In this document: in pieces, positions 1 to 64,000 of the stretch
Layout: every line of letters starts with the position of its first letter
How positions within the stretch are numbered: position 1 is the stretch's first letter
IMG/VR virus record: IMGVR_UViG_2706795462_000001
DNA: 64,000 nucleotides
Direction: 5' to 3' (one strand)
Source: a virus
Taxonomy: Duplodnaviria; Heunggongvirae; Uroviricota; Caudoviricetes; Herelleviridae
Program-made: the position numbers and the translations under genes
The notes under the pieces: model-generated
Seen by the model: only the letters and a program-made list of their open reading frames with translations
Told to the model about the DNA's origin: nothing
The model's database searches: none

Positions 1-447
1 GACATTAATAATAAAGTAAAGGTCTGTATAACAAGCAGAGGTTACTTAGTTCATAGAGTCGGTGAAGGTGGTGGAACTAGTTGTTGGTCAGAGGAGCTAA
101 TGATTAAGGAAGTTTTAAGGTTACTTGAACTTACTATTGGTAAAGGTGACTATATTTCAAATGGAGAACAATCAGGAATACTTATTGAAGTAGGCAGTGA
201 AGGATATCATATTGTAAACCTTGACACTAATGGAACTATTTACTCTCAACCTAGTTCATTAGAGTACCTAGTTAATATGGGATGGGTAAAAGAAGAAGAA
301 GAATCATCTAATTTATACAATTTATTATTTGAGCTTATAGATATTCTTTCAAAACTAGCTTATGATGATTTATCTGAAAAAGAAAAATTTGATAAACGAA
401 GTGAAGCATTTCATAAAGCTATGGAAGCTAGAGAATATTTTGATTAA
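1..447 (+). CDS. hypothetical protein, 5'-partial (frame open back to window start)
   Basis: Frame of ORF 100..447 has no stop back to nt 1; followed by hairpin/promoter at 461-500. Confidence 0.5.
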   Translation, partial: DINNKVKVCITSRGYLVHRVGEGGGTSCWSEELMIKEVLRLLELTIGKGDYISNGEQSGILIEVGSEGYHIVNLDTNGTIYSQPSSLEYLVNMGWVKEEEESSNLYNLLFELIDILSKLAYDDLSEKEKFDKRSEAFHKAMEAREYFD

Positions 448-471
448 TAAGTAAAACTTTAACTCTACCTG

Positions 472-500
472 TTGACATGGGTAGAGTTTTACTATATAAT
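472..500 (+). promoter_or_regulatory. sigma-A consensus promoter TTGACA-N17-TATAAT; -35 sits in the loop of hairpin 461-488
   Basis: Exact consensus hexamers with 17-bp spacer; AACTCTACC / GGTAGAGTT stem flanks the -35. Confidence 0.6.
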
Positions 501-532
501 AAGAGTATAACAAATAAGGAGATGAATTAATA

Positions 533-1116
533 ATGGAGTATGAAAAAATGATTAAAGAGATAATGATAAACTCTAAAGAAATGTCATTAGAAGATAAAAA
601 ACATTTGTAAGAAGTTTAGCTACACAAGAAACAGACAGAGTAAAAAGAAACTATTGTAAAGATAAAAATATTAAGTTAATAGAAATAGATGCAAGAAAAA
701 CATCTTTATACTATATCTTAAATAGTATAAATTATACAGAGCTACTTAGCATACTAGAGATAAGAGAAGAAAATATTAGAGAACTACTTTATAAGTATAG
801 ATTAACGGAATCAGATAATAACATAATAAAAGAATTTAATAAATGCAGAGTATATAATGAGACAGCAAGAATGTTAGGTATAGATAATTACAGAGTAAGA
901 AGTACAATAGAAAAATATGGATTAGAATATAAGTTACTATCTAAAGAGAAAAAAGCTATTAAATGTACTACGGTAAATAAAATTTTTAATAGTATACAAG
1001 AAGCTAAAGATTGGTGTGGATTAACTTCTAATGGTTTAGAGAAAGTATTATCAGGTGAGAGGAAATATGCAGGTAAGTATAAAGGACAATATTTAGAATG
1101 GGAATATGTTGACTAA
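533..1116 (+). CDS. DNA-binding protein with homing-endonuclease-type C-terminal region, interrupted by 1-nt frameshift in A6 run at 593-598
   Basis: RBS AAGGAG then ATG 533; MEYEKMIKEIMINSKEMSLEDKK stops at 607. Frame of ORF 871..1116 is open upstream to 601 (TFVRSLATQETDRVKRNY...). One extra A at 593-598 would join the two. C-terminus FNSIQEAKDW..GLTSNGLEKVLSGERKYAGKYKGQYLEWEYV resembles homing-endonuclease DNA-binding tails; no GIY-YIG/HNH motif seen. Confidence 0.4.
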
Positions 1117-1578
1117 TGAATCAGATATACCTAGAGAATAATATTCTAGAACCTAGGAAAACTTTTATGTGCCCGTCTCGTTCAATCACTCACTACCGAC
1201 TTCCCTAACTATGTATTCTATAGTTATAATATTCATTTATTATACAATACTTAAACTATAGTATTGTAACCTTAATCTATACTGAAGCGGTATTAATCTA
1301 TTGTTATTATATAATAATCTTATATAATGGCGGTATAATCTAGGTTATTACATTAGAATCATTCTAATCTAGAATTTTAATCTTTAGACCCTAGGAAAAG
1401 TGGTACTAAAATATAGAACCCTATAGGTATGGGATTCTTATTTTTAAAATTACTAAAAAGTATTAGGTTTTCCCTAGGGTAAAGTTTTAATGTACCTAAA
1501 ATCGTAAGTAGCTCCTTATCATTTAGGTCTGTTTAATTGAGAATATTAGAAGATATCCGCTTCAATTACAATTAAAGG

Positions 1579-1607
1579 TTGACAACTATGAAGCGGTATG
1601 TTATACT
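1579..1607 (+). promoter_or_regulatory. sigma-A-type promoter TTGACA-N17-TATACT (Chi heptamer in spacer)
   Basis: Hexamers read directly. Confidence 0.45.
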
Positions 1608-1718
1608 TAGTATTGTAGGGGTGGTTCCCTACAGACCTAGACTATGGTCGTGATTTTGGTTTGCATATTAGTGTCATTCATAACCTCTATTCCAGTAGGG
1701 GTTATTTTTATTTAAGTG

Positions 1719-1747
1719 TTGACATACTCTAAGTAGTATGGTATGAT
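1719..1747 (+). promoter_or_regulatory. sigma-A-type promoter TTGACA-N17-TATGAT upstream of gene 1762
   Basis: Hexamers read directly. Confidence 0.5.
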
Positions 1748-1761
1748 TAGTATATAAGGAG

Positions 1762-2067
1762 ATGAATAATATGATTGATATATACTTAGGGGAAAACTAT
1801 AATACTGATTACTTATCTACTATTATGAATATTATAAAGACTTCCGCTTCAAGAGAGTTAAGTTATGGGTTTAATAATAAAGAAGCGGATGTAAATATAG
1901 AGGATATGAAGTATGAAGGTGATGTTCTGCATGTATATGGTACGATGTCTATGGATTATCCAGGCTGTATTATTATATGTATTACTAGAGATGAGACTAA
2001 GGTTATACATGGTGGTAACTTTCTAACAGGTACAGGTCTTAGTCAAGAAGTTAGAGAAAAATTCTAG
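1762..2067 (+). CDS. hypothetical early protein, tandem paralog family A (member 1)
   Basis: RBS TAAGGAGATGA; N-terminus MIDIYLGENY..TSASRELSYGFN shared with 4 downstream paralogs. Confidence 0.65.
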   Translation: MNNMIDIYLGENYNTDYLSTIMNIIKTSASRELSYGFNNKEADVNIEDMKYEGDVLHVYGTMSMDYPGCIIICITRDETKVIHGGNFLTGTGLSQEVREKF

Positions 2068-2078
2068 GGGGAGTTATT

Positions 2079-2249
2079 ATGATTATACCATTAATTATAT
2101 TCATGATGACCTTCGGTACATTTGCATTCAGTTATGTTGCACATGATGCATACAAAGTAGATGAAAAAGGTATCATGTATGCTATGGTAGTTGGTATTGT
2201 AGTTATAAATGGGATTGGTTTAGAAATGATAATTGTAGAATGTTTATAA
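2079..2249 (+). CDS. small hydrophobic membrane peptide (53 aa)
   Basis: RBS AGGGGGAG then ATG; MIIPLIIFMMTFGTFAF.. with two hydrophobic segments. Confidence 0.4.
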   Translation: MIIPLIIFMMTFGTFAFSYVAHDAYKVDEKGIMYAMVVGIVVINGIGLEMIIVECL

Positions 2250-2262
2250 AGGAGGTAGTAAA

Positions 2263-2448
2263 ATGATAGGTCAAATTATACTATTAGCTATTGTTAGTAT
2301 AGTTACAATAGGTTGTGTAGGATTATTTTTCTATGAGACGTTCAAGAGTATTAAGTATGATGCTAATGATAAAATCTTTATGATTACTGGGAGTATATTA
2401 ATGTTAGTTATTATCGTTAGTGGTGCATTAGCTATACTTGGCATTTAG
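2263..2448 (+). CDS. small membrane protein (61 aa)
   Basis: RBS AAGGAGGTAG then ATG; two TM-like segments. Confidence 0.5.
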   Translation: MIGQIILLAIVSIVTIGCVGLFFYETFKSIKYDANDKIFMITGSILMLVIIVSGALAILGI

Positions 2449-2716
2449 AGCTCATTTAAGAAGCGGTTAAGTAGTTCATGATAAATTGGTCTAGAAATAT
2501 ATGACCGCTTCTCTATGGAAGGCTGAGAGGGTTTAGAATTGAAAGGAGAGATATAATGGCTATATTTTTTAGTATTTTATTATTGATTAACATATACTTA
2601 ATATACTATGAATGTACTTCAGTTACGTTTGATTGGTGTGCACTGCTTATTTACGTATGCTCATTATGCTCTTGTATTTATTTAATAGTATATTTTGTAT
2701 AAAAGGAGGAGATATA

Positions 2717-3031
2717 ATGCAAGCAACTATATACTGTGCTAATAGGTATAGTAAAAATACATTAAAGAGTCTTTTAGAAAAATTAGAAGCGGAGAATAGA
2801 AACTTAACATATAGTACTGACATATCAGATATGGAGGAAGTGGATGTTATTGTACAACACACTGACTTATCTTTTGCAGAGTTAATGGATTCTTGTGATA
2901 GAGTAAGTAAAGGGTCTGACCGCTTCCAAGTATTTGTAGGTAATCACGCAGGGTATTATATAAACGGTGATTTATATATTAACGAAGTAGGTAAGTTTAT
3001 TGTACCTAGGAAAACGAATATGATGATGTAA
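2717..3031 (+). CDS. hypothetical early protein, paralog family A (member 2)
   Basis: Start moved to ATG 2717 after RBS AAAGGAGGAG; MQATIYCANRY..NRNLTYSTD aligns with the family. Confidence 0.6.
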   Translation: MQATIYCANRYSKNTLKSLLEKLEAENRNLTYSTDISDMEEVDVIVQHTDLSFAELMDSCDRVSKGSDRFQVFVGNHAGYYINGDLYINEVGKFIVPRKTNMMM

Positions 3032-3043
3032 GGAGGAAATATA

Positions 3044-3334
3044 ATGATTCATATATTTGTAAAAGAGGATTATAATAAAGAAACATTAAGGAGTTTACTT
3101 GAATATATTAATGATACTGTAGGTAGGGAATTAACTTATGGTATTAATACAGACTATGATAAGGATGTAGTGATTGAAACCGATGACCCTATAGATGAGG
3201 AGAATACGATTGATTTATCAAATCTTCCTCACTTTAAAGATGACTTATGTATTCTTATAGAAGAATTATACTGTAAGGCATTTGTTAATGGGGAACCTAT
3301 TATTATACGTAAGTATGTAGAGGGGATGTTATAA
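3044..3334 (+). CDS. hypothetical early protein, paralog family A (member 3)
   Basis: RBS AAGGAGGAAAT; MIHIFVKEDY..GRELTYGIN. Confidence 0.65.
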   Translation: MIHIFVKEDYNKETLRSLLEYINDTVGRELTYGINTDYDKDVVIETDDPIDEENTIDLSNLPHFKDDLCILIEELYCKAFVNGEPIIIRKYVEGML

Positions 3335-3621
3335 TGATTATAATATTTTTAACTGAAAAATATGATGCCAAGGCTTTAAAGAAAGTATTAGAACATATTG
3401 ATAATTGTAGTAGCAGAGGTCTTAGCTATTTAATGGGAAAAGGAGAAGCGGATGTATGTATAGAGAAGAATGTATTCAGAGAAAGAGATGATGTAAGGAT
3501 TAACTCAAACATTATTGATGAAGGTAAACTTTGTATACTCATAAATAAAAATGGTTTAGAATGTAGTTACTATAGAGGTGTATCATGTAATATTGGTGCC
3601 TTTGTAAAGGAGAGATTATAA
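3334..3621 (+). CDS. hypothetical early protein, paralog family A (member 4)
   Basis: MIIIFLTEKY..SSRGLSYLMGKGEADV; start overlaps preceding stop. Confidence 0.65.
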   Translation: MIIIFLTEKYDAKALKKVLEHIDNCSSRGLSYLMGKGEADVCIEKNVFRERDDVRINSNIIDEGKLCILINKNGLECSYYRGVSCNIGAFVKERL

Positions 3622-3914
3622 TGATAGAAATATATCTCAGTGAAAACTATGATAGGGATTTACTCAAAGCAGAATTAAAATGGATTAAAGAGACCGCTTC
3701 AAGAGAACTAACTTATGATGTTAATAGAAGCCCAGGATTAGATGTACATATTAGTCCTTTTAGATATACCAAGGATGAGGTTGAAGAAATGAGCTTACAT
3801 CCTCAGTTTGAAGATGATGTATGTGTATTTATAGCTGAAACATGGATACATGAGTATCGTAATGGTAAATCAATAGGTGTAGATAGTATGGAAGAATATG
3901 TAAAGGAGATGTAA
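3621..3914 (+). CDS. hypothetical early protein, paralog family A (member 5)
   Basis: MIEIYLSENY..TASRELTYDVN; RBS AAAGGAGAG. Confidence 0.65.
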   Translation: MIEIYLSENYDRDLLKAELKWIKETASRELTYDVNRSPGLDVHISPFRYTKDEVEEMSLHPQFEDDVCVFIAETWIHEYRNGKSIGVDSMEEYVKEM

Positions 3915-3917
3915 TTA

Positions 3918-4166
3918 ATGGTAGAAACTTATTATACAGTATATCATAAGAATAGTATGAAAACTATTAAGGATTACTTAAGTAGAAGTGATTTAATTGA
4001 CTTCTTATATAAGACTTGGCATAAGGATATAAGTAATATATACCCAACAGATTATACTACGTATGAAACAAAATTCTGTATAGACATAGATGTAGTTAGA
4101 TTAATTGAAGCGGTTAATGAAGAAGGTGTATTACTTATTAATGAAGGTAATATTGTAGAGTGGTAG
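3918..4166 (+). CDS. hypothetical early protein, paralog family B (member 1)
   Basis: RBS AAGGAGATG; ..TYYTVYHKNS.. motif shared with next two genes. Confidence 0.6.
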   Translation: MVETYYTVYHKNSMKTIKDYLSRSDLIDFLYKTWHKDISNIYPTDYTTYETKFCIDIDVVRLIEAVNEEGVLLINEGNIVEW

Positions 4167-4178
4167 GAGGAGATAAAT

Positions 4179-4418
4179 ATGAGTCAGTTTTTCACGTATA
4201 CAGTGTATCATACAGAAACAGCTAAAGTAGTAGCTAAGAATTTGTTTGATGCATCATTGGTGCACCTTATTAACAAGATGATAGAGAAAGATATAGTTAA
4301 GGATATTAATTTAGAATATTACATGAATACACGTGGTGTAGTTATAGATATGAGTAGACTACTGGATGATATAGAATCACAGGGTGTATTTCTATTCAAA
4401 CGTAAGCTACATGGATAA
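4179..4418 (+). CDS. hypothetical early protein, paralog family B (member 2)
   Basis: RBS GGAGGAG; MSQFFTYTVYHTETAKVVA..; about 40 percent identity by eye to 4530..4769. Confidence 0.65.
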   Translation: MSQFFTYTVYHTETAKVVAKNLFDASLVHLINKMIEKDIVKDINLEYYMNTRGVVIDMSRLLDDIESQGVFLFKRKLHG

Positions 4419-4451
4419 TAGGTTAGACCCTAAAAAGTTTGAGATACAATA

Positions 4452-4497
4452 GGATGCTTAGGATAATAGGATAAAAATAACTTAGGATGCTTAGGAT
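4452..4497 (+). repeat. Direct repeat GGATGCTTAGGAT x2 (plus extra TAGGAT copies) in the intergenic region
   Basis: Copies at 4452-4464 and 4485-4497. Confidence 0.7.
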
Positions 4498-4529
4498 GAA
4501 ATACGATACGATAGGGAGGTTAAGTTAAG

Positions 4530-4769
4530 ATGCAAGAGTTAATAACTTATATAATTTACCATAAAGAATCAGGTAAAGTAGTAGCACAGGATTTAAGTGA
4601 ATTAGAAACTATTGAACTTATATACAAAATGATAGAAGAGGGATTAGTAAAAGATATAGAATTATCTAACTACCGTCTTTTTAGTGGGAATATAGATATA
4701 CTTAACTTATTAGTAGACATACGTAAACAAGGTATATTTGATTTTGAACATACTTGGCACACAAGATAA
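4530..4769 (+). CDS. hypothetical early protein, paralog family B (member 3)
   Basis: RBS GGGAGG; MQELITYIIYHKESGKVVA.. paralog of 4179..4418. Confidence 0.65.
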   Translation: MQELITYIIYHKESGKVVAQDLSELETIELIYKMIEEGLVKDIELSNYRLFSGNIDILNLLVDIRKQGIFDFEHTWHTR

Positions 4770-4780
4770 GGAGGGATAGG

Positions 4781-5125
4781 ATGATAGTTATATATTCAGA
4801 TGAGTCTAGGGATTACTTAAGAGATGAGTTCTTACCTTGGCTTAATGATAGAGATAGATATTTAAAATATTATAAGAATGAGTTACCTGAAGATATAGAC
4901 TCTTCTTATGTTGTATCAGTTGTATACTGTAGGGATATGGAAGGTCTTATGAATAGGAAAGATATTCTTATTGGTAATAGTTATAGAGAGCCTGTAGCTG
5001 TATTAGGTGTTCCTGAATTTTTTGGTAACTATTCTAATTATTACTATTATAAAGGAGAGCATATAAGTAAGCATGACCTAGGAGAGATAATTAGGTTAAA
5101 GGCTTGGCAACGTAATTTTGACTAA
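4781..5125 (+). CDS. hypothetical early protein
   Basis: RBS AAGGAGGG 4768-4775 then ATG 4781 (MIVIYSDESRDY..); ORF-track start 4754 lacks an RBS. Confidence 0.55.
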   Translation: MIVIYSDESRDYLRDEFLPWLNDRDRYLKYYKNELPEDIDSSYVVSVVYCRDMEGLMNRKDILIGNSYREPVAVLGVPEFFGNYSNYYYYKGEHISKHDLGEIIRLKAWQRNFD

Positions 5126-5204
5126 GTAGCTCTCTCTAATTTCACTAAGTAGCTCCCTAGGAATTGCCTAAGTAGCTCGGTGTGATTTTACCCTAAGTAG
5201 CTCC
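5123..5204 (+). repeat. Four direct copies of CTAAGTAGCTC at 22-25-bp spacing (iteron-like)
   Basis: Starts 5123, 5145, 5168, 5193. Confidence 0.8.
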
Positions 5205-5325
5205 CTCTGTTTTCTATTAGTTTATTTTAACCGCTTCACGTGTCTATATATAGACAATCGGAATAATAGCAGACCGCAAAAAGAAATACACTAGGATATT
5301 ATTCCCAGTGTATTGTATAATTTTT

Positions 5326-5664
5326 TTATAGAATATTTATAACATTGTATTCAAATTCATTTACTTCATGTTGTGATTTAATTAAATTTTTAATTAATCC
5401 GTTTTGTGTTTTATAGTCTTTTACTAGTTTTTCATTTTCTATAATTAAATTATTAAATTCTTCTTTTGTTGTATCCTCATCTACATAAAATTTACTTTCA
5501 TATATTTCATAATATTTTTTATCTGTTCCGTTATCAATATCATCTGATATTTGATAATTTTTGAATACAATTTCTTTTGTTTCTAATTCATTTACTAATA
5601 ATTGTGATTTTGCATATTGTAATACGTCTTCATTGTCCCACATTGGAATATAGTTTATTTTCAT
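5326..5664 (-). CDS. hypothetical protein (only minus-strand gene inside the plus-strand early block)
   Basis: 112-aa ORF; flanked by the CTAAGTAGCTC iterons (5123-5204) and promoter 5875-5903. Confidence 0.5.
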   Translation of the reverse strand: MKINYIPMWDNEDVLQYAKSQLLVNELETKEIVFKNYQISDDIDNGTDKKYYEIYESKFYVDEDTTKEEFNNLIIENEKLVKDYKTQNGLIKNLIKSQHEVNEFEYNVINIL

Positions 5665-5874
5665 TTAAATCAAATCCTTTTCTATAATTTTTTTATATAA
5701 TATTTGTAGAAGCGGTTGGGGTTTGTCCCTTGCCTTACTACACTTAATATATTACAGTATAGTTATTCAGAAGTCAATACTTTTGAGTAACTTTTTTTTA
5801 AATTCTTTTTTCTTCTATATAATAGTAGTTTTTAGCCCTAAAAAAAGTTTTTTAAAAGAATTTACATTTTCTTA

Positions 5875-5903
5875 TTGACTTATTAATCATATGATAGTAA
5901 TAT
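5875..5903 (+). promoter_or_regulatory. early promoter TTGACT-N17-TAATAT with upstream A6GTTTTTTAAAA tract
   Basis: Same architecture as the other promoters in this family. Confidence 0.55.
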
Positions 5904-5976
5904 AAAGGTACAGCAAGAGAACAGCAACAAGGTATTAGAATTATATAAAAAAATTATTTAATTGGAGATGATTTAA

Positions 5977-6285
5977 ATGGATGTAAAAGAAATTGCAGAC
6001 ACTATAATGGAGTTGTGGCAAATGGACGGATACAGATGTACAGAACCGCCATTATATGAAAGCACATTAAACCACACACGCACATATACGGCTTTAATCG
6101 TAAGCATTAAGGGAAACTATGACACTGTTCAAATGTTCCGTAAAACGCCTATAATGAGCATGAGAGGGCAAGCGCAACCGGCTAGCATGTTAGTAAATGT
6201 AATTGATGACGTGATTATAATCGTATATGAAAATACGGTTTACGGGGTACAGAATAAAGAAATAAAATTTATTGAAGAAATTTAA
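5977..6285 (+). CDS. hypothetical early protein
   Basis: Promoter 5875-5903 and RBS TGGAGATGA upstream; 102 aa. Confidence 0.6.
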   Translation: MDVKEIADTIMELWQMDGYRCTEPPLYESTLNHTRTYTALIVSIKGNYDTVQMFRKTPIMSMRGQAQPASMLVNVIDDVIIIVYENTVYGVQNKEIKFIEEI

Positions 6286-6384
6286 AAATAGGGGTTGCAA
6301 TACCCCTTAAGATGTAGTAATATAATAGATGTAAGGGATAGCAACACACCTTAAAAAACTTTTTAAAAAAGTTAAAGAAAAGTG

Positions 6385-6413
6385 TTGACACCTTACAAGA
6401 TACATGTTAATAT
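6385..6413 (+). promoter_or_regulatory. early promoter TTGACA-N17-TAATAT with upstream AAAAAACTTTTTAAAAAAG
   Basis: Family member. Confidence 0.6.
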
Positions 6414-6490
6414 TAGTATAGAAGTTAAGACAAGCCACATAGCAAATAACGAAATTAAATAAAAAAATTATAGAATAGGATTTGATTATT

Positions 6491-6778
6491 ATGACAAACA
6501 AAAATTACTTATACGAAGAAACTCACACAGTACAAGGGCAAGACATTACGGCTTTCAGAATTCCAAATGACACAAACGGCAACCCACGTTATGTAGTGCA
6601 TTTCATGGATTTAGACATTAAACTAGCAGACTATGACAACATCAATAAGCTATACGGATTTAAAAAATATACTGCTAAATGGTTTGGCGGTGGTGTAGTA
6701 TTCCAAAGCTATAATATTGAAGATACATTAAATTACGCACTATCTAATGTTAAAGAAATAGAAGCGGTTAAGAATTAA
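6491..6778 (+). CDS. hypothetical early protein
   Basis: Conserved cassette AGGATTTGATTATTATG; ATG 6491 (MTNKNYLYEE..); promoter 6385-6413. Confidence 0.6.
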   Translation: MTNKNYLYEETHTVQGQDITAFRIPNDTNGNPRYVVHFMDLDIKLADYDNINKLYGFKKYTAKWFGGGVVFQSYNIEDTLNYALSNVKEIEAVKN

Positions 6779-6827
6779 AACCGCTTCTGAATTAAATAAA
6801 AAAATTATATAAAAAGGATATGATATT

Positions 6828-7019
6828 ATGAAATTTAAAATAGAAAAAAATAACAGTGATATAAAAACTTTATGGAATTTAGCTAAAAATGGATATATGA
6901 GTTATCAAACTGTACACAATATATTTAAAAATGAATCAGATGAATTTATTATATTTAACAGTAAACAAACTTATAATAAATTTATGGAATTAAGATATAA
7001 TAGAAGTGCAATTCAATAG
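6828..7019 (+). CDS. hypothetical early protein (63 aa)
   Basis: RBS AAAGGATATG; followed by terminator 7039-7075. Confidence 0.5.
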   Translation: MKFKIEKNNSDIKTLWNLAKNGYMSYQTVHNIFKNESDEFIIFNSKQTYNKFMELRYNRSAIQ

Positions 7020-7038
7020 TATAAAAAAGTTATATAAT

Positions 7039-7075
7039 TCCCTAGGATTAAATTCCTAGGGATTTTTATTTGTTT
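7039..7075 (+). terminator. rho-independent terminator
   Basis: TCCCTAGGA-ttaaat-TCCTAGGGA hairpin plus T-run. Confidence 0.6.
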
Positions 7076-7126
7076 TAATTTATATAAAAAAATTATTTAA
7101 TAAATAAATTAGTGTAAAATTGACTG

Positions 7127-7156
7127 TTGACAAGGTTGTATTTTTTATGGTATAAT
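7127..7156 (+). promoter_or_regulatory. promoter TTGACA-N18-TGgTATAAT (extended -10); no protein gene downstream
   Basis: Consensus hexamers; downstream is a repeated non-coding cassette. Confidence 0.5.
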
Positions 7157-7215
7157 GAAGTGAAGACCTTTTTTAGTATAAAAAAATTATTATATAAAAA
7201 ATTTATATTAAATGG
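7127..7215 (+). repeat. Non-coding cassette (promoter + GAAGTGAAGACCTTTTTTAGTATAAAAAAATTATTATATAAAAAA), copy 1
   Basis: Near-duplicate of 8730-8820. Confidence 0.6.
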
Positions 7216-7536
7216 TTTTAAAACCGCTCTTTCTCCCCACCTTGTCATATTTATAGTGGAAGGGTTAGGCGGGTTACCACTGTTTTACTTTCTATATATA
7301 GTATACTATGAATAATGGTAATTGTCAACACCTTTCAGAAACTTTTTTTACTTTCTTTTATTATTATATAAAAAAATTATACATATTTTAGGGCTCCACT
7401 TCCATTATATAATAATTCGGTCTTAATGTCAATACTTTTATTCAAAAAAGTTTTTTAAATTAATTTCAACAAATCTATTGACTTATGTTTTTTTCTATAG
7501 TAATATATAGGTATACCAACAAGGGAGGCAATACAA

Positions 7537-7695
7537 ATGCTAAAATTTAAATGGAAAAACAAAACAATCAAATCAACTCAAAAAACGGATAACATTATTT
7601 TACTTCTTATAGGTGGTTTAGTTGCAACAGTCACGCCTAAACTTGTAAACTGGTTTTTACTACTACAAGATAATATAAATATTTTTTTAAGATAA
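7537..7695 (+). CDS. small membrane peptide (52 aa)
   Basis: RBS AAGGGAGG then ATG 7537; MLKFKWKNKTIKSTQKTDNIILLLIGGLVATV.. Confidence 0.4.
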   Translation: MLKFKWKNKTIKSTQKTDNIILLLIGGLVATVTPKLVNWFLLLQDNINIFLR

Positions 7696-7698
7696 CTA

Positions 7699-7727
7699 TT
7701 GACAACTTAGAAACAACGTGTTAATAT
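7699..7727 (+). promoter_or_regulatory. early promoter TTGACA-N17-TAATAT
   Basis: Family member. Confidence 0.55.
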
Positions 7728-7794
7728 TAAGATACAAGGTAAGGGAAGCGGTTGACCGCTTCCGACCTAAATAAAAAAAAGTTTAAAAAAACTA

Positions 7795-7823
7795 TTGACA
7801 GTCACTTGAAACCATGATATTAT
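7795..7823 (+). promoter_or_regulatory. early promoter TTGACA-N17-TATTAT with upstream A8GTTTAAAAAA
   Basis: Family member; gene 7863 follows. Confidence 0.6.
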
Positions 7824-7862
7824 TAAGATAACAAAAAACAAACAGAAAAGGAATTGATTATA

Positions 7863-8186
7863 ATGAAATTTATCAAAACTATCGAAAACTTATTAGAAAA
7901 AGCAGAAAACAAAGGGCAAGCAATTTTAAACGGTCGTTACTTTGACGGGTATAGCAAAGGTGAGCTTGAGGAAAAATATGCAATTGAAATTGATGGCAAC
8001 AAATTGATTATGCGTCACTGGGGTACACAAACAATTGAGATTGACTTAAGCATAAATGAGATTGTTTCATATTACGGTGAAAGCAATTCAGACCGTGACA
8101 GTTTAAACACACTTGTATATTGCTTAGGAATTGCGCCAAACTTTAGATACTTACCAAGCAAAAACTTATTCATTTACGAAAATTAA
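7863..8186 (+). CDS. hypothetical early protein
   Basis: Promoter 7795-7823; cassette AAAGGAATTGATTATAATG; ATG 7863 (MKFIKTIENL..). Confidence 0.65.
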   Translation: MKFIKTIENLLEKAENKGQAILNGRYFDGYSKGELEEKYAIEIDGNKLIMRHWGTQTIEIDLSINEIVSYYGESNSDRDSLNTLVYCLGIAPNFRYLPSKNLFIYEN

Positions 8187-8199
8187 TTAAATAAAGGGC

Positions 8200-8228
8200 T
8201 TGACTTCCAAGCCCTACCATGTTATTAT
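8200..8228 (+). promoter_or_regulatory. early promoter TTGACT-N17-TATTAT; -35 inside hairpin 8195-8215
   Basis: AGGGCTTG/CAAGCCCT stem encloses the -35. Confidence 0.6.
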
Positions 8229-8285
8229 TAAATTGTAAGGTAATCAAGCACAACGACAAAATAAACTGAAAAGGAATTGATGAAA

Positions 8286-8666
8286 ATGTTCAAATTACAA
8301 AATAAAGTGGAAATTATCGTACCTAAGGAAGATAACAACGGCGTTGAGATTGCAGACAAACGTATTAAAGAATATGTAAATAGCATCACAATGGAAGCGG
8401 GCGGTTGTACTATTACAGAAATTAAAGGGCAATGGTACTCAGAAGATGAAAAACGTATAATGGAAGATAACAACTTAAATCTTGAGTGGTATTATCTGCA
8501 AGACAGTGCAAAATTCATGACAGTTGAATTAAAAGGTATTGTAAGACGTTTAATTGAAGTTTACGGACAAGAGGCTATCAGTATCAAAGTTAATGGCACA
8601 TTGTACATTGTAGACCAATCAGACATTGAAGAATTACACACAACATTATTAAATATCATGAAATAA
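8286..8666 (+). CDS. hypothetical early protein
   Basis: Promoter 8200-8228; cassette AAAGGAATTGATGAAAATG (start 8280 or 8286); terminator 8679-8715 downstream. Confidence 0.65.
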   Translation: MFKLQNKVEIIVPKEDNNGVEIADKRIKEYVNSITMEAGGCTITEIKGQWYSEDEKRIMEDNNLNLEWYYLQDSAKFMTVELKGIVRRLIEVYGQEAISIKVNGTLYIVDQSDIEELHTTLLNIMK

Positions 8667-8678
8667 AAAATTTATATA

Positions 8679-8715
8679 AACCGCTTCGTATTAAATTCTT
8701 GAAGCGGTATTTTTG
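8679..8715 (+). terminator. rho-independent terminator whose stem arms are Chi heptamers (AACCGCTTC / GAAGCGGT)
   Basis: 9-bp stem, 13-nt loop, then ATTTTTGT. Confidence 0.6.
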
Positions 8716-8729
8716 TGTAAAATTTATGC

Positions 8730-8758
8730 TTGACAAATGTATTAAAAAATGAGATAAT
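8730..8758 (+). promoter_or_regulatory. promoter TTGACA-N17-GATAAT followed by a repeated non-coding cassette
   Basis: Hexamers read directly. Confidence 0.5.
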
Positions 8759-8820
8759 AGAGTGACGACTTTTTTTAGTATAAAAATAATATTATATAAA
8801 AAAGTTATAGAGTTTTTAGG
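8730..8820 (+). repeat. Non-coding cassette, copy 2 (promoter + GAGTGACGACTTTTTTTAGTATAAAAATAATATTATATAAAAAAG)
   Basis: Near-duplicate of 7127-7215; TAGGGCTCCANNTCCATTATAT element also repeats at 7388 and 8815. Confidence 0.6.
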
Positions 8821-8988
8821 GCTCCAAGTCCATTATATCAATTTTGCTACTAGTTGTCAATACTTTCTTTTTTTATATAATAATTTAATTATCTTAAAGA
8901 TACCGTCCACCTCCATTATCTCAAATTTTGCCCCTAAAGTCAAGAACTTTCTTTCAAATAATTTATTTAAAAAAGTTTACAAAAAGGG

Positions 8989-9017
8989 TTGACTTATTTT
9001 GTACTATGGTGTAATAT
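8989..9017 (+). promoter_or_regulatory. early promoter TTGACT-N17-TAATAT
   Basis: Family member. Confidence 0.5.
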
Positions 9018-9084
9018 ATAAAGTGTAGTAAGGAAGCGGAGGAAATAACCTAAAAAAAGAATTTAAAAAACTTTTAAAAAGGTG

Positions 9085-9113
9085 TTGACAAACTTCCAAA
9101 TACATGATAATAT
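9085..9113 (+). promoter_or_regulatory. early promoter TTGACA-N17-TAATAT with upstream A7GAATTTAAAAAACTTTTAAAAAG
   Basis: Family member; gene 9158 follows. Confidence 0.6.
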
Positions 9114-9157
9114 TAAGATAGTTAGAAAAACAAAAAAACGAAAAGGAATTGATAATT

Positions 9158-9379
9158 ATGAACAGATTAGAAATAGTAAAAGATACGGCAATGGAATATA
9201 TCCTTATGATGGATAATAGCGTTATGGACGGCGTTATGACACAAGAGGAATACAACGAAGCGGTTAGCTTTGAAAAGGTGTATGACTACACTCTATCAGA
9301 AGCAAATCAAGAATGTAAATTCTTAGGTGGTAAGGTTTTAACTTTCCTAGTACATGAAGCAATCGAAGAATACGCATAA
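9158..9379 (+). CDS. hypothetical early protein (73 aa)
   Basis: Promoter 9085-9113; cassette AAAGGAATTGATAATTATG; MNRLEIVKDT.. Confidence 0.6.
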   Translation: MNRLEIVKDTAMEYILMMDNSVMDGVMTQEEYNEAVSFEKVYDYTLSEANQECKFLGGKVLTFLVHEAIEEYA

Positions 9380-9398
9380 AAAAACTTAATAAAAGGGG

Positions 9399-9427
9399 TT
9401 GACATTCAACCCCTACCATGTTAATAT
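9399..9427 (+). promoter_or_regulatory. early promoter TTGACA-N17-TAATAT; -35 inside hairpin 9394-9414
   Basis: AGGGGTTGA/TCAACCCCT 9-bp stem. Confidence 0.6.
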
Positions 9428-9459
9428 TAATATATACCAAATGAGAGGAATTGATAATT

Positions 9460-9597
9460 ATGAGATACGAAATTGTAACGTTAGTTAATCAAGAATTGTT
9501 TATGTATGCAACATTCAACAAGCAGGAAGCAGAAGCCAAATATCAAGAATGGTGTGACTTATATGGTCAAGAAAATGTAAGCATGGAAAAAAATTAA
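9460..9597 (+). CDS. hypothetical early peptide (45 aa)
   Basis: Promoter 9399-9427; cassette GAGGAATTGATAATTATG; MRYEIVTLVNQ.. Confidence 0.5.
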   Translation: MRYEIVTLVNQELFMYATFNKQEAEAKYQEWCDLYGQENVSMEKN

Positions 9598-9606
9598 AAT
9601 AAGCTG

Positions 9607-9635
9607 TTGACAAACTAACCGCTTCATGATAATAT
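9607..9635 (+). promoter_or_regulatory. early promoter TTGACA-N17-TAATAT (Chi heptamer in spacer)
   Basis: Family member. Confidence 0.55.
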
Positions 9636-9667
9636 TAAACTATACTAAAGAAAAGGAAATGATTACA

Positions 9668-9832
9668 ATGACAAAAACAATCAAACAATTAGAAAGCCAA
9701 TTAGAGAGTCTAGAAAGAAAATCAGATGAGGAATTAGCAAACGGATACTATGACAGATTTGAAAGAACTTGTGCACAGATTAGAGAATTAGACCTACAAA
9801 TCGAATTAAAAAAGAACTCAGAAACTGTTTAA
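9668..9832 (+). CDS. hypothetical early protein, coiled-coil (54 aa)
   Basis: Promoter 9607-9635 excludes the 9626 start; cassette AAAGGAAATGATTACAATG; MTKTIKQLESQLESLER.. Confidence 0.55.
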   Translation: MTKTIKQLESQLESLERKSDEELANGYYDRFERTCAQIRELDLQIELKKNSETV

Positions 9833-9850
9833 AAAAATCTAAATAAGGGG

Positions 9851-9879
9851 TTGACACTTAACCCCTTAGATGTTATTAT
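9851..9879 (+). promoter_or_regulatory. early promoter TTGACA-N17-TATTAT; -35 inside hairpin 9845-9867
   Basis: AAGGGGTT/AACCCCTT stem. Confidence 0.6.
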
Positions 9880-9911
9880 TAATATATACTAAAGAAAAGG
9901 AATTGATACAA

Positions 9912-10148
9912 ATGAAATTAATCAATAGAGATAATGAAATCGTAATTAGCATAGCAACACTTGAGAGCGTAAAACAAGCCCTAATTTGGGAGTACATCGA
10001 CCACTTAGATAATAACATCCTAGACAGTAAAATTTACGACCAAGAAGCGGTTGTGGTGACTTCTGACACTCTACAGTCAATCAAATTTGCGGACACTATG
10101 GAAGAACTAGAAGAATATGTAAACGACATCGGTTGGAAATTAATTTAA
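9912..10148 (+). CDS. hypothetical early protein (78 aa)
   Basis: Promoter 9851-9879; cassette AAAGGAATTGATACAAATG; MKLINRDNEIV.. Confidence 0.6.
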   Translation: MKLINRDNEIVISIATLESVKQALIWEYIDHLDNNILDSKIYDQEAVVVTSDTLQSIKFADTMEELEEYVNDIGWKLI

Positions 10149-10156
10149 AAAAGGTA

Positions 10157-10185
10157 TTGACACCCTAGCATATAGATGGTAATAT
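10157..10185 (+). promoter_or_regulatory. early promoter TTGACA-N17-TAATAT
   Basis: Family member; acidic-protein gene 10228 follows. Confidence 0.6.
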
Positions 10186-10227
10186 AAGAGTATAGAAAAA
10201 ATAAAAAAAGAAAAGGATTTGATTATT

Positions 10228-10698
10228 ATGACAAATACAATACAAGCATTTTTACAAGGACAAGAAGCAAGCACAGTTAAGGACGTAGCAACTCATGGAG
10301 TACAAAGCGGAGCAATTGGCAAATTAATCTACACATCAGACATAGTAAACTTCTTTGATAGATACGAGCAGGACATTGAAGCCGTCATCACTGAATACAT
10401 TGAAGAGGTTACGGGACAACAATATTATGACTTATTGAACTATGAGCTTATGAGAGACCTCGAGAATTATGCAAATGTAGAATTTGAAGACGAAGACGAA
10501 TATAATAACATTCAATTTGACCTAGCAGAAAACATTGCTTCTGATGAGGTTGAAGGATTTGAAGACATGGACGAAGCAGACCAGGCGGAAGCAATCTATG
10601 AGGCTATGGATGATGTTGAATTAGAACTACAAGAAACGGACAAGGTTCAATATGTTAATCTAGCGGTTGAGATTGTAGCGCAAAGAATGGCACTATAG
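10228..10698 (+). CDS. highly acidic early protein (candidate DNA-mimic anti-restriction / anti-defence factor)
   Basis: Promoter 10157-10185; cassette AAAGGATTTGATTATTATG; C-terminal half dominated by D/E (..EFEDEDEYNNIQFDLAENIASDEVEGFEDMDEADQAEAIYEAMDDVELELQ..). Confidence 0.6.
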   Translation: MTNTIQAFLQGQEASTVKDVATHGVQSGAIGKLIYTSDIVNFFDRYEQDIEAVITEYIEEVTGQQYYDLLNYELMRDLENYANVEFEDEDEYNNIQFDLAENIASDEVEGFEDMDEADQAEAIYEAMDDVELELQETDKVQYVNLAVEIVAQRMAL

Positions 10699-10770
10699 GA
10701 AGCACACAGACACACACACACAGAGAAGCTTAACCGCTTCTCTAATACAATTAATCAGGAGATGTTGAAG

Positions 10771-11034
10771 ATGAAAATTAACCAATTAAACAATGCTAAA
10801 AAACTATACGAAACATTATTTGCTATCGAGTTTGATAGTACTATCGAGGAAGATTGGACAATAGATAATGACTCTCTAGAAGCTAAACTATTCTTGGAGT
10901 TATCAGATGAGGGCAAAAAGGTTTATGCAATGAGTCACGCTAAGCAATGGGCAAATATTGTTATGGATATGGAAGAAGAGGAATATAGAAGCTATTACGG
11001 AAATGATTTAGATTATATTTTAGAGGAGATGTAA
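10771..11034 (+). CDS. hypothetical early protein (start 10762 or 10771)
   Basis: RBS CAGGAG 10755-10760; acidic C-terminus. Confidence 0.55.
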   Translation: MKINQLNNAKKLYETLFAIEFDSTIEEDWTIDNDSLEAKLFLELSDEGKKVYAMSHAKQWANIVMDMEEEEYRSYYGNDLDYILEEM

Positions 11035-11037
11035 AAC

Positions 11038-11211
11038 ATGAATACAAGAAGGGTAAACAAAGCGTTAAACGAAGCGGTTCGATTATTAGATGAGCAAATA
11101 GCAGACACTCAAAAGACTATGCAGGAGTTGAATAAACAACTCGAGAAGCAAATAAAGGCTAAGCAAGAGCTAATGATATTAGTTGATGTTATGACTGGTG
11201 ATGATGAGTAA
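11038..11211 (+). CDS. small coiled-coil early protein (57 aa)
   Basis: RBS GGAGGAGATG overlaps previous stop; MNTRRVNKALNEAVRLLDEQIADTQK.. Confidence 0.45.
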   Translation: MNTRRVNKALNEAVRLLDEQIADTQKTMQELNKQLEKQIKAKQELMILVDVMTGDDE

Positions 11212-11480
11212 TGAGCATTAGAGAGGTTCATAATGTCGTTAAGAGTGCAAAGAGCAAACTCCTGCAGGAACATAATAATATTAATAATGTAATCATAGAT
11301 GACTACATCACAGAAGAGCTACACAGACGCACACAGGGAAGCGGAACAATACAGATGAACAATAACACCGCTTCATATAGTAATGGCTCATATGGTAGCT
11401 TAGAAGAGCTTAGAGAAGCTTATGACCTATCTTCATTATCTACTGAGGAGATTAAAGAACTAATACAAACATTTGTTTAA
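11211..11480 (+). CDS. hypothetical early protein
   Basis: ATG overlaps previous stop (TAATGA); 89 aa. Confidence 0.5.
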   Translation: MSIREVHNVVKSAKSKLLQEHNNINNVIIDDYITEELHRRTQGSGTIQMNNNTASYSNGSYGSLEELREAYDLSSLSTEEIKELIQTFV

Positions 11481-11498
11481 ATTATTTTATCAAAACGC

Positions 11499-11529
11499 TT
11501 TACAATCTTTTAATTTGTATGATATAATG
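11499..11529 (+). promoter_or_regulatory. promoter TTTACA-N19-TATAAT (TG-extended)
   Basis: Upstream of gene 11565. Confidence 0.4.
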
Positions 11530-11564
11530 AACTTAACAAATTAAAAGAAAAGGAAATGATGAAC

Positions 11565-11744
11565 ATGACAAACTTATTAGAACAGGAACAATTAGAAAAA
11601 GACGTAAAAGATATTATTTGGGTATTAGACAGAATGATTGCTAGAGGAGAACAATACACTGAAGCTTACGATATTTTAGTTAACAAATTAGAAAGACAAG
11701 AAAAAAGAATCGTAGAAATAAAAAAACAAAACGGAATATTTTAA
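11565..11744 (+). CDS. hypothetical early protein, last gene of the plus-strand early unit
   Basis: Promoter 11499-11529; cassette AAAGGAAATGATGAACATG; terminator 11754-11783 follows. Confidence 0.55.
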   Translation: MTNLLEQEQLEKDVKDIIWVLDRMIARGEQYTEAYDILVNKLERQEKRIVEIKKQNGIF

Positions 11745-11753
11745 ATAACAAAT

Positions 11754-11783
11754 AGAGGGAATAAAATCCCTCTTTTATTTTTA
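11754..11783 (+). terminator. rho-independent terminator ending the plus-strand early block
   Basis: AGAGGGA-ataaaa-TCCCTCT plus T10. Confidence 0.7.
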
Positions 11784-11916
11784 TCTTATTATATAATTTT
11801 TTTTATATTATACGGGGGCAGGGGTAAAATGCCACTCAATGGGGGTGGGTCTATATACCCCTATGGTCTACCCAGGTACTTATTTTTTGGGGAAAATTAT
11901 GAAAATAAATATTTAA

Positions 11917-12013
11917 AAGTCAACACATAAAATATAGAAAGTAAGTCAACATCCCTTATAATAAGTCAACAATTTATAGTACAAATATAAAGCCTCTAAA
12001 TATAAAGTCAACA
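11917..12013 (+). repeat. Four direct copies of AAGTCAACA
   Basis: Starts 11917, 11943, 11963, 12005, just after G-rich segment 11813-11878. Confidence 0.75.
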
Positions 12014-12025
12014 TATCTAAAATAA

Positions 12026-12050
12026 GAAGAGAGGTATATCCTCTCTTCTC
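12026..12050. terminator. bidirectional hairpin between the convergent plus early block and minus block
   Basis: AGAAGAGAGG-tatat-CCTCTCTTCT. Confidence 0.45.
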
Positions 12051-12054
12051 TTAA

Positions 12055-12345
12055 CTATATAAGTACGCTTCTATTATTTAGTTCCTGTTCTATTCTATTT
12101 AAATGCTCCCAAACCTCAATCCAATTTACTCTTGAATCATCATAATAAAGGTGGAAATCTTGAGGGTTTTCTAAATACGCTTCTAGTTCATCATAGTATA
12201 GAACATCAAAAGCTGTGTCATCAAGACCTATTTGAATCTTTAGTATATCTTTATATCCTAATTGTTTATTACCGCAATAAGCTGTATCTTCTAACCGCTT
12301 CTCTAGTTTATTAAATAGTGTTTGTATACCTTGTAGTTCATTCAT
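12055..12345 (-). CDS. hypothetical protein
   Basis: 96-aa ORF ending at the bidirectional hairpin 12026-12050. Confidence 0.5.
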   Translation of the reverse strand: MNELQGIQTLFNKLEKRLEDTAYCGNKQLGYKDILKIQIGLDDTAFDVLYYDELEAYLENPQDFHLYYDDSRVNWIEVWEHLNRIEQELNNRSVLI

Positions 12346-12485
12346 AATGTATGACCTCCTAATTGATTATATACTTAGTATAAAGGATAGGTGTTAGAAT
12401 GTCAACCTTTATATATAAAAAAAAGAGAAAGAATATTATTCTTCCTCTAAGGTATTACTAATAACTTCTAATTCATGAATAGTAA

Positions 12486-12683
12486 TCATATCCATCTATC
12501 GAATCCTCTTGGGTCTCCTTTAATGAACTCTTGTTCTCCTCTATGAGTTATACTTTCTTTATATCCTTCTTCTTTAATACGTTTAATTAAGTTCTCCTTA
12601 TTTGTGTATATCTCATCTTCCCTGAAATGGAAATTATCTTCATAGGGTTCACAATTATCATGTTCTACTTGATATAGTTTCAT
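12486..12683 (-). CDS. hypothetical protein
   Basis: Start set at MKLYQVEHD.. after RBS AGGAGGA; ORF-track N-extension overlaps upstream gene. Confidence 0.5.
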   Translation of the reverse strand: MKLYQVEHDNCEPYEDNFHFREDEIYTNKENLIKRIKEEGYKESITHRGEQEFIKGDPRGFDRWI

Positions 12684-12696
12684 ATTAGTTATCCTC

Positions 12697-12942
12697 CTAT
12701 TCTCTATAGTAATCATATATTTCTAAATAAGGTGAAAATGGTGAGTCACCTCTAGTATTAATAATAACTTCTCCCTCTTGATTACTTAACTCTATAAGCT
12801 CTTCTAAGCTATTAATTTCTACACACCAACGTTCTATAGTAAATGTATTACCTTTTTGGTCTACACGTTCTAATTCCTTTATGTAGGCACCTTCTATAGG
12901 CTTTTTATTAATTGTGCTTGTTCTATCTATAAAAAATTCCAT
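12697..12942 (-). CDS. hypothetical protein
   Basis: 81-aa ORF; RBS GGAGGAAAAGTAATG. Confidence 0.5.
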   Translation of the reverse strand: MEFFIDRTSTINKKPIEGAYIKELERVDQKGNTFTIERWCVEINSLEELIELSNQEGEVIINTRGDSPFSPYLEIYDYYRE

Positions 12943-12954
12943 TACTTTTCCTCC

Positions 12955-13365
12955 TTATACACTTATACGCATGATTAAATAAAAATTATAAAACTTACTG
13001 TTATGATGTTCTATATTACAAAGGTATAACATTAGTCTATAATAATACTCTAAATCATGAGTATGTTTAAAAGTTTTTTCATTAAACTCAGATTCCAGTA
13101 GGTTAATAAGTTTTTCATGAGTTAAAACATATGCACCCTCGTCACCAAATTCATCAAATTTATCATAATATATTTCTGCATCTCTTAGTAAGAGTTCCAT
13201 AAAATATCCTGGTTTTCTAAAATCATCTTCAAAATTAAATCTTTGATAATAGTTTTTTTCTAACTGATTTCTATATTTCGAATTGTTAATAAAATGTTGT
13301 AATCCTTTTTGTTCTACTTTTCTTTTACTTAAAGTTACACCAATTACTTCAAAATCTAATCCCAT
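12955..13365 (-). CDS. hypothetical protein
   Basis: Start set at MGLDFEV.. after RBS AAAGGAGG; overlaps stop of upstream gene. Confidence 0.5.
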   Translation of the reverse strand: MGLDFEVIGVTLSKRKVEQKGLQHFINNSKYRNQLEKNYYQRFNFEDDFRKPGYFMELLLRDAEIYYDKFDEFGDEGAYVLTHEKLINLLESEFNEKTFKHTHDLEYYYRLMLYLCNIEHHNSKFYNFYLIMRISV

Positions 13366-13919
13366 TACTTTTCCTCCTTTTCGTAAGTCCATTCACCATA
13401 TTCTGCGTTAAAATGAGCTGTGTCTGTTCCCTCATCTTCATATTCTACACTATACCATGCATCTTCTTCTGTTTCTGCATCTATATATCTTACTTCTTCT
13501 GTAGTAATAGTACGTTTTACCTTAAATCTCTCCATATGTTTTTCCTCTCCCCTACCTTCATAGATATTACCTATAACACATAATTCTAAGGTATTTGTAT
13601 ATGATTTTAAATAGAAATCACTAAGCAAAGTAATCTTATTACCTTCATAATTTTCTATAAAGAAAAACCCTTTACCTTTTTTAACGATACCTGAGTTTAT
13701 ATAGTTACCATTAATATCTTGTATTTCTACAATATCTCCCTCAAATATTTCTACACTATTTCTATCACTAAGACCTGTGAATTGCATAATTTCAAGGTTT
13801 TCTCCTAAATAACCATCACAAGCAAATAGATGTGAATATACTGTGTAATCTGCAAAGTCAAACCTAGCAATATCAAACATTCTTTGTGATTCTTCATCCC
13901 ATGCTCTAAATTTAATCAT
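13365..13919 (-). CDS. hypothetical protein
   Basis: 184-aa ORF. Confidence 0.55.
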   Translation of the reverse strand: MIKFRAWDEESQRMFDIARFDFADYTVYSHLFACDGYLGENLEIMQFTGLSDRNSVEIFEGDIVEIQDINGNYINSGIVKKGKGFFFIENYEGNKITLLSDFYLKSYTNTLELCVIGNIYEGRGEEKHMERFKVKRTITTEEVRYIDAETEEDAWYSVEYEDEGTDTAHFNAEYGEWTYEKEEK

Positions 13920-14166
13920 CTACTTTACTCTCCTTTATATTCTCTTCTAATATTTGTTTTAATGTTTGACAATCTTTTTGGTCTAGGGTGTCCCAACTCT
14001 CTAGATTCTGTAATTGATAGTATAATTCATTTACAATTTCATCGAAGGCTTCTGCTTTTTGATAGACTTCTTGTAACTCTTCTAATTCTTTTTCATTATC
14101 AATACACCAGTAGTTCTCGTTGTCAGTTATAATATCTTGAATTTTATTTTTATATTCATAAGCCAT
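13912..14166 (-). CDS. hypothetical protein
   Basis: 84-aa acidic ORF. Confidence 0.5.
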   Translation of the reverse strand: MAYEYKNKIQDIITDNENYWCIDNEKELEELQEVYQKAEAFDEIVNELYYQLQNLESWDTLDQKDCQTLKQILEENIKESKVDD

Positions 14167-14357
14167 TATTTATCCCTCCTATCTTCTATCCTTTGTTTTA
14201 TCTCTTCTCGATTACGGTGGTGTTCTTTACTCATTTCTTTACGTTCCTTATTTGTTAATCTTATTCTATAAATAAGGTAGTTAATATATAATGTTCCGGC
14301 TGACCATAGTAGTAGGAATGATATTAGGTAAGTCCATGAGACACTTATTTCTATCAT
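14166..14357 (-). CDS. small membrane-anchored protein
   Basis: N-terminal TM segment then basic tail. Confidence 0.45.
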   Translation of the reverse strand: MIEISVSWTYLISFLLLWSAGTLYINYLIYRIRLTNKERKEMSKEHHRNREEIKQRIEDRRDK

Positions 14358-14839
14358 TGTGAGTCCTCCTTATATTCTTTATAACTTTTAATAACAATCT
14401 TACAGATACCTCTATTAACAGCTAAGAATAACATAAATGATAATAGAGTTATAACTGCTCTAATGTCTCCAGTAAAGGGTAATAATTTAAATAGTAAAAC
14501 ACTTTCTAAAATACTTGTAGCTGTAATAATTGTAAGATATAGGATAGATAGTAAATAATCCTTTAATTTTAGTTTAACGAAAGGTTTTTTATTATCTTGA
14601 GTTCTTGCTATACCATATAGAATTATAAACCACGCAACAGGTATGAGCTGAGTTATAAAGTCATTGTTTATGCCTAATGCATATAAACCATAAATGATAC
14701 CTGCAGGAATACCAATAATGAATGCTAAGAATACAGAGAATATAATTAGCATTATAGGAAGAGCTACAAGTAATCCTAGACCTTGTATTGAATACTCTAA
14801 TGTATTCTTTCCTAAGGCTTTAAAGAATGTTTTATTCAT
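14354..14839 (-). CDS. integral membrane protein
   Basis: 161 aa with 4-5 hydrophobic helices. Confidence 0.55.
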   Translation of the reverse strand: MNKTFFKALGKNTLEYSIQGLGLLVALPIMLIIFSVFLAFIIGIPAGIIYGLYALGINNDFITQLIPVAWFIILYGIARTQDNKKPFVKLKLKDYLLSILYLTIITATSILESVLLFKLLPFTGDIRAVITLLSFMLFLAVNRGICKIVIKSYKEYKEDSQ

Positions 14840-15086
14840 CGTCTACCTCCTTGTAATATACAGTATCTACATGAGTAATATTATCTTTAAACCATAGAGA
14901 CGTATCCCCTTTGTTAGATTCTAAAGTTTTAGCACCATTAAAAACAAGACCCTCAATAAAAGAATTTAAATTAGTTTTAGTATCTTTTTGTTGTACGATA
15001 ATAGAAGACCCTGATACATCACAAATTCTTATAAAATTAATATCTTTTTTTATTTCTTTTTCTACTTTATTATTTTTAAATATCAT
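14832..15086 (-). CDS. hypothetical protein
   Basis: 84-aa ORF. Confidence 0.45.
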   Translation of the reverse strand: MIFKNNKVEKEIKKDINFIRICDVSGSSIIVQQKDTKTNLNSFIEGLVFNGAKTLESNKGDTSLWFKDNITHVDTVYYKEVDDE

Positions 15087-15545
15087 TATAATTCCTCCTC
15101 TATATAATCAACTGTTTTAATATACTCACTATTTTTTAGTACCTTTTTCACATTTTCACTAATAAATTTTTCTTGCTCTATTTCATCTATTTTTGTCTGT
15201 ATTCTAAGATACAACACTTTGGGAACACAGGCAGGGTTTTGTAATTCTTCTTCTGTAACTGAGTTTGTAAAACTTGCCATTCCATCATTAGCTAGAATAA
15301 GACCATCTGTAATTCTAGTTAATTTATCTCCATTAGGTTTATAATATATAACTTCGTAAACCTCTTCATCTTTAAATAACTCTTCACGAGGTATTCTTCT
15401 AGAGGAGAAGCTATAACCATTTTTAAAGGTGATAATTGTATTTTGAGTTTCTCTTAAAAATACTCTTAAAGTATTTTCAAAAATATCCCATTTTTTCTTT
15501 TCTTCATCTGTTATAGTTATATTTTCCTTGCTTTTTTTTAAACAT
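15086..15545 (-). CDS. hypothetical protein, interrupted by 1-nt frameshift in T8 run 15532-15539
   Basis: RBS AGGAGGAATAATAACG then ATG (MFKK..) stops after a few codons; frame of ORF 15086..15280 stays open up to that ATG if the T8 tract is read as T7, giving one 153-aa protein. Confidence 0.45.
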
Positions 15546-15550
15546 CGTTA

Positions 15551-15982
15551 TTATTCCTCCTCTTCTTCTATAGAATTACTTTCCGTAATAGTTACTTCTA
15601 GCATACTATTGTAATACTCATTCTTTTGATTAATATTATAGTTATCATTATATTCATTGAAGTCTACATAAATGTATTCATTTGTTCCATTTTCATAAAT
15701 AATATCTATAGCTGTAATATCTGAGTACGCTGTAATCATTTCATAAGCATTTGTATTATCAGGGTAAGCAAAACCAACTTGAGGTATTTCTTTAGGCTTA
15801 TTAATGAGAATACCAAAGTAAGTACAATGACGTGTTCTATTTATGTGTGAAGTCCCTTTATACGTACCATAGTAATTTATTCCTTCTGTAACACCTTCTA
15901 TATGGAACCTGTTTACATCTTTAGGTTCTAACCTTACTACATCACAATTTTCTAATACTAAGTCTATATATTTTATATTCAT
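15551..15982 (-). CDS. hypothetical protein
   Basis: RBS AAAGGAGAATTAAAATG; 143 aa. Confidence 0.55.
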   Translation of the reverse strand: MNIKYIDLVLENCDVVRLEPKDVNRFHIEGVTEGINYYGTYKGTSHINRTRHCTYFGILINKPKEIPQVGFAYPDNTNAYEMITAYSDITAIDIIYENGTNEYIYVDFNEYNDNYNINQKNEYYNSMLEVTITESNSIEEEEE

Positions 15983-15997
15983 TTTAATTCTCCTTTT

Positions 15998-16491
15998 TTA
16001 TTTGTATTTGTTGTATACACAATGTACTCGAACGTCTTCCATTACTTTACCTAATAGATTCTGACCTTTCCAGTTACTCTCATCTAATATTTTAGGGTCA
16101 CTTTCTTTAAGACCTACTCCCCATATTTTATCATAAGGTGATGCCTCTACGAAATCTTTACGTAAATCTGTATCGAGTATTTCCCGTTTTAGTGTGTAGT
16201 CATAAATTTATCTTTAACCACTTCTACCATAATGTCATATCTTACCTTATTCCATTGCTCTTCATTAAAATTACGAACTTTACGTCCTAGACTTTTAGCA
16301 TGGTTCGGATTTTTAGCATTTAATATTTCCCCTGCTATTTGCCAGTCTTTAAAATATTGCGCTTTGCGCCACATAAAAGCTTGTTCTGAGTTATTAAATG
16401 TTCTTCCTTTATGTTTAAATGCTATTGGGTAAAAGTTAGAATAAATATCTTCCTTACCCCAAAACATAATGTATCTGCTTGTTTCTCTCAT
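15998..16491 (-). CDS. NADAR-family (YbiA-like) protein, interrupted by 1-nt frameshift near 16204
   Basis: N-part ..FYPIAFKHKGRTFNNSEQAFMWRKAQYFKD..AKSLGRKVRNF..W.. matches NADAR/DUF1768. After stop at 16189 the next frame reads KREILDTDLRKDFVEASPYDKIWGVGL..WKGQNLLGKVMEDVR, the typical NADAR C-terminus. Confidence 0.6.
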
Positions 16492-16503
16492 AATATCTCC
16501 CCT

Positions 16504-16908
16504 TTAATTCCATAATGATGGTAACACAATTTTGAAATTATCTAATATTTTATTTTGTACTTGTTCAAGCTCATCATACTTATCCATATCAAAATCATCC
16601 ATTTCTTCATGATAATATTGTATTAAGCTTAAAATATGTTTTATCATATCTATTTGTGTTCTTTCTTCACCATCTACATCTACAAAAGTATTCCATTCCA
16701 TATCTATACAAGAACGTTCACTACTTTCTATAAAGGCATTTAAATCGGCATATAATTGAACAAAAAAGGACATATCATAGTTCCAATACTTAGGTTCATT
16801 TCTTCCTAATTTTTTATTCATTTTTTTATACTTTCTATTTCTCTTTAACCCAAAAACTTCTTTTTCAAAATCATTTAATTTTAAACCTTTAAAATATTTT
16901 TTCTTCAT
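16504..16908 (-). CDS. hypothetical protein
   Basis: 134-aa ORF. Confidence 0.5.
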   Translation of the reverse strand: MKKKYFKGLKLNDFEKEVFGLKRNRKYKKMNKKLGRNEPKYWNYDMSFFVQLYADLNAFIESSERSCIDMEWNTFVDVDGEERTQIDMIKHILSLIQYYHEEMDDFDMDKYDELEQVQNKILDNFKIVLPSLWN

Positions 16909-16910
16909 AT

Positions 16911-17612
16911 CTAATCCTCCAATTTAATAAGTGGTAAATCTATATCTCTAAATACAGAACCTACGTCACATAGCAGTATATCATTATGTTCTTCTACTTC
17001 ACCACTACTAGTAGGTGTATGACCACATACATATATAAATCCATCTTTTCTAGGTTGGAAGTCTCTAGACCATATTAACTGGTCTACTGTTTGCTCTTCT
17101 ATAGGTTTCCAACTAACTCCTCCTGAATGGGAAAATATATACTTACCTTCTTTATAATACCTTCTACAATTAACCATAAATATTTTAAATTTTCTATAAT
17201 CTTCAGATTCTTTAAGTTTCTTTAGTTCACTTTTAATAAAATCATAATGATTTCTTAAATTATCTTCTACACTTTTATATTTTAAAGTTACAGTACTAAC
17301 ACCGTAAGAGTTAAGTGTTTCTATACAATACCTTGATAACCATTCAATATCATAGATACTTAACCGGTCTACGTTTTCCATAATACTATAAAACTCATCA
17401 TCGTGATTTCCTAATAAAGCTACTACATTATCATCATTTGATAATAAATCAAACATGTAGTTAACAACGTCTTTTGACCTTTTACCTCTATCTACATAAT
17501 CACCTAGAAATACTACTGTTTCTTCAGGTTTTCTCTCTTCATTTATCTTATCCATAATTTTCAGTAATTTATTGTATTCTCCGTGAATATCCGGAACCAC
17601 GTATATAGCCAT
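16911..17612 (-). CDS. Ser/Thr protein phosphatase (calcineurin-like metallophosphoesterase, lambda-PPase type)
   Basis: Motifs DIHGE, GDYVDRG, GNHD in canonical order and spacing; RBS AGGAGGAG. Confidence 0.8.
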   Translation of the reverse strand: MAIYVVPDIHGEYNKLLKIMDKINEERKPEETVVFLGDYVDRGKRSKDVVNYMFDLLSNDDNVVALLGNHDDEFYSIMENVDRLSIYDIEWLSRYCIETLNSYGVSTVTLKYKSVEDNLRNHYDFIKSELKKLKESEDYRKFKIFMVNCRRYYKEGKYIFSHSGGVSWKPIEEQTVDQLIWSRDFQPRKDGFIYVCGHTPTSSGEVEEHNDILLCDVGSVFRDIDLPLIKLED

Positions 17613-17666
17613 TTAATCTCCTCCTTATTGTATATAACTATCTTACCATACTTAGTAAAAAAAGTC

Positions 17667-17698
17667 AATAAAAAACACCTATTAATGAAAATAGGTGT
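17667..17698 (-). terminator. rho-independent terminator (minus strand) downstream of the tRNA cluster
   Basis: ACACCTATT-aatgaa-AATAGGTGT with T-run on the minus strand. Confidence 0.55.
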
Positions 17699-18171
17699 CC
17701 GACAGAGCTCCCGTACTTAGATTACGGTTAATATTATTTTAAGACAATTATATGAGACCCTCTGTTGTTGAAACGCTCGTCACTGCGTTATACCACAAGA
17801 TATTTTAGAAGGTAGCTTGTGGGAAGATAGATAGTTTTTTTATTGTACTTAATTTATACACTCTCAAAAGTACATGTGTACTATATATTTATACACCTAG
17901 CGTTTGGTGTTAGATACGGAATGGAAGGGTACTACCATCCGGAGTCTACGGTCAGATACAAAGCCTCTGCCGGGCAACATACGGTATCTCTCGTACATCA
18001 GGTTGACTAGACCTTTAGAGATTTTCACTCCTTCTCTTATAACCAGTAACTTAAGAGAAATAGGTTTTACTTAGTAGATATGAAACAATAAATCCACATA
18101 TAATATTAAATCATAGTCAAGTGATTGCACATATGTCTAATACCTATAAGTTTTTTGGCTAGCCTGGTATA

Positions 18172-18243
18172 TGGACTCTGTAGGATTCGAACCTACAGTC
18201 AAACCGTTATGAGCGGTTGGCTTTACCTTTAAGCTAAGAGTCC
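18172..18243 (-). tRNA. tRNA-Met (CAT)
   Basis: Hand-folded: acceptor GGACTCT/AGAGTCC, D-stem GCTT/AAGC, anticodon stem AACCG/CGGTT with loop CTCATAA, T-arm GTAGG-TTCGAAT-CCTAC; 72 nt. Confidence 0.8.
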
Positions 18244-18250
18244 TAGAAAT

Positions 18251-18316
18251 ATCCTGAGAGAGGACTCGAACCTCAACGACTAGGTAGCTACAACTAGCCA
18301 GTGCCATTACTCAGGA
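18251..18316 (-). ncRNA. tRNA-like remnant (66 nt; acceptor and T-arm only)
   Basis: TCCTGAG/CTCAGGA acceptor pairing and GAGG-TTCGAGT-CCTC T-arm directly 5' of tRNA-Met; too short for a D-arm and no 5+7+5 anticodon arm. Confidence 0.35.
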
Positions 18317-18522
18317 TTGCTAGTAACGCTAAATAGAGTCATAGCGTTACCGTAGACCTTTTCTACGCTTGGTAGATAGGTAAAATATAATGATTTCAAA
18401 GTACCTATATAGTCAGGCTCTTACTCTCATTATAAGGTTAAAAAGGTTAACTGTGTTTAGCATTATATAAGAGGCTTTAGTTAACTACTATACTAATAGT
18501 ATATCATAAATAGTACTTAGTG

Positions 18523-19071
18523 TCAAGATAATTTATCAATTGAATCCATAATTTTGGATGTACTTCTTATATCCGCTTCTTTACTGTGTTTAAGAATATA
18601 TTTTAATTTCATTAGAAAATAATTCTTTTCATTTTCTATAATATCTTTCTTGTTACTATATTCTGAATACATCATAAATTCTATTCCTATACTATTTCTA
18701 TTATTTGAAAGAATATGTATAGAGAATGTTGAATCAAAATTTCTATCATCTTTATTAATACTAAAACATTCAGTAACATCTAAGTCATTTATTTCATATA
18801 CCTCAAAGTATCCATCAACTCTTTTAAGTTCAAGATAGCTATTGTACCTATAATAACGTTGTTCCTCTATTAACTTTTCTTTTGTTAGGTAAGGATATTC
18901 ATTTATAAATATAGGATTACTTGTTCCATAGTTATCTTTAATATATTCCGCATCTTCTAAGGAATCAGTATAACCTAGAACTTCATAACTTGTTGTATAC
19001 ACAGTATCTTCTTCCCACAAGTCATAGTCCATTTCCTCTATTTCTTCCTCTAGTATATAAATTTTTTTCAT
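18523..19071 (-). CDS. hypothetical protein
   Basis: 182-aa ORF. Confidence 0.55.
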   Translation of the reverse strand: MKKIYILEEEIEEMDYDLWEEDTVYTTSYEVLGYTDSLEDAEYIKDNYGTSNPIFINEYPYLTKEKLIEEQRYYRYNSYLELKRVDGYFEVYEINDLDVTECFSINKDDRNFDSTFSIHILSNNRNSIGIEFMMYSEYSNKKDIIENEKNYFLMKLKYILKHSKEADIRSTSKIMDSIDKLS

Positions 19072-19077
19072 ATATTA

Positions 19078-19294
19078 CTCCCAAACACCAATAAGATTTT
19101 TAAGTTTAGCTATAACCTCTTCTTCTGTTTGATAAGAAAATACTCCTGTAATGTGTTCATAGTTACCTACAATTTCATAATCCTGTGTACCATGTCTGTC
19201 TACTAGATACGAGTTACCCATAACATTTAAACTATCCTCTGAATAACTGAAATTTATATTATAGTCTACTAAAAAATTAATAATTTTTTTTCAT
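19078..19294 (-). CDS. hypothetical protein (72 aa), interrupted by 1-nt frameshift in T8 run 19284-19291
   Basis: RBS AGGAGAGG then ATG (MKKN stops). With T7 the frame reads MKKIINFLVDYNINFSYSEDSLNVMGNSYLVDRHGTQDYEIV..IGVWE to the stop at 19078. Confidence 0.4.
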
Positions 19295-19489
19295 TTACAT
19301 AACCTCTCCTATCGGATATTGTCCTAACATTCTTGTTCCATTTTCATTATAAAAAGTATATTCTACTACAATAATATTCATCATATCTACATATATAGCT
19401 TCTATATAAGGTGTAATATTTTCTTCTTCTTGTATATGCTTACCTATAATATCATATAATAATTCAGAGTGTATTCTTTTATCTCTCAT
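19295..19489 (-). CDS. hypothetical protein
   Basis: 64-aa ORF. Confidence 0.45.
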   Translation of the reverse strand: MRDKRIHSELLYDIIGKHIQEEENITPYIEAIYVDMMNIIVVEYTFYNENGTRMLGQYPIGEVM

Positions 19490-20217
19490 TGTAGACCTCC
19501 GTAAGAAATGCTACAGTCTTATCTTTTAAAGATTTTTCTACTAGTTCCATAGCATCTTTATAATGTTTTATGCTAGATTCATTAGATTTAAGTTTATCTT
19601 TTACTTCTTGGATTAAAGGTTCTACTTTATTAACCAAATCTTTTTTCTTTTCAATACTTACATTACTTCTCTTGTTATCTAATACTTCTTTTGGTATATA
19701 CTTAACTTTTGCAAAGTCTTTATAGCTAACATTTAAGTTATCTAAATCATCTAATAAATCATTATAATATTCTAAATGATTATAGAATGTGTAAAACTTA
19801 ACAAGGTCTTTACCAGTTAATTCTTCTTTTTTTAATATATTATTGATATTACCAATAACAGAGTATGCTATAGGCTTAAAATTAGCTCTAACATAAGTTA
19901 AAAATATAAAATCATCATAAAACAAGTCTAAAACAGTTTTATTGAATCTAGTGTTTTTAGCTTGCTCTAATTGAGCACATAAATTAAGAACATTATCAAA
20001 TCCACTCTTTAATACCAAAGAAATAAATCTCTCCACTGCATAGTATCGAGATACTTCTGTATGTTTACTTGCCTTTTCACTATTTCTAAATATAGTATCT
20101 GATAAAGGTTGAACTACTAAACTCATGTAATCTTTATCTGAATACTCATCTGATGTTCCTTGATAGGTACTTCCAAATTCTATTGTTGATAATAAGAAAC
20201 TTTTTTTCTAAGTTCAT
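19479..20217 (-). CDS. hypothetical protein, interrupted by 1-nt frameshift in T7 run 20201-20207
   Basis: RBS AAAGGAGGG then ATG 20215-20217 (MNLEKK..) stops. The frame of ORF 19479..20126 is open upstream (..STIEFGSTYQGTSDEYSDKDYMSLVVQPL) and joins that ATG if A7 is read as A6. Confidence 0.5.
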
Positions 20218-20395
20218 TATAACACCCTCCTTTTACTTGTTATTTAAATAATAACATATGTTGATAGTAATGTCAAACATTAAATATCTTCTGTTGTGTC
20301 AACTTCATCTTGTTTATATTTAAAGTGTTCATAAACTTTAAATAAAATAACCCCTAGTGTTATTAATCCTAAAATATATTTCATAACAATCCTCC

Positions 20396-20644
20396 TTAAT
20401 AACCGTGTTTAGTTACCCATCCTGCTAAAGCATCCATAGCCATATCATATTCTTCTTCATTTTTAATTTTTATAATTTTCTCTATTTCTTCTTTTGCTTG
20501 TTTAGAATTCATAAAATCAATATCTACTGTATCTAAATTTGTATAATCAATATTTTCTTTTATAAACTCTTTTTGCGGTAGGGTTATAGAATTAACTCGT
20601 ACATTTTCGTGATTTAAAAATTGATAGAAGTCCATACTATTCAC
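20396..20644 (-). CDS. hypothetical protein
   Basis: 82-aa ORF. Confidence 0.5.
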   Translation of the reverse strand: MNSMDFYQFLNHENVRVNSITLPQKEFIKENIDYTNLDTVDIDFMNSKQAKEEIEKIIKIKNEEEYDMAMDALAGWVTKHGY

Positions 20645-21023
20645 CTTCTTTTAAGCAGTCTGCCATATTTTTTAAAGTATTAAGTACATATTTCAAATCT
20701 CTATAATAACTATCAGAAAAACTAATAACAGCATACGGTGTCATATCACTATAGTGTGCACAATCAAAACCTAATACCCTATAGTCACCCTCATGTTCAT
20801 CGTATGTTATACCTCCATGAGAACAATCTTCTATACTATTAAATTGTTCTTTGGTTATATTCGTAGGTACATTAATATAACCATTTAGATGTCCTGAATG
20901 AGGATGACGTTTAACCGTTAATTCTATACCTCTATAATCTATATTTAAAGTTAAGTCCTCTCCTAATATATTATCCTCTTTGGCTATAGTTTTCATAACA
21001 TGTTCCGGTGCTTTTTCAAACAT
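20637..21023 (-). CDS. hypothetical protein
   Basis: 128-aa ORF; RBS AAAGGAGG. Confidence 0.55.
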   Translation of the reverse strand: MFEKAPEHVMKTIAKEDNILGEDLTLNIDYRGIELTVKRHPHSGHLNGYINVPTNITKEQFNSIEDCSHGGITYDEHEGDYRVLGFDCAHYSDMTPYAVISFSDSYYRDLKYVLNTLKNMADCLKEGE

Positions 21024-21081
21024 AATGTATACCTCCTTTTATTTATAATTCTACTATACACTACTTTTTCTATTTTGTCAA

Positions 21082-21110
21082 CAAAAAAAGGCTACTAATT
21101 AAAGTAGCCT
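21082..21110 (-). terminator. rho-independent terminator (minus strand)
   Basis: AGGCTACT-loop-AGTAGCCT with T7 on the minus strand. Confidence 0.6.
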
Positions 21111-21120
21111 TAAAAATTAA

Positions 21121-21294
21121 TTATTTAGCGTTGTAAGACCAACGCCAGTAACCGTTTTTCTGTGAGAACTCAAAGTGAAAACCATCATAGTCAAATTCAA
21201 TATTATAGTCTCCATCTTGAAGTGGTTTTGAATTTAGTACAGGACTATTACTCTTTGCCAATTCTGCTAGAAACTCATGATTTACTTTTTCCAT
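21121..21294 (-). CDS. hypothetical small protein (57 aa)
   Basis: RBS AGGAGGAATAA then ATG; MEKVNHEFLAELAKSNSPVLNSKPLQDGDYNIEFDYDGFHFEFSQKNGYWRWSYNAK; terminator 21082-21110 follows. Confidence 0.5.
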   Translation of the reverse strand: MEKVNHEFLAELAKSNSPVLNSKPLQDGDYNIEFDYDGFHFEFSQKNGYWRWSYNAK

Positions 21295-21334
21295 AGGGTT
21301 TATTCCTCCTAATTATTCTTACAGTACTAATATA

Positions 21335-21817
21335 TCACAGGTCTTTTTCTAGGTCGTTTTTAAACTTCTCCTCATAAGAGCTAGCATAAGTAACCTCATA
21401 TCCTATTATCTTAGTATAATCTATGCAAAGTAATTTATAATTGGATTTTACTTTAATATCTTCTGATTGTTCTATTTTGTTGATAATTTCATTTAGTTCA
21501 TCTGAAGAGTAGTGTTCATTATCAACTTTTATTGTTTTTCCTTGGGTATAGATATCAATTTCTTGTATCATCATTTCATCCTTTTGATTATTCATTATTT
21601 GATTATAAGTTTCTAAATCATCAATATTATCTGTATCTGAACCTTTTACTAACCATTCTCCTCTCTTTTTAAGGAGGTCATCAAACTTCTCATGCTCTTT
21701 AATTATCTTCTCTACTTCACTTGGTATTAGAACAGCTCTAGCGTAATTTATATGCCACATAGACATATTATCAATAAGATAATTAACCATTCTTATAAGT
21801 TCCTTCTCATTTGCCAT
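21335..21817 (-). CDS. hypothetical protein
   Basis: 160-aa ORF; RBS AAGGAGG. Confidence 0.55.
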   Translation of the reverse strand: MANEKELIRMVNYLIDNMSMWHINYARAVLIPSEVEKIIKEHEKFDDLLKKRGEWLVKGSDTDNIDDLETYNQIMNNQKDEMMIQEIDIYTQGKTIKVDNEHYSSDELNEIINKIEQSEDIKVKSNYKLLCIDYTKIIGYEVTYASSYEEKFKNDLEKDL

Positions 21818-21866
21818 ATACCAACCTCCTTATATCTAATACTAATATAAGAGAAAAGCAGACTTA

Positions 21867-22409
21867 TTAAAAGTCTGCTTCTGTACCTAATTCTAATCTT
21901 CTATTTTTCATATGAGGAATCGTTTTTCTATCCCCTGTTAATAGAGATAATTCTCTAGCTTTTTCTTTAGATAATGTTAATAGTCCATTATAATTATCTA
22001 CTTTACTATTATATTGTCTTACTAAGTACTCTAGCTCATCTTCTATATCTGATAGTTCTCCTGATTTAACCCCAAGTAACTTTCTATACATATCATAATC
22101 TTCAGAAAGACTTTCTACTTTATTTTTAGATACAGAATCATAAACTGCTTGTAAATTACCTTCTTCAATAAGTTTAAAGTTATGTTCACCTATGATTAAT
22201 TCTTCCTCAGAAGAATCAAGTGTCACTAATCCACTTGTATTACCTGTAAAGTCACCTTTATAATCTACAACAATACCTTCAGTTACTTTGTCACCTAATT
22301 CAATAGTCCCATCTTCATTTTCTTTAAATTTATGAGCATCATATACTTCTACTTTGTCACCTAATCTCAAATCTTGAGTTAAGTTATGTTTACCAATAAT
22401 TCTATCCAT
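21867..22409 (-). CDS. hypothetical protein
   Basis: 180-aa ORF. Confidence 0.55.
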   Translation of the reverse strand: MDRIIGKHNLTQDLRLGDKVEVYDAHKFKENEDGTIELGDKVTEGIVVDYKGDFTGNTSGLVTLDSSEEELIIGEHNFKLIEEGNLQAVYDSVSKNKVESLSEDYDMYRKLLGVKSGELSDIEDELEYLVRQYNSKVDNYNGLLTLSKEKARELSLLTGDRKTIPHMKNRRLELGTEADF

Positions 22410-22939
22410 TACTCAATATCTCCTTTATTAATAGGGTCTTGTGTTAAGAACATTTCTAGATTCTCTTTTGTAATAGGTAACCAAAAATATTTACTTTCCG
22501 GAATTGTAACTGTATAGAAATCCTCATCATTGTTAACTTTAATATTAACATCTGTAAACTCATCCTGCATTAACCAATGAGTTACAGTTAAATTATATGA
22601 ACCATCACTAACATAACCTAAATCAATATCATGTCTAAAAGCTAAATCTTCTAAGTGCTCTAATAAATCATTCTTTTTATTTTGTTCTTCTTCTGTATTA
22701 TTTTTGATTGGATTAATTAACTCTGTACAAACGATATCATACAACTCACCATCTGTAACTTCATAATTCTTTTCTATTAATACATCTTGTATTTTATTGA
22801 TTGAATTTGTAACTACTGCTCCATATTCTTCTTCTGTAAAATTACATTTATCTAAATCAACATCTGTAATTAATTCTGCAATCCATTTATTTAAAATTGA
22901 TACCGCCATTGTTCTAGAAATAATACTATCATATACCAT
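22409..22939 (-). CDS. hypothetical protein
   Basis: 176-aa ORF. Confidence 0.55.
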   Translation of the reverse strand: MVYDSIISRTMAVSILNKWIAELITDVDLDKCNFTEEEYGAVVTNSINKIQDVLIEKNYEVTDGELYDIVCTELINPIKNNTEEEQNKKNDLLEHLEDLAFRHDIDLGYVSDGSYNLTVTHWLMQDEFTDVNIKVNNDEDFYTVTIPESKYFWLPITKENLEMFLTQDPINKGDIE

Positions 22940-23108
22940 ATTTATTTAATCTCCTTGTTTAGGTGAATGTGGTCTTCTAATGAAAAATCAAAAGGCGCTA
23001 CACCGTTTCTTTTATTGTTTGTTTCTTTTTTAAGTATAACATAAGTTAGTGAAAAAGTCAAGATAGTTACTACAACCATTAATAAAAGTTTAATTAGATT
23101 CTTCATAA

Positions 23109-23387
23109 TTACTCTAACTCCTTAAGTTTATTTTTTACTTTTTCTTTATCATACTTATAATCTTTGTCTGAGTTTTCATTTTTTTCTTTCTCTTCTTCAT
23201 TAAGTTCTCTGTATTGAGCTTCTTCTACCTCTTGTTCCTTATTATCTTTGCCTGCGTCTGCTTTTTGAATTTCTACATTTTTACTACTACCGCCACTCAC
23301 CTTTTTTCTAAAAAGAAACCAAAGTATTAATAAAATGATGAGTAAAATAATAACGCTTAATACAACCGCCCAAATATTATTAGCCAT
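23109..23387 (-). CDS. membrane-anchored charged protein
   Basis: N-terminal TM helix then K/E-rich tail. Confidence 0.5.
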   Translation of the reverse strand: MANNIWAVVLSVIILLIILLILWFLFRKKVSGGSSKNVEIQKADAGKDNKEQEVEEAQYRELNEEEKEKNENSDKDYKYDKEKVKNKLKELE

Positions 23388-24232
23388 TACAACCTACCTC
23401 CAAATAGTTTTTTTACAGCTCTTAAGTTTTCTGATGACTCATTGTTTATATGAATACCTGTACTTGAATCGAAAATAACAGCATTATCAAGTAAGTGTTC
23501 TTTAAGTTCATTTTCATAACTTCCTTTACCTACTACACTACCATAACCATCGTGTGTTAAATCAGTCATATCAGATTCAACTTCTAATACTCTAAACGAT
23601 ACTCTACGTAAAAATGATGGGTTTACTAAGTAAAAGGATGATTTAAAAACATTTAATCTTTGATAAGAATGTTTTATATTAACAACAAACCCAGTAAGTT
23701 TATCATTATAACTTGAGTTTGATAGCTTACCTAAATATAAATTTATACTATACCCTTTTGTTTCTAAAGTTTGTATAGCACTAAGCAGTATAGCACCTCT
23801 ATAAGCAAGATTCTCAGGGTCTTCCATCCAACTTATACTAGAATTATAGAATACATCAATAACTTTCTTCTCTGCTTTAACTCTCTGTTGAGACATCATA
23901 GAATTAGGTAAACCTTTTATAGCGTTAGGTACATGAGGCTGATAACCTTCAGGAGCCACAACTGGTTTTCTTTTTACAGATTTATCCATTCTAAATAATG
24001 CATCTGTCATCTTTTTAAGCTTAACAACCATATCATAGGACTCTCTATCTCCTTTAACCATTAAGTTATAGGCTTCATTAAAGCTATGAGTGCCTGTGAA
24101 GTCGTAGCTACCTGTATCTGATGAATTGTCTCTACCTGAAACTCTATTCTTTTTTAAAGCAGAAAAGAAATCAGGTAGACCATCATATTTAATTACATTT
24201 AATTCTGAGTTATCTATTAATCGTCTACCCAT
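23387..24232 (-). CDS. hypothetical protein, immediately downstream of the AAA+ ATPase (likely partner)
   Basis: 281-aa ORF translationally coupled to 24245..25408. Confidence 0.55.
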   Translation of the reverse strand: MGRRLIDNSELNVIKYDGLPDFFSALKKNRVSGRDNSSDTGSYDFTGTHSFNEAYNLMVKGDRESYDMVVKLKKMTDALFRMDKSVKRKPVVAPEGYQPHVPNAIKGLPNSMMSQQRVKAEKKVIDVFYNSSISWMEDPENLAYRGAILLSAIQTLETKGYSINLYLGKLSNSSYNDKLTGFVVNIKHSYQRLNVFKSSFYLVNPSFLRRVSFRVLEVESDMTDLTHDGYGSVVGKGSYENELKEHLLDNAVIFDSSTGIHINNESSENLRAVKKLFGGRL

Positions 24233-24244
24233 TGTTTTTTCCTC

Positions 24245-25408
24245 CTATTCTAATCCTAGTTTATCCATGATAGTGTCAAAGTCCATTGAATCACTAGATG
24301 AACTTTGAGTTTTTCTTGGTTCTTGTTTAGGTTCTTGTTTAATACCTAGAAGATTTTTTGTTGCTTCTGTGTATCTGTTATCTTCAGGTAAAGAACTAAT
24401 AAATTGATTAATTTCATCTTTAGGTACAGACTTGAAGATGATACTTTCTACAACAAACTCATCGTCCATTACTCCATCTAATTTACTTCCATTAATAATT
24501 GCACGCATTGAAAAGACATAAGGTAATCCTTTTTCATCGTTCTCATATCTTAATTTTTGTACAAAGTTTACTAAATCCTCATTACTTGATAGTTGGTGTT
24601 CTACCTTATTATCATAATCAAATTCAACTTGAGCAAAACGGTCTAATGTAGCTCCATCCAGTTGCTGTCTTCCTACATAAATGTGGTCTGCTCCAGTTCC
24701 CATAGTATTACCTGCTGATACTACTCTAAAGTCTTCATGTGCTGTCACACGACCAATAGGGAAGTCAAAGTATTTATTTGCAATAGCTGAGTTAAGAATT
24801 AATAATACTTCAGGGATAGATGCATCCATCTCATCTAGGAAGAATAATCCTCCATTTGTAAATGCTTTATAAAACTGAGTTTCATGAAACTTACCATTTG
24901 CATCAATAAATCCTGTTAATTTAAATTCTTGAGTAATTGCATTACTGAAATAGAAATCTAAGTCTAGAGCTTCTGCTACTTGCTCTAATACATGGTTCTT
25001 TCCTGAACCTGCTCCACCTTTTAAAAACACTGGAATATTTTGATTAACTAGTTTTAATATATCTTGATATCTATAATGGAAGATTCCTGAGATATCTTTA
25101 ATTGTTTTACCTTCTTGTTGTAATTCAATCTTAACTGGTAAATTATTAAGTTGTTCCTCTACGTATTCTTCAATTTGTTTTTTAACATCAGTAATAATTA
25201 TTTCTCTACTCTCAGTCCCTGCTTTCTCTACAATTGCATCCACAATTGCTTGTTCATAAGGGTTAGAGTTTTTCTCTCCTAGTTTATCTGCTAAGTCTTT
25301 CGTTGTCTGCATTTGTTGTTCTACCAATCTCTCTAATCTTTCAATAGTATCTTGCTTTGCCATATTTATCATTCTCCTTTGATTTGTTATACATTTATTA
25401 TAATACAA
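24245..25408 (-). CDS. AAA+ ATPase (MoxR / dynein-related subfamily-like)
   Basis: Walker A GGAGSGKN, Walker B LFFLDEMDAS, and a sensor region further C-terminal. Confidence 0.75.
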   Translation of the reverse strand: MYYNKCITNQRRMINMAKQDTIERLERLVEQQMQTTKDLADKLGEKNSNPYEQAIVDAIVEKAGTESREIIITDVKKQIEEYVEEQLNNLPVKIELQQEGKTIKDISGIFHYRYQDILKLVNQNIPVFLKGGAGSGKNHVLEQVAEALDLDFYFSNAITQEFKLTGFIDANGKFHETQFYKAFTNGGLFFLDEMDASIPEVLLILNSAIANKYFDFPIGRVTAHEDFRVVSAGNTMGTGADHIYVGRQQLDGATLDRFAQVEFDYDNKVEHQLSSNEDLVNFVQKLRYENDEKGLPYVFSMRAIINGSKLDGVMDDEFVVESIIFKSVPKDEINQFISSLPEDNRYTEATKNLLGIKQEPKQEPRKTQSSSSDSMDFDTIMDKLGLE

Positions 25409-25515
25409 GTATTTTCATTTGTCAACAACTTTCTAAAACTTTTTTAGTTGTTAATAAAAAAATTACCTTATACCTATAACTTAACATAGGGTAAGGTAAT
25501 TGTCAACACTTTTAT

Positions 25516-25857
25516 CTAAAAATACATTAATTTAAAAAAGTCATCAATGTCTTCAGTTCCATGTGTATCCATATTATACATAAACATACAATTATATGTA
25601 TGTTTATTCACTATTTCTAGCATATTGTGCATAGAAGTTGCATTATTGAATTCTTCTAAATCAATAGTTATCGTAAGTTCTTGACCTTCGTAAAGTATGT
25701 TTGCTATATAGTATGTTTTAACACCTTCCATTGTTCCGTGGGAAGTTTCATTATGATTAAGAACTTCTATACCTAATGAAGGTAAATAATCTGAAAAATA
25801 GTATTTGCAGAAATATATAAAATTGTCTGTTCTTTTAGACACGAGTACTATCCCCAT
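25516..25857 (-). CDS. hypothetical protein (may be fused with 25835..26251)
   Basis: No clear RBS before its ATG; the 23-nt overlap contains a G4 run, so a single 1-nt change would fuse the two ORFs. Confidence 0.4.
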   Translation of the reverse strand: MGIVLVSKRTDNFIYFCKYYFSDYLPSLGIEVLNHNETSHGTMEGVKTYYIANILYEGQELTITIDLEEFNNATSMHNMLEIVNKHTYNCMFMYNMDTHGTEDIDDFFKLMYF

Positions 25858-26251
25858 ATTTTATATTTCTTTCTAATCTTACATAATATGTTTTAATCTT
25901 TTGAACTTCTTTGTCTACTGCATCTTTTCTTCCTAATCTTGTAGTATATTTTACAATATTAAATATCATAGAATCAACAAAACCATCATAAGAAAAGTGT
26001 TCTTCTAGAAAAGAAATAACATCCTTACTACCTTTATAGTGCTCAGGTAAATGTGCATCTACTTGTATATTATAGTAATCTTCTAAAAGCCCTATACTTT
26101 CACCAAGACTAGATAAAGCATAACCTAAATCATTAGAGTCATTAGACCATTCTTTAGATACTGATAAAGCATCTTCTATAATTGTTATTTTTAATTTATC
26201 TAAGTAATCTTCTACTTGAGCTTGTGTTTTCATAAATTCTTTTGCATTCAT
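25835..26251 (-). CDS. hypothetical protein
   Basis: 138-aa ORF; RBS GGAGGGTATTAAATG. Confidence 0.5.
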   Translation of the reverse strand: MNAKEFMKTQAQVEDYLDKLKITIIEDALSVSKEWSNDSNDLGYALSSLGESIGLLEDYYNIQVDAHLPEHYKGSKDVISFLEEHFSYDGFVDSMIFNIVKYTTRLGRKDAVDKEVQKIKTYYVRLERNIKYGDSTRV

Positions 26252-26273
26252 TTAATACCCTCCTAAATTGTAT

Positions 26274-26307
26274 AAAAAAAACACCCTGCTTGGATACAAG
26301 CAAGGTG
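26274..26307 (-). terminator. rho-independent terminator (minus strand) after the MazG gene
   Basis: CACCCTGCTTG/CAAGCAAGGTG stem, T8 on the minus strand. Confidence 0.55.
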
Positions 26308-26383
26308 AAAAAGGAAAGATATTATGGAAGTGTACTATCTAAGTACACCTCATAATATAACAGTTTTCCTTGCTAGTTATTAC

Positions 26384-26686
26384 TTATTTTTTAAGGTCTT
26401 CTTCTTTAACAAACACTCCGTTAATAAGCTTACCTTTCCTGTCTTTTATCTCATCATAAGCCATATCAATACACTCTTCAATATCTATATCTAATTGTAA
26501 ACATAGTACTGTTAATACTACAAAAATATCTCCTACACTATCTCGTGTTACATGGTCATTACTTTTAGCAATACCTGAAGCTAATTCTCCTGCTTCTTCT
26601 AATAACTTTAACATTTGACCTTCAGGTTTACCTGTTTGTAAATTTCTATCTTTTGCCCATTGCTTAATAAGTTCTACTTTTTCCAT
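26384..26686 (-). CDS. MazG-like nucleotide pyrophosphohydrolase
   Basis: Helical NTP-PPase signature ..KLLEEAGELASGIAK.., 100 aa; terminator 26274-26307 downstream. Confidence 0.65.
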   Translation of the reverse strand: MEKVELIKQWAKDRNLQTGKPEGQMLKLLEEAGELASGIAKSNDHVTRDSVGDIFVVLTVLCLQLDIDIEECIDMAYDEIKDRKGKLINGVFVKEEDLKK

Positions 26687-26874
26687 TATTCTATATCTCC
26701 TTTAATTTCTGTATCTTTTATAATTAGATTATCAGAATCACTTATTACAGTTAAGTTATCTTCGACTAATTCATGTAGGTTATTAGTAATATCTTCTTCA
26801 TACCTATAACCTACACGAACATAAGCTTTCACCCTGACATCTATATTAACATAATCTTCTTGGAATTTTTCCAT
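26686..26874 (-). CDS. hypothetical protein
   Basis: 62-aa ORF coupled to the MazG start. Confidence 0.45.
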   Translation of the reverse strand: MEKFQEDYVNIDVRVKAYVRVGYRYEEDITNNLHELVEDNLTVISDSDNLIIKDTEIKGDIE

Positions 26875-26917
26875 TTCTAACTTCCTTTATTATACCATAT
26901 TGTTATACCTTTGTCAA

Positions 26918-27079
26918 TTAATCTGAGTAGTTTCCTTTGGCAAGTTGATACTTTTTGTGTAATTCTTCATATAATTCTCTCATACCTTCGTAGTTTCTCA
27001 TATCATCTTCCAAGAAACTAAGATAATCTAATAATAATTTAGTTTCTTCTACTTCTAAAGTTATAACTGGTTTGACCAT
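26918..27079 (-). CDS. hypothetical small protein (53 aa)
   Basis: RBS AAGGAGG then ATG; MVKPVITLEVEETKLLLDYLSFLEDDMRNYEGMRELYEELHKKYQLAKGNYSD. Confidence 0.4.
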   Translation of the reverse strand: MVKPVITLEVEETKLLLDYLSFLEDDMRNYEGMRELYEELHKKYQLAKGNYSD

Positions 27080-29131
27080 TTATGCAACCTCCTTAAATTC
27101 TTCTTTATTTATTTTCTTAATATCTTTTTCTAATGCTTCTTTTAGTTCATTAGGTAATTTATATGCATCAATTGATTGTTGCTGTCCTAACACATAACCA
27201 TTATCTGTAATACGTATTTCAACTGTAAACCATGAATTATCTAAATCTTCTTCTAATCTTGCTAATAATATTAAACAGCTATTCTTTAGAATTCTATTAG
27301 CATATCCTCCAACACAATGAGATAACATTCTACCTTCATCTTTTAATTTACTTACAGTATCTGCAGGAAGGAATTTTACTTTTCTACCATCTTTTAATTT
27401 ATAAGTTTTATCAATTATTTTTTCTAACTTATTATCATACTTAGCTTTAAGTTCTGCATCATCTAATTGTTGTTGAATGGATTGTTTTTCATCTGTAACT
27501 ATATCATGCTCTAACTTCAGTGAAAAAGGCGTTAAGTTAACACTCTCTAATGTTCTATACCCTTCTCGGATTAGTATTGATAAATCTTGTAAATAGTCAA
27601 GGTAATATCTATCTAGTGCATATCCTGTTATACGTTGTCTGTCTTGAGCATCTACATCTAAATAGTGCGTCATCTTTTTGTAGTTAGCAAAAGATATAGA
27701 TAATATTTGATTTACAATAGGTTTAACTTTTAAAGCATCAGTAACATCTCTTGAATCTCGAACCATTAAAAAAGTATCATCAAATAATTGGTGTAAATTA
27801 ACCTCATTGTGTAAATGATTATAGTACTTATATAGAGTATTAGCAAATCTTAAGTAATTACCTTGCTCAAATTTATTTAAAGTTAGTAATTTTTTATAAG
27901 TTTGTTTTGTAAGATTGAAAGCTTCATGAACTTTCCATTTAGGATTTTTAGGTATGTGAAATAGTAATGCATTTCTTTCAAATAATCCAAATTCCTCTAA
28001 GTTATTTATTTTGTCAATATTTTTAACAATATCTGTTAAAGTTGTTAAATAATTAGAAGTTGAATTTTCTCCTATAAAAATCCTATATTTGTCTCCTCTA
28101 TAATTTATATGACCATAAACATCTATATTATCCGGACACCAACTAGAAAAATCAAAATTATGGTGTTCTAATGTTTGTTCTATTATCTTTATTATAACCC
28201 CTCTATTTAAGTTAGGTTGTGAGTAATTTTTTAAAATAACATTTAATAAAACAGATAATGTCAATTCATTTTTATATTCACTTTTACTTATATCATCTTT
28301 ATACAAATTTAAAGTTAGTTCTTTATTAACAAGGCTATCTGTTAAGAAAACTTTAACCTCTCCTGTTTTAACATCAAATGAACTTTTATTTTCTAAAACC
28401 CATTTATTACCCATATTATGTTTATCTCTGATATGTCTAACTTTAAGACCGAAAGATGAATTATTCTCAGTACCTGGATGCATGTACCAAGCACTACTAT
28501 ACAATGAATCTGACATTTCCTTATAATACTTACTAGAGCCTTTTTCTGTATCTTCATTCATATAAGAAGTAATAGATGATTTTATTAAACCGTACTTACC
28601 TTGGTCTAGAATATCCATAATATCATCATTTAAATTATCTACTACTTCCTTATACTCATCTAATTGTCTAGCTTCATACCCCCATAATCGGGTTTCATTT
28701 CCTAATTCTTTGATTTTTTCTTCTGCATAACCTTTAGATTTTATTTGTCTTCTGCTCTTATTACCATATAAAGGAAATTCTTTTCTTTCTTCTCTACTGG
28801 ACTCAATATATTCTTTGTAATTTCTTCCTTTATTTTCTTCAACTACACCCTCAACTAATTTCTCAACTGTTTCATAAGGATTACCTGTAAAGTTTGTTAC
28901 TTCTTTATTACCACATAGTGCTAAGAATAAATGTATTTCTGTAGCAGTATCAAAACTAAATATGTTATGAATATCTCTAAATAGTTCCTTAGAGCCTAAG
29001 TTAATTATATTATTTTTCTTCTTCTTAAGGAATACATCTTCTTCTCCTATATAGATACATCCTTTATTAACTTTAGGTAAATTAATAATTTCTTGTTCTG
29101 TTAATCCTTTTTGTTTATATGTTATTGCCAT
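27080..29131 (-). CDS. large hypothetical protein (683 aa)
   Basis: Longest gene in the auxiliary block; RBS AAGGAG; no motif recognised. Confidence 0.6.
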   Translation of the reverse strand: MAITYKQKGLTEQEIINLPKVNKGCIYIGEEDVFLKKKKNNIINLGSKELFRDIHNIFSFDTATEIHLFLALCGNKEVTNFTGNPYETVEKLVEGVVEENKGRNYKEYIESSREERKEFPLYGNKSRRQIKSKGYAEEKIKELGNETRLWGYEARQLDEYKEVVDNLNDDIMDILDQGKYGLIKSSITSYMNEDTEKGSSKYYKEMSDSLYSSAWYMHPGTENNSSFGLKVRHIRDKHNMGNKWVLENKSSFDVKTGEVKVFLTDSLVNKELTLNLYKDDISKSEYKNELTLSVLLNVILKNYSQPNLNRGVIIKIIEQTLEHHNFDFSSWCPDNIDVYGHINYRGDKYRIFIGENSTSNYLTTLTDIVKNIDKINNLEEFGLFERNALLFHIPKNPKWKVHEAFNLTKQTYKKLLTLNKFEQGNYLRFANTLYKYYNHLHNEVNLHQLFDDTFLMVRDSRDVTDALKVKPIVNQILSISFANYKKMTHYLDVDAQDRQRITGYALDRYYLDYLQDLSILIREGYRTLESVNLTPFSLKLEHDIVTDEKQSIQQQLDDAELKAKYDNKLEKIIDKTYKLKDGRKVKFLPADTVSKLKDEGRMLSHCVGGYANRILKNSCLILLARLEEDLDNSWFTVEIRITDNGYVLGQQQSIDAYKLPNELKEALEKDIKKINKEEFKEVA

Positions 29132-29206
29132 TTAAAATCACTCCTTATTTGTTATGTACTAATCATATCATAGTAAGTCATATTTGTCAACAAAAAGAAG
29201 AACTTT

Positions 29207-29470
29207 TTAAAGTTCTTCTAAATGAGTTTCGTATATAACCTTTTGAATTTTATTTAGTGGTTCTAAATCTAAATTCCTAATAAGTTTTTCGTATTTTCTT
29301 GAATTCTTGAAGTTAATAGTATTAGGCATAGCAAGAGCTTCATCAACGTCTTTAGTATAGCTTACAACATCTGAATAGATATCTACTTCTTTTACATATA
29401 GACCTTGAGTTAAACTTCTAAATACTACCTCATTATGTGCTATAACTTCTTCTTTCTTTTCTATGCTCAT
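29207..29470 (-). CDS. hypothetical protein; start preceded by a G10 tract on its strand
   Basis: 87-aa ORF; upstream reads GGGGGGGGGGTTTACAAATG. Confidence 0.5.
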   Translation of the reverse strand: MSIEKKEEVIAHNEVVFRSLTQGLYVKEVDIYSDVVSYTKDVDEALAMPNTINFKNSRKYEKLIRNLDLEPLNKIQKVIYETHLEEL

Positions 29471-29477
29471 TTGTAAA

Positions 29478-29487
29478 CCCCCCCCCC
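29478..29487. repeat. C10 (G10 on minus strand) homopolymer upstream of gene 29207..29470
   Basis: GTAAACCCCCCCCCCTGG; window is otherwise AT-rich. Confidence 0.8.
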
Positions 29488-29491
29488 TGGT

Positions 29492-29665
29492 TTATTCTAC
29501 ACAAACAAGTACGTACTCTAAGCTAGTTAATGATACTGATTTAATATTATTTAATTCTTGCAATTTCTTAATATCTACATCATAGTTTTTACTTATAGTC
29601 CATAATGTCTCTCCTGCTCTTACTTTATGGTAATACTTATTCCCCTCTTTAATAAGGTCATCCAA
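29492..29665 (-). CDS. small LysM-domain protein (57 aa, TTG start)
   Basis: RBS AAGGAGG 9 nt before TTG; ..YYHKVRAGETLWTISKNYDVDIKKLQELNNIKS.. is a LysM motif. Confidence 0.45.
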   Translation of the reverse strand: MDDLIKEGNKYYHKVRAGETLWTISKNYDVDIKKLQELNNIKSVSLTSLEYVLVCVE

Positions 29666-29671
29666 TATTAC

Positions 29672-30250
29672 CTACCTCCTTGAGTAATAATTAGCCTGTA
29701 GATAACATATAAGTATAAGAACAAAGTTTATAAATTCAGTAGCTATAATATGAACATAGGTATGTGATAAAACCATACTTACTATCAACGAAGCTAATCC
29801 TAATCCAATAATAAGGAATAGAAATCTGTTTGTCCCTTCTGAACTTTTAGTTTTATAAAATGTTGTTATCTGAGTTACATACGCAAGGATAATAGTAATA
29901 GTTGCTACAGTTTGTGTTAAGGCTGTAAAGTCACTTAATAAAAATAGTAACAATGAGAACACAATAATAAAAGGTATAGAGAAATAATCCTTTTTTCTAT
30001 ATGAAGCTACTAATAAGCAAACAATACCTAGAGTTAAATTAAGACCAACTGATACTACTTGAAACATTGTAGCATCAGTTAATAGTAAATTGTAAAAACT
30101 AATACCTACTGTAGCTACAATTAAATACCAAAAATAACTACTAACTCCTTTAACACTATCCGATTTAACTAAAGCTATTAGACCTGGTATATAACCTACT
30201 GTAACTAATATAGCATATAATATACTCAAGTAATGTGATAAATTATCCAT
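29672..30250 (-). CDS. integral membrane protein
   Basis: 192 aa with about 6 hydrophobic helices. Confidence 0.55.
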   Translation of the reverse strand: MDNLSHYLSILYAILVTVGYIPGLIALVKSDSVKGVSSYFWYLIVATVGISFYNLLLTDATMFQVVSVGLNLTLGIVCLLVASYRKKDYFSIPFIIVFSLLLFLLSDFTALTQTVATITIILAYVTQITTFYKTKSSEGTNRFLFLIIGLGLASLIVSMVLSHTYVHIIATEFINFVLILICYLQANYYSRR

Positions 30251-30869
30251 CTTGTTCTCCTAATTTCTCTAATATTTCTAAAACTTCTTCCCAAGAGATA
30301 AATCCTTCTCCGTCTGTTAATTCCAAAACCATACCATAAACAAATTGATTTGTACTAAATTCAGCTCTGTCCGGGTCGTCATAACCTTTTCCATGTCCTT
30401 GACGAATATCCGAGCAATAAATTAAAACAGGTTTATTTACAATATTTTCAAGTTTTTCTACGATTAATTCCTCTTCTTCACTTAACCAAGTTTCAAATCT
30501 ATCTGATATATAATTAAAGTGTTCTTCTCCATTATCATATATATGGTTAATAGTTTCTTGTGCTTGATGCTTCATACCTAGTAAAATACCAAGTTCTGCA
30601 ATCGTTCCTAGCCCCTCATTAAGAATATCAAACACAAATATATCTGAGTCTTGCATAGCTTTAAAGTCATTGTTTAAAATGCGCTCTGCTAAACCAGTTT
30701 GTTCTGCATTAGCCTTATCATTAATTGATTTATCTTTATGAGGGCTGTAAGGAGTGACTCCTACAATACCTTCTACTTGCTTATGCTGTTTGTCTCTATA
30801 ATCTACCATAGCTTGGTTAAGTAGATGACCTCCCATATAAATTACTTTGTCTTTAATATAATTAACCAT
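30243..30869 (-). CDS. nucleoside 2-deoxyribosyltransferase-like protein
   Basis: Rossmann-like N-terminus VIYMGGHLL.., size and motif spacing resemble NDT family; same locus as in Twort-like phages. Confidence 0.5.
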   Translation of the reverse strand: MVNYIKDKVIYMGGHLLNQAMVDYRDKQHKQVEGIVGVTPYSPHKDKSINDKANAEQTGLAERILNNDFKAMQDSDIFVFDILNEGLGTIAELGILLGMKHQAQETINHIYDNGEEHFNYISDRFETWLSEEEELIVEKLENIVNKPVLIYCSDIRQGHGKGYDDPDRAEFSTNQFVYGMVLELTDGEGFISWEEVLEILEKLGEQDG

Positions 30870-31755
30870 TTATAGTATCTCCTTTTTCTTCTAGAATACC
30901 TCTTAAAATGTGTGGCATCTTTTTCTTAATTTGTTTTTCTATAATTTTCATCATATTTTCTTTTTCTTCTTCCATAATATCATCAACAAAATTTTGACCT
31001 ACTTGTTTCATAATTAAACCAAAATTTTCTAATTCTAAATCATCTTCAGACAATCTGTTTTCTTCTATAGCTCTAAAAATCATTTTTTCCATTCTTGATT
31101 TTGTGATAGCATAATCTGCCACAGAATCATTACTTCTAACTTCTGATTTCATTTTCTTACGACTAAACTCTTTAAATTCCTTAGATACTAATTTAAAGTA
31201 ATCATCATGTTCTGATTTACCATCTAAATATTTAATAACAATACCTTCTCCTGTATTAGGTTTAACAGTCATATCTGATTGTCCTACTAAATCTTGAATT
31301 TCTTGAGGATTTAATTCATTAAGATAAAAAGATGGTTCTACAATCATTAAAGTTTTTACAGTTTTCAAACCTAATGTTTCTGATAAAGAAATGACTTCTG
31401 AATGAGGTAAATAGGTTTCACTATCCTTATCGTATACATCGAATACATAAAAATCATTATAACAATCTTCTTTATAATTTACCTTATGTTTAACTAACCA
31501 TTCTCCAAATATAATAATACCTTCTAATATAGATAAATCTAATTTATCTGTCATGTTTTCATGTACCCAATTATAAAAACCGTTTAATGTTTCGTTTTCA
31601 TTTAATTTTTTTCTACGAGAGAAACAGACTAACTCACCATTCTCGGTAGTAAAACTTGCGTTGCTTCCATCTAATTTTTCTTGAATTACAAAACCTCTAT
31701 CTTTAAATTTGTCTAAAGATAATCCTTTATTTTTTACTTTAGTATAAGATTTCAT
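30862..31755 (-). CDS. ATP-dependent nucleic-acid ligase (RNA/DNA ligase, covalent nucleotidyltransferase superfamily)
   Basis: Motif I EKLDGSNAS (KxDG lysine adenylation site) near the N-terminus. Confidence 0.6.
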   Translation of the reverse strand: MKSYTKVKNKGLSLDKFKDRGFVIQEKLDGSNASFTTENGELVCFSRRKKLNENETLNGFYNWVHENMTDKLDLSILEGIIIFGEWLVKHKVNYKEDCYNDFYVFDVYDKDSETYLPHSEVISLSETLGLKTVKTLMIVEPSFYLNELNPQEIQDLVGQSDMTVKPNTGEGIVIKYLDGKSEHDDYFKLVSKEFKEFSRKKMKSEVRSNDSVADYAITKSRMEKMIFRAIEENRLSEDDLELENFGLIMKQVGQNFVDDIMEEEKENMMKIIEKQIKKKMPHILRGILEEKGDTING

Positions 31756-31758
31756 TAA

Positions 31759-31983
31759 TTAGTTATCCTCCTTTGAATTATGTACTATTGAAAATAAAAT
31801 AAGACTTACACTTGCTAAAAATGCTAATACCACTAAACCAGGTAAATTTAGAACTGTTGATAAGAATAATGATATTGCACTTATAATATAAACTAAACCG
31901 CTTAGAAATAAAGTTAATAATACAATTGTTATAAGTTTTACCAACCAACTGTTATTAATAAATACCTTAGCTAAATAATTCAT
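31759..31983 (-). CDS. small membrane protein
   Basis: 74 aa, two TM helices. Confidence 0.5.
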   Translation of the reverse strand: MNYLAKVFINNSWLVKLITIVLLTLFLSGLVYIISAISLFLSTVLNLPGLVVLAFLASVSLILFSIVHNSKEDN

Positions 31984-32050
31984 AAAAAATCCTCCTTAGT
32001 TATTATAAAGTAAGTATATCATAACTAAAGAGGTTTGTCAACATATTATT

Positions 32051-32791
32051 TTACCATTTAAAATTGTCTGCGTACTGAGCTAACTTAGAACGGAAATTAA
32101 CTGTAAAATTATGGAATACCGCACCATCATAATTTTTAAAATATTCCATATAATCTCCAAAACCTGATTTACTTTCATTTTTTAAATCTATTTGCTTGAA
32201 ATTTCCTTCAACTATTACTGTAGAATTTTTTGTATGAATCCTTGTAAGTACTTTCTTAAGTTCACTTCGTTTAAAGTTTTGTGCTTCATTTATAATTATA
32301 GTAGCATCCCTTAAATTACCGCCTCTTAAAAATAAATGTGATATTTGGGATACCCAACATTCACCTAATTTATCTTCTTTGACATTATCTTCCATCATTA
32401 ACATTTCGGTTATTTGTTGTTCAGGACTCATATTAAGTTCAATAAGGGCATCATGTAATCCCATGAAATAAGCCATTTCTTTTTCTGTTTGGTTACCAGG
32501 TCTACTACCTAAATCTTCTGATACAGGTGAAATTACAAATACTAATTTTCTGTTCTTATTTAGATAATCAGCATAAGCACAAGCTACTGAACACATTGTT
32601 TTACCCGTACCGGCTTGACTTTCATTCCAAAGTATTTCAACATTATCATTAAAGAAATCCTCACAGAAATCTAATTGCTCAGTTGTAGCTTTTTCAAGGA
32701 ATTCATTGAATACTAGATGTTCTCCCATGTTATATCTTACATTAGGATAATCCTTTAACTTAAAGTCTAACTCTTTTAGTTGTATTGCCAT
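32051..32791 (-). CDS. PhoH-like ATPase
   Basis: Walker A AGTGKT and PhoH-type downstream motifs (..VISPVSEDLGSRPG..; ..IIINEAQN..). Confidence 0.75.
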   Translation of the reverse strand: MAIQLKELDFKLKDYPNVRYNMGEHLVFNEFLEKATTEQLDFCEDFFNDNVEILWNESQAGTGKTMCSVACAYADYLNKNRKLVFVISPVSEDLGSRPGNQTEKEMAYFMGLHDALIELNMSPEQQITEMLMMEDNVKEDKLGECWVSQISHLFLRGGNLRDATIIINEAQNFKRSELKKVLTRIHTKNSTVIVEGNFKQIDLKNESKSGFGDYMEYFKNYDGAVFHNFTVNFRSKLAQYADNFKW

Positions 32792-32842
32792 ATTTTAAAG
32801 TTCCCCTATCTATAAATAGTTTTACTCTCTTTTAATATAGTA

Positions 32843-33457
32843 CTAATTACCTATATATTCACCTGTTGAAGAACAATAGTTACTGCAGTTACATTCAGGA
32901 TAATTTTCACAAACTTCTTCATCTTCATCATCAAATAAGTCTTCATGATAAATACTAGAATCAAAATCTACAATACAATTTTCCCCTTTACCTTTAGATA
33001 TGCCTGTGTAAATAACTTCATCAACCATATCCCAATCATTACTTACTAAGTAATTTACAGTATTTGATACTGAATCATTATCAGGTAAGTAGATATCACC
33101 ATCTGTAAACTTAATTAAAATATCTCCTTGAGGGAGTACATCATTAATTAAATCAATTTCTGTTTCTTCTTCAATTGTAAATACAGTTCCTTCTAGCTTT
33201 TCAGGAGTAGTATGTGTTAAATGTTTAACATCTTCTCCTGATTCTTCATAAAATCCTACTGCATTCATTTCCTTGTTATACTTTGCAATAAATTTACCAT
33301 TATCACTGACTAAATATTGACTGTTTGCATTATAATCTTCTGCATCTTCTAAAGTCATAGATGGGTTATGGTCTTTAACATAATAACTAATTTTTCTAAC
33401 ATCTGTTGTTTGAATTTTCTTTCCTTCACCTTTAATTACTGAATTAATTTTTTTCAT
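32843..33457 (-). CDS. hypothetical protein with Cys-rich C-terminus
   Basis: 204 aa; C-terminal CENYPECNCSNYCSS. Confidence 0.5.
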   Translation of the reverse strand: MKKINSVIKGEGKKIQTTDVRKISYYVKDHNPSMTLEDAEDYNANSQYLVSDNGKFIAKYNKEMNAVGFYEESGEDVKHLTHTTPEKLEGTVFTIEEETEIDLINDVLPQGDILIKFTDGDIYLPDNDSVSNTVNYLVSNDWDMVDEVIYTGISKGKGENCIVDFDSSIYHEDLFDDEDEEVCENYPECNCSNYCSSTGEYIGN

Positions 33458-33472
33458 AATATTTTCTCCTTT

Positions 33473-33898
33473 TTATATATCAATTGATTTTTTTGCAAGA
33501 TTATCAGCGTAGTCATTCCATTTATCATTTGAGTGGCTTTTTACTTTTACAAAGTTTATATCTATTACTTTTTGGTATTCTCGTATCATATTAATATATG
33601 TTTTACTTAGAATATTTCTTGCAGACCAAGTACCTTCATACCAATGTATTAAACCAATATAATCTATATAAACTATTGCCTGATTGTATCCTAATTTTAT
33701 AGCCTCTTCGATACCATAACAACAAGCTAATATTTCACCTGCAACATTATTATACTTTATCAATCCTGGTTTGTCAACACTTTTACTAATTTCCGCTATT
33801 ATATTTCCTTCTTTACTTACTAAGACAGCACCTGAGCCTACTTTACCTTTATTATAAGATGAGCTACCGTCTGTGTATATATTTACACTATCCTGCAT
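33473..33898 (-). CDS. ribonuclease H (RNase HI-like)
   Basis: IYTDGS..G.G.V.. catalytic Asp motif, ..AGEILAC.., ..KVKSHSNDKWNDYADNLAK..; start set at MQDSVNIYTDGSS after RBS GGAGGATTATAAAT. Confidence 0.75.
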   Translation of the reverse strand: MQDSVNIYTDGSSSYNKGKVGSGAVLVSKEGNIIAEISKSVDKPGLIKYNNVAGEILACCYGIEEAIKLGYNQAIVYIDYIGLIHWYEGTWSARNILSKTYINMIREYQKVIDINFVKVKSHSNDKWNDYADNLAKKSIDI

Positions 33899-34079
33899 AT
33901 TTATAATCCTCCATAAATTGAGGGAATTCACAATCTGAATATACTTCTCTGCAGAAAGATACTGAAATATAATTAAAATCAAAACATTTGAAACAGTGTT
34001 CTTGAACTTCTTTTTTGTCTTTAGCAATCACATTAAATTTAAAACCATCAGCTATTACTGTAAATACTCCTTTTTTCAT
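33888..34079 (-). CDS. hypothetical Cys-containing small protein
   Basis: 63-aa ORF upstream of and overlapping the RNase H start. Confidence 0.4.
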   Translation of the reverse strand: MKKGVFTVIADGFKFNVIAKDKKEVQEHCFKCFDFNYISVSFCREVYSDCEFPQFMEDYKYAG

Positions 34080-34101
34080 AAAACAAATACCTCCACTAAT
34101 T

Positions 34102-34743
34102 TTATTTTAAATTAATAACTAACTCAATAAACGATTTAATAGTTTTATTTTTACCTTCATCAATATCTGAAAAGAAATTAATTAAACTATCATCTTCATC
34201 AAATAAATCTTCAACATCATCAAATTTATTTAATATATCTGTAACACTATAACCTTCTTCTGATATATACTCATGCAAGTCTTCTCCATCCTCTGACAGA
34301 GTTGCTTCTATCTTACCATTCTTACTTTCAATTAAATACAAAGTATTTAATACTTTAATAGAATCTACTACTACACTGTAATTACTAATAGTAGGATACT
34401 CTGTATAAAGTATTTCCACATTAGTATTCATATAACTATCAATTACAGAATTAACTGTGTCCCTTTTTAATTCAGATACATTATGTTTTCGTATAGTAGG
34501 GAATTCTTCGTCATATTCTACTAATTCTTTTCTATCTGTATTCAATAATTTGTCTAAAGAAGATAATAATACTATTTTATATTGATTGTCCGGTAGACTA
34601 TCTGTAATTTCCATAATGGTTAAAAAAGTATCTTCACCTAAAACTTTATTTATATCTTGTAATTCAAATGAATCTACCATTTCAATAGTATCATCTATAT
34701 CATCTGTAGTCATTAAAAAATTAACTAAATTATTATTCTCCAT
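34102..34743 (-). CDS. acidic hypothetical protein
   Basis: 213 aa, D/E-rich. Confidence 0.55.
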   Translation of the reverse strand: MENNNLVNFLMTTDDIDDTIEMVDSFELQDINKVLGEDTFLTIMEITDSLPDNQYKIVLLSSLDKLLNTDRKELVEYDEEFPTIRKHNVSELKRDTVNSVIDSYMNTNVEILYTEYPTISNYSVVVDSIKVLNTLYLIESKNGKIEATLSEDGEDLHEYISEEGYSVTDILNKFDDVEDLFDEDDSLINFFSDIDEGKNKTIKSFIELVINLK

Positions 34744-34963
34744 CGTCTTCCTCCAATTCTTTAAATAGCTCTTTACCTGGAGTATTTAACGCCTTCTCTA
34801 ACCTCATTAAATTAGCACTTCTTGGTTTCTTTTTACCATACTCCCAATAAGATATAAGAGAATAATGGACTCCTATCTCAGAAGCTAGGCTTCTTAATGT
34901 ATGTCCTTTTTCTACTCTAATTTTTTGAAGATTTAGAGGTTTACTTTCCTTTTTTTCATCCAT
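34733..34963 (-). CDS. XRE-family helix-turn-helix transcriptional regulator
   Basis: ..LRSLASEIGVHYSLISYWEYGKKKPRSANLMRLEKAL.. is a canonical HTH_XRE. Confidence 0.75.
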   Translation of the reverse strand: MDEKKESKPLNLQKIRVEKGHTLRSLASEIGVHYSLISYWEYGKKKPRSANLMRLEKALNTPGKELFKELEEDDGE

Positions 34964-34965
34964 AA

Positions 34966-35193
34966 CTATTTCTCCTCTACTTTTAAAAATTTAAAATCCT
35001 CAGATGCTTTTGCATTTTTTAGTATATACTCTTGTGATTTATTTCTTGCCTCTGCTTTACTTTTAGCATATAACTCTATATGAAATACATGAGGTTTTTT
35101 TAAAGATGGTGATTCATATCTCCAATAAACTTTAAAAAGTAGTGTTTCTTTTTTTAGAACATTAATTCTAAACCATCTTTTAAATTTATTCAT
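34966..35193 (-). CDS. hypothetical protein
   Basis: 75-aa basic ORF. Confidence 0.45.
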   Translation of the reverse strand: MNKFKRWFRINVLKKETLLFKVYWRYESPSLKKPHVFHIELYAKSKAEARNKSQEYILKNAKASEDFKFLKVEEK

Positions 35194-35265
35194 TCATTAT
35201 CCTCCTTTATTTATTTGTTAAACTAATTATAGCATAGTTAACTTATGAAGTCAACTATAATATAC

Positions 35266-35295
35266 AAAAAAGACTAAGAAATTAATCTTAGTCTT
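35266..35295 (-). terminator. rho-independent terminator (minus strand) after the transglycosylase
   Basis: AAGACTAAGA-aattaa-TCTTAGTCTT, T-run on the minus strand. Confidence 0.6.
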
Positions 35296-35301
35296 AATAT
35301 A

Positions 35302-35993
35302 TTAATAACTATTATGTGCGTTGTGGTATGCAAGAGCTCCTGATGTTGAACCGTAACGGTCAATCATATATTGTTTTGCACCTTTAGTTTGTTCTGCTAT
35401 AGAACCCCCACTCCATGATTTACCTAATCCTTGGAATAGTCCTTGAGCTCCTGATGATGCATTAACGGCATTAGGATTCAGTGTAGATTCACGCATAGCA
35501 ATTTCAATCATTGCCTCGTCTCCACCTGCTTGTCTAATTTGTTCTGCTACAGAACCTCCTGTAGAACTAGTTGATTGTGTAGGTTGTTTAGTTTCTTTTT
35601 GACTGGTGCTGATGTTGGTTGTACTTCTTTTTTAGTATCTTGTTTATTTTGAGTATCAAATTGCGCTTGTTGTTGGTCTACTTTTTGTTCAGGTGTTTGT
35701 TCTTCTCCTGCTAATCTAGATACTGTATTATCTACTTGAGTTGAACCTGAGTGATATTCGTATCCAAAATTACCATTATAATTATAGAAATGATAAGTAA
35801 ATTCTCCGTCACTGAATGAGAAATCATAGTTACCTTCTTGAATTGGTTTTGTATTTACTTCTACTGAATTTGATTTAGCTTGTTCTGCTAACTTATTATA
35901 ATCAATTTCGTCTGCACTAGCTTCGTTTGTAGCAATACCTCCAAAAGTAATAGCCGTACCTAATGCTAATGTTGCAAAAATTGTTTTCTTCAT
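35302..35993 (-). CDS. secreted transglycosylase (IsaA/SceD-like SLT domain), interrupted by 1-nt frameshift in T5 run 35596-35600
   Basis: N-part has a signal peptide (MKKTIFATLALGTAITFGGIA..). After ..PTSAP, the alternate frame reads TSQKETKQPTQSTSSTGGSVAEQIRQAGGDEAMIEIAMRESTLNPNAVNASSGAQGLFQ.., an SLT/transglycosylase domain; one more A in the poly-A restores a single ORF. Confidence 0.6.
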
Positions 35994-36189
35994 AAATTTA
36001 AAACTCCTTAAATAATTTTTTAGAATTGTTTATTTGTAAATCGACATAAGTAATCATAACATATATCTTTAAATAACGCAAGTATAATATAGCACTAATT
36101 AGTGTAATATTATTAAAGTTTTATTACAAACATTACAGTTATCAGATAATTAAAGACAAAAAAAGAGAGGTATTAACCTCCCTAATTTA

Positions 36190-36984
36190 TTATTTCCCTG
36201 TTACGTCTACGATAGTTCCGTCTCCGCCAATTTGAATAGGTTGTTTACCATCCCATTTTTCAATTAACTGTTGACGTAATATCTTATCAGATAAAGAAGA
36301 TTCTCTAATCTCATTGGCTTTTTTATCACCATTAGCTTCTACTTCTTTTTTCTTAGCATTTTGTTCAGCAATTTGTTTATCAACTTTAGTACGTTCTAAC
36401 TCTTGGTTAGCTTTAACACGGCTGTCAATTGCTTTTTGAGTATTCTTATCTGCTTTAGGGCTAGATAATGCAATGTCCTCAATTACAAATCCTTGTTTTT
36501 CTAAGTTATCATTTAAGCTATCTAAAGTATCTTTTTTAATTTCTCCTGTCTTAACACCAAATGCATCAATTACAGAATACTTAGATACTGCTTGACGGAC
36601 ATTATCTTGTACACGTGAACGTAAGTATCCTTTTTCTAGTTCTTCAATATCAGCACTACCAAAACGATTAAATAAATCTACAGCTTTAGTTGCATCTACT
36701 TTATAAGATACATCAATATCCATTTGTAAATTTTTGCCGTCTGAAGTTGCTACATTTAAATCTTTATATTTATGTGTTTGTGTTTTAGTTGGATATTTAT
36801 TTACCTTATCAAAAGGTGCTGTTAAGTGCCAACCAGGTGATTTAGTATCTTCCTTAACACCATTTACTGAGTATACAACTCCAACATGACCTTGTGGAAT
36901 CTTTGTAATACACATTAATAAAATAATAAATCCTATAATTGCTAAAAACCCTAATACTCCTGAAATAACTACTGACTTTCTCAT
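36190..36984 (-). CDS. SPFH / band-7 (prohibitin-HflK-like) membrane protein
   Basis: N-terminal TM helix then ..QGHVGVVYSVNG..GWHLTAPF..QMDIDVSYKV..SKYSVIDAF.., an SPFH core, plus coiled-coil tail. Confidence 0.65.
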   Translation of the reverse strand: MRKSVVISGVLGFLAIIGFIILLMCITKIPQGHVGVVYSVNGVKEDTKSPGWHLTAPFDKVNKYPTKTQTHKYKDLNVATSDGKNLQMDIDVSYKVDATKAVDLFNRFGSADIEELEKGYLRSRVQDNVRQAVSKYSVIDAFGVKTGEIKKDTLDSLNDNLEKQGFVIEDIALSSPKADKNTQKAIDSRVKANQELERTKVDKQIAEQNAKKKEVEANGDKKANEIRESSLSDKILRQQLIEKWDGKQPIQIGGDGTIVDVTGK

Positions 36985-37292
36985 TACATTTCTCCTTTTT
37001 CTATTTCTTTTATTAAGCTATTTAAAGCTTTTTCCTCTTGGTCTATTTCTTGCTTATCGGCTCTAGTTACAATTGATTGTCTGCGGTCGTTTAAGAATTG
37101 TTTTTTATACTTTACATATTGTTCTAAACCGTATTCATCTAATGTACCTTGCCTAACTAATTCCCTGTATTGTTTTCTTATGTTACTTTTCTTTTCTTTC
37201 ATTGAAAGAAAATCGAATACATAACTTATACCAAAACCTACAAGGACTAGAAAAACAATAAAAATAGCAAAGTATGTTAAAAATAATGCCAT
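36984..37292 (-). CDS. small membrane protein with coiled-coil tail, coupled to the SPFH gene
   Basis: 102 aa; N-terminal TM helix; stop overlaps the SPFH start. Confidence 0.5.
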   Translation of the reverse strand: MALFLTYFAIFIVFLVLVGFGISYVFDFLSMKEKKSNIRKQYRELVRQGTLDEYGLEQYVKYKKQFLNDRRQSIVTRADKQEIDQEEKALNSLIKEIEKGEM

Positions 37293-37363
37293 GTAATTCC
37301 TCCTTTATTTGATTACATATATAACTATACACTATGTATTTAATTTTGTCAACACTTTTTTGC

Positions 37364-37392
37364 AAAAAAATAGACGGATTTTAAATCCGTCT
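37364..37392 (-). terminator. rho-independent terminator (minus strand) after the endolysin
   Basis: AGACGGATT-tta-AATCCGTCT, T7 on the minus strand. Confidence 0.65.
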
Positions 37393-37403
37393 AAATTTCT
37401 ATT

Positions 37404-38890
37404 CTATTTGAATACTCCCCAAGCAACCCCAGGTATATGATTAGGTGGAACTCCTTGACAAGTTCTAACAGGGCAATATACTCTGTTACCATTGTAAGCA
37501 TTGTAACCTATCCAAATGTGACCTGCTTGGATACAAACTTCGTCATATACAATTGTAGCTCCTGCCGGTAAGTTACCTCCTACTGGAGCATTTAAGAATG
37601 GAGAACCTATTCTAGTTACTATAGGTTGGTTACCATTAACAAATGTTGCATTTTCCGGTTTGTACCAAGTTCCGTACTGGTTCTTTTTCCAAGAGCCTGT
37701 TACTGGTCTAGTTGCCGGTGTACTTGCGCTACTTGTTTTACCGTCTTTAACTACTGTAGAACTTGAAGTTCCTTTATCCATGTAGTTTTTAATTTGTTTA
37801 ATGAAATAATCTTTTAGTTTATTCATTATTGCTTGAGATGGTCTTCCTTGTGTTACTGGATTAAATCCTGTATGAAGAACCATAGAACGATGAGGACAAG
37901 CTGTTGGAACAAATTCCATATGCAATCTTACAGTTTTACGATTAGGAGTAAGACCCCATTCTTTAAATTTCTCTGCAGTAAATTGGAATACTGCTTGTTC
38001 GTTTTTAAGGAATTGAGCATCACTAGCACTCATTGATTGACAGACTTCAATACCTGCAAATCTAAAGTTACCTGAGTTTGCTCCTGTTCCATCTCCTGTG
38101 TGCCAAGCAATTTGATTCTTAGCATCTATTGCTTCCCATACATAACCTTCAGAGCCATAGTAATGAGCAATACCATTAGCATATCTAGCATAACCTGCGT
38201 TAGCTAATGAATTCTCGTATTGTTGCCCTGAAGAACGACCTGCATCGTTGTGTATTACCATTCCTTCAGGTTTCTTACCACGTTTATCCATTGTATAGTT
38301 AATATGGTTCTTAGAAACTTTTAGTGTTGCTTTCTTTTTAGGTGCAGGTGTTTTACTTGCACTTTTCTTAGCTGTTTCTTTTTTAACAGTAGTTCCTGCT
38401 TTTACAGGTATCTCAATAAAATGAGTTAATCCGTAATAATTATCTACACGTTTTGTAGGTTTTTTATTAGCGTAACCGTTCCAGTTTTGCTCTAAAATAG
38501 TAAATGTAGAAGTATTACCTCCATCATATACAATACCTATGTGACCCCATTGCTGATAACTACCGGATGTAAATACAGCAATCCACCCTTTTTAGGTACT
38601 GTAGAAGGTTTATTTTCATGTATTTTAAATCCAGTACCATAACTTTGTTTGATTTGGTCTTTAGCATTACCCCAAGTTCTAACTTTATTATCTGTTAACC
38701 ATAATACATAATCAGTAATTAAGTCTTGGCACTGTGCATGATAGTAACCATCTGCGTCAATTGCTCCTGCTTCCATTACACCAAACGATGGGTCATAGCT
38801 TGTAGCTTTTTTAATTCTATAAGGACTGTCTACTGTACCTTTTGCATAAGCGTCTAAACGTTTATTTATTTCTGCTTGAGTCTTAGCCAT
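37404..38890 (-). CDS. lysK: endolysin LysK-type (CHAP + amidase_2 + SH3b), intron-less, interrupted by 1-nt deletion near 38585
   Basis: ORF 38537..38890 is the CHAP N-terminus ([25 protein letters not shown]..) ending ..PKKGG. The intervening 38292-38590 translates in the frame of ORF 37404..38291 as [75 protein letters not shown] recall phage K LysK as ..PKKGWIAVF.., so GGTTGG appears as GGTGG here. Confidence 0.85.
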
Positions 38891-39393
38891 TACTTAACTT
38901 CCTCCTCTGCAAATACTTTACCGTGTTCCTCGGTATCTTCTTCATCTTGAGAAGGTGCTGAACCACCATCAATTTCATCTTCAATAGCAGGTACTTCATC
39001 ACTATCATCTGTATCAGGTTCTGCATTGTTTTCGTAGTTGTCTAATTCGAAAGTGCTAGCTGTGTTTGCATTTGCTTGCCATTGAACAAATTCATTAGGG
39101 TCTTTACTATCACGAGGTTTTATATAATCTGTTTGAACAATATCACTATCTTTAAGACCTTTAGTATTGTTATCAACAATAATACCTAAACCTGCTAATA
39201 ATGTTAATATAGAACCTATGATATTTACACCTTGCTCAATTTGAGCTGAGTAATCTAAACCAAAAGCACCTGTAATTTGATTAGCAAATACTGCTACTGC
39301 TGATATAATTGCTACCCAAAATGTTTTACTCTTAGTTCTTGTGCTAAGGTTTATTCCTCCAACAACTTTAGGTTGTTTAGTTTCATTAGCCAT
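38890..39393 (-). CDS. holin
   Basis: 167 aa; hydrophobic segments then acidic tail; immediately upstream of the lysin; matches my recollection of the phage K holin ([36 protein letters not shown]..). Confidence 0.8.
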
Positions 39394-39477
39394 TAAAAAA
39401 CCGACCTTTCTATTATATTTATTTCTAACAATAATATAACAGTAGGTCGGTCATGTTTATCTATATTAATTTAACAC

Positions 39478-39663
39478 TTACTCATTAATTTGATTTAGTT
39501 TTTTGATAACTTCAGACATTTGTTTGTTATCTAAATCTTCTAATTTAGTTTCAGGTAATAACTCTAATTTATCCCAAACTTCTTCTTTATTAGATACTTT
39601 ATTATTAATAATTGCCTTACCAACTAAACTTTCCGTATAATATAATTGCTTTGCTGATGCCAT
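39478..39663 (-). CDS. hypothetical small protein
   Basis: 61-aa ORF; terminator-like hairpin 39404-39455 downstream. Confidence 0.4.
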   Translation of the reverse strand: MASAKQLYYTESLVGKAIINNKVSNKEEVWDKLELLPETKLEDLDNKQMSEVIKKLNQINE

Positions 39664-39864
39664 TTGTATCTCTCCTTTTAAATATGTAAAGTATATAGCT
39701 AGTATCGTATCCTAGGAACAAACACTTGCGCTATATACTCAATGAAACTCTACCCTCATTCGAGGACACAGCAAACCGATTCGTCAACCGCACATGTGAA
39801 TTCTCAAGTTTCATTTATGTAACACACCCTCTTTGATTTGCACAAAGACTAAGGGTGTTTATTA

Positions 39865-39937
39865 TGGTTTCTATTGGATTTGAACCAATGACACCTAGAG
39901 CTTCAATCTAGTGCTCTACCATCTGAGCTAAGAAACC
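39865..39937 (-). tRNA. tRNA-Phe (GAA)
   Basis: Hand-folded: GGTTTCT acceptor, D-arm GCTC-AGATGGTA-GAGC, anticodon arm CTAGA-TTGAAGC-TCTAG, T-arm CATTGG-TTCAAAT-CCAAT; 73 nt. Confidence 0.8.
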
Positions 39938-39943
39938 TTGTAA

Positions 39944-40017
39944 CGACTCATACGAGACTCGAACTCGTACTCTCTGCCGTGACAGGGCAGTGTGTTAACC
40001 AGTTACACCAATGAGCC
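39944..40017 (-). tRNA. tRNA-Asp (GTC)
   Basis: Hand-folded: GGCTCAT/ATGAGTC acceptor, D-stem GTGT/ACAC, anticodon arm CTGCC-CTGTCAC-GGCAG, T-arm ACGAG-TTCGAGT-CTCGT; 74 nt. Confidence 0.8.
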
Positions 40018-40174
40018 AAAATAAATGCTATACCCTAACCTTACCTTAATGTATAGCAGGTTTTCATATAAGCTCGAAGCAACGATTATTACCACTCATA
40101 ACAACTATATATTAAGTGAAAGGAGGTGAAATGAACAAAACGTGGTAATTGGTACTTATATAGGAAGTATGTAT

Positions 40175-40266
40175 AATCTACAAGGAGTAAGTTATTGGTT
40201 CATAAAGGAGTGTGAACAATAAATACATGAAAGAGTGAAAGTCTACTCCTTGTAGATTCTTTTTTA
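40175..40266 (+). repeat. Perfect 15-bp inverted repeat (AATCTACAAGGAGTA / TACTCCTTGTAGATT) with 54-nt loop, followed by T7
   Basis: Arms 40175-40189 and 40244-40258. Confidence 0.8.
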
Positions 40267-41168
40267 ATTATCAATCAAAGGAGGAAACTGATAATTGTTA
40301 ATAATAAACTATAAAGAGGAAAATATTTATAGTCACATTCTGATATAATGCAACTAAATATCCAAGCATAACCCGTCTCACGAGGAACCTACCTATAAGA
40401 CCTGTTATTAAGTGAATCACTACGATTGACTCTATTAAGGAGCTACCTTAAGTCCATCTCACGCAACTTAAAAGGGACTTACAAACCGTATAACGGCAGT
40501 AAGTTTATTAAATAATGTGATATTAACATATTAGTTAATAACTTTCACATGGTCGAAGAAAAGTAAATTTATTTGATTTCCAAATTATTTTTATCAAATA
40601 TAGCTTCTTTTGAACCTGTAGATTTATGCTACTCATACTGATAACCTCTATTATCTAACACATTTCTGTGCTCCAACTACAGTTAGTCGTTACAGCGTAT
40701 CTTTCTAGGATTCCGCTAAGACCCTAGAAAGAAATTAAACCCTAGCCGTTATCATACTCTACAGACCTTATAAGTAAGTACCAAGTATACCAATCGTATT
40801 TAACAATACTAATGACGACCCATCCTACCGATATATTTCCGATAGGTTTTGATTCGTTTGATTATCTTGTACCTTATGACTACCAAATCATTATTCAGTC
40901 ACTATGCTCAGATATTTAGTTGTATTATTATATATTAATTATAACATAATTTTTAGTACTTGTCAAGTTAATTTTAAAAAAATTATAGAAGTAAGATAAA
41001 ATTCTTACTTCCAATTAAAATTATAAGGATGATACACATTGTTATTGTTTAAACTGGAAAACAATGTAAGAAAAAACAGTGATGTGTAAGGTATTTGTTT
41101 TATTGTTAATTACATTATAGCATATACTGATACCTTTGTCAAGTTAATTTAATACTTTTTTTAAAATA

Positions 41169-41387
41169 TTAGTTATCTTTTGTTAGTTCTTCCTGAATAG
41201 CATCCCATCTTCTTTCTGCTTCACTACGATTATCTTCTATATGTTTTGTAGTTTTACAACATTTGATACAGTATATATCTTTGATATGACCTTCTTCTCT
41301 TTTATTTGCTCTTTTTCTTGGTACTTTGAATACATTACCACATTCTTTACATATTAAACTTGAGTAAAACATTTTTTGTCTTTTCAT
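41169..41387 (-). CDS. zinc-ribbon small protein
   Basis: CKECG..(38)..CIKCC four-Cys arrangement; 72 aa basic. Confidence 0.5.
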   Translation of the reverse strand: MKRQKMFYSSLICKECGNVFKVPRKRANKREEGHIKDIYCIKCCKTTKHIEDNRSEAERRWDAIQEELTKDN

Positions 41388-41487
41388 AATTAATCAATTC
41401 CTTTTCTTGTTTTATTTGATAATTTAACTATATACTATATTGATAAATAAGTCAACAGTTTTCTAAAAATAATTTAAATTATTTTGA

Positions 41488-41812
41488 AGAATCCTTTAAT
41501 ACCAAGGGTTACAAGAGAAAAAGTACGTATTTAGAAAATAAGGAGTACTCCTATTATATATAATTATATTCTGATATAAGTAATTAATAATATTAAATAT
41601 ATAATTATAATTAATAAGGTTGGGAAAATTGAATTAAATATAATCTGATACTCGGTAAAACTACTCAATATAGAAGTAAAATCCTTTAGTATCAGTACTT
41701 ACAGACAAAAAAGTACGTATTTAGAAAATAAGGAACTCTCCTATTATAGTTATATATACTTATTAATTATTATTAATTACTATCTAAATATATAATTATA
41801 ATTAATAAGGTT
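41488..41812 (+). repeat. Two tandem copies of a roughly 125-bp unit with 190-192-bp period
   Basis: AATCCTTTA-TA..AAAAGTACGTATTTAGAAAATAAGGA..TAAATATATAATTATAATTAATAAGGTT at 41488-41632 and 41680-41812. Confidence 0.8.
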
Positions 41813-41867
41813 AGAGAGTCAACAAAAAGACAAATAAAAAAGTGACTACTTAAAGTCACTTGTTAAT

Positions 41868-42077
41868 TTAAAAAACTATTTTAAATGATTCAATCATTCT
41901 TGGGTTAATATAAATTAAACTAGAACTAGCATCTTCAGTTGTATTAACTTTTATTGATGCTGAATCAGAACCACTAATCATATAGTCTATATCTTTTCTA
42001 GTGTAACCCTTTTCGTCAGATGATACTAAAAAATATTTAGCACCACTTAACATTGTTATTTCAATATGTTTTGACAT
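41868..42077 (-). CDS. hypothetical protein
   Basis: 69-aa ORF. Confidence 0.45.
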   Translation of the reverse strand: MSKHIEITMLSGAKYFLVSSDEKGYTRKDIDYMISGSDSASIKVNTTEDASSSLIYINPRMIESFKIVF

Positions 42078-42089
42078 CTACAATCTCTC

Positions 42090-42422
42090 CTATGCAAATT
42101 TGTTAAAGACAAAGGATAGTATAGCACCTAGAACGAGTAAAAGAACCTTCTCAGTAGTATCCTTCTTCCTAGTATCTTTAGTTTTTGTACTTTCAGCAAG
42201 TTCTGAAATCTTTTCATCAAGTCTTTCTAATTGGACGTAAATTGCTGATTGTTTTTCACTATTGACAGCTACATCTTTATCTATACTAACTATCATTTTT
42301 CTTAGTTCAGCTACCTCAACTTCTAAATCTTTGAAAGTTCCTCTATCTATATAATTACCTTCTTGTATCTTAGACTTAATAGTTTCTACTTGAGAAACAA
42401 GGTTGTTTATCTCCTTATCCAA
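42090..42422 (-). CDS. coiled-coil protein with C-terminal TM anchor
   Basis: 110 aa; heptad-rich region then hydrophobic C-terminus. Confidence 0.5.
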   Translation of the reverse strand: MDKEINNLVSQVETIKSKIQEGNYIDRGTFKDLEVEVAELRKMIVSIDKDVAVNSEKQSAIYVQLERLDEKISELAESTKTKDTRKKDTTEKVLLLVLGAILSFVFNKFA

Positions 42423-42434
42423 CTAGAATCACCT

Positions 42435-42761
42435 CTAAGGTCTAACCGTTTCAGATTCAGAATGGATATCATAATTTTCTAAGAAATCATTGATAATCTC
42501 CATATAATTATCCGTAACGACTTTTCCGTAAGATGTTTTTGTATCAATTTCAAACCTAAGCTTACCAAAACTTTGGAGGTCTAATTCTTTTATTACAATA
42601 TTAGGGTCATCAGAAGGAAGGTAATAATAGTCGAAGTATATAATTGAGCCATTTATTAATACTCTGTCTATTCTATAGACGTGGAAATAGCGTCTGTCTC
42701 TTTTAAAATGGGCTAGTGCATCTTTAAACTCTAACTTAAGGATATCCTTATATTTAGTCAA
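42435..42761 (-). CDS. hypothetical protein
   Basis: 108-aa ORF. Confidence 0.5.
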   Translation of the reverse strand: MTKYKDILKLEFKDALAHFKRDRRYFHVYRIDRVLINGSIIYFDYYYLPSDDPNIVIKELDLQSFGKLRFEIDTKTSYGKVVTDNYMEIINDFLENYDIHSESETVRP

Positions 42762-42793
42762 AGTGGTAACCTCCTTACTATTAATTTTTAAAT

Positions 42794-43060
42794 TTACTTA
42801 TTTTGTGGTATAATAGTTATGATAAAGGCAGTTATTATAATTATATTAAGAATAATGATAATAATTATTTTTTCTGAGAAAATAAGCCAAATACTAAAAA
42901 CAGATAAAGCATAGATAGCTGATAGATATACTATATTAAGAGTTACCTTACTTTTATCTTCTTTATAGATAGAATAACCTAAAGACGTTGTAACACCACT
43001 AAGTATAAAATAATAGAAACAAAAAAGAGGTATAGACAGAAAAAAAGATACGATAATCAT
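42794..43060 (-). CDS. small integral membrane protein
   Basis: 88 aa, three hydrophobic helices; first gene of the leftward transcript from divergent region 43061-43200. Confidence 0.5.
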   Translation of the reverse strand: MIIVSFFLSIPLFCFYYFILSGVTTSLGYSIYKEDKSKVTLNIVYLSAIYALSVFSIWLIFSEKIIIIIILNIIIITAFIITIIPQNK

Positions 43061-43200
43061 TGTTAAACACCTATTTCTTTTTGACCTATTATTTATAGAA
43101 CTTTTAGATTACACCACTAATATAACATTAAAAGCCAGTCATAAAAGTCAATTGTTAGATTAATAATATAATAAAAAAAGACAATAGGAGGTTAAAGTGG

Positions 43201-43587
43201 TTGAATAATAACATAGCTATATTCATATTCAAAACACTGGTTATCATTATATTCTTACTACTAATTTTGTCTGTTATTAATTCCTTGTCCCTTATTTATT
43301 CAATAAGACCGAGTGTAGTTATGACATACTTTATATTTGGTGGTATTGTTTCTAATGTCGCACTTACTATAACAGATAAGTTCTTACTGAAGAAAGAAGA
43401 CCCCCTACCTGAATATGTTCTTAAAAAAGTAGAGATAAATGATAAAGAAATAAGAATAATCAAGAAAATCATAGAAAGTAACTACGGTATAACAGCAGAA
43501 GAGATAAAAGTTAGGGCTAAAGCACAAAGAAGAATAGAGGAAGATAGTAAAAAGGAAGATTACGATGAAAACAAAGAAAGAAATTAA
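43201..43587 (+). CDS. membrane protein (N-terminal TM helices, charged C-terminus)
   Basis: RBS AGGAGG; first gene of the rightward morphogenesis block. Confidence 0.55.
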   Translation: MNNNIAIFIFKTLVIIIFLLLILSVINSLSLIYSIRPSVVMTYFIFGGIVSNVALTITDKFLLKKEDPLPEYVLKKVEINDKEIRIIKKIIESNYGITAEEIKVRAKAQRRIEEDSKKEDYDENKERN

Positions 43588-43843
43588 AGAACAAAGGAAA
43601 GAGCTTAAGGATGGTGCTACATCTGTTTCTTTAGTAAAAAAAGGAGATAAGAGAATAGCTAGCCCTAGTAGAATTTGTAGCCTATGCGGTCAGCAGTTAT
43701 CAGGTATGAATTACACTAAAGGAAAAGCATTATCAAAAGTTAATCATTTTCATTTACAGTATTCTAAGTATATTTATTTTGATATTTGCGCAGATATCAA
43801 CAATTGTTATAAGAATTTAAGAAAAAGAGGTGAAATGGATTGA
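43565..43843 (+). CDS. hypothetical basic protein with CxxC pair (position suggests possible terminase small subunit)
   Basis: RBS AAAAGGAAG inside the upstream gene end; CSLCGQQ; position directly upstream of terL. Confidence 0.4.
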   Translation: MKTKKEIKEQRKELKDGATSVSLVKKGDKRIASPSRICSLCGQQLSGMNYTKGKALSKVNHFHLQYSKYIYFDICADINNCYKNLRKRGEMD

Positions 43844-44250
43844 GTGCAGAAAATATTAGAGATATAATTAACAAGAAAAAGTTAGAAGAAGAGGATACAA
43901 GAAAATATATAGCTGATGGATTTATGAATGGTATAGGTAAATTAATGTATGAATTCAATAAAAAAGTAGATAATAAAGAAATAGAAGTTAAAGACCCTAA
44001 TGATTTATATAAACTATTCGTGATATTCTCTCAAATGCAAAATATGGTTAATGAAACTTCTGAAGGTGGAGCAATACCTCAGCTATCTAGACCTCAGCAA
44101 GAATTATTTGACGAGATTACAACAGAAGATAGTAATGGAGAATCTACAGTTGATTTACAGAAGATACAAGAAATGACAGCAGAAGATATTACAGCAATGA
44201 TTTCTGAAAAAGAAAAAGTAATGAATGAGGAAAATTCAGAAACATTCTAA
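43840..44250 (+). CDS. hypothetical acidic protein (TTG start)
   Basis: RBS AAGAGGTGA; TTG overlaps previous stop. Confidence 0.5.
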   Translation: MSAENIRDIINKKKLEEEDTRKYIADGFMNGIGKLMYEFNKKVDNKEIEVKDPNDLYKLFVIFSQMQNMVNETSEGGAIPQLSRPQQELFDEITTEDSNGESTVDLQKIQEMTAEDITAMISEKEKVMNEENSETF

Positions 44251-44264
44251 GGAGAAAGATATAA

Positions 44265-46083
44265 ATGGATGGAAAAGAACTAATTAAGATAGCACAAGAA
44301 ACATTTCAAACTGAAAAAATAACAAGAGAACAGATAGACCATATAATCAATATGTTAAACCCTTCTACCTATATGCTTAAGTATCACACACTAAGAGGAC
44401 ACCCTATAACTTTCAGCATTCCTAATAGAGATAGAAGTAAAGCACAGGCTCATAGACCATGGCAAACTAGGATTGTAAACGATACTCATCCTAATAAGGC
44501 TGTAATAAAATCACGTCAGTTAGGTCTTAGTGAGATGGGTGTAATGGAAATGGTTCATTTTGCAGATATGCATAGTTATGCCAATGCAAAGTGTTTATAC
44601 ACATTCCCTACAAATGAACAAATGAAAAAAATTTGTTCAGTCTCGTTTGAACCCTGTATTAGAAAAAGAATATTTTAGAGATATTGTTGATTGGGATAAA
44701 GACTCTTTAGGTTTTAAAAAGATAAGAAACTCTAGTTTATTCTTTAGAACAAGTTCTAAAGCAAGTACTGTAGAGGGTGTGGATATTGACTACTTATCCT
44801 TAGATGAGTATGATAGGGTAAACTTATTAGCAGAGTCATCTGCATTAGAGTCAATGTCTTCATCACCTTTTAAGATTGTGAGAAGATGGAGCACACCATC
44901 TGTACCCGGTATGGGTATACACAAATTATATCAACAATCTGACCAATGGTATTATGGTCATAGATGTCAACATTGTGATTATTTAAATGAAATGAGTTAT
45001 AATGATTACAACCCTGATAATCTTGAAGAAAGTGGGAATATGTTATGTGTTAACCCTGAAGGTGTAGATGAACAGGCTAAAACAGTACAGAATGGTAGTT
45101 ACCAATTTGTTTGTCAAAAATGCGGTAAACCACTAGATAGATGGTATAATGGTGAGTGGCATTGTAAGTACCCTGAGCGTACAAAAGGTAATAAAGGGGT
45201 ACGAGGATACCTAATAACACAAATGAACGCTGTATGGATTTCTGCTGATGAATTAAAAGAAAAAGAAATGAATACAGAATCTAAGCAAGCGTTTTACAAT
45301 TATATTTTGGGTTATCCATTTGAAGATGTTAAACTGAGAGTTAATGAAGAAGACGTTTATGGTAACAAATCACCTATTGCAGAAACACAATTAATGAAAC
45401 GAGATAGATATTCTCATATAGCTATTGGTATAGATTGGGGAAATACTCATTGGATAACTGTTCATGGTATGTTACCTAATGGTAAGGTAGACTTAATACG
45501 ATTATTCTCTGTTAAAAAGATGACAAGACCTGATTTAGTTGAAGCAGATTTAGAAAAAATCATTTGGGAAATATCTAAGTACGACCCTGATATTATAATT
45601 GCAGATAACGGAGATTCAGGAAACAATGTTTTAAAACTCATTAATCATTTTGGAAAAGATAAAGTGTTTGGATGTACTTATAAATCTTCTCCTAAATCTA
45701 CAGGACAGTTGAGACCCGAATTTAATGAGAACAATAATAGGGTTACAGTAGATAAATTAATGCAGAATAAAAGATATATACAAGCACTTAAGACAAAGGA
45801 TATAAGTGTTTATAGTACAGTAGATGATGATTTAAAAACTTTCTTAAAACATTGGCAAAATGTTGTTATTATGGATGAAGAAGATGAAAAAACTGGAGAA
45901 ATGTATCAAGTTATTAAACGTAAAGGTGACGACCATTATGCACAAGCAAGTGTTTATGCCTATATCGGATTAACAAGAATAAAAGAACTTCTTAAAGAAG
46001 GAAATGGTACAAGCTTCGGTTCTACATTTGTTTCTACTGATTACAACCAAGAAGGAAATAAACAATTCTACTTTGATGAATAG
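44265..46083 (+). CDS. terL: terminase large subunit (Terminase_6 / T4 gp17-like), interrupted by 1-nt insertion in A7 run 44625-44631
   Basis: ORF 44265..44678 (..VIKSRQLGLSEMGVM.., the terminase ATPase motif) and ORF 44647..46083 overlap in different frames. Reading A7 as A6 gives ..TNEQMKKFVQSRLNPVLEKEYFRDIV.. as one roughly 605-aa protein. No intron-like insert. Confidence 0.8.
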
Positions 46084-46096
46084 AGGTGAAATAGAC

Positions 46097-46897
46097 TTGA
46101 CAGATAAATTATTTTATGGTACAATTAGTAATGAAGAAATTAATAAAAGTGTATTGAATTTGTTATTAGGTGAGGAATTATCTTTAGATTATGTTTCTAA
46201 AAATAGTGATACCTTAGATGTTAAATATGAACATGTTTATAAATCTCTAGGATTCGATAATTTCTTTGATTGTTTTTTATATGCTAATAGGGAACCTGAA
46301 ATAGTCCATAAAGGTGGAGATAAAAATCTTGGTGGGCTAAATAAGGTTAAACGTACTGTTATTCGTAATGGTAAAGAAATGGAAATGACAGTTTACGAAG
46401 ATGGTAATAAAGAAAATGATAGTAAAGAAAAACAAGAAGGCAAAGAAGAAGTTAGTAGAAGTGCAGTAGGAGCAAGAGCTATTTCTAATGGTGAAGAAGG
46501 AAAGGTAAACCCTAAAAAGGTAGCAAACTCATTATCTAGTTTAAGTAAAAAAGGTGTCGATGTATCACATGTTAGTACAAACTCGTCATTGTATAAAGAG
46601 TTTGTTGATGATAATGGGGATACATTAGGAATTACATCTTTTAAAAGAACTGAAAATGATATAATATTAGAATCTTATGCAAGTTCACCCGATTCAGATG
46701 GTGTAGGGGCTAGAGCTATTATGGAATTATTACGTTTAAGTATTAAGGAAAATAAAAATGCAGTTGTGTATGACATAGAATTGCCTGAAGCTATAGAGTA
46801 TTTAAAAACTTTAGGATTTAAACCTAATAAAGATGGATACATCTTAAGAAAAAAAGATGTAAAACAATTCTTAGGTGATTATAGTGATTTTATTTAG
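46097..46897 (+). CDS. hypothetical protein (TTG start after terL)
   Basis: RBS AGAGGTGA then TTG 46097; ORF-track 46004 start lies inside terL. Confidence 0.5.
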   Translation: MTDKLFYGTISNEEINKSVLNLLLGEELSLDYVSKNSDTLDVKYEHVYKSLGFDNFFDCFLYANREPEIVHKGGDKNLGGLNKVKRTVIRNGKEMEMTVYEDGNKENDSKEKQEGKEEVSRSAVGARAISNGEEGKVNPKKVANSLSSLSKKGVDVSHVSTNSSLYKEFVDDNGDTLGITSFKRTENDIILESYASSPDSDGVGARAIMELLRLSIKENKNAVVYDIELPEAIEYLKTLGFKPNKDGYILRKKDVKQFLGDYSDFI

Positions 46898-47057
46898 CAC
46901 TGTAGTCATCTATTCTATTGTATTTATTCTCTATATTATATTAAAAACAATTTATGTAAAGTCTAATATGAATAGAATAGATAACACAACTGAATTATTA
47001 AAAATATTACAGGAAGATATTGAAGGAAAGATAAAAAAGGAAGGAAGAAATAAATGA
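46875..47057 (+). CDS. small membrane protein (GTG start)
   Basis: 60 aa, one TM helix; overlaps neighbours by a few nt. Confidence 0.35.
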   Translation: MIIVILFSTVVIYSIVFILYIILKTIYVKSNMNRIDNTTELLKILQEDIEGKIKKEGRNK

Positions 47058-47533
47058 CTTTAGAAGAAAATAAATTAACATTAGAAGAATCAATAACTCC
47101 ACTTAGTAAAGAGGAGAAAGAGGATAGTATTAAAGAATTTAGTAGTTTATTATGTGAAATGGTAAATAGATTATACAAGTCTTACAATGTATTTAGACAA
47201 GACCCTATGGATGAAACGCAACGTTTAGATGGTTCTCTAATGGTCTTTCAAAGTAGACTAAATGACCCTTTAACAGGAGATTTACATGACAAGATGTATA
47301 AACTTGCTTTTTCAAAACGCATTGATATTTTTGAAGCTAACAAGCAATTCAGAAAAGATGTAGAATCAGGTAAAGCAATTGAACTAGGTGATGTAGCTAT
47401 TATAGATACAGCATTAAGTAATATTCTTTCAGGTAACGAGTTCCAAGGAAGTATTTCGTTTATGCTTAGAAAAGACTTTGAAGAAAAAGAAAGAATTAGA
47501 AAAGAAGAAGAAGAGAAACTTAATAACTTATAA
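47054..47533 (+). CDS. hypothetical protein
   Basis: 159-aa ORF; RBS GGAAGGAAGAAATAAATG. Confidence 0.55.
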   Translation: MTLEENKLTLEESITPLSKEEKEDSIKEFSSLLCEMVNRLYKSYNVFRQDPMDETQRLDGSLMVFQSRLNDPLTGDLHDKMYKLAFSKRIDIFEANKQFRKDVESGKAIELGDVAIIDTALSNILSGNEFQGSISFMLRKDFEEKERIRKEEEEKLNNL

Positions 47534-47574
47534 AAGGGAAGAATTATGAGACTATATAAAATGAGGTATCATAA

Positions 47575-48825
47575 TTGAAAAAGAAACCACAAGGCAATGA
47601 GATAATCATAACCATAATAACGGTTATGATAGCAATATTTGTAGTCATTATGACCATATTTTTTAATAAATACCAAGATGCTAAAGAAGATAAAGATAGA
47701 TATCAGAGATTAGTTGAGATTTATAAAAAAGCAGATGATAATGATGGAGAGACTAAAAAGAAATACGTAAAAAGATTAAATAAAGCTGAAGAAGAACTTA
47801 AAAAAGTAAAGAAAGAAACAAATTATAAAGACTATAATAAGAAGTCAAATAAAGAAAGACAAAAGGAAGATAAAGAAACTAGAGAGAAAATATATGATGT
47901 AACTGGTGATGATGACTTAATATTAGTAAAAAATAATATTGAGTTTAGTGATAAGGTAGATAAACCTGAAATACTTATTAGTGAAGATGGAATTGGTACG
48001 ATAACTGTTCCTACAAACAGTGGTTATGAAAAACAAACAGTAGGTTCTATTATTACTAGTGTATTAGGTTCCCCGTTCTTATCAAATGATTCACCCGGTA
48101 TAGATAGTTTAGGTATCATTAATAGTAATGTTTATCCAAATACAGTAGATAGTATAGTAGAAGATACAAATACTTCTACTGATAATGTACTAAAGGATAA
48201 TCCTATTATAACAAATCCAGTTGAACCAACCACACCTTCAGATATATTACCTCCTATTGATAATCCGTCAGTTCCTATATTACCTGAAAATCCTGTAGAC
48301 AATAATTCAGGAAATATAGATAATACGGATAATCCAAACCCTCCACCTCCAGGATATACAGATGAAGATGGAGGTAGAGGCTCAGGTGGTGGAGGTAATG
48401 TTGAACCCCCACCAACGGAAGAACCTTCAGATAACGGTAATACAGGGGGAGGAGATTGGGAAGAAAAACCTGACCCAGGAGAAGAGCCATCAGATAATGG
48501 TAATACAGGAGACAATGAAGGAGAGGTAACTCCTGAACCTGACCCTACACCTTCTGAACCTGAGCCTGAACCTTCTGAGCCTGAACAACCTAATGAAAAA
48601 CCTGATGAGGGTAATGGTAATGAAGAAAAACCATCCGAACCATCAGATAATCCTGATGAAAATGGAGGATGGGAAACTGAGCCTTCCGAACCTGAAACAC
48701 CTTCTGAGCCGGACGATAAGGTGGACGAAGAGGATAAAAACGAAGATACAACAGAGGATAAACAACCTACAGAACAACCGGACGATAATAATACAGATAA
48801 TGAGGATAAAACTGAAGAGGAGTAA
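47575..48825 (+). CDS. membrane-anchored protein with Pro/Glu/Asp-rich low-complexity C-terminal half
   Basis: N-terminal TM helix; repeats EEPSDNGNTG x2 and PEPDPTPSEPEPEPSEPE; terminator 48817-48842. Confidence 0.6.
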   Translation: MKKKPQGNEIIITIITVMIAIFVVIMTIFFNKYQDAKEDKDRYQRLVEIYKKADDNDGETKKKYVKRLNKAEEELKKVKKETNYKDYNKKSNKERQKEDKETREKIYDVTGDDDLILVKNNIEFSDKVDKPEILISEDGIGTITVPTNSGYEKQTVGSIITSVLGSPFLSNDSPGIDSLGIINSNVYPNTVDSIVEDTNTSTDNVLKDNPIITNPVEPTTPSDILPPIDNPSVPILPENPVDNNSGNIDNTDNPNPPPPGYTDEDGGRGSGGGGNVEPPPTEEPSDNGNTGGGDWEEKPDPGEEPSDNGNTGDNEGEVTPEPDPTPSEPEPEPSEPEQPNEKPDEGNGNEEKPSEPSDNPDENGGWETEPSEPETPSEPDDKVDEEDKNEDTTEDKQPTEQPDDNNTDNEDKTEEE

Positions 48826-48842
48826 TTACTCCTCTTTTTTGT
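48817..48842 (+). terminator. rho-independent terminator
   Basis: GAGGAGT-aatt-ACTCCTC plus T6. Confidence 0.6.
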
Positions 48843-48876
48843 TTGCTATATTAAATAAGAGATAAATATAAAAAAA

Positions 48877-49251
48877 TTGAACATTACGGTGGTGAAAACT
48901 TTGATAGGAATGAATGTTATAACGTCACTATCAGTAGTATTTACCTGTTTAAGTCTTTTAACTTTAATGATTTTTGTTCACAGTAAGTTCTCCAGTAAAA
49001 ACGTTTTTGTTTTGTATGTAATTTATGCTATAATAGGAATAGGTACATACATAGTTTTAACTATGTTTCAAACAACATCTGTACTTATTAAGAATGATGT
49101 AATAGATTCCATAGAAAATACTGAACATTATATTGGATTCAATGACCCTATAATAATATTTACTATAAGTTTTATAGGAGCAATACTTGGAGGAATTTGG
49201 TACAAGATGATGAAAATTATTAAAAAGAGTAACTTTAAAGATAAAAAATAA
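48877..49251 (+). CDS. integral membrane protein
   Basis: 124 aa, 3-4 TM helices. Confidence 0.5.
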   Translation: MNITVVKTLIGMNVITSLSVVFTCLSLLTLMIFVHSKFSSKNVFVLYVIYAIIGIGTYIVLTMFQTTSVLIKNDVIDSIENTEHYIGFNDPIIIFTISFIGAILGGIWYKMMKIIKKSNFKDKK

Positions 49252-49259
49252 AAAAGACG

Positions 49260-49538
49260 GTGAATAGGTTGATATTCTCTAAAGATAAGAAATGGGATGA
49301 AGCAAAAGATTTCATCAAAGGTCAAGGTATGCAAGATAATTGGATAGAGATTGTAGATTATTACAGACAGATAGGTGGAAAACACGTAGCTGTTTTTATT
49401 GCTTTAAACAAAGTAAAATACATGATTCTAGAAGCAACAAAAGATAATAAAGTAATATTAGTAGATAAAGATAATAATATACTATTAGAAGATTATGATA
49501 TTGTTATGGAAAGTAAAAAAAATGTTTTATTACATTGA
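49260..49538 (+). CDS. hypothetical protein (GTG/TTG start)
   Basis: 92-aa ORF. Confidence 0.45.
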   Translation: MNRLIFSKDKKWDEAKDFIKGQGMQDNWIEIVDYYRQIGGKHVAVFIALNKVKYMILEATKDNKVILVDKDNNILLEDYDIVMESKKNVLLH

Positions 49539-49644
49539 AGAACCGTTCGAGGTTAAAATAAATATCCCTCAACATATTAGAGATGTAACTTATAATAATA
49601 CTGTTGTATTAACTACAGTAAGAGGGAGTAGAGGTGACTAGTAA

Positions 49645-51336
49645 TTGGCAGATTTATTTAAGCAATTCAGATTAGGTAAGGACTATGGTAATAATAGTAC
49701 CATTGCTCAAGTTCCTATTGATGAAGGATTACAAGCTAACATTAAAAAAATAGAACAAGACAATAAAGAGTACCAAGACTTAACTAAGTCTTTATACGGA
49801 CAACAACAGGCTTATGCAGAGCCATTTATAGAAATGATGGATACTAATCCTGAATTTAGAGATAAGAGAAGTTACATGAAGAATGAACATAATTTACACG
49901 ATGTTTTGAAAAAGTTTGGTAATAATCCTATTCTTAATGCTATCATACTTACACGTTCAAATCAAGTAGCTATGTATTGTCAACCTGCAAGATACTCAGA
50001 GAAAGGTTTAGGTTTTGAGGTAAGATTAAGAGACCTAGATGCAGAACCAGGTAGAAAAGAAAAAGAAGAAATGAAACGTATAGAAGATTTTATTGTTAAT
50101 ACAGGTAAAGATAAAGATGTAGATAGAGATTCGTTTCAAACTTTCTGTAAGAAAATTGTTAGAGATACTTATATATATGACCAAGTTAACTTTGAAAAAG
50201 TATTTAATAAGAACAATAAAACTAGATTAGAAAAATTCATAGCAGTAGACCCTTCTACTATTTTTTATGCAACAGATAAAAAAGGTAAAATTATTAAGGG
50301 TGGTAAGAGGTTTGTTCAAGTAGTAGATAAAAGAGTAGTAGCTAGTTTTACTTCTAGAGAATTAGCTATGGGTATAAGAAATCCTAGAACTGAATTATCT
50401 TCTTCAGGGTACGGATTATCAGAAGTAGAGATAGCTATGAAAGAATTTATTGCTTATAATAATACTGAATCATTTAACGATAGATTTTTCTCACATGGTG
50501 GTACTACAAGAGGGATTTTACAAATACGTTCAGACCAACAACAATCACAACATGCATTAGAGAACTTCAAGCGTGAATGGAAATCAAGTTTATCGGGTAT
50601 CAATGGTTCATGGCAAATTCCAGTGGTAATGGCAGACGATATTAAATTTGTTAATATGACACCGACTGCTAATGATATGCAATTTGAGAAATGGTTAAAT
50701 TATCTTATTAATATTATATCTGCTTTGTATGGTATTGACCCTGCAGAAATTGGTTTCCCTAATAGAGGAGGAGCTACAGGTTCTAAAGGTGGTTCTACTT
50801 TAAATGAGGCTGACCCAGGTAAAAAACAACAACAATCTCAAAATAAAGGTTTACAACCTTTACTTAGATTTATTGAAGATTTAGTTAATAGACATATTAT
50901 ATCAGAATATGGAGATAAATATACATTCCAATTCGTAGGTGGAGATACTAAGAGTGCTACGGACAAACTTAATATTCTTAAACTAGAAACTCAAATATTT
51001 AAAACAGTAAATGAGGCTAGAGAAGAACAAGGTAAGAAACCTATTGAAGGTGGAGACATTATCTTAGATGCTTCATTCTTACAAGGAACAGCACAATTAC
51101 AACAAGATAAACAATATAATGATGGTAAACAGAAAGAACGTTTACAAATGATGATGAGTTTACTAGAAGGAGATACTGACGATTCAGAAGAAAGTCAATC
51201 AACAGGTTCTAGTAATGCTGATAAAGAAATAGGAACAGATGCGCAAATAAAAGGTGACGATAATGTTTACAGAACTCAAACATCAAATAAAGGTCAAGGG
51301 AGAAAAGGAGAAAAATCTTCTGACTTTAAACATTAA
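49645..51336 (+). CDS. portal protein
   Basis: 563 aa, TTG start after RBS AGGGAGTAGAGGTGA; position between terL and prohead protease; size typical of myovirus portals; terminator 51342-51377. Confidence 0.75.
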   Translation: MADLFKQFRLGKDYGNNSTIAQVPIDEGLQANIKKIEQDNKEYQDLTKSLYGQQQAYAEPFIEMMDTNPEFRDKRSYMKNEHNLHDVLKKFGNNPILNAIILTRSNQVAMYCQPARYSEKGLGFEVRLRDLDAEPGRKEKEEMKRIEDFIVNTGKDKDVDRDSFQTFCKKIVRDTYIYDQVNFEKVFNKNNKTRLEKFIAVDPSTIFYATDKKGKIIKGGKRFVQVVDKRVVASFTSRELAMGIRNPRTELSSSGYGLSEVEIAMKEFIAYNNTESFNDRFFSHGGTTRGILQIRSDQQQSQHALENFKREWKSSLSGINGSWQIPVVMADDIKFVNMTPTANDMQFEKWLNYLINIISALYGIDPAEIGFPNRGGATGSKGGSTLNEADPGKKQQQSQNKGLQPLLRFIEDLVNRHIISEYGDKYTFQFVGGDTKSATDKLNILKLETQIFKTVNEAREEQGKKPIEGGDIILDASFLQGTAQLQQDKQYNDGKQKERLQMMMSLLEGDTDDSEESQSTGSSNADKEIGTDAQIKGDDNVYRTQTSNKGQGRKGEKSSDFKH

Positions 51337-51341
51337 TTAAT

Positions 51342-51377
51342 AAGCCTAGAATAAATCTAGGCTTTGTTTATTTTTTT
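51342..51377 (+). terminator. rho-independent terminator after portal
   Basis: AAGCCTAGA-ataaa-TCTAGGCTT plus T-rich run. Confidence 0.6.
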
Positions 51378-51528
51378 GTAATTTAATTTTGATAAAGGTA
51401 ATAACTATGATATACTATATGTAATTGATATTAATACATAAAAAATATTAATATTTCACTTACAAGTTATTATTGTTATATTATTAACGTAAAAGTAAAT
51501 AAAATAACAAGTGGAGGTGTAGACACCT

Positions 51529-52302
51529 TTGGAAGAAATAAAATTTAATGCTTTTGTACCTATGGACTTGAAGAAATCTGTATCAACAGCTTCTGATACT
51601 AATGAGTATTCTATAGTTTCAGGATGGGCTAGTACTCCAAGTATGGATTTACAGAATGATATAGTTAATCCTAAAGGAATAGATATAGAGTATTTTAAGT
51701 CACAAGGGTACATTAATTATGAGCATCAAAGTGATAAAGTTGTAGGTATACCTACAGAGAATTGCTATGTGGATATAGAAAAAGGTTTATTTATTGAAGC
51801 AAAGCTATGGAAGAATGACGAAAATGTTGTTAAGATGCTTGATTTAGCTGAGAAATTAGAAAAATCAGGTAGTGGAAGACGTTTAGGTTTTTCTATTGAA
51901 GGTGCAGTTAAAAAACGTAACATAAATGACAATAGAGTTATTGACGAAGTTATGATAACAGGAGTTGCATTAGTTAAAAACCCTGCTAATCCTGAAGCAA
52001 CATGGGAAAGCTTTATGAAATCATTTTTAACTGGTCACGGTACATCACCTGACACTCAAGTTGATGCAGGAGCTTTAAGAAAAGAAGAAATAGCATCTAG
52101 TATTACAAATTTAGCTTACGTCACTAAGATTAAAGATTTAAAAGAGTTTAATGATGTATGGAATGGCGTTGTTGAAGATTTGAGTAAATCTAACAGTATG
52201 GGATATGAGGAATCAGTCCTTACGTTACAACTAGCTAAAGGTTTATCTCGTAAAGATGCAGAACTAGCAGTAATGGATATAAACAAACAAAAACTAGAAT
52301 AG
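51529..52302 (+). CDS. prohead protease
   Basis: 257 aa, TTG start after RBS GTGGAGGTG; between portal and scaffold/MCP; ..GWASTPSMDLQNDIV.. S78/U35-like core. Confidence 0.65.
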   Translation: MEEIKFNAFVPMDLKKSVSTASDTNEYSIVSGWASTPSMDLQNDIVNPKGIDIEYFKSQGYINYEHQSDKVVGIPTENCYVDIEKGLFIEAKLWKNDENVVKMLDLAEKLEKSGSGRRLGFSIEGAVKKRNINDNRVIDEVMITGVALVKNPANPEATWESFMKSFLTGHGTSPDTQVDAGALRKEEIASSITNLAYVTKIKDLKEFNDVWNGVVEDLSKSNSMGYEESVLTLQLAKGLSRKDAELAVMDINKQKLE

Positions 52303-52320
52303 GTAAGGAGAATACATTCT

Positions 52321-53280
52321 ATGAGTAAAGAAATGCAAAATATTTTAGAAGAGTATGATAAGTTAAATGCTCAAGAGGCAGTTTCGAAATCTGTAGAAGA
52401 TAATGAAAAGAATACAGTAGAATCTACCGAAGAACAAGTAGCAGAAACAACTGAAGAACCGGCTAAAGAACCTGAAAAGGTTACTGAGGAAGATGCTAAA
52501 GAAGCACAAGAGCAAGGTGAAAAAGTTGAATCTGAAGAGGTAACAGAGGACACTGAAGATGAGGAAGTTGAAAAATCAGCTAAAGAATCAAAAGACCCTG
52601 TAGACCAAAAAGATACTAAAACAGAAAATAAAGACAACGAGAAACGTAAAAATAAAAAAGATAAAAAAGAAGATTCTGAATCTGACGATGAAGACAAAGA
52701 TACTGACGATGATAAAGATAAGAAAGAAGATAAGAAGGAAAAAACTTCTAAATCAATTTCTGATGAGGATATCACAACAGTATTTAAATCTATCCTAACA
52801 TCTTTTGAAAACTTAAATAAGGAGAAAGAAAACTTTGCTACTAAAGACGATTTAAGTGAAGTTAGTAAATCTATTAATGAGTTATCAGCAAAAATTTCTG
52901 AAATCCAATCTGAAGATGTTTCTAAATCAGTAGACACTGATGAAGAAGAAGCTGTAGAAAAATCAGTAACATCTACAAATGGGGAGCAAGAAAAAGTAGA
53001 AGGTTATGTTTCTAAATCAGTAGACACTGAAGAGCAAGCTGAAACTGGTGAAGCAAAATCAGAAGATGCTGAAGAAGTACAAGAAGACAACACATTTAAA
53101 GGATTAAGTCAAGAAGAAAGAACTAAGTTCATGGATTCTTATAAAGCACAAGCTAAAGACCCTAGAGCTTCTAAACATGACTTACAATCAGCTTATCAAT
53201 CTTACTTGAACATTAACACTGACCCTACTAACGCATCAGAGAAAGATATTAAAACTGTAAAAGACTTTGCACAAATTTAA
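52321..53280 (+). CDS. acidic coiled-coil protein, probable scaffolding protein
   Basis: 319 aa, very E/D/K-rich with an internal 23-bp direct repeat; sits between protease and MCP. Confidence 0.55.
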   Translation: MSKEMQNILEEYDKLNAQEAVSKSVEDNEKNTVESTEEQVAETTEEPAKEPEKVTEEDAKEAQEQGEKVESEEVTEDTEDEEVEKSAKESKDPVDQKDTKTENKDNEKRKNKKDKKEDSESDDEDKDTDDDKDKKEDKKEKTSKSISDEDITTVFKSILTSFENLNKEKENFATKDDLSEVSKSINELSAKISEIQSEDVSKSVDTDEEEAVEKSVTSTNGEQEKVEGYVSKSVDTEEQAETGEAKSEDAEEVQEDNTFKGLSQEERTKFMDSYKAQAKDPRASKHDLQSAYQSYLNINTDPTNASEKDIKTVKDFAQI

Positions 53281-53395
53281 TTAATGCACAAAGTTGTGTT
53301 ATATTATACGGTGTAACTAAAGAATATAAATAGGGTACATTTTACTGTACCCTACATAAAATAAAAAGAACACAAATGAAAGGTGATAAATTTAT

Positions 53396-54787
53396 ATGAC
53401 TATCGAAAAGAACCTGTCAGACGTTCAACAAAAGTACGCTGACCAATTCCAAGAAGACGTAGTAAAGTCATTCCAAACTGGTTATGGAATCACTCCTGAT
53501 ACACAAATTGACGCAGGAGCTTTACGTAGAGAAATTTTAGATGACCAAATCACAATGTTAACATGGACTAACGAAGATTTAATCTTCTATCGTGATATCT
53601 CACGCCGTCCTGCTCAATCTACAGTAGTAAAATACGACCAATATTTACGTCACGGTAACGTAGGTCACTCTCGTTTCGTTAAAGAAATCGGAGTAGCACC
53701 AGTATCTGACCCAAATATCCGTCAAAAAACCGTATCAATGAAATACGTTTCTGATACTAAAAACATGTCAATTGCATCAGGTTTAGTAAATAACATTGCT
53801 GACCCATCACAAATCCTTACAGAAGATGCTATCGCAGTTGTTGCAAAAACAATTGAGTGGGCTTCATTCTATGGTGACGCTTCATTAACTTCTGAAGTTG
53901 AAGGTGAAGGTTTAGAATTTGATGGTTTAGCTAAATTGATTGACAAAAATAACGTAATTAACGCTAAAGGTAACCAATTAACTGAGAAACACTTAAACGA
54001 GGCGGCTGTACGTATCGGTAAAGGTTTCGGTACAGCTACAGATGCTTACATGCCTATCGGTGTACACGCAGACTTCGTTAACTCAATCTTAGGTCGTCAA
54101 ATGCAATTAATGCAAGACAACAGCGGTAACGTTAACACTGGTTACAGCGTAAATGGTTTCTACTCATCTCGTGGATTCATTAAATTACATGGTTCTACAG
54201 TAATGGAAAATGAATTAATCTTAGATGAATCATTACAACCATTACCAAACGCTCCTCAACCTGCTAAAGTTACAGCTACAGTTGAAACTAAGCAAAAAGG
54301 TGCTTTTGAAGATGAAGAAGACCGTGCAGGATTATCATATAAAGTAGTAGTTAACTCAGATGACGCTCAATCAGCTCCTTCTGAAGAAGTAACAGCTACA
54401 GTATCTAACGTTGACGATGGTGTTAAACTTTCAATCAGTGTTAACGCTATGTACCAACAACAACCACAATTTGTTTCTATCTACCGTCAAGGTAAAGAAA
54501 CAGGTATGTACTTCCTAATCAAACGTGTACCAGTTAAAGATGCACAAGAAGATGGAACAATCGTATTCGTAGATAAGAACGAAACATTGCCTGAAACAGC
54601 AGACGTATTCGTTGGTGAAATGTCACCACAAGTAGTTCACTTATTCGAATTACTTCCAATGATGAAATTACCATTAGCTCAAATTAATGCTTCTATTACA
54701 TTTGCAGTATTATGGTATGGTGCATTAGCATTACGTGCTCCTAAAAAATGGGCTCGTATTAAAAACGTTCGTTATATCGCAGTTTAA
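53396..54787 (+). CDS. major capsid protein
   Basis: 463 aa; strong RBS AAAGGTGATAAATTTATATG; HK97-fold-like length; matches my recollection of Twort-like MCP N-terminus MTIEKNLSDVQQKYADQFQ; terminator 54819-54847. Confidence 0.85.
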   Translation: MTIEKNLSDVQQKYADQFQEDVVKSFQTGYGITPDTQIDAGALRREILDDQITMLTWTNEDLIFYRDISRRPAQSTVVKYDQYLRHGNVGHSRFVKEIGVAPVSDPNIRQKTVSMKYVSDTKNMSIASGLVNNIADPSQILTEDAIAVVAKTIEWASFYGDASLTSEVEGEGLEFDGLAKLIDKNNVINAKGNQLTEKHLNEAAVRIGKGFGTATDAYMPIGVHADFVNSILGRQMQLMQDNSGNVNTGYSVNGFYSSRGFIKLHGSTVMENELILDESLQPLPNAPQPAKVTATVETKQKGAFEDEEDRAGLSYKVVVNSDDAQSAPSEEVTATVSNVDDGVKLSISVNAMYQQQPQFVSIYRQGKETGMYFLIKRVPVKDAQEDGTIVFVDKNETLPETADVFVGEMSPQVVHLFELLPMMKLPLAQINASITFAVLWYGALALRAPKKWARIKNVRYIAV

Positions 54788-54818
54788 TAGAATAAGAAAA
54801 ACTGAATACAAGAGAATA

Positions 54819-54847
54819 GGGATAAACTTAGGGTTTATCCCTTTTTT
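54819..54847 (+). terminator. rho-independent terminator after major capsid gene
   Basis: GGGATAAAC-ttagg-GTTTATCCC plus T6. Confidence 0.7.
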
Positions 54848-54878
54848 ATTAAAATAAACTTGAAGGGACTCAATAAAT

Positions 54879-55175
54879 ATGTTATACTATAAGAAATTAC
54901 TAAATACAAAAATGGCTACCATTTATGGTACAGTAGATATTGACAAAGATGGAGTAGTTAAAGGATTAACTAAGGAACAAGAAAAAGAGTTTGCAAATGT
55001 TCCAGGTTTTGAATTTGAAGAAGAAAAGAAAACTACTAGAAAACAATCAGCTTCTACTAGTAAAGAAGAAGAACCTAAAGAAGAGGAAAAGAAAGCTTCT
55101 ACTAGAAAAACTACAAGTACTACTAGAAAATCTACAGCACGTAAAACAACAGCCAAAAAAGATGAAAATAAGTAA
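54879..55175 (+). CDS. basic K/T/S-rich protein
   Basis: 98 aa; ..TTRKQSASTSKEEEPKEEEKKASTRKTTSTTRKSTARKTTAKKDENK. Confidence 0.45.
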   Translation: MLYYKKLLNTKMATIYGTVDIDKDGVVKGLTKEQEKEFANVPGFEFEEEKKTTRKQSASTSKEEEPKEEEKKASTRKTTSTTRKSTARKTTAKKDENK

Positions 55176-55187
55176 AGGGTGAATTAA

Positions 55188-56096
55188 ATGGTTAACTCAA
55201 TGTTTGGAGGGGACTTAGACCCTTATGAAAAATCATTAAACTATGAATATCCTTATCATCCTAGTGGTAATCCTAAACATATAGACGTAAGTGAGATAGA
55301 TAACTTAACATTAGCTGATTATGGATGGTCACCTGATGCAGTTAAAGCTTATATGTTTGGTATTGTAGTACAAAACCCTGATACAGGACAGCCCATGGGT
55401 GACGAGTTTTATAACCATATATTAGAAAGAGCAGTAGGTAAAGCTGAGAGAGCGCTAGATATTTCTATACTACCTGATACTCAACATGAGATGAGAGATT
55501 ATCATGAGACAGAGTTTAATAGTTATATGTTTGTACATGCTTACAGAAAACCTATATTACAGGTAGAGAACTTACAGCTACAATTTAATGGTAGACCTAT
55601 ATATAAATACCCTGCTAACTGGTGGAAAGTAGAGCATTTAGCAGGTCATGTTCAATTGTTCCCTACAGCACTTATGCAAACAGGACAATCAATGTCATAT
55701 GATGCTGTATTCAATGGATACCCTCAATTAGCAGGTGTATATCCACCATCAGGAGCAACATTTGCACCTCAAATGATACGACTAGAATACGTATCAGGTA
55801 TGCTTCCACGTAAAAAAGCAGGTAGAAATAAACCTTGGGAGATGCCTCCTGAGTTAGAACAGCTAGTTATAAAATATGCATTGAAAGAAATATACCAAGT
55901 ATGGGGTAACTTAATCATTGGTGCCGGTATTGCTAATAAAACATTAGAAGTAGACGGTATCACAGAAACAATAGGAACTACTCAATCAGCTATGTATGGT
56001 GGAGCTAGTGCTCAGATACTTCAAATAAATGAAGATATAAAAGAACTATTGGATGGTTTAAGAGCTTACTTTGGATATAATATGATAGGATTATAA
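55188..56096 (+). CDS. virion structural protein (head-tail joining module)
   Basis: 302 aa; RBS AAGGGTGAATTAAATG; between MCP and sheath. Confidence 0.55.
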   Translation: MVNSMFGGDLDPYEKSLNYEYPYHPSGNPKHIDVSEIDNLTLADYGWSPDAVKAYMFGIVVQNPDTGQPMGDEFYNHILERAVGKAERALDISILPDTQHEMRDYHETEFNSYMFVHAYRKPILQVENLQLQFNGRPIYKYPANWWKVEHLAGHVQLFPTALMQTGQSMSYDAVFNGYPQLAGVYPPSGATFAPQMIRLEYVSGMLPRKKAGRNKPWEMPPELEQLVIKYALKEIYQVWGNLIIGAGIANKTLEVDGITETIGTTQSAMYGGASAQILQINEDIKELLDGLRAYFGYNMIGL

Positions 56097-56109
56097 GGAG
56101 GGTTAGAAA

Positions 56110-56988
56110 ATGGAAAAACCGTATATGATAGGAGCCAACTCTAACCCTAATATTATTAATAAGTCAACAACATACACTACTACAACACAAGCAGATGAAC
56201 AGGATAAACCTAAGTATACTACTAGGCTAGAGTTTGATACTATTGATATGATTAGGTTTATTAATGATAGGGGTATAAAAGTACTATGGGAAGAAGCATA
56301 TTTTTGTCCGTGTCTTAATCCTGACACAGGTCATCCTAGAGTAGATTGTCCTAGATGTCATGGTAAAGGTATTGCTTATTTACCTCCTAAAGAGACTATA
56401 ATGGCAATACAGTCCCAAGAGAAAGGAACTAACCAATTAGATATAGGGATATTAGATACAGGTACTGCAATAGGTACAACTCAATTAGAAAAGAGAATAT
56501 CCTATAGAGATAGGTTTACTGTTCCTGAAGTATTAATGCCTCAACAAATGATTTATTTTGTAAATAAAGATAGAATTAAAAAAGGTATACCATTATACTA
56601 CGATGTAAAAGAAGTAACTTATATAGCCACTCAAGATGGTACAGTCTATGAAGAAGATTATGAAATTAAGAATAATAGATTGTATTTAAATGAAAAATAT
56701 GAGAACCATACAGTAACTTTAAAGATACTTATGACTTTAAGATATGTAGTATCAGATATACTAAAGGAAAGTCGTTATCAATATACTAAATTTAATCAAC
56801 CTAAATCAAAATTTGAAAACTTACCTCAAAAATTACTTCTTAAAAGGGAAGATGTTATTGTACTACAAGACCCTTATAAAGTTAATGATGGTATAGAAGA
56901 AGACCTAGAAATTCAAGTAGATGACCCTAAAGCTTCCGCATCTAATCCTAGTAATTTAGGTGGATTCTTCGGAGGTGCATTTAAATAA
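56110..56988 (+). CDS. virion structural protein (head-tail joining module)
   Basis: 292 aa; RBS AAGGAGGG. Confidence 0.55.
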   Translation: MEKPYMIGANSNPNIINKSTTYTTTTQADEQDKPKYTTRLEFDTIDMIRFINDRGIKVLWEEAYFCPCLNPDTGHPRVDCPRCHGKGIAYLPPKETIMAIQSQEKGTNQLDIGILDTGTAIGTTQLEKRISYRDRFTVPEVLMPQQMIYFVNKDRIKKGIPLYYDVKEVTYIATQDGTVYEEDYEIKNNRLYLNEKYENHTVTLKILMTLRYVVSDILKESRYQYTKFNQPKSKFENLPQKLLLKREDVIVLQDPYKVNDGIEEDLEIQVDDPKASASNPSNLGGFFGGAFK

Positions 56989-57608
56989 TGCCAGTTCACG
57001 GAAAGAGACCTAATTTATTTAAAAATAAAAACTATAAGCAGGTAGGTAAGAGAACCATTGATGGCATGCGTTCAGAAGTTCTTGACAAGCTACAAGCAAC
57101 AGCACAGCAAGTAGAGAATACTAGTATTAAACGTATGCCTACTTATCTACAAGTAACAGAGAAAAAGCTTGAAAAAGAAGGAGTAGTAGACCTTAAAAAA
57201 GCATTTGCTCACTCATCTAAAAAGAAAACTAGTAAAGACGGAGGATGGTATTTAACTGTACCAATCCGCATTAAAACTAGTAGAATGAACAACAGTACTT
57301 ATCAAGATATGAGGACTTTAAAAGTAGATAAAGGCACAGGTTCAGTTTCTAAGATAACTGATTATCTAGAAGGACGTAGAAAGAATGTAAGTCACCCGTC
57401 AATGAAACCGGAACCTATGACTCATAACATGACTAAAGTTAAAAGAGGAAAGCAATCTTCTTACTTTATATTTAGAACTGTTTCTAGTAAATCACCTGCT
57501 AGTTCCTGGATACTTAATAGAGATAAAGTTAATGAGAATAATTTCTCTAAAACAACTCTAAAAACTGTTAAGCAACTAATGAACTGGAAGATGAAAAATT
57601 TAAATTAA
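56988..57608 (+). CDS. virion structural protein (basic)
   Basis: 206 aa; coupled start ATAATG. Confidence 0.5.
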   Translation: MPVHGKRPNLFKNKNYKQVGKRTIDGMRSEVLDKLQATAQQVENTSIKRMPTYLQVTEKKLEKEGVVDLKKAFAHSSKKKTSKDGGWYLTVPIRIKTSRMNNSTYQDMRTLKVDKGTGSVSKITDYLEGRRKNVSHPSMKPEPMTHNMTKVKRGKQSSYFIFRTVSSKSPASSWILNRDKVNENNFSKTTLKTVKQLMNWKMKNLN

Positions 57609-57626
57609 GAGGAGGGTTAGTATTAA

Positions 57627-58463
57627 ATGGCAATAACATCAGTTGATTCATATTTATTATCAGAAATAAAGCCTAGACTTAACACTGTGCTAGAGAATTG
57701 TTATATTATAGATGAAGTTTTAAAAGACTTTGATTATCAAACTAGAGAGAGCTTTAAAGAAGCTTTCTGCGGTAAGAATGCACAACATGAAGTAACGGTA
57801 GGATTTAACTTCCCAAAATTTAAAAATAACTATGAAGCTCATTACTTGATACAATTAGGTCAAGGACAAGAGACAAAAAACTCTTTAGGGAGTATTCAGT
57901 CATCTTACTTTGAGGCAACAGGAGATACCTTAGTCGAATCTTCTACAGCAATAAGAGAAGATGATAAGTTAGTTTTTACTGTTTCTAAACCTATAGGAGA
58001 ATTAATAAAAGTAGAAGATATAGAGTTTGCTAAATACGATAATCTTCAAGTTGAAGGTAATAAGGTATCATTTAAGTACCAAACAAATGAAGATTATGAG
58101 AATTATAATGCTAATATTATCTTTACTGAAAAGAAAAACGACTCTAAAGGTTTAGTAAAAGGATTCACAGTTGAAGAACAAGTAACAGTTGTAGGTCTAT
58201 CATTTAATGTAGATGTTGCACGATGTTTAGATGCTGTATTAAAAATGATTTTAATATCTATGAGAGATAGTATAGAAGAGCAACAAACATTCCAATTACA
58301 GAATTTGTCCTTTGGTGATATTGCACCAATAATAGAAGACGGTGACTCAATAATTTTTGGTAGACCGACAATTATTAAGTACACAAGTTCTCTAGACTTG
58401 GATTATACTATTACACAAGATATTAATAAACTAACTTTTAAAGAAAGAAAGGATTGGAAGTAG
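57627..58463 (+). CDS. virion structural protein
   Basis: 278 aa; RBS GAGGAGGG. Confidence 0.5.
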   Translation: MAITSVDSYLLSEIKPRLNTVLENCYIIDEVLKDFDYQTRESFKEAFCGKNAQHEVTVGFNFPKFKNNYEAHYLIQLGQGQETKNSLGSIQSSYFEATGDTLVESSTAIREDDKLVFTVSKPIGELIKVEDIEFAKYDNLQVEGNKVSFKYQTNEDYENYNANIIFTEKKNDSKGLVKGFTVEEQVTVVGLSFNVDVARCLDAVLKMILISMRDSIEEQQTFQLQNLSFGDIAPIIEDGDSIIFGRPTIIKYTSSLDLDYTITQDINKLTFKERKDWK

Positions 58464-58464
58464 G

Positions 58465-58680
58465 ATGGCTAGAAAAAAGACACCTGAAAATAACACTCCT
58501 AAATTTAATGGTTATGTTCATATAGATACATTCCTTGATACTGCAAAAACCCTTTTTAACATGAGGGATTCACAAGTAGCAGGATTTAAAGCTTATATGG
58601 AAGGTAGTCATTATTTGTTTAGTGAGCAAGAATTCTTACCATCATTAGAGAAGTATTTAGGTAGGAAATTAGATATATAA
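58465..58680 (+). CDS. hypothetical small protein
   Basis: 71 aa; coupled to the previous stop. Confidence 0.45.
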   Translation: MARKKTPENNTPKFNGYVHIDTFLDTAKTLFNMRDSQVAGFKAYMEGSHYLFSEQEFLPSLEKYLGRKLDI

Positions 58681-58706
58681 TAACATTCAGATAAGGAGAA
58701 TTAAAT

Positions 58707-60470
58707 ATGGCAGTAGAACCATTCCCAAGAAGACCTATTACCCGTCCTCATGCATCTATTGAAGTAGATACTTCAGGTATCGGTGGCTCAGCAGGTTCAA
58801 GTGAAAAAGTATTTTGCTTAATCGGTCAGGCTGAAGGCGGAGAACCAAATACAGTTTATGAATTACGTAACTATGCACAAGCTAAACGTTTATTCCGTTC
58901 AGGAGAATTACTTGATGCAATTGAATTAGCATGGGGTTCTAACCCTAACTATACAGCAGGACGTATTTTAGCTATGCGTATAGAAGATGCTAAACCTGCA
59001 ACAGCAGAAGTTGGCGGACTAAAAATTACATCTAAAATCTTCGGTAATGTTGCTAACAACATTCAAGTAGGATTGGAAAAGAACACATTAAGTGATTCAT
59101 TACGTTTAAGAGTAATATTCCAAGATGACCGTTTCAATGAGGTTTATGATAATATCGGTAATATCTTCACAATCAAGTATAAAGGAGAAGAAGCTAACGC
59201 AACTTTTTCTGTAGAACATGATGAAGAAACTCAAAAAGCAAGTCGTTTAGTATTAAAAGTTGGAGACCAAGAAGTTAAGTCATATGATTTAACTGGCGGA
59301 GCTTATGACTATACTAATGCTATTATTACAGACATTAATCAATTACCTGATTTCGAAGCTAAATTATCACCTTTCGGAGATAAGAACTTAGAATCTAGTA
59401 AATTAGATAAAATTGAAAATGCAGATATTAAAGACAAAGCTGTATATGTTAAAGCAGTTTTCGGTGACTTAGAAAAACAAACAGCATATAACGGTATTGT
59501 ATCTTTCGAGCAACTTAATGCAGAAGGAGAAGTACCAAGTAATGTAGAGGTTGAAGCAGGAGAAGAATCAGCTACAGTAACTGCTACTTCACCTATTAAA
59601 ACTATTGAGCCGTTCGAATTAACTAAGTTAAAAGGCGGTACTAACGGTGAACCACCTGCTACATGGGCAGATAAATTAGATAAATTTGCACATGAAGGTG
59701 GATACTACATTGTTCCATTATCATCTAAACAATCAGTTCATGCAGAGGTAGCTTCTTTCGTTAAAGAACGTTCTGACGCAGGAGAACCAATGAGAGCTAT
59801 TGTTGGTGGAGGATTCAATGAATCTAAAGAACAATTGTTCGGTAGACAAGCATCATTATCTAATCCACGTGTATCATTAGTAGCTAACTCAGGTACTTTT
59901 GTTATGGATGATGGACGTAAAAACCATGTACCTGCTTATATGGTAGCTGTAGCTTTAGGTGGTCTTGCAAGTGGTTTAGAAATCGGTGAATCAATCACAT
60001 TCAAACCATTACGTGTAAGTTCATTAGACCAAATCTATGAATCAATAGACTTAGATGAATTAAATGAAAATGGTATTATTAGTATAGAGTTTGTTCGTAA
60101 CCGTACTAATACATTCTTCAGAATCGTTGATGACGTAACTACATTCAATGATAAATCAGACCCAGTTAAGGCTGAAATGGCTGTTGGGGAAGCTAATGAC
60201 TTCTTAGTAAGTGAGCTTAAAGTTCAACTTGAAGACCAATTTATTGGTACTCGTACTATCAATACAAGTGCTTCAATTATTAAAGACTTTATCCAATCTT
60301 ACTTGGGTCGTAAGAAACGTGATAATGAAATTCAAGACTTCCCTGCTGAAGACGTACAAGTTATTGTTGAAGGTAACGAAGCAAGAATTTCAATGACAGT
60401 TTACCCAATCAGAAGCTTCAAGAAAATCTCTGTTAGCTTGGTTTACAAGCAACAGACATTACAAGCCTAA
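58707..60470 (+). CDS. tail sheath protein
   Basis: 587 aa; RBS AAGGAGAATTAAATATG; immediately upstream of the tail tube; N-terminus MAVEPFPRRPITRPHASIEVDTSGIGG as I recall for Twort-like sheath. Confidence 0.8.
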   Translation: MAVEPFPRRPITRPHASIEVDTSGIGGSAGSSEKVFCLIGQAEGGEPNTVYELRNYAQAKRLFRSGELLDAIELAWGSNPNYTAGRILAMRIEDAKPATAEVGGLKITSKIFGNVANNIQVGLEKNTLSDSLRLRVIFQDDRFNEVYDNIGNIFTIKYKGEEANATFSVEHDEETQKASRLVLKVGDQEVKSYDLTGGAYDYTNAIITDINQLPDFEAKLSPFGDKNLESSKLDKIENADIKDKAVYVKAVFGDLEKQTAYNGIVSFEQLNAEGEVPSNVEVEAGEESATVTATSPIKTIEPFELTKLKGGTNGEPPATWADKLDKFAHEGGYYIVPLSSKQSVHAEVASFVKERSDAGEPMRAIVGGGFNESKEQLFGRQASLSNPRVSLVANSGTFVMDDGRKNHVPAYMVAVALGGLASGLEIGESITFKPLRVSSLDQIYESIDLDELNENGIISIEFVRNRTNTFFRIVDDVTTFNDKSDPVKAEMAVGEANDFLVSELKVQLEDQFIGTRTINTSASIIKDFIQSYLGRKKRDNEIQDFPAEDVQVIVEGNEARISMTVYPIRSFKKISVSLVYKQQTLQA

Positions 60471-60542
60471 TCTAGGTGATGGAGTACCTGGATTAGGTAC
60501 TCCTATTAATATAATTTGAATACTTTAGGAGAGTGAATACAG

Positions 60543-60971
60543 ATGGCATCAGAAGCTAAACAAACCGTCCATACTGGTAATACCGTCCTACTTATGATTA
60601 AAGGTAAACCGGTAGGAAGAGCACAATCAGCATCAGGTCAACGTGAATACGGTACAACTGGTGTATACGAAATCGGTTCTATCATGCCTCAAGAACACGT
60701 ATACTTACGTTATGAAGGTACAATTACAGTAGAACGTTTACGTATGAAAAAAGAAAACTTTGCAGATTTAGGATATGCTTCACTTGGTGAAGAAATTCTT
60801 AAGAAAGATATCATTGATATTTTAGTTGTAGATAACTTAACGAAACAAGTTATTATCTCATATCATGGTTGCTCTGCAAATAACTACAATGAAACTTGGC
60901 AGACAAATGAAATTGTAACAGAAGAAATCGAGTTTAGTTACTTAACAGCAAGTGACAAAGCACGTACTTAA
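60543..60971 (+). CDS. tail tube protein
   Basis: 142 aa; RBS TAGGAGAGTGAATACAGATG; strong terminator 60978-61006. Confidence 0.8.
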   Translation: MASEAKQTVHTGNTVLLMIKGKPVGRAQSASGQREYGTTGVYEIGSIMPQEHVYLRYEGTITVERLRMKKENFADLGYASLGEEILKKDIIDILVVDNLTKQVIISYHGCSANNYNETWQTNEIVTEEIEFSYLTASDKART

Positions 60972-60977
60972 TATACT

Positions 60978-61006
60978 AGACCAACTAAAAAGTTGGTCTT
61001 TTTTTA
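60978..61006 (+). terminator. rho-independent terminator after tail tube gene
   Basis: AGACCAACT-aaaa-AGTTGGTCT plus T7. Confidence 0.75.
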
Positions 61007-61054
61007 TTGACATTATAAAATTTATATGATATTATAATAAACAGGTTAGGAGTA

Positions 61055-61219
61055 ATGAGTATGAATAATAGACAAGCTAAAATAAAAGGTTATAATCAAT
61101 TTCATTATTATGATTTTCCAACAACTAAAGGTAAGTTTAAAGATATAATGAAAAGAAAGTCTAGAACAGAACTTAAAAAAGATTTACAAAAAGAGAGGAA
61201 AGATTATCTTGACAAATAA
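61055..61219 (+). CDS. small basic protein (54 aa)
   Basis: RBS AGGTTAGGAGTAATG; MSMNNRQAKIKGYNQFHYYDFPTTKGKF.. Confidence 0.35.
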   Translation: MSMNNRQAKIKGYNQFHYYDFPTTKGKFKDIMKRKSRTELKKDLQKERKDYLDK

Positions 61220-61382
61220 GAGAAAAACAATAGGAAAAATGAGTAATACGAGAGCAACATGGAATATCAACCCTGTAACTAAGGTTAAAAAAGATAAAAC
61301 AAAATATTCTAGAAAAAATAAGCATAAAGGTCTTGACAACTATAATTAACTAAGGTATATTATTAGTATAACAAAAAAGGAG

Positions 61383-61844
61383 ATGAATTACATGAGTACA
61401 TTTTGGTCAAAAAGAAGAACAACAGGTAAGGACAGACAAGTAAAGAAACATTATACTCAAATGTCTTTACAAGAAAAGAAGAAGTGTGTTAATCTATTAC
61501 AAGATACAATTAATACGCATAAGTATTTAGAACTATCAAGTCATTGTAAAACTAAACTTAAAAATAAAATTAATTTTAGTAATCTAGTAAGATTTATTTT
61601 TAAGGATAGAAATGCACCATTTAATATTATTGAGTATAATATTACAGATTTTCATGGTAAAGAACAAAGAAGAATAATTTTTAAAAGCCCTACTATTGTA
61701 ACTATAGAAGGAGTAAGTAGTTATCAGTACTTAGTTATTAACTTAGAAGATGGTACAATAATAACTACATACTATAATGGTATTACAGATACACATAAAA
61801 CATTAGATTTAAAATATTATAATAAAAACTTGACAATTAAATAA
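61383..61844 (+). CDS. hypothetical protein
   Basis: 153 aa; RBS AAAAGGAGATGAATTACATG. Confidence 0.55.
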   Translation: MNYMSTFWSKRRTTGKDRQVKKHYTQMSLQEKKKCVNLLQDTINTHKYLELSSHCKTKLKNKINFSNLVRFIFKDRNAPFNIIEYNITDFHGKEQRRIIFKSPTIVTIEGVSSYQYLVINLEDGTIITTYYNGITDTHKTLDLKYYNKNLTIK

Positions 61845-61856
61845 GGAGGAATTATA

Positions 61857-62051
61857 ATGGGATTAATATTTGTAAATAGTTATTTTATAATATCAAACAT
61901 ATTAATTATTGTGTTTAGTAAATTAAATAGTAAAAAAAAGGTAACAGAAAAAACTCTAGCTACAAGTAATCTTTTATTAACAATATCATATATTCAACTA
62001 TTAGCATTTTTAATCATTAATGGTATTTACTACTCATTAAAATATATGTAA
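61857..62051 (+). CDS. small membrane protein
   Basis: 64 aa, two TM helices; RBS AAGGAGGAATTATAATG. Confidence 0.5.
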   Translation: MGLIFVNSYFIISNILIIVFSKLNSKKKVTEKTLATSNLLLTISYIQLLAFLIINGIYYSLKYM

Positions 62052-62121
62052 AAAAAGTATTGACAGAATAAAAATAATAAACTATAATACAGATATAACA
62101 AATTAAAGGAGAAGATATAAA

Positions 62122-62433
62122 ATGTCACAAGATAAATTAAGAGCAATTTACACAGAAATGAAAGTAGAATTACACAAATTTCCTAAAGAGGTAGATGTAA
62201 CAAGTAAATCAACTGCAATTGCAATCAATCAGATTCTAGATAAATTTAAAACATTAACTGAACAAGCAGGGAAAATTACGAGAAAATATCTAGAAGGTCA
62301 AGAAATATTAACTATTGATTATGAGTATTATGATTCATTACAAGAATACTATATCTACCTACTTAGAAACAGTGAAAAGATTGAACAAAGTTTACAAGAA
62401 ATCACTAAGCGTACAGGTGAATATGTAAAGTAA
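62122..62433 (+). CDS. hypothetical protein
   Basis: 103 aa; RBS AAAGGAGAAGATATAAAATG. Confidence 0.5.
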   Translation: MSQDKLRAIYTEMKVELHKFPKEVDVTSKSTAIAINQILDKFKTLTEQAGKITRKYLEGQEILTIDYEYYDSLQEYYIYLLRNSEKIEQSLQEITKRTGEYVK

Positions 62434-62564
62434 TTTTGATTTAAAAACAAAATATGATATACTATGTTTAAAGTAGTAAGCCTACACTAGTCCGTGTTAT
62501 ATTAATATTGAATCGGATAAGCGTAGGCTTTATTAATATTTAAAAAAGGAAGGTATATCATATT

Positions 62565-63023
62565 ATGGCAGAAGAAATTAAAAAGGAACAAGATGTACAA
62601 GAAACAACTAAAGAAGATAAAAAAGATGTTAGTAAAATGACACCGGAAGAAATAGATAAATTAAAATATCAAGATAAGCAAGAAAAAGAACAAGTAATTA
62701 ACAAAGTTATTAAAGGTGTTAATGATACTTGGGAAAAAGAATATAACTTTGAAGAATTAGATTTAAGATTTAAAGTTAAAATTAAATTACCTAATGCACG
62801 AGAACAAGGTAACATATTTGCGTTACGTTCTGCTTACTTAGGTGGTATGGATATGTATCAAACAGACCAAGTAATTAGAGCATACCAAATGTTAGCTACA
62901 TTACAAGAAGTAGGTATTGAAGTTCCTAAGGAATTCCAAGACCCTGATGATATCTATAACTTATATCCTTTAACTGTTATGTATGAAGATTGGTTAGGAT
63001 TCTTAAACTCCTTTCGTTACTAA
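62565..63023 (+). CDS. hypothetical protein (positionally a tail-assembly chaperone candidate)
   Basis: 152 aa; RBS AAAGGAAGG; upstream of the TMP start. Confidence 0.45.
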   Translation: MAEEIKKEQDVQETTKEDKKDVSKMTPEEIDKLKYQDKQEKEQVINKVIKGVNDTWEKEYNFEELDLRFKVKIKLPNAREQGNIFALRSAYLGGMDMYQTDQVIRAYQMLATLQEVGIEVPKEFQDPDDIYNLYPLTVMYEDWLGFLNSFRY

Positions 63024-63057
63024 TAGTATAGAAACATTAGATAAAGATATAGAACGA

Positions 63058-63603
63058 TTGGGTGGTATGGAATCAATTGTTAAACAACCTTTATCTAGAA
63101 ATCTATGGGCTATTATGAAAGAGTTTAATGTTTTGCCTACTGAGCAAAGATTTAAGGATTTAGACGATTATCAAATAGAGTTTATTATTGGTAATATGAA
63201 TAGAGATGTTTATGAACATAATAAACAACTTAAACAAGCTCAAAAAGGTGGAAAATTCGATAGTCAATTTGAAGATGACGATAGTAGTTGGTGGAATGAA
63301 TCTCATGAAGACTTTGACCCGGTACCTGATTTCTTAGATGCCGATGACTTAGCACAACAGATGGAAGCTAAATTATCTGATAGAGATAAGGAAGAAAGAG
63401 CTAAGAGAAATGATGCAGAGTTAAATGATGAAACAGAAGGACTCACTACACAACATCTTGCTATGATGGAATACATTAGAAGAAAACAAGAAGAATTAGA
63501 TGATGAAGTAGGAAATGGTAAAACTAGTGAAGATGATGCTACTATAACACAAGAGAGCGTTAATAAAGCACTAGAAGACCTAGATGATGACTGGTATATG
63601 TAA
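63058..63603 (+). CDS. acidic protein (positionally a tail-assembly chaperone candidate)
   Basis: 181 aa, D/E-rich; terminator 63605-63638 follows. Confidence 0.45.
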   Translation: MGGMESIVKQPLSRNLWAIMKEFNVLPTEQRFKDLDDYQIEFIIGNMNRDVYEHNKQLKQAQKGGKFDSQFEDDDSSWWNESHEDFDPVPDFLDADDLAQQMEAKLSDRDKEERAKRNDAELNDETEGLTTQHLAMMEYIRRKQEELDDEVGNGKTSEDDATITQESVNKALEDLDDDWYM

Positions 63604-63604
63604 A

Positions 63605-63638
63605 GGGTGGTAGGTGATACTACCATCCTTATTTTTTT
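63605..63638 (+). terminator. rho-independent terminator before the probable TMP gene
   Basis: GGTGGTAG-gtgata-CTACCATC plus T7. Confidence 0.6.
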
Positions 63639-63655
63639 AAAATGGATGGTGAATA

Positions 63656-64000
63656 ATGATGGCAATGAATGACGATTATAGATTGGTCTTATCCGGTGAT
63701 AGTTCGGATTTAGAGAATAGTCTGAAGGCAATAGAACTTTATATGGATTCCCTAGAATCTAAAAATATTGATGCCCCTTTAGACAATTTCTTAAAGAAAT
63801 TAAAAGTAATTGCTAAAGAAGTTAAAAATGTACAGAACTCAATGGATAAACAAGAAGGTAAATCTGTCATATCTTCTAAAGATATGGATGAATCTATTAA
63901 ATCCACTCAATCTGCTACAAAGAATATAAATGAATTAAAGAAAGCCTTAGATGACCTTCAAAAAGAAAATATATCTAAAGGTATTGCACCTGACCCTGAA
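63656..64000 (+). CDS. probable tail tape-measure protein, 3'-partial
   Basis: RBS AAAATGGATGGTGAATAATG; coiled-coil-type N-terminus; position after tube and chaperone genes; runs off the window. Confidence 0.45.
   Translation, partial: MMAMNDDYRLVLSGDSSDLENSLKAIELYMDSLESKNIDAPLDNFLKKLKVIAKEVKNVQNSMDKQEGKSVISSKDMDESIKSTQSATKNINELKKALDDLQKENISKGIAPDPE

What the first reader, a model, noticed from the sequence alone, without database searches (positions are those of the whole stretch)
472..11529. Modular early-gene units: at least 17 near-consensus sigma-A promoters with UP-like tracts and one conserved RBS cassette
Promoters of form TTGACA/TTGACT-N17-TAATAT/TATTAT, often preceded by AAAAAAGTTTTTAAAA-type A/T tracts, recur every 300-500 bp. 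Most small genes start from the same cassette, AAAAGGAATTGATTATTATG (6474, 7845, 8266, 9139, 9443, 9650, 9894, 10209, 11541). Units look generated by duplication with gene-content swapping, typical of a host-takeover early region recognised by host RNA polymerase. The ORF-track N-extensions MIIM.. come from a TTG inside this cassette.
Basis: seen in the sequence. Interest (0 to 1): 0.55.

Follow-up and report, generated by a model that had tools for sequence, protein, structure and literature searches.

The report
Kayvirus terminal-repeat early promoter/RBS cassettes
The region is the already-described immediate-early "host-takeover" block in the long terminal repeat of a Staphylococcus phage (P108, a phage K relative). 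About 16 strong host-type promoters and a shared ribosome-binding cassette each drive a small unrelated gene, and the same cassettes appear to be where relatives have swapped genes in and out.

Summary
The window is Staphylococcus phage P108 (Kayvirus), and the long terminal repeat (LTR) spans window 1156-11872.

- **Promoters.** On the + strand, 5875-11528 holds 16 sigma-A-type promoters: TTGACW-N17, usually TGN, then TAATAT/TATTAT. Twelve match the strict pattern, against 0.03 expected in shuffles.
- **RBS cassette.** There are 11 copies of GGAWWTGAT, against 0.22 expected and none elsewhere on the + strand.
- **Conservation.** Across four other kayviruses the -35 hexamers never vary (0/336). 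The -10, TG and RBS elements vary 2.6-3.6%, against 12-14% at spacer and third-codon sites.
- **Prior work.** Published RNA-seq on phages K and 515A1 already lists the orthologous promoters as early. It also notes that the TAATAT -10 is specific to this module.
- **Scope error.** Positions 472-5300 do not fit the description. They hold a middle-class operon with few promoters and ordinary GGAGG sites.

What I add:
- The cassette is a split Shine-Dalgarno, pairing with the 16S tail as AAAGGA plus UGAU.
- Four -35 boxes sit inside GC hairpins placed right after stop codons.
- The cassettes are paralogous, while the genes they drive are unrelated ORFans.
- Indels against phages K, Sa87, Stab21 and ESa2 cross over inside the cassettes.

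This resembles the T4-type PeSL regulatory cassettes.

The parts
1156..11872 (.). Long terminal repeat (LTR) of phage P108, present once in this collapsed record
   Evidence: Phage SYL is 99.7% identical and annotates a repeat_region of 10,724 bp that aligns to window 1146-11872.
1579..5125 (+). TreA-H type operon of middle class. Promoters at 1579 and 1719, 12 closely packed or overlapping genes with canonical GGAGG sites, and two paralog families. It is not part of the modular early array.
   Evidence: The phage K orthologue TU1 is classed as middle with a single promoter.
5749..11773 (+). Immediate-early modular block, from the TreI unit to the TreU terminator
   Evidence: The phage K orthologues gp010-021 are early.
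5749..5777 (-). Promoter TTGACT-N17-TAATAT of the inverted TreI unit
   Evidence: Phage K orthologue at 3586-3614.
5326..5684 (-). TreI gene (5664..5326) with the same RBS cassette (AAAAGGATTTGATTTAAATG)
5875..5903 (+). Promoter of TreJ (TTGACT-N17-TAATAT, no TG), subfamily C
   Evidence: Phage K orthologue at 3709-3737, early.
5977..6285 (+). TreJ gene. Its RBS is the variant TGGAGATGAT.
6290..6307 (+). GC hairpin (-9.2 kcal/mol) enclosing the -35 of the weak promoter 6295-6323 (TTGCAA-N17-TAATAT), 5 nt after the TreJ stop codon
6385..6413 (+). Promoter of TreK (TTGACA-N14-TGT-TAATAT), in tandem 90 bp after the one at 6295
   Evidence: Phage K orthologue at 4219-4247.
6471..6778 (+). RBS cassette plus TreK gene (ATG at 6491)
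6808..7019 (+). RBS cassette (AAAAGGATATGATATTATG) plus TreL gene (ATG at 6828), with no promoter of its own
7039..7062 (+). Canonical + strand terminator after TreL
   Evidence: Phage K annotates the orthologue at 4874-4897.
7127..7156 (+). Orphan 12/12 consensus promoter (TTGACA-N18-TATAAT with TG) with no ORF or RBS downstream
   Evidence: A paralogous copy lies at 8730, and both are conserved in the Sepunavirus Quidividi.
7478..7695 (+). Promoter 7478-7506 (subfamily C) plus TreN gene (ATG at 7537, RBS AAGGGAGG)
   Evidence: Phage K orthologue at 5765-5793.
7699..7727 (+). Upstream tandem promoter, which gives a leader containing hairpin 7741-7760. It is a hybrid of the two phage K promoters that flank treO.
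7795..8186 (+). Promoter 7795-7823, RBS cassette 7843-7865 and TreP gene
8195..8215 (+). GC hairpin (-12.5 kcal/mol) enclosing the -35 of promoter 8200-8228, 9 nt after the TreP stop codon
8266..8666 (+). RBS cassette plus gene g8286. This is the left crossover point of the 1.6-kb four-gene block that phage K lacks, and the site of a 543-bp insertion in Stab21.
8680..8708 (+). Terminator hairpin made of two opposed GAAGCGG motifs, followed by a T run
   Evidence: Read from the sequence. Motif positions.
8730..8758 (+). Second orphan promoter (TTGACA-N17-GATAAT), paralogous to the one at 7127
8989..9017 (+). Upstream tandem promoter, subfamily C
9085..9379 (+). Promoter 9085-9113, RBS cassette 9138-9160 and gene g9158
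9394..9414 (+). GC hairpin (-13.2 kcal/mol) enclosing the -35 of promoter 9399-9427
9440..9597 (+). RBS cassette plus gene g9460
9607..9832 (+). Promoter 9607-9635, RBS cassette 9648-9670 and gene g9668
9844..9868 (+). GC hairpin (-13.2 kcal/mol) enclosing the -35 of promoter 9851-9879
9892..10148 (+). RBS cassette plus TreQ gene. This is the right crossover point of the four-gene block.
10157..11480 (+). Promoter 10157-10185 and RBS cassette 10208-10230, then TreR, g10771, TreS and TreT as one operon. The internal RBS sites are of the GGAGATGT type, and 10757-10775 and 11021-11042 recur as indel junctions.
11499..11744 (+). Promoter 11499-11528 (TTTACA-N18-TATAAT), RBS cassette 11545-11567 and TreU gene
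   Evidence: Phage K orthologue at 8082-8111.
11754..11773 (.). Bidirectional terminator that closes the early block
   Evidence: Phage K annotates the orthologue at 8370-8387.
5317..11806 (.). Thirteen copies of an AT palindrome, core ATAAAAAAWTTAT and full consensus ATTATATAA-A5-TTATATAAT. The + strand copies start at 5945, 6459, 6796, 7021, 7084, 7178, 7194, 7368, 8663 and 8796. The - strand copies start at 5329, 5696 and 11806.

Best explanation
This is the immediate-early 'host-takeover' block in the right-hand part of the long terminal repeat of a Kayvirus, Staphylococcus phage P108.

**How a unit is built.** Each of about 12 transcription units reads as follows:
- phased A-tracts at about -42, -53 and -65, which resemble an UP element;
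- TTGACA/T, a 17-bp spacer that usually ends in TGN, and a TAATAT/TATTAT -10;
- a short (24-71 nt), A-rich, unstructured leader;
- a 'split' Shine-Dalgarno, GAAAAGGAWWUGAU, followed by N4-6 and AUG;
- one small ORFan gene, or in one case a four-gene operon.

**How it works.**
1. The unmodified host sigma-A RNA polymerase fires these promoters as soon as the DNA arrives.
2. Published work on the relative phage 812 shows that the right genome end enters first. By inference for P108, this block is therefore the first DNA in the cell. Each gene body enters before its own promoter, which favours one promoter per gene over one long operon.
3. The cassette pairs with the 16S rRNA 3' tail in two blocks, AAAGGA and UGAU(U). 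This gives a moderate duplex of about -10 kcal/mol.

**Second role of the cassettes.** The 60-160 bp cassettes are paralogous repeats placed between unrelated genes. They therefore also serve as homologous-recombination points where kayviruses gain, lose and replace early genes. This is the behaviour described for T4-type PeSL cassettes.

**What is shown and what is inferred.**
- Shown here: sequence anatomy, statistical excess, purifying selection, cassette paralogy, unrelated cargo genes, crossovers inside cassettes, and hyperplasticity of the region.
- Taken from the literature on close relatives: early timing, host-RNAP dependence and entry direction.
- Inferred: a role for the A-tracts in binding the alpha-CTD, attenuation by the hairpins, the entry-order rationale, and that recombination at the cassettes is a selected property rather than a by-product.
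For: **Identity.** 100% match to P108. LTR limits come from phage SYL.

**Excess over chance.** 12 strict promoters against 0.03 expected. 11 GGAWWTGAT against 0.22 expected and 0 elsewhere on the + strand.

**Specificity.** A further 40 kb of the P108 genome holds no TAWTAT-type promoters.

**Footprint across K, Sa87, Stab21 and ESa2.**
- Mismatch rates in the elements: -35 0/336, -10 2.7%, TG 3.6%, RBS 2.6%, UP region 4.7%.
- Mismatch rates at comparison sites: spacer 12.4%, codon position 3 14.1%, other non-coding 9.8%.

**Published data on relatives.**
- The phage K orthologues are early, cluster 1.
- Transcripts are seen at 2 min.
- The early consensus is TTGACW-17-TRTGN-TATANT with an up-element, and TAATAT occurs only before host-takeover genes.
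- A separate LTR promoter logo has been published.
- Ejection proceeds right end first.

**RBS cassette.** The bipartite duplex is -9.5 to -10.7 kcal/mol. It falls to -6.2 when UGAU is scrambled and reaches -20.4 when GG is restored. The leaders are unstructured.

**A-tract phasing:**. **Hairpins over the -35 box:**. **Ten-unit alignment:**

**Modularity.**
- Cassette-to-cassette hits of 69-82% over 60-160 bp.
- No protein paralogy, and a distinct PHROG for each of the 10 proteins scanned.
- Phage K lacks the four-gene block, with the crossover inside the shared 'gaaaaggaattgat'.
- The phage K treO unit is flanked by two promoter copies, of which P108 holds a hybrid.
- Stab21 carries a 543-bp gene inserted at the same RBS cassette.
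- Junctions recur at 10775/11021.
- 18 of 32 breakpoints fall in features that cover 28% of the region (p=9e-4).
- Only 36 of 264 related records cover at least 80% of this block. The two control blocks give 231/237 and 236/362.

**Same design in other phages.** It is present in a Sepunavirus and, with a different cassette, in SPO1.
Against: - No transcription start was mapped in P108 itself. The published evidence is RNA-seq coverage in relatives, not 5'-end-specific mapping.
- UP-like tracts are not significantly richer here than at the window's other strong promoters (p=0.07).
- Only 4 of 16 promoters have a strong hairpin over the -35 box. These hairpins lack a 3' U-run, so on paper they are terminators only for the opposite strand.
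- Phage K RNA-seq treats gp014-021 as one unit without internal terminators.
- The breakpoint statistic is weakened in three ways. Events are shared between relatives, BLAST boundaries are fuzzy, and selection would place viable indel ends in intergenic DNA anyway.
- One junction (10775/11024) rests on only about 5-8 bp of shared sequence.
- The 16S tail sequence was taken from memory, not from a host genome.
Confidence: 0.8

Rival explanations
1. The cassettes are only expression signals. Their similarity reflects common descent plus selection for strong transcription and translation. Indel ends fall there only because viable deletions and insertions must end between genes, so recombination at the cassettes is neither mechanistically favoured nor selected.
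For: Features plus the ORF-less zones make up nearly all the intergenic DNA, so an intergenic bias alone would enrich breakpoints in them. One junction (10775/11024) has only about 5-8 bp of shared sequence. K and Sa87 share two events.
Against: Three junctions show 27-50 bp of one genome aligning to two different places in the other, with the switch inside the shared cassette. That is the signature of recombination between repeats. The same points are reused by different events: deletion in K, replacement in Stab21 and replacement in ESa2. The region is far more variable in content than control regions of equal nucleotide identity.
Confidence: 0.25
2. The conserved GAAAAGGAWWUGAU cassette is mainly an operator on the mRNA for a phage-encoded translational repressor or endoribonuclease that shuts off the early genes together, in the manner of T4 RegA or RegB. 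On this view it is more than a ribosome-binding site.
For: The cassette is conserved (2.6% mismatch) and is confined to early units. It consistently avoids the GGAG core that the middle-operon sites use. The two central positions are always A or T.
Against: Every conserved position apart from the two W positions is explained by complementarity to the 16S tail, and the UGAU block contributes about 4 kcal/mol. In a Sepunavirus the cassette drifts to AAGGGATTGA while remaining complementary to the anti-SD. No candidate regulator was identified.
Confidence: 0.12
3. The GC hairpins with A-rich 5' flanks are terminators for leftward (antisense) transcription. That transcription would come from the strong minus-strand promoters inside the repeat or from the converging minus-strand gene cluster. 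On this view the hairpins are not attenuators of the + strand early units.
For: The scan calls all four hairpins minus-strand terminators with T-rich tails. Consensus 12/12 minus-strand promoters exist at 7432 and 8860. The + strand 3' flanks lack U-runs.
Against: PeSL stem-loops of similar design act as strong terminators in reporter assays. Each hairpin sits 5-14 nt after a + strand stop codon, which is where an end-of-gene signal would be expected. The two roles are not mutually exclusive.
Confidence: 0.35
4. The promoter-like matches are chance products of AT-rich DNA.
For: The loose scan finds 115 sites against 82 expected in shuffles, so weak matches are mostly noise.
Against: The strict pattern occurs 12 times against 0.03 expected. 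The -35 boxes are invariant in 336 aligned cells. Published early transcription starts at the orthologous sites.
Confidence: 0.01

Closest known systems
Annotated LTR/early promoters of Kayvirus phages K, 812 and vB_SauM-515A1 (Botka 2019, Kornienko 2020, Finstrlova 2022, and the 2024 phage K RNA-seq paper PMC11598898)
   Same: These are the same orthologous sites and the same consensus: TTGACW, 17 bp, TRTGN, an AT-rich up-element, and a TAATAT -10 specific to the host-takeover module. Expression is early.
   Different: P108 carries five additional early genes (g8286, g9158, g9460, g9668, g10771), four of them with their own promoter/RBS cassette, and lacks treM and treO. None of the passages I read in these papers mentions the shared split-SD cassette, the hairpin-over-35 subclass, or cassette-mediated gene exchange. 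No searchable paper combines Kayvirus, terminal repeat and Shine-Dalgarno.
PeSL (promoter-early stem-loop) regulatory cassettes of T4-type phages (Arbiol 2010, Comeau 2014)
   Same: Both have an AT-rich upstream region, a sigma-70-type early promoter, a G/C stem-loop that may overlap the -35 box, and an SD with start codon at the 3' end. Both are repeated in hyperplastic regions upstream of ORFans, and indels between close relatives end in them (searches compared).
   Different: The phage family (Herelleviridae) and host (Gram-positive) are unrelated. Only about a quarter of the units have a strong stem-loop. The RBS part is as conserved as the promoter and is itself a crossover site. Terminator activity and mini-circles are untested.
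[quoted passage not shown]
   Same: It lies in the same phage family and the same genomic position. It also holds many small early genes with promoters and ribosome-binding sites typical of highly expressed genes. SPO1 has its own repeated RBS cassette, TGTAAAAGGAGAGGTTnnnnATG, before 8 genes, and intergenic repeats that are 72-73% identical.
   Different: The cassette sequence differs, since SPO1 keeps GGAG. The SPO1 units run divergently in two directions. I did not test whether the proteins are homologous.
T5 pre-early (first-step-transfer) region in the terminal repeat
   Same: In both phages the terminal repeat enters first and carries the earliest host-polymerase-dependent genes. The phage 812 paper itself draws the T5 analogy for paused ejection.
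   Different: Two-step transfer is not demonstrated for kayviruses. I made no sequence comparison, so this rests on established knowledge only.

Membership tests
Sigma-A/sigma-70 housekeeping-type promoter | -35 TTGACA and -10 TATAAT hexamers 17+/-1 bp apart | tested here: met
   16 sites in 5875-11528. The -35 is 5-6/6 in 14 of them (4/6 at 6295, TTTACA at 11499). The -10 is 4-6/6, with A at position 2 and T at position 6 always kept. The spacer is 17 bp in 14 and 18 bp in 2.
Sigma-A/sigma-70 housekeeping-type promoter | Extended -10 TG, or UP-element-like A/T tracts at -40 to -60 | tested here: met
   TGN is present in 12 of 16 promoters (read). A-tracts peak at -45..-39 and -56..-50.
Sigma-A/sigma-70 housekeeping-type promoter | Transcription starts 6-8 nt downstream of the -10 and depends on host holoenzyme | not testable with these tools
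   Supported only through relatives, by RNA-seq coverage steps in 515A1 and K.
UP element (alpha-CTD binding site) | The upstream A/T tract raises promoter activity through the alpha-CTD | not testable with these tools
   Only position and composition match. Enrichment over other promoters in the window is marginal (p=0.07).
PeSL-type mobile regulatory cassette | A composite of AT-rich tract, sigma-70-like early promoter, and SD/start at the 3' end, repeated many times | tested here: met
   Alignment of 10 units. Paralogous hits of 69-82% identity over 60-160 bp.
PeSL-type mobile regulatory cassette | A stable stem-loop within or next to the promoter | tested here: inconclusive
   Strong hairpins (-9 to -13 kcal/mol) over the -35 box occur at 4 of 16 promoters, weak ones (-4 to -5) at 2, and none at the rest.
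PeSL-type mobile regulatory cassette | Concentrated in hyperplastic regions, upstream of ORFans | tested here: met
   36/264 related records keep at least 80% of the block, against 231/237 and 236/362 for controls. The 10 early proteins scanned each fall in a separate PHROG of unknown function.
PeSL-type mobile regulatory cassette | Indels and replacements between close relatives have their end points in the cassettes | tested here: met
   Crossovers inside the RBS cassette or promoter in K, Sa87, Stab21 and ESa2. 18 of 32 breakpoints fall in features that cover 28% of the region.
PeSL-type mobile regulatory cassette | The stem-loop terminates transcription, and recombination between cassettes yields mini-circles | not testable with these tools
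   This needs reporter assays and physical detection of circles.
Herelleviridae terminal-repeat host-takeover module (SPO1 type) | Located in the terminal redundancy, with many small early genes, each with strong promoter and RBS signals | tested here: met
   LTR limits, unit anatomy, and the SPO1 comparison.
Herelleviridae terminal-repeat host-takeover module (SPO1 type) | The gene products shut off or redirect host functions | not tested
   All products are of unknown function. The function is only presumed in the literature.
Shine-Dalgarno ribosome-binding site | Complementary to the 16S rRNA 3' tail and 5-10 nt upstream of the start codon | tested here: met
   The bipartite duplex AAAGGA + UGAU(U) has a free energy of -9.5 to -10.7 kcal/mol and ends 4-6 nt before AUG. 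The 16S tail sequence was taken from memory.

The most novel reading that the evidence does not exclude
The right half of the Kayvirus/Twortvirinae terminal repeat may be a dedicated gene-cassette exchange platform, rather than just a row of early promoters. It is built from a small vocabulary of strictly conserved 'joints':
- the promoter, in three subfamilies;
- the split-SD cassette;
- a 23-bp AT palindrome found almost nowhere else in the genome.

ORFan anti-host genes and HNH homing-endonuclease genes would be inserted, deleted and replaced at these joints. That would make the region a Gram-positive, Herelleviridae counterpart of the T4 PeSL system. The palindrome could act as a protein-binding or homing site that marks module borders.
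Probability: 0.3. Interest if true: 0.55.

Novelty: new member of a known kind. Interest (0 to 1): 0.35.

Why it matters
The promoter array itself is textbook for this phage group and adds little. The useful part is practical and evolutionary.

- **Phage therapy.** Kayviruses are leading therapeutic phages, and their terminal-repeat genes are the least understood and most variable part of the genome. If the promoter, RBS and palindrome cassettes are the joints at which early anti-host genes are exchanged, they would explain why LTR length and content differ among phages that are otherwise more than 90% identical.
- **Predicting and engineering recombinants.** The cassettes would predict where recombinants arise in cocktails and production lots. 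They also offer ready-made insertion points and strong, compact expression cassettes for engineering.
- **Generality.** The finding would extend the PeSL idea from T4-type phages of Gram-negative hosts to an unrelated family. This suggests that regulatory-cassette-mediated shuffling is a general solution for fast-evolving early regions.

Tried and rejected
- **Chance matches in AT-rich DNA.** Rejected on shuffles and conservation.
- **Known RNA families.** An Rfam scan of 1-13000 at E<=1 gave only three sub-threshold hits. No known RNA family explains the orphan promoters or the leaders.
- **Function of the early proteins.** PHROGs places each of the 10 proteins scanned in its own family of unknown function, so function gave no lead. 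I therefore did not spend the large protein, structure or metagenome searches.
- **Translation from the TTG inside the cassette (MIIM...).** Rejected. The TTG lies directly after the AAAGGA block, which is too close for an SD spacing, and the ATG keeps 4-6 nt after the UGAU block.
- **Structured leaders or riboswitch-like elements.** Rejected. Folding energies are 0 to -5 kcal/mol and no better than shuffles.
- **The AT palindrome as the kayvirus late promoter.** It does not resemble the published late -10 box TGTTATATTA.
- **SPO1 promoters.** The strict Staphylococcus promoter pattern finds only 3 sites in the SPO1 terminal redundancy. I did not pursue the comparison of promoters, and only the RBS cassettes and intergenic repeats were compared.
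- **Osmundson 2012 (gp67 and UP elements).** The paper could not be opened. That point rests on how other papers summarise it.
- **Whole-collection pattern scans.** I did not run them, because the motifs are short and AT-rich and would return mostly chance hits.
- **Tool limitation.** Several loci had to be fetched twice, and ESa1, Stab23 and Sb1M were examined only by pattern counts.

Full report
**What the window is.** Bases 5700-11800 are 100% identical to Staphylococcus phage P108 (Kayvirus, Herelleviridae) and 99.6-99.7% identical to SYL, G15 and others. Phage SYL annotates a terminal repeat of 10,724 bp that aligns to window 1146-11872. I take the long terminal repeat (LTR) as 1156-11872. 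The P108 record is a collapsed, permuted assembly, so the single LTR copy is flanked by the right-end unique sequence (window 1-1155) and by the left-end minus-strand gene cluster (from about 12000). Matching to Staph1N gives the Tre names:
- TreI is 5664..5326 on the minus strand.
- On the + strand: TreJ 5977, TreK 6491, TreL 6828, TreN 7537, TreP 7863, TreQ 9912, TreR 10228, TreS 11038, TreT 11211, TreU 11565.
- P108 has extra genes at 8286, 9158, 9460, 9668 and 10771, and lacks treM (HNH) and treO.

**Checking the observation.**
- The + strand carries 19 sites of the stated form between 472 and 11529, of which 16 lie between 5875 and 11528.
- The strict pattern TTGACW-N17-TAWWAT occurs 12 times in 5800-11800. 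Dinucleotide shuffles give a mean of 0.03. The remaining 58 kb of the + strand has 4.
- All 12 use TAATAT or TATTAT rather than TATAAT. That variant occurs once elsewhere on the + strand and twice on the minus strand of the window, and not at all in another 40 kb of the P108 genome.
- By my reading of the sequence, twelve of the 16 carry TGN directly before the -10.
- Spacing between promoters runs 90-1342 bp (median 306), with three tandem pairs 90-96 bp apart (6295/6385, 7699/7795, 8989/9085).
- The RBS core GGAWWTGAT occurs 11 times, against 0.22 expected and none elsewhere on the + strand. A twelfth copy serves the inverted TreI unit, which also has a TTGACT-N17-TAATAT promoter at 5777 on the minus strand.
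- The 'MIIM' ORF extensions do start at the TTG inside the cassette.
- The description does not fit 472-5300. The site at 472 lies outside the repeat. Positions 1579-5125 form one operon with promoters only at its head, canonical GGAGG sites and closely packed or overlapping genes. The phage K orthologue of that operon is a middle-class unit.

**Anatomy of a unit.** Aligning ten units from 45 bp upstream of the -35 box to the ATG gives this consensus:
- A-tracts, then GGTG-TTGACA;
- 14 nt, then cATGnTAATATTAA(g/t)ATA;
- an A-rich leader;
- aGAAAAGGAATTGATnAnnATG.

Runs of A>=4 pile up at -45..-39 and -56..-50 (9 of 16 promoters each), with a weaker peak at -68..-63. They are therefore phased by about one helical turn and lie where UP subsites lie. 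Assuming a start 7 nt after the -10, leaders are 24-71 nt long, 46-64% A, and fold no better than shuffles, at 0 to -5 kcal/mol.

Four promoters (6295, 8200, 9399, 9851) have their -35 box inside a GC hairpin of -9 to -13 kcal/mol. Each hairpin begins 5-14 nt after the stop codon of the previous gene. These hairpins have an A-rich 5' flank and no 3' U-run.

By spacer and flanking sequence the promoters fall into three subfamilies:
- A: 6385, 7699, 7795, 9085.
- B, the hairpin type: 6295, 8200, 9399, 9851, and probably 10157.
- C, TTGACT without TG: 5875, 7478, 8989.

**Are the elements functional?** I aligned the block to four other kayviruses (K, Sa87, Stab21, ESa2) and counted mismatches by site class.

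| Site class | Mismatch rate |
|---|---|
| -35 hexamers | 0/336 |
| -10 hexamers | 2.7% |
| TG | 3.6% |
| RBS cassette | 2.6% |
| UP region | 4.7% |
| Promoter spacers | 12.4% |
| Third codon positions | 14.1% |
| Other non-coding DNA | 9.8% |

The elements are therefore under purifying selection. Published work supplies the in vivo evidence for the orthologous sites:
- The 2024 phage K study lists K promoters 3709, 4219, 5765, 5988, 6189, 6285, 6690, 7021 and 8082 as early, cluster 1.
- Finstrlova et al. saw gp014-018 transcripts at 2 min.
- Kornienko et al. derived TTGACW-17-TRTGN-TATANT with an up-element from RNA-seq coverage steps. They remarked that TAATAT occurs only before host-takeover genes.
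- Botka et al. published a separate logo for LTR promoters.

The promoter array and its early, host-polymerase-dependent character are therefore already known.

**The RBS cassette.** I folded each cassette against the 16S 3' tail GAUCACCUCCUUUCU, a sequence taken from memory.
- The cassette pairs in two blocks, AAAGGA and UGAU(U), separated by a 2x2 internal loop.
- The duplex is -9.5 to -10.7 kcal/mol. It is -6.2 if UGAU is scrambled and -20.4 if the two W positions are restored to GG.
- The neighbouring middle operon uses ordinary GGAGG sites, averaging -11.9.
- Every conserved position apart from the two W positions is thus explained by anti-SD pairing.

I read the cassette as a split Shine-Dalgarno of moderate strength sitting in an open leader. 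I cannot exclude that the constant avoidance of GGAG serves a regulator.

**Modular evolution.**
- Cassettes hit one another at 69-82% identity over 60-160 bp. Examples are 9062-9162 with the cassette about 765 bp downstream (80%, E=2e-17), and 9830-9908 with the 9399 cassette (82.5%). This extends far beyond the functional hexamers, so the cassettes are paralogous.
- The genes they drive are not related. No early protein hits another. Each of the 10 that I scanned has its own PHROG of unknown function.
- The middle operon, by contrast, holds a five-member and a three-member paralog family.

Comparison with relatives shows where content changes:
1. Phage K lacks the 1.6-kb block carrying g8286 to g9668. 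The K sequence follows the window's TreP side up to 'gaaaaggaattgat' and the TreQ side from there on, so the crossover lies inside the RBS cassette.
2. The treO unit of phage K is flanked by two promoter copies, and P108 carries one hybrid promoter at 7699. Sa87 has a 680-bp insertion at the same place.
3. Stab21 has a 543-bp gene inserted at the 8270 RBS cassette, with 33 bp duplicated.
4. The points 10775 and 11021-11024, both RBS sites, are used by a deletion in K, a replacement in Stab21 and a replacement in ESa2.

Overall, 18 of 32 breakpoints fall in promoter, RBS or palindrome features that cover 28% of the block (binomial p=9e-4). Several misses lie within 10 bp of a feature. This test is imperfect because events are shared, alignment ends are fuzzy and selection favours intergenic end points.

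Finally, the block is hyperplastic. Only 36 of 264 related records cover at least 80% of it in one piece. Two control blocks of the same length give 231 of 237 and 236 of 362.

**Beyond Kayvirus.** The Sepunavirus Quidividi has the same design:
- TTGACA-N17-TAWTAT promoters;
- the same A/T tracts;
- a hairpin over the -35 box;
- cassettes such as GAAGGGAATTGAT and AAGGGATTGAAAAAAATG.

SPO1 is the type phage of the family, and its terminal redundancy carries the classical host-takeover module. It has its own repeated cassette, TGTAAAAGGAGAGGTTnnnnATG, before eight genes, and 72-73% identical intergenic repeats of 96-125 bp.

**How it most likely works.**
1. Host sigma-A polymerase recognises these promoters on naked entering DNA. 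This rests on sequence plus published timing.
2. A 2026 structural study showed that phage 812 ejects its genome right end first. The TreU side of the right LTR therefore enters first, and every + strand early gene enters ahead of its own promoter.
3. I infer that this favours one promoter per gene. Each unit becomes expressible as soon as it is inside the cell, without waiting for a distant operon promoter.
4. Short open leaders and the split SD then give immediate translation.
5. Because the cassettes are repeated between unrelated genes, recombination between them, within a genome or between co-infecting kayviruses, adds, removes or replaces genes without breaking expression signals. Junctions show this for past events, but the rate and mechanism are untested.
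6. The hairpins may attenuate read-through as in PeSLs, stop antisense transcripts, or both.
7. The kayvirus anti-sigma protein (G1 gp67 / K gp137) is reported to block UP-dependent promoters. Whether it turns these promoters down is open.

**Comparison and novelty.**
- The closest match is the published annotation of the same promoters in K, 812 and 515A1.
- In design the block matches the PeSL cassettes of T4-type phages. Five of seven defining features are met here, one is only partly met (stem-loops in about a quarter of units), and one is untestable.
- I found no paper that links Herelleviridae terminal repeats to PeSL-type shuffling. I also found none that mentions the cassette or the palindrome sequence. 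The search library does not hold Lobocka 2012 or Stewart 1998, so this is not proof of absence.
- I therefore file the finding as a known feature, with a modest extension: a new member of the regulatory-cassette kind.

**Left unexplained.**
- A 23-bp AT palindrome, ATTATATAA-A5-TTATATAAT, occurs 13 times, all between 5317 and 11806. It occurs once in another 40 kb of the genome, varies only 2.0% among kayviruses, and recurs in the same contexts in Quidividi.
- It sits directly upstream of four RBS cassettes, directly upstream of four terminators, and in the two ORF-less zones.
- The points where HNH genes are present in K and ESa2 but absent in P108 abut or overlap a copy.
- Two orphan consensus promoters (7127, 8730) have no ORF downstream and are conserved across genera.

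**Limits.**
- No experiment was done on P108 itself.
- Transcription starts are inferred.
- The 16S tail is from memory.
- Only four relatives were used for the footprint and the junctions.

Noticed in passing
window 1284-11374 (whole LTR), both strands: The heptamer GAAGCGG, reported as the S. aureus Chi-like sequence for AddAB/RexAB, occurs 29 times in the 10.7-kb LTR (17 on +, 12 on -). It occurs 2 times in the other 53 kb of the window and 0 times in another 40 kb of P108. A Markov-3 model expects about 3. The density is about 23 times that of the host genome. Copies are often paired in hairpin stems (6761/6787, 7745/7762, 8687/8701). Because ejection is right end first, the + strand copies face an enzyme entering at the leading end. 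No searchable paper links Chi and kayviruses.
   Followed up: partly
window 5317-11806: + strand copies at 5945, 6459, 6796, 7021, 7084, 7178, 7194, 7368, 8663, 8796; - strand copies at 5329, 5696, 11806: A 23-bp all-A/T palindrome, ATTATATAA-AAAAA-TTATATAAT, is confined to the early half of the LTR and strongly conserved (2.0% mismatch). It is present in the same contexts in K, Sa87, Stab21, Staph1N and the Sepunavirus Quidividi. It lies just upstream of RBS cassettes or terminators, so TreI, TreK and TreL are each flanked by direct copies. Its function is unknown. Candidates are a protein operator, a module border or homing site, or an AU-rich mRNA element.
   Followed up: partly
window 7020-7536 and 8667-9157: Two ORF-less zones are partial repeats of each other (78-80% identity). 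Each holds an orphan + strand consensus promoter (7127, 8730) followed by GAAGTGAAGACCTTTTTTAGTAT. Each also holds a 12/12 minus-strand promoter (7432, 8860). In phage K the 7432-type promoter drives the HNH gene treM, and in ESa2 an HNH gene sits in the second zone. P108 keeps only 31 and 112 bp there, so these look like emptied homing-endonuclease sites. The minus-strand promoters point toward DNA still to enter the cell and could in principle help pull it in, which is speculation.
   Followed up: partly
window 1762-5125: The middle-class operon contains two families of tandem paralogs. One has five members (1762, 2717, 3044, 3334, 3621) and the other three (3918, 4179, 4530). Three small hydrophobic proteins are also present (2079, 2263, 2556).
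   Followed up: no
locus L018 (SPO1 1-14500): starts at 4487, 5078, 5450, 5889, 7571, 11010, 12193, 12697: The SPO1 host-takeover module has its own repeated RBS cassette, TGTAAAAGGAGAGGTTnnnnATG. It also has 96-125 bp intergenic repeats at 72-73% identity. Cassette reuse therefore seems general in this family.
   Followed up: partly
window 11815-11870: G-tracts (GGGGG, GGGG, GGGGG, GGG) lie just inside the right LTR boundary. This fits the 'terminal G-tracts' described for the phage 812 genome end that sits in the tail.
   Followed up: no
window 6385-6413, 8200-8228, 9399-9427, 9851-9879: The early -10 region reads TGTTAATATTA or TGTTATTATTA. That is one base longer than the published kayvirus late-promoter box TGTTATATTA. 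Whether the phage late sigma factor can also use these sites is unknown.
   Followed up: no

Follow-up and report, generated by a model that had tools for sequence, protein, structure and literature searches.

Single-base gene splits in the genome record of Staphylococcus phage P108 are very probably sequencing errors

The window analysed here, a stretch of 64,000 nucleotides, displays a number of conserved phage genes that appear to be broken in two by single-base indels, and the question raised is whether these breaks belong to the phage or to its deposited sequence. The window is identical (100%) to the final 64 kb of Staphylococcus phage P108 (KM216423/NC_025426, Kayvirus) and corresponds to positions 76808-140807 of that record. 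It was compared for indels with six relatives, namely GH15, K, qdsa002, PSU2, ESa1 and SYL. Automated frameshift detection, based on two HSPs, identifies mid-gene breaks only and misses those located in the first few codons; the latter were checked by alignment followed by one-base repair. A flag raised by this detection at about 18157 was discarded as a spurious ORF over tRNA-Met. The paired indels at 9883/9886, 20277/20279, 21027/21035 and 63481/63483 were likewise rejected as frameshifts, since in these diverged stretches substitutions or mosaic segments produce them in the alignment.

Nine genes of the window are each broken by a P108-specific indel of one base; the seven of them that had been listed in the initial annotation are intact in all six relatives. 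The count of at least nine proposed in the initial annotation is retained with a modified membership: one listed site (593-598, treated below) was dropped, while two split genes absent from the list, at 12495 and at 49515-49522 (past its range), were added. Seven of its eight listed sites are confirmed, some of them at corrected positions. The nine indels comprise five insertions and four deletions, both types having been announced. Their placement mostly in A/T runs of 5-8 bases holds for six of the nine, five of which are found in runs of 7-8; the other three are deletions in two-base runs (12495, 16191 and 35602). A single-base edit per gene, performed in silico, yields nine full-length ORFs with 97-100% identity to the relatives, and this same level of identity downstream of the breaks leaves no trace of secondary decay.

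The large terminase gene terL (44265-46083, plus strand) carries A7 at 44625-44631 versus A6 in all relatives, and the extra A results in two ORFs of 137 and 478 aa. Removal of one A restores a 605-aa ORF matching those of SYL, PSU2 and GH15 at 605/605 residues. Among 60 phage records matching a 70-nt stretch around this site, the A7 allele is restricted to the two P108 records and phage Baghdad; the site lies within a single in-frame ORF in the six relatives and in at least 55 further records. An exact-pattern scan of IMG/VR for the A6 or the A7 allele returned no match to either. In the endolysin gene (37404-38890, minus strand), the break reported near 38585 was borne out at 38586-38593, where T5 (38589-38593) replaces the T6 of the relatives and is accompanied by an adjacent T>C substitution. 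This indel parts the CHAP domain (ORF 38537-38890) from the amidase-2 and SH3b domains (37404-38291, published as 'LysP108'); the latter piece, of 295 aa, displays Amidase_2 and SH3_5 matches in Pfam. Addition of one T gives a 495-aa ORF identical to those of SYL and PSU2 (495/495). The IsaA-like transglycosylase gene (35302-35993, minus strand) is indeed split, although not in the T5 run at 35596-35600 as first proposed: this run is unaltered, and the indel, a single A at 35602 versus AA in all six relatives, adjoins it from outside. The repaired protein (230 aa) matches those of SYL, PSU2 and GH15 at 230/230 residues. The indel of the NADAR-family gene (about 16001-16491, minus strand) was also found, at 16191 rather than near 16204, with a single A versus AA in the relatives. 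Its fragments match profile positions 2-103 and 108-159 in differing frames, and the repaired product of 164 aa matches SYL at 161 positions.

Three further genes of the minus strand are broken close to their start, each by a run one base longer than in relatives; these runs, like that of terL, lie at the positions first listed. The nucleotidyltransferase-like gene (19479-20217, 245 aa) carries T7 at 20201-20207, in codons 5-6, versus T6 in the relatives, and matches SYL at 243/245 residues upon repair. The 72-aa gene at 19075-19294 and the 152-aa gene at 15086-15545 both carry T8 at codons 2-4 (19284-19291 and 15532-15539, respectively) where PSU2, ESa1 and SYL carry T7; at the first of these runs GH15, K and qdsa002 read TATTTTT. 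Repair produces matches of 72/72 to PSU2 and of 149/152 to SYL. The two added genes complete the set. A 93-aa gene at about 12439-12716 (minus strand) has a single T at 12495, near its 3' end, versus TT in five relatives, and once repaired matches SYL, PSU2 and GH15 at 93/93 residues. A 126-aa gene (49260-49640, plus strand) located directly upstream of the portal gene carries A8 at 49515-49522 versus A7 in relatives. Among 223 matching records, A8 at this position is found only in the two P108 records, Baghdad and qdsa002. Private homopolymer indels are numerous in qdsa002 as well; a literature search for its sequencing platform turned up no primary paper.

The site that was dropped had been described as a frameshift in an A6 run at 593-598 of a homing-endonuclease-like gene. 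The true position of the run is 596-601, and phage 0414_108 also has A6 there in its 75-aa homologue, which rules out a homopolymer indel. The feature (533-1116, plus strand) is instead an out-of-frame junction of parts of two genes: codons 1-25 (533-610) of the 75-aa Kayvirus gene and the last 170 codons (607-1116, about 510 nt) of a 365-aa endonuclease gene of the S25-3/Biyabeda type. The intact S25-3 homologue shows matches to NUMOD-like, zinc-finger and PvuRts1I-like nuclease families, all under the Pfam curated cut-offs. Adding one A near 593-598 generates a fused 194-aa ORF that no relative supports. The feature is a natural deletion or recombination remnant.

Length changes resembling those of the coding regions, about ten in number and limited to P108, are also found between genes. 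They include A8 at 7773-7780 versus A7 in all six relatives, T8 versus T7 at 11797-11804, A8 versus A7 at 12417-12424, GG versus G at 18157-18158, TT versus T at 21110-21111, A5 versus A9/A7 at 29192-29196, A7 versus A9/A8 at 37364-37370 and A7 versus A8 at 40976-40982. In addition, the CCTCC of all six relatives is replaced at 29478-29487 by C10, the only run of the window longer than 8; this CCTCC is the minus-strand GGAGG ribosome-binding site of gene 29207-29470. A putative 36-bp deletion in tRNA-Trp is located at 39847/39848. Over the same region, 15 indels are strictly private to P108, their lengths never being a multiple of 3, as against 2 for PSU2 and 0 for both GH15 and SYL, and the excess in P108 is beyond chance. 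Coding and non-coding sequence do not differ in the share of runs of at least 7 bases that are altered (5/31 and 6/35, respectively; Fisher p=1), with no sign of selection. Overall, 11 of the 66 runs of this length are altered versus 5 of about 44,400 runs of length 1-4. No A/T run of P108 exceeds 8 bases, the A9 runs of relatives being A5 or A7 in P108, and six of its nine length-8 runs are 7 bases long in relatives.

In Ion Torrent and 454 sequencing, a run of identical bases is read as one signal and its length is miscalled by about one base. The P108 genome was obtained by Ion Torrent and assembled with Newbler 2.8 (PMC13200134, section 2.11). The split genes are thus very probably base-calling and consensus errors of the deposited genome rather than features of the phage. 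Miscalls of run length by the ion-semiconductor platform would arise in the P108 reads and would be fixed into the consensus by Newbler; a miscall in a coding sequence would then appear as a frameshift, for which gene callers would give two ORFs, while the physical P108 DNA would keep the run lengths of the relatives and intact genes. The systematic homopolymer error suspected in the initial annotation therefore agrees with the documented platform and with indels that are private to the record, blind to coding status and reversible by one base. The observed pattern is that of flow sequencing with Newbler assembly: the changes are of ±1 base and cluster in long A/T runs, long runs being called too short and 7-mers too long. 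By comparison phage SYL, which has the same isolation host strain (XN108) and was sequenced by Illumina NovaSeq and assembled with SPAdes, displays no private indel and an intact endolysin of 495 aa. The assembly had also been suspected of collapsing the terminal repeat, and the long terminal repeat is in fact present as a single copy inside the P108 record, at about 1156-11871 of the window.

A few features are not typical of such errors. Three of the coding indels (12495, 16191 and 35602) sit in two-base runs and not in long homopolymers. The endolysin change couples a deletion to a substitution, and the conversion of CCTCC into C10 is not a textbook flow error; some of these changes may therefore have been made at the assembly or consensus step, or may be real. 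The A8 at 49515 is common to a second record, that of qdsa002.

The strongest rival explanation, although an improbable one, is that the indels are real inactivating mutations of the sequenced stock, originating for example from a defective or mutator sub-population or from damage during laboratory passage. The NADAR, nucleotidyltransferase-like, transglycosylase and small hypothetical genes are probably dispensable, and for the non-essential ones among them (NADAR, small hypothetical proteins) a few of the frameshifts could be real mutations that the phage tolerates. One true gene remnant is also present, at 533-1116; this is the only place in which the degeneration or dispensability of a true pseudogene is found. 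However, the genes affected extend to functions a lytic phage cannot forgo. Besides terL and the endolysin, the tape-measure, tail-lysin, helicase, primase and DNA polymerase genes, located outside the window (record positions 1-50000), are split likewise, for example by A7>A8; the terminase, endolysin, polymerase, helicase, primase and tape measure are essential, yet P108 forms plaques. Its latent period of 20 min, its burst size of 83 and its lysis of 95 of 120 strains (PMC13200134) bear out the initial judgement that so many pseudogenes in essential genes would be implausible. A normal burst size of 83 together with lysis of 95/120 strains is incompatible with all those genes being broken. 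The lack of decay downstream of the breaks and the equal alteration of coding and non-coding runs also argue against inactivation.

It is less probable still that the indels are real and that TerL, the endolysin and others are produced through slippage of RNA polymerase on the A/T runs or through +1/-1 frameshifting by the ribosome there. Slippage is conceivable at the five coding indels located in runs of 7-8, and the tail-chaperone genes of the window do contain a true, conserved programmed frameshift (annotated in ESa1 and K). Programmed ribosomal frameshifting, as in tail assembly chaperones and dnaX, resembles P108 in its overlapping ORFs one frame apart, sometimes with an A-rich run. Such sites are nevertheless conserved across relatives, whereas each P108 site is part of a single in-frame ORF in every relative, the run being one base shorter or longer, and no conserved recoding site is found. 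Of the P108 gene products identified by MS, six are named in the text of the P108 paper (PMC13200134), and none of these six comes from a split gene. In transcriptional slippage and phase-variable tracts, a change of homopolymer length alters the frame as it does in P108, but the P108 tracts are short (6-8), occur in essential genes and equally between genes, and are lacking at three sites. Runs of 7-8 are also shorter than those known for efficient transcriptional slippage. The slippage alternative mentioned in the initial annotation fails because three of the coding indels are not in homopolymers and because the runs are in frame in every relative. The comparable frequency of altered non-coding runs is not accounted for by recoding, and more than 12 essential genes genome-wide would need it simultaneously, yet the burst size is normal. 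Even the restricted version, in which at least some A7/T8 runs such as that of terL are real in P108 and full-length proteins are made by transcriptional or ribosomal slippage, is equally hard to credit; were it true, a lytic Kayvirus would tolerate recoding in many essential genes.

Mobile insertions are the least credible explanation of all. In Kayviruses of the phage K type, lysK, polA and recA are interrupted by group I introns or homing-endonuclease genes. In phage K the annotation of the endolysin joins two pieces lying on either side of an HNH endonuclease ORF, the P108 endolysin and DNA polymerase are similarly annotated in two pieces, and the window holds a homing-endonuclease remnant (533-1116); however, each P108 split consists of a one-base difference in collinear, near-identical sequence with nothing inserted between the halves, and an Rfam scan at gathering thresholds found no intron family in the window, only three tRNAs, so that the scan and the alignments together rule out group I introns.

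Sequencing error remains the preferred reading. The only apparent confirmation of the P108 indels is provided by phage Baghdad (OQ981145), which equals P108 except for one substitution and one 60-nt gap. The start of this gap (102241-102300 of the P108 record) coincides exactly with a 60-base line break in that record, and the tRNA features of Baghdad keep P108 coordinates whereas its CDS features are shifted. Baghdad was consequently rejected as independent confirmation, being a copy of the P108 record whose errors it repeats. In the P108 paper, Baghdad is treated as the closest relative and likely ancestor of P108 (PMC13200134).

The endolysin illustrates how the record affects published work. 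The published 295-aa 'LysP108' is only the C-terminal amidase-2 and SH3b part of a 495-aa enzyme of the LysGH15/LysK type, its CHAP domain being missing because of the frameshift in the record. The LysP108 cloning paper was rejected as an arbiter of this site, as the annealing site of its forward primer lies downstream of the break. RefSeq uses NC_025426 as exemplar for the species Kayvirus P108 and lists under it two proteins each for the terminase, the endolysin and the transglycosylase. Such truncated proteins pass on into any gene count, pangenome cluster or protein database that draws on the P108 record. The finding is biologically ordinary; the flawed P108 record matters as a RefSeq reference on which others have built.

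A megablast search matched window 35000-46500 in one piece and at 100% identity to the genome of Staphylococcus phage P108 (KM216423.1 / NC_025426.1, Kayvirus, Herelleviridae). Positions 76808-124000 of that record are identical to window 1-47193 and the window is therefore its final 64 kb, a region for which the RefSeq annotation displays two CDS each for 'terminase large subunit', 'endolysin' and 'transglycosylase'. The homologous segments (about 63-66 kb) of the Kayviruses GH15, K, qdsa002, PSU2, ESa1 and SYL were used for comparison. All indels were listed against each relative, local alignments were inspected, and the ORFs of the relatives were run against the window by TBLASTN.

Seven of the eight sites where the initial annotation placed gene-splitting indels are single-base length changes private to P108, that is, without counterpart in the relatives, in genes intact in all of them. 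The alignments display T8 for T7 at 15532-15539 and at 19284-19291, T7 for T6 at 20201-20207, A7 for A6 in the large terminase gene terL (44625-44631), and, in the endolysin gene (38589-38593), T5 for T6 next to a T>C substitution. In the two remaining genes AA is reduced to A and the position had to be revised: the change in the NADAR gene is located at 16191 instead of about 16204, and that of the transglycosylase gene, at 35602, adjoins from outside the T5 run first held responsible, which is unchanged. Two split genes had been overlooked, one encoding 93 aa (TT>T at 12495) and one of 126 aa adjoining the portal gene (A8 for A7, 49515-49522). In Pfam searches the NADAR domain falls cleanly into two frames (profile positions 2-103 and 108-159), and the downstream endolysin fragment matches Amidase_2 and SH3_5.

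The eighth proposal, an indel in an A6 run at 593-598, did not hold. The run actually lies at 596-601 and is found, identical and in the same frame, in a homologous 75-aa gene that Kayviruses of the phage 0414_108 type carry; this rules out a homopolymer miscall. The ORF at 533-610 is homologous to codons 1-25 of that gene, and the sequence from about 606 onwards to the 3'-terminal 170 codons of an S25-3/Biyabeda-type gene of 365 aa, whose matches to NUMOD-like, zinc-finger and PvuRts1I-like nuclease profiles are all weak and below threshold. Region 533-1116 thus joins the beginning of one gene, out of frame, to the end of an unrelated endonuclease gene; judged from these homologies, it is a deletion or recombination junction that left behind part of a free-standing endonuclease gene of the S25-3 type.

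A one-base edit at each of the nine sites restored ORFs of 93, 152, 164, 72, 245, 230, 495, 605 and 126 aa, which are 97-100% identical over their full length to the SYL, PSU2 and GH15 counterparts (terL 605/605, endolysin 495/495, transglycosylase 230/230). In this comparison no decay was detected downstream of the breaks at any of the nine sites.

Flow-based platforms are known to miscall homopolymer lengths. The P108 genome was 'determined by IonTorrent' and assembled with Newbler v.2.8, and KM216423 and NC_025426 are that sequence (PMC13200134, 2026). Phage SYL shares the isolation host of P108, strain XN108, but its genome comes from Illumina NovaSeq reads assembled with SPAdes; it shows zero private indels, and its 495-aa endolysin is intact and matches the repaired P108 product exactly. 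Within positions 1-50000 of NC_025426.1, the tape-measure ('tail associated lysin'), tail lysin, DNA helicase, primase and DNA polymerase genes and a 525-nt gene are also split, and single in GH15; the five named genes are annotated as two or three pieces each. The breaks match one-base differences between P108 and GH15 (for example A7>A8 at 4972, 10716 and 42362; extra A's at 24744 and 33995). The P108 record is itself cut within the tape-measure gene. P108 is viable: its latent period lasts 20 min, its burst size is 83, and it lyses 95/120 isolates (PMC13200134). Such growth could not occur if all these genes and terL were truly broken. Real pseudogenes are a very improbable explanation, given this viability and the undecayed sequence past the breaks.

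Over the same region, P108 has 15 strictly private indels, none with a length divisible by 3, against 2 in PSU2 and 0 in both GH15 and SYL. About ten further P108-private length changes affect intergenic runs. Among runs of at least 7 bases, 5/31 in coding and 6/35 in non-coding sequence are altered (Fisher p=1), compared with 5 of about 44,400 runs of 1-4 bases; the underlying process tracks run length and is blind to reading frames. The longest A/T run in the window is 8, and A9 runs of the relatives read A5 or A7 in P108. A reciprocal automated scan for frameshift-split genes was positive for P108 and qdsa002, returned one gene in GH15, and none in SYL, PSU2, ESa1 or K. In GH15, an AAA-ATPase gene (about 21472-22551 of the GH15 segment) carries one frameshift relative to P108, PSU2, SYL and qdsa002; this may reflect a mistake in that record or a variant. 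A second record that looks error-rich is that of qdsa002 (KY779849.1): it counts only 12 private SNPs but 20 private indels, of which 15 fall in runs of at least 5 bases; its prohead protease gene is split, and the A8 at 49515 is common to it and P108. No primary paper turned up for its sequencing platform.

Of 60 records in a phage collection that match the terL site, three carry the A7 allele: the two of P108 and that of phage Baghdad (OQ981145.1). The A8 at 49515 is confined to these three and qdsa002 among 223 records. The Baghdad record is identical to the window save for one substitution and a 60-nt gap at 25434-25493 (P108 record 102241-102300), exactly one 60-base line starting on a line boundary. 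Its tRNA features still stand at P108 coordinates, whereas its CDS features are offset by 120-180 nt. Baghdad, considered the closest relative or ancestor of P108 in PMC13200134, looks from these traits like a copy derived from the P108 record and was rejected as independent confirmation of the indels.

Recoding of genuine indels by ribosomal or transcriptional slippage is less probable still than pseudogenes: the two-frame arrangement is conserved in no relative, three sites have no homopolymer, and intergenic runs are altered equally often. Splitting by an intron or endonuclease insertion is hardly credible, as no inserted sequence is present at the splits; an Rfam and ARAGORN scan of the window detected three tRNAs and no intron family. 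The systematic homopolymer error initially suspected is borne out by the platform and assembler, the private indels, the one-base repairs and the equal coding and non-coding rates. The split genes of this public reference genome are thus very probably artefacts of sequencing, although one or two frameshifts in dispensable genes may be real.

The long terminal repeat spans about 1156-11871, as located from its homologues in ESa1 (predicted by PhageTerm) and SYL (annotated). It occurs once, inside the record, so the earlier remark that it had been collapsed is correct; such collapse is common among Kayvirus records. At 39847-39848, P108 lacks 36 bp present in six of six relatives, between 9-bp direct repeats (ACTAAGGGT). 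About half of a tRNA-Trp gene is thereby lost, leaving three tRNAs versus four in the relatives; either a true deletion or a collapse during assembly could account for this. Gene 29207-29470 has its ribosome-binding site on the minus strand (GGAGG, read as CCTCC on the plus strand), and at this place, 29478-29487, P108 carries C10 instead. This sole run longer than 8 in a window of 30% GC is atypical of flow error and may be an assembly product or genuine. P108 (about 17612-18172), PSU2, ESa1 and SYL all lack a lipase/acylhydrolase gene of 1.85 kb ('virion structural protein') that GH15 and qdsa002 carry, a natural presence/absence polymorphism. The in-frame 21-nt insertion at 48549 (gene 47575-48825) has a counterpart in phage K and in none of the other five relatives; it probably represents a genuine repeat polymorphism. 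The conserved tail (tape-measure) chaperone gene pair at 62565-63603, with a genuine programmed frameshift annotated in ESa1 and K, is the window's one true recoding candidate.

The published endolysin LysP108 (295 aa, YP_009099525.1; window 37404-38291, minus strand) corresponds to residues ~201-495 (amidase-2 and SH3b) of the 495-aa LysGH15/LysSYL-type enzyme, and lacks a CHAP domain because of the frameshift in the record. The biological interest of the split genes is low; their effects are practical, namely truncated database proteins, a published LysP108 without CHAP domain and a duplicate record.

What the first reader, a model, noticed from the sequence alone, without database searches (positions are those of the whole stretch)
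1284..12301. Host Chi heptamer (5'-GAAGCGG-3') is packed into the early/terminal-repeat-like block
GAAGCGG or its complement occurs 30 times in about 11 kb, 17 on the top strand and 13 on the bottom, against roughly one copy noticed in the remaining 52 kb. Copies sit in coding sequence in several frames, in promoter spacers and as hairpin arms, so they are not explained by the paralogous genes alone. GAAGCGG is, to my knowledge, the Chi site recognised by AddAB (RexAB) in Staphylococcus aureus. A Chi-dense block at the genome ends, where linear phage DNA is first exposed and which is directly repeated at both termini in Twort-like phages, would attenuate AddAB degradation. Having both orientations would protect against entry from either end. 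I am not aware of this being described for Kayvirus terminal repeats. It also gives a sequence-only way to delimit the terminal-repeat-like block at about 1.2-12.3 kb.
Basis: partly seen in the sequence, partly recalled or inferred. Interest (0 to 1): 0.88.

Follow-up and report, generated by a model that had tools for sequence, protein, structure and literature searches.

The report
Host Chi sites packed into phage terminal repeat
The long terminal repeat of this Staphylococcus phage carries 29 exact copies of the short DNA word that tells the host's DNA-end-degrading enzyme (AddAB/RexAB) to stop degrading and start recombination, so the phage probably uses the host's own signal to save and recombine its exposed genome ends.

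Summary
The window is the last 64 kb of Staphylococcus phage P108 (Kayvirus). GAAGCGG or its complement occurs 31 times in the whole 140.8-kb genome. Of these, 29 lie inside the 10.7-kb long terminal repeat (LTR, window 1156-11872), one lies 423 nt beyond it, and one is isolated at 18573. About 0.2 copies are expected in the LTR.

In unbiased k-mer scans it is the most LTR-enriched and most spatially clustered 7-mer. Only the exact word is enriched. Flanks are unrelated, sites occur on both strands, and half are intergenic. The heptamer diverges about four times less than its flanks among Kayviruses.

The same LTR-restricted cluster occurs in phage K, ESa1, Stab20, Twort, Remus and phiIPLA-C1C, which span four genera. 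In Bacillus phage SPO1 the terminal redundancy is enriched for the B. subtilis Chi AGCGG (GAGCGG 24 versus 1.7 expected).

Two papers give GAAGCGG as the S. aureus RexAB/AddAB Chi. The most likely function is a cis-acting, bidirectional Chi array at both genome ends. This function is inferred, not demonstrated.

The closest precedents are phage P1 and the lambdoid phages LLS and MD8. I found no description for Herelleviridae. phiEF24C shows no such array, T5 has only two Chi in its LTR, and A511 is inconclusive.

The parts
1156..11872 (+). Long terminal repeat (LTR) of phage P108, collapsed to one copy in the permuted GenBank record. It is an early gene block of about 28 small ORFs, almost all on the + strand, and holds 29 Chi heptamers.
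   Evidence: Boundaries mapped from the annotated or PhageTerm LTRs of SYL, K and ESa1. Window identity.
11871..11882 (+). CCCAGGTACTTA word that straddles the right LTR boundary.
   Evidence: The LTR ends of SYL and K fall at 11872, inside this word.
1284..1290 (+). Chi (GAAGCGG), intergenic, 129 nt from the left LTR end.
1557..1563 (-). Chi, intergenic. First site in the orientation active for entry from the left end (402 nt from the end). Forms an inverted pair with 1590.
1590..1596 (+). Chi inside the 17-nt spacer of the promoter-like site TTGACA-17-TATACT (1579-1607).
1844..1850 (-). Chi, antisense in CDS 1771-2067. Forms an inverted pair with 1882.
1882..1888 (+). Chi, in frame as GAA-GCG-G (Glu-Ala-Asp) in CDS 1771-2067.
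2460..2466 (+). Chi, intergenic. Forms an inverted pair with 2505.
2505..2511 (-). Chi, intergenic.
2786..2792 (+). Chi, in frame (Glu-Ala-Glu) in CDS 2657-3031.
2920..2926 (-). Chi, antisense in CDS 2657-3031.
3445..3451 (+). Chi, in frame (Glu-Ala-Asp) in CDS 3334-3621.
3694..3700 (-). Chi, antisense in CDS 3621-3914.
4107..4113 (+). Chi, in frame (Glu-Ala-Val) in CDS 3918-4166.
5231..5237 (-). Chi, intergenic.
5709..5715 (+). Chi, intergenic.
6761..6767 (+). Chi, in frame (Glu-Ala-Val) at the end of the TreK gene (6491-6778). Left arm of the hairpin GAAGCGGTT...AACCGCTTC.
6781..6787 (-). Chi, intergenic, right arm of the same hairpin.
7745..7751 (+). Chi, intergenic, arm of the hairpin GGAAGCGGT-TGA-CCGCTTCC.
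7756..7762 (-). Chi, intergenic, other arm of that hairpin.
8394..8400 (+). Chi, in frame (Glu-Ala-Gly) in CDS 8286-8666.
8681..8687 (-). Chi, intergenic. Inverted pair with 8701 (13-nt loop, followed by a T-rich stretch).
8701..8707 (+). Chi, intergenic, partner of 8681.
9033..9039 (+). Chi, intergenic.
9257..9263 (+). Chi, in frame (Glu-Ala-Val) in CDS 9158-9379.
9619..9625 (-). Chi complement inside the spacer of the promoter-like site TTGACA-17-TAATAT (9607-9635).
10044..10050 (+). Chi, in frame (Glu-Ala-Val) in CDS 9912-10148.
10734..10740 (-). Chi, intergenic.
11071..11077 (+). Chi, in frame (Glu-Ala-Val) in CDS 11038-11211.
11338..11344 (+). Chi, sense strand but phase 1, in CDS 11211-11480. 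The site nearest the right end in the orientation active for entry from that end (528 nt from the end). Inverted pair with 11368.
11368..11374 (-). Chi, antisense in CDS 11211-11480.
12295..12301 (-). Spill-over Chi 423 nt beyond the right LTR boundary, in the first minus-strand gene (12055-12345). Its orientation would act on an enzyme that entered at the left end and crossed the whole LTR. Also present in SYL and ESa1, absent from K.

Best explanation
The LTR of P108, and of staphylococcal Twortvirinae in general, is loaded with exact copies of the host Chi sequence in both orientations. Virion DNA is linear, with the same LTR at each end.

Proposed mechanism. When host RexAB/AddAB loads on either exposed end, it unwinds and degrades inward. 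Within about 400-550 bp it starts to meet correctly oriented Chi sites. There are 12 in the LTR for the left end, plus 1 just beyond, and 17 for the right end. Recognition of Chi on the 3'-ended strand switches the enzyme from degrading both strands to sparing that strand. This leaves a RecA-coated 3' tail made of LTR sequence.

Expected consequences:
- The early host-takeover genes in the LTR survive without any phage protein having been made.
- The tail can invade the other LTR copy, on the same or a sister genome. That gives circles or concatemers and recombination-primed replication.
- Less degradation product is available for CRISPR spacer capture.

What is shown: motif identity, extreme LTR-restricted enrichment, exact-word specificity, purifying selection, recurrence in unrelated LTR sequences of four genera, and the parallel enrichment of the B. 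subtilis Chi in the SPO1 repeat.

What is inferred: that RexAB reaches these ends, that it responds to these sites, and which of the three benefits is the one selected.
For: - Enrichment and location: 29 of 31 genomic copies lie in the 10,717-bp LTR, against about 0.2 expected.
- Unbiased scans: GAAGCGG is the top LTR-versus-rest 7-mer (p about 1e-51) and the top spatially clustered 7-mer genome-wide (28 of 31 in 10 kb).
- Sharp motif edges: AAGCGG 30, GAAGCGG 29. The 21 one-mismatch variants total 10 against 7.4 expected. The synonymous GAAGCAG is 2 in the LTR and 22 in the rest.
- Independent occurrences: flanks are no more alike than random positions. Sites split 15 coding and 15 intergenic, on both strands.
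- Conservation: mismatches at Chi positions are 14/504, against 225/1964 in the +-15-nt flanks, in alignments to K, ESa1 and Stab20.
- Other phages: K has 20 in its 8,486-bp LTR and 0 in the next 41.5 kb. ESa1 has 24. Stab20 has 25. Twort has 15 in its annotated 9,201-bp LTR and 0 in the next 6.8 kb. Remus has 10, all within or at most 500 nt outside its 7,351-bp LTR. phiIPLA-C1C has 13 in the Tre-gene block plus 1 nearby.
- SPO1: AGCGG is the top 5-mer of the 13,185-bp redundancy (46 versus 11.5 expected) and GAGCGG the top 6-mer (24 versus 1.7). Counts fall to zero at the repeat edge.
- Chi identities come from the literature. In S. aureus, AddAB-dependent processing from free DNA ends is bounded by chi sites.
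- Orientation rule: a top-strand Chi acts on an enzyme entering from the right.
Against: - No experiment links RexAB to Kayvirus infection, and direct RexAB-GAAGCGG interaction has reportedly not been shown.
- The phage is annotated with its own RecA-like repair protein and a repair exonuclease. This differs from the published rule that Chi-rich lambdoid phages lack recombination genes.
- The array is not universal. Enterococcus phage phiEF24C shows no comparable word cluster. The short LTR of Listeria phage A511 is inconclusive. The T5 LTR has only two E. coli Chi.
- Seven close inverted pairs (P = 0.0009) and a strong T preference at +1 (21 of 29) are not required by a simple Chi model.
- The S. 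aureus and B. subtilis Chi words overlap (AGCGG), so SPO1 is not a fully independent test of host tracking.
- Virion DNA ends might be shielded by proteins.
Confidence: 0.72

Rival explanations
1. GAAGCGG is the recognition word of a phage-encoded (or other host) DNA-binding protein unrelated to AddAB. Examples are an early-gene regulator, a nucleoid-like protein that marks the LTR, or a signal used by the packaging machinery to define or duplicate the terminal repeat. Identity with Chi would then be coincidence or mimicry.
For: - The motif is strictly confined to the LTR in every genus examined.
- Close inverted pairs are over-represented, 7 against 1.75 expected, as for dimer-binding sites.
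- There is a +1 T preference.
- Two sites sit in promoter spacers.
- The staphylococcal and SPO1 words share AGCGG, which a conserved phage protein could also read.
Against: - The chance that the single top-ranked 7-mer equals the host Chi is about 1 in 8,192 strand-collapsed words.
- Degenerate variants are not enriched, which is unusual for protein operators.
- Spacing within inverted pairs ranges from 4 to 38 nt, so there is no fixed dimer geometry.
- Most sites are solitary, and many are inside genes in either orientation.
- The preferred upstream context differs: GAAGCGG in Staphylococcus phages and GAGCGG in SPO1.
- Pfam finds no DNA-binding family among ten LTR proteins.
Confidence: 0.1
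2. The sites do act through RexAB/AddAB, but the selected benefit is immune evasion. Dense Chi at the ends would minimise the degradation products that feed Cas1-Cas2 spacer acquisition (and pAgo-type guide loading) from injected DNA. DNA survival or recombination would be secondary.
For: In S. aureus hosts, spacer-acquisition hotspots start at free DNA ends, depend on AddAB and stop at chi sites. Injected phage DNA is named as a substrate. The first correctly oriented site lies only 402 or 528 nt from each end.
Against: - From my own knowledge, not tested here, CRISPR-Cas is rare in S. aureus, so it seems a weak selective force for four genera and for SPO1 in B. subtilis.
- One or two sites per end would be enough to bound a hotspot, yet 12-17 per direction spread over 10 kb are maintained.
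Confidence: 0.1
3. The enrichment is a by-product with no function of its own. Candidates are GC-rich stems of early terminators, a Glu-Ala dipeptide or codon habit of Tre proteins, amplification of paralogous gene cassettes, or DNA recently acquired from the host.
For: - Three tight hairpins use the word in both arms.
- Nine coding sites read Glu-Ala-X in frame.
- Two pairs of sites lie in paralogous genes, with flank identity 0.50-0.52.
Against: - None of the 13 predicted terminators in the region uses a Chi stem. They use GGGG/CCCC-type stems.
- Only 9 of 30 sites are in-frame Glu-Ala-X, and the synonymous GAAGCAG is not enriched.
- Mean flank identity equals background, 0.30 versus 0.30.
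- LTR density is about 1 per 370 bp, against a reported 335 copies in the 2.82-Mb host genome.
- The heptamer is more conserved than its flanks.
- The cluster recurs in non-homologous LTRs.
Confidence: 0.03

Closest known systems
Phage P1 of E. coli (and relatives P7, D6): Chi sites concentrated in and near the terminal repeats
   Same: Host Chi is far denser than chance, sits on both strands and is concentrated where packaged DNA ends and terminal direct repeats lie. The proposed use is host helicase-nuclease plus RecA recombination between the terminal repeats after injection.
   Different: - P1 is temperate, packages by headful from pac with variable ends, and uses RecBCD and the 8-mer GCTGGTGG.
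- P1 has 50 sites spread over 94.8 kb with a gradient.
- P108 is strictly lytic, with fixed ends and an exact 10.7-kb LTR. Its sites are essentially absent outside the LTR (29 versus 2), and the enzyme is AddAB/RexAB.
- Dependence on the host enzyme is known for P1 and untested here.
Lambdoid phages LLS (E. coli) and MD8 (P. aeruginosa) with terminally clustered Chi (Genome Res 2025, PMC12315714)
   Same: Many host Chi sites clustered near a genome end. They are interpreted as recruiting the host recombination enzyme, and growth of LLS is enhanced by RecBCD.
   Different: - Their sites are strongly one-oriented (20 of 23, and 32 of 32) toward the one accessible cos end. P108 carries both orientations (17 and 12).
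- Those phages lack recombination modules. P108 is annotated with a RecA-like protein and a repair exonuclease.
- They belong to a different phage family, have a different end structure and meet a different host enzyme.
Chromosomal Chi of S. aureus (GAAGCGG) and B. subtilis (AGCGG)
   Same: Identical word, exact-match specificity, and over-representation.
   Different: Chromosomal Chi is reported as about 90% co-oriented with replication, 93% inside ORFs, and at 335 copies per 2.82 Mb. In the LTR the sites are bidirectional, half intergenic, and about 1 per 370 bp.
Terminal redundancy of Bacillus phage SPO1
   Same: Same phage family and same architecture: a long exact terminal repeat carrying host-takeover genes. 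Here it is shown to be enriched for its own host's Chi (AGCGG 4-fold, GAGCGG 14.5-fold) with a sharp drop at the repeat edge.
   Different: The 5-mer makes the enrichment less extreme. The preferred extended word is GAGCGG, not GAAGCGG. SPO1 DNA carries hydroxymethyluracil instead of thymine. AGCGG contains no T, so the recognised strand is unmodified; this last point is my inference.

Membership tests
Chi site of the AddAB/RexAB type (S. aureus) | Sequence identical to the experimentally defined host Chi, 5'-GAAGCGG-3'. | tested here: met
   30 exact copies in 1284-12301. Chi identity comes from papers citing Halpern 2007.
Chi site of the AddAB/RexAB type (S. aureus) | Statistical over-representation of the exact word, not of near variants. 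| tested here: met
   29 observed against about 0.2 expected in the LTR. The 21 one-mismatch variants total 10 against 7.4 expected.
Chi site of the AddAB/RexAB type (S. aureus) | Orientation-dependent attenuation of nuclease activity, or stimulation of RecA-dependent recombination, by the host enzyme. | not testable with these tools
   Needs RexAB biochemistry or genetics. Direct RexAB-GAAGCGG interaction has reportedly not been demonstrated even for the chromosome.
Chi site of the AddAB/RexAB type (S. aureus) | Strand bias appropriate to the direction from which the enzyme arrives. | tested here: inconclusive
   Both orientations are present (17+/12- here, and mixed in all seven staphylococcal phages). 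This is what a repeat present at both ends needs. There is no positional gradient, and the spill-over sites in Remus are of mixed orientation.
Chi-enriched phage genomes (P1; LLS/MD8 class) | Host Chi density far above chance and above host density, concentrated at packaged DNA ends or terminal repeats. | tested here: met
   29 of 31 copies lie in the LTR, mapped through SYL, ESa1 and K. Reported host density is 335 copies per 2.82 Mb.
Chi-enriched phage genomes (P1; LLS/MD8 class) | Absence of a phage recombination module and of a host-nuclease inhibitor (the rule for the LLS class). | tested here: not met
   At annotation level only: P108 carries a 'putative DNA repair protein' (46694-47950 of the record) and a 'putative DNA repair exonuclease'. 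No inhibitor was recognised among ten LTR proteins, and the rest of the genome was not screened.
Chi-enriched phage genomes (P1; LLS/MD8 class) | Phage growth enhanced by, or dependent on, the host RecBCD/AddAB and RecA. | not testable with these tools
   No data were found for Kayvirus on rexAB or recA hosts.
Kayvirus long terminal repeat | Region homologous to experimentally or PhageTerm-defined LTRs, with the same boundary sequences. | tested here: met
   Left edge GGAAAACTTTTA at 1156. Right edge at 11872, within CCCAGGTACTTA. The LTR ends of SYL and K map exactly, and ESa1 maps within 1 nt. Physical ends of P108 itself were not determined.
Intrinsic transcription terminators | GC-rich stem-loop followed by a T tract. 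| tested here: not met
   None of the 13 terminator-like sites in 1000-12500 uses a Chi stem. Only 3 of about 23 loci are tight hairpins.
Dispersed repeat or paralogous duplication | Similarity that extends beyond the core word. | tested here: not met
   Mean identity of the 60 flanking nt is 0.30, against 0.30 for random positions. Only two pairs reach 0.50-0.52.

The most novel reading that the evidence does not exclude
Long exact terminal repeats of Herelleviridae, at least the four staphylococcal Twortvirinae genera and SPO1, may be protein-free, cis-acting devices that hijack the host AddAB-RecA pathway. A bidirectional Chi array would make the host's main anti-linear-DNA nuclease spare the first-entering host-takeover genes. 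It would then start LTR-LTR strand invasion, the step that circularises or concatemerises the genome. This would hold even though the phages encode their own recombinases. As a corollary, the word most enriched in a phage LTR would read out the host's functional Chi with its context (GAAGCGGT in Staphylococcus, GAGCGG in Bacillus). That would allow Chi to be predicted in Firmicutes where it is unknown.
Probability: 0.4. Interest if true: 0.8.

Novelty: new member of a known kind. Interest (0 to 1): 0.66.

Why it matters
Kayviruses (K, 812, ISP, Sb-1, P108) are the main therapeutic phages against S. aureus. How their linear DNA survives entry and how their terminal repeats recombine is not understood.

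A Chi array in the repeat gives a concrete, testable mechanism. It predicts that host rexAB/recA status and LTR sequence affect infection efficiency, concatemer formation and CRISPR adaptation.

It extends the idea that phages collect host Chi at their ends from Gram-negative RecBCD systems (P1, LLS, MD8) to Gram-positive AddAB systems and to strictly lytic phages that carry their own recombinases.

It also has practical uses. It locates staphylococcal Twortvirinae LTRs from sequence alone to within a few hundred bases. It offers natural in vivo evidence that GAAGCGG is a functional signal. It may show extended Chi context (+1 T in Staphylococcus, -1 G in Bacillus).

Tried and rejected
- Terminator-stem explanation: the consensus scan finds 13 terminators in the region and none uses Chi.
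- Longer dispersed repeat or paralogy: flanks are at background identity.
- Degenerate motif family: one-mismatch variants are not enriched.
- Codon or dipeptide artefact: only 9 of 30 sites are in-frame Glu-Ala-X, and synonymous versions are not enriched.
- General property of LTR phages: the 10.2-kb LTR of T5 holds only 2 E. coli Chi.
- Universal in Herelleviridae: Listeria A511 (3.1-kb LTR) gives only a weak GCGG excess with no sharp word. An unbiased cluster scan of 100 kb of Enterococcus phiEF24C finds only promoter-like and terminator-like words.
- Known nuclease inhibitors among LTR proteins: Pfam finds only TreK, DUF7335 and DUF7222.
- tblastn with the gene next to the LTR, meant to locate LTRs in other genera: it turned out to be a widespread YopX protein and was not useful.
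- Literature: the bare-sequence search was uninformative. The Halpern 2007 paper is not held, so Chi identity rests on secondary citations.
- Orientation of spill-over sites: consistent in P108 and C1C but mixed in Remus, so no conclusion was drawn.

Full report
**What the window is.** Megablast places the window at 100% identity on Staphylococcus phage P108 (KM216423.1), positions 76808-140807. P108 is a Kayvirus of the family Herelleviridae. The record is permuted, so the terminal repeat lies inside it as a single copy. I fetched the other 76.8 kb and rebuilt the 140,807-bp genome.

**Checking the observation.** GAAGCGG or CCGCTTC occurs 31 times in the window. Thirty copies lie between 1284 and 12301 (17 on +, 13 on -) and one lies at 18573. 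Dinucleotide shuffles give a mean of 0.7. The rest of the genome has none, so the genome total is also 31. Markov models of order 0-2 trained on the block itself expect 0.16-0.35 copies.

**Where the block lies.** Three related records carry defined terminal repeats:
- Phage SYL is 99.8% identical, grows on the same host strain, and has an annotated repeat_region of 10,724 bp.
- ESa1 has a PhageTerm-predicted repeat of 10,437 bp.
- Phage K has a repeat of 8,486 bp.

Their boundary sequences map to window 1156 (GGAAAACTTTTA...) and 11872 (within CCCAGGTACTTA). The LTR is therefore 1156-11872, or 10,717 bp. It holds 29 of the 31 genomic copies. One more lies 423 nt beyond the right edge (12295). 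The copy at 18573 is what chance predicts for the remaining 130 kb.

**Is the heptamer itself the unit?** The evidence says yes.
- Comparing the LTR with the rest of the genome for every k-mer, GAAGCGG is the top 7-mer (29 versus 2, p about 1e-51).
- The edges are sharp: AGCGG 32, AAGCGG 30, GAAGCGG 29. The base before is unconstrained and the base after is T in 21, A in 7 and G in 1.
- A scan that knows nothing about the LTR also ranks it first for spatial clustering, with 28 of 31 copies in 10 kb.
- The 21 one-mismatch variants together are not enriched (10 versus 7.4 expected). The synonymous GAAGCAG is 2 in the LTR and 22 outside.
- The 60 nt that flank each site are no more alike than random positions (0.30 versus 0.30). 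Only two pairs of sites lie in paralogous genes.

**Context of the sites.**
- Fifteen sites are in genes and fifteen are intergenic, although 67% of the LTR is coding.
- Nine read GAA-GCG-Gnn (Glu-Ala-X) in frame, four are antisense, and two are in other phases.
- Two sit in the 17-nt spacers of near-consensus promoters (1579-1607, 9607-9635).
- Three pairs form tight hairpins, but none of the 13 predicted terminators uses the word.
- Seven neighbouring sites less than 50 nt apart are all inverted pairs. Random placement gives 1.75 (P = 0.0009). I cannot explain this beyond noting that a pair supplies both orientations at one spot.

**Selection on the word.** In alignments of the P108 LTR with K, ESa1 and Stab20, Chi positions differ at 14 of 504 aligned bases. 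The 15 nt on each side differ at 225 of 1,964 (Fisher 6e-11). The three comparisons share ancestry, so this is indicative only.

**Other phages.** The cluster follows the LTR wherever I looked among staphylococcal Twortvirinae, although these LTRs share little sequence.

| Phage (genus or subfamily) | LTR | Copies in LTR | Copies outside, in the sequence read |
|---|---|---|---|
| K (Kayvirus) | 8,486 bp | 20 | 0 in the next 41.5 kb |
| ESa1 (Kayvirus) | 10,437 bp | 24 | 1 just outside |
| Stab20 (Kayvirus) | 10,814 bp | 25 | outside not examined |
| Twort (Twortvirus, host S. hyicus) | 9,201 bp, annotated | 15 | 0 in the next 6.8 kb; top 7-mer of the LTR |
| Remus (Silviavirus) | 7,351 bp, verified by comparing the two ends | 7 | 3 within 500 nt; 0 elsewhere in about 99 kb read |
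| phiIPLA-C1C (Sepunavirus, S. epidermidis) | boundaries not known | 13 in the 9-kb Tre-gene block | 1 in nearby BofL; 0 in about 54 kb more |
| SPO1 (Spounavirinae, B. subtilis) | 13,185 bp | AGCGG 46 versus 11.5 expected (p 1e-14); GAGCGG 24 versus 1.7 (p 6e-20) | GAGCGG falls to zero at the repeat edge |

For SPO1, AGCGG is the B. subtilis Chi and is the most enriched 5-mer of the redundancy. GAGCGG is the most enriched 6-mer.

The pattern is not universal. The 3.1-kb LTR of Listeria A511 gives no sharp word. Enterococcus phiEF24C shows only promoter-like and terminator-like clusters. The LTR of coliphage T5 has two E. coli Chi.

**Identity of the word.** A 2024 review states that S. aureus RexAB recognises GAAGCGG and B. 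subtilis AddAB recognises AGCGG. Subramaniam and Smith describe the evidence: the word allows high-molecular-weight plasmid DNA to accumulate in S. aureus (Halpern 2007). They add that direct interaction with the enzyme and hotspot activity have not been shown. They report 335 copies in 2.82 Mb, 90% of them co-oriented with replication. In S. aureus hosts, AddAB-dependent CRISPR spacer acquisition from free ends stops at chi sites. The primary paper is not in the library.

**Mechanism (inferred).**
- A top-strand Chi acts on an enzyme that enters from the right end. The AddAB polarity is the same; this rests on established knowledge of AddAB recognising Chi on the 3'-ended strand.
- With the same LTR at both ends, entry from the left needs minus-strand sites. 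There are 12, the first 402 nt in, plus the spill-over site at 12295.
- Entry from the right needs plus-strand sites. There are 17, the nearest 528 nt from the end.
- Recognition per encounter is well below 100% for RecBCD (established knowledge, roughly a third). A dozen or more sites per direction would then make escape beyond the repeat rare. For illustration, 0.7^13 is about 1%.
- The outcome would be preservation of the early genes before any phage protein exists, and a RecA-coated LTR tail that can invade the other LTR copy.

I cannot separate protection from recombination, or from reduced spacer capture. I rank the first two together as most likely.

**Comparison with known systems.** Phage P1 has 50 Chi on both strands, concentrated in and near its terminal repeats, and needs RecBCD and RecA to circularise. 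Lambdoid LLS and Pseudomonas phage MD8 have one-oriented Chi clusters at one end and lack recombination genes. The present case is of the same kind but differs in several respects:
- The host enzyme family is AddAB/RexAB.
- The repeat is fixed and exact, and the word is almost exclusive to it.
- Both orientations are present.
- The phage is strictly lytic and is annotated with its own RecA-like protein and exonuclease.

Four literature searches found no paper linking Chi to Kayvirus, Twort-like phages or the SPO1 redundancy. Subscription-only literature could not be checked.

**Verdict.** This is a new member of a known kind. It is striking in strength, recurs across genera, and is directly testable.

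Noticed in passing
window 1557/1590, 1844/1882, 2460/2505, 6761/6781, 7745/7756, 8681/8701, 11338/11368: Seven pairs of Chi sites less than 50 nt apart are all in inverted orientation and none is direct. Random placement gives 1.75 (P = 0.0009). Spacing between the heptamers varies from 4 to 38 nt. Similar pairs occur in Twort, phiIPLA-C1C and Remus. A simple Chi model does not explain this.
   Followed up: partly
window 1156-11872 (base after each heptamer): The base 3' of GAAGCGG is T in 21 of 29 sites (TT in 13), A in 7 and G in 1. This suggests an extended context, GAAGCGGT. In SPO1 the preferred context is a G before AGCGG. I could not compare with host chromosomes.
   Followed up: partly
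window 12295-12301; Remus MW546076 7542, 7840 and 134481; phiIPLA-C1C NC_028962 121196: Each genus has one to three spill-over Chi sites. In P108 and Remus they lie a few hundred nt outside the LTR boundary. In phiIPLA-C1C the site lies about 3.9 kb beyond the last site of the Tre-block cluster, and that phage's LTR boundary is not known. Orientation fits an enzyme that has crossed the whole repeat in P108 and C1C, but is mixed in Remus.
   Followed up: partly
whole P108 genome (window plus KM216423.1 1-76807): GATC occurs 0 times (about 383 expected from composition) and GGNCC occurs 0 times. This is complete avoidance of these two palindromic words. From memory, they are S. aureus restriction sites and this is a known Kayvirus trait. 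It contrasts with the accumulation of host Chi.
   Followed up: partly
window 11871-11882: CCCAGGTACTTA straddles the right LTR boundary. No inverted copy with 3 or fewer mismatches was found near the left boundary at 1156.
   Followed up: partly
window 1000-12500: The LTR is dense in near-consensus sigma-70-type promoters, several with TTGACA-17-TATAAT and TG extensions. The scan finds 103 promoter-like sites against 72 in shuffles, and 13 terminator-like sites against 2.6. This fits an early block read by host RNA polymerase.
   Followed up: no
window 1156-11872 versus the KM216423.1 annotation: The P108 record does not annotate the LTR. It also misses or shortens several small ORFs that are annotated in the near-identical phage SYL, for example window 7537-7695, 7863-8186, 9912-10148 and 5977-6285.
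   Followed up: partly
L011 (SPO1 NC_011421.1) about 11398-11441: A run of about 44 consecutive T lies inside the SPO1 terminal redundancy, between genes 55 and 56. It dominated the k-mer statistics for A/T homopolymers.
   Followed up: no
L020 (phiEF24C NC_009904.1) about 98,300-106,300: The 8-mer CTATTGAC (a -35 TTGAC with a fixed upstream context) is clustered, with 16 of 28 copies in 8 kb of the small-gene block before the strand switch. It probably marks a family of early promoters. No Chi-like word is clustered there.
   Followed up: no
window about 12,000 and about 41,000: GC and AT skew change sign at about 12 kb (LTR to the minus-strand left arm) and again at about 41 kb (to the plus-strand structural genes). 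The changes follow transcription direction.
   Followed up: no
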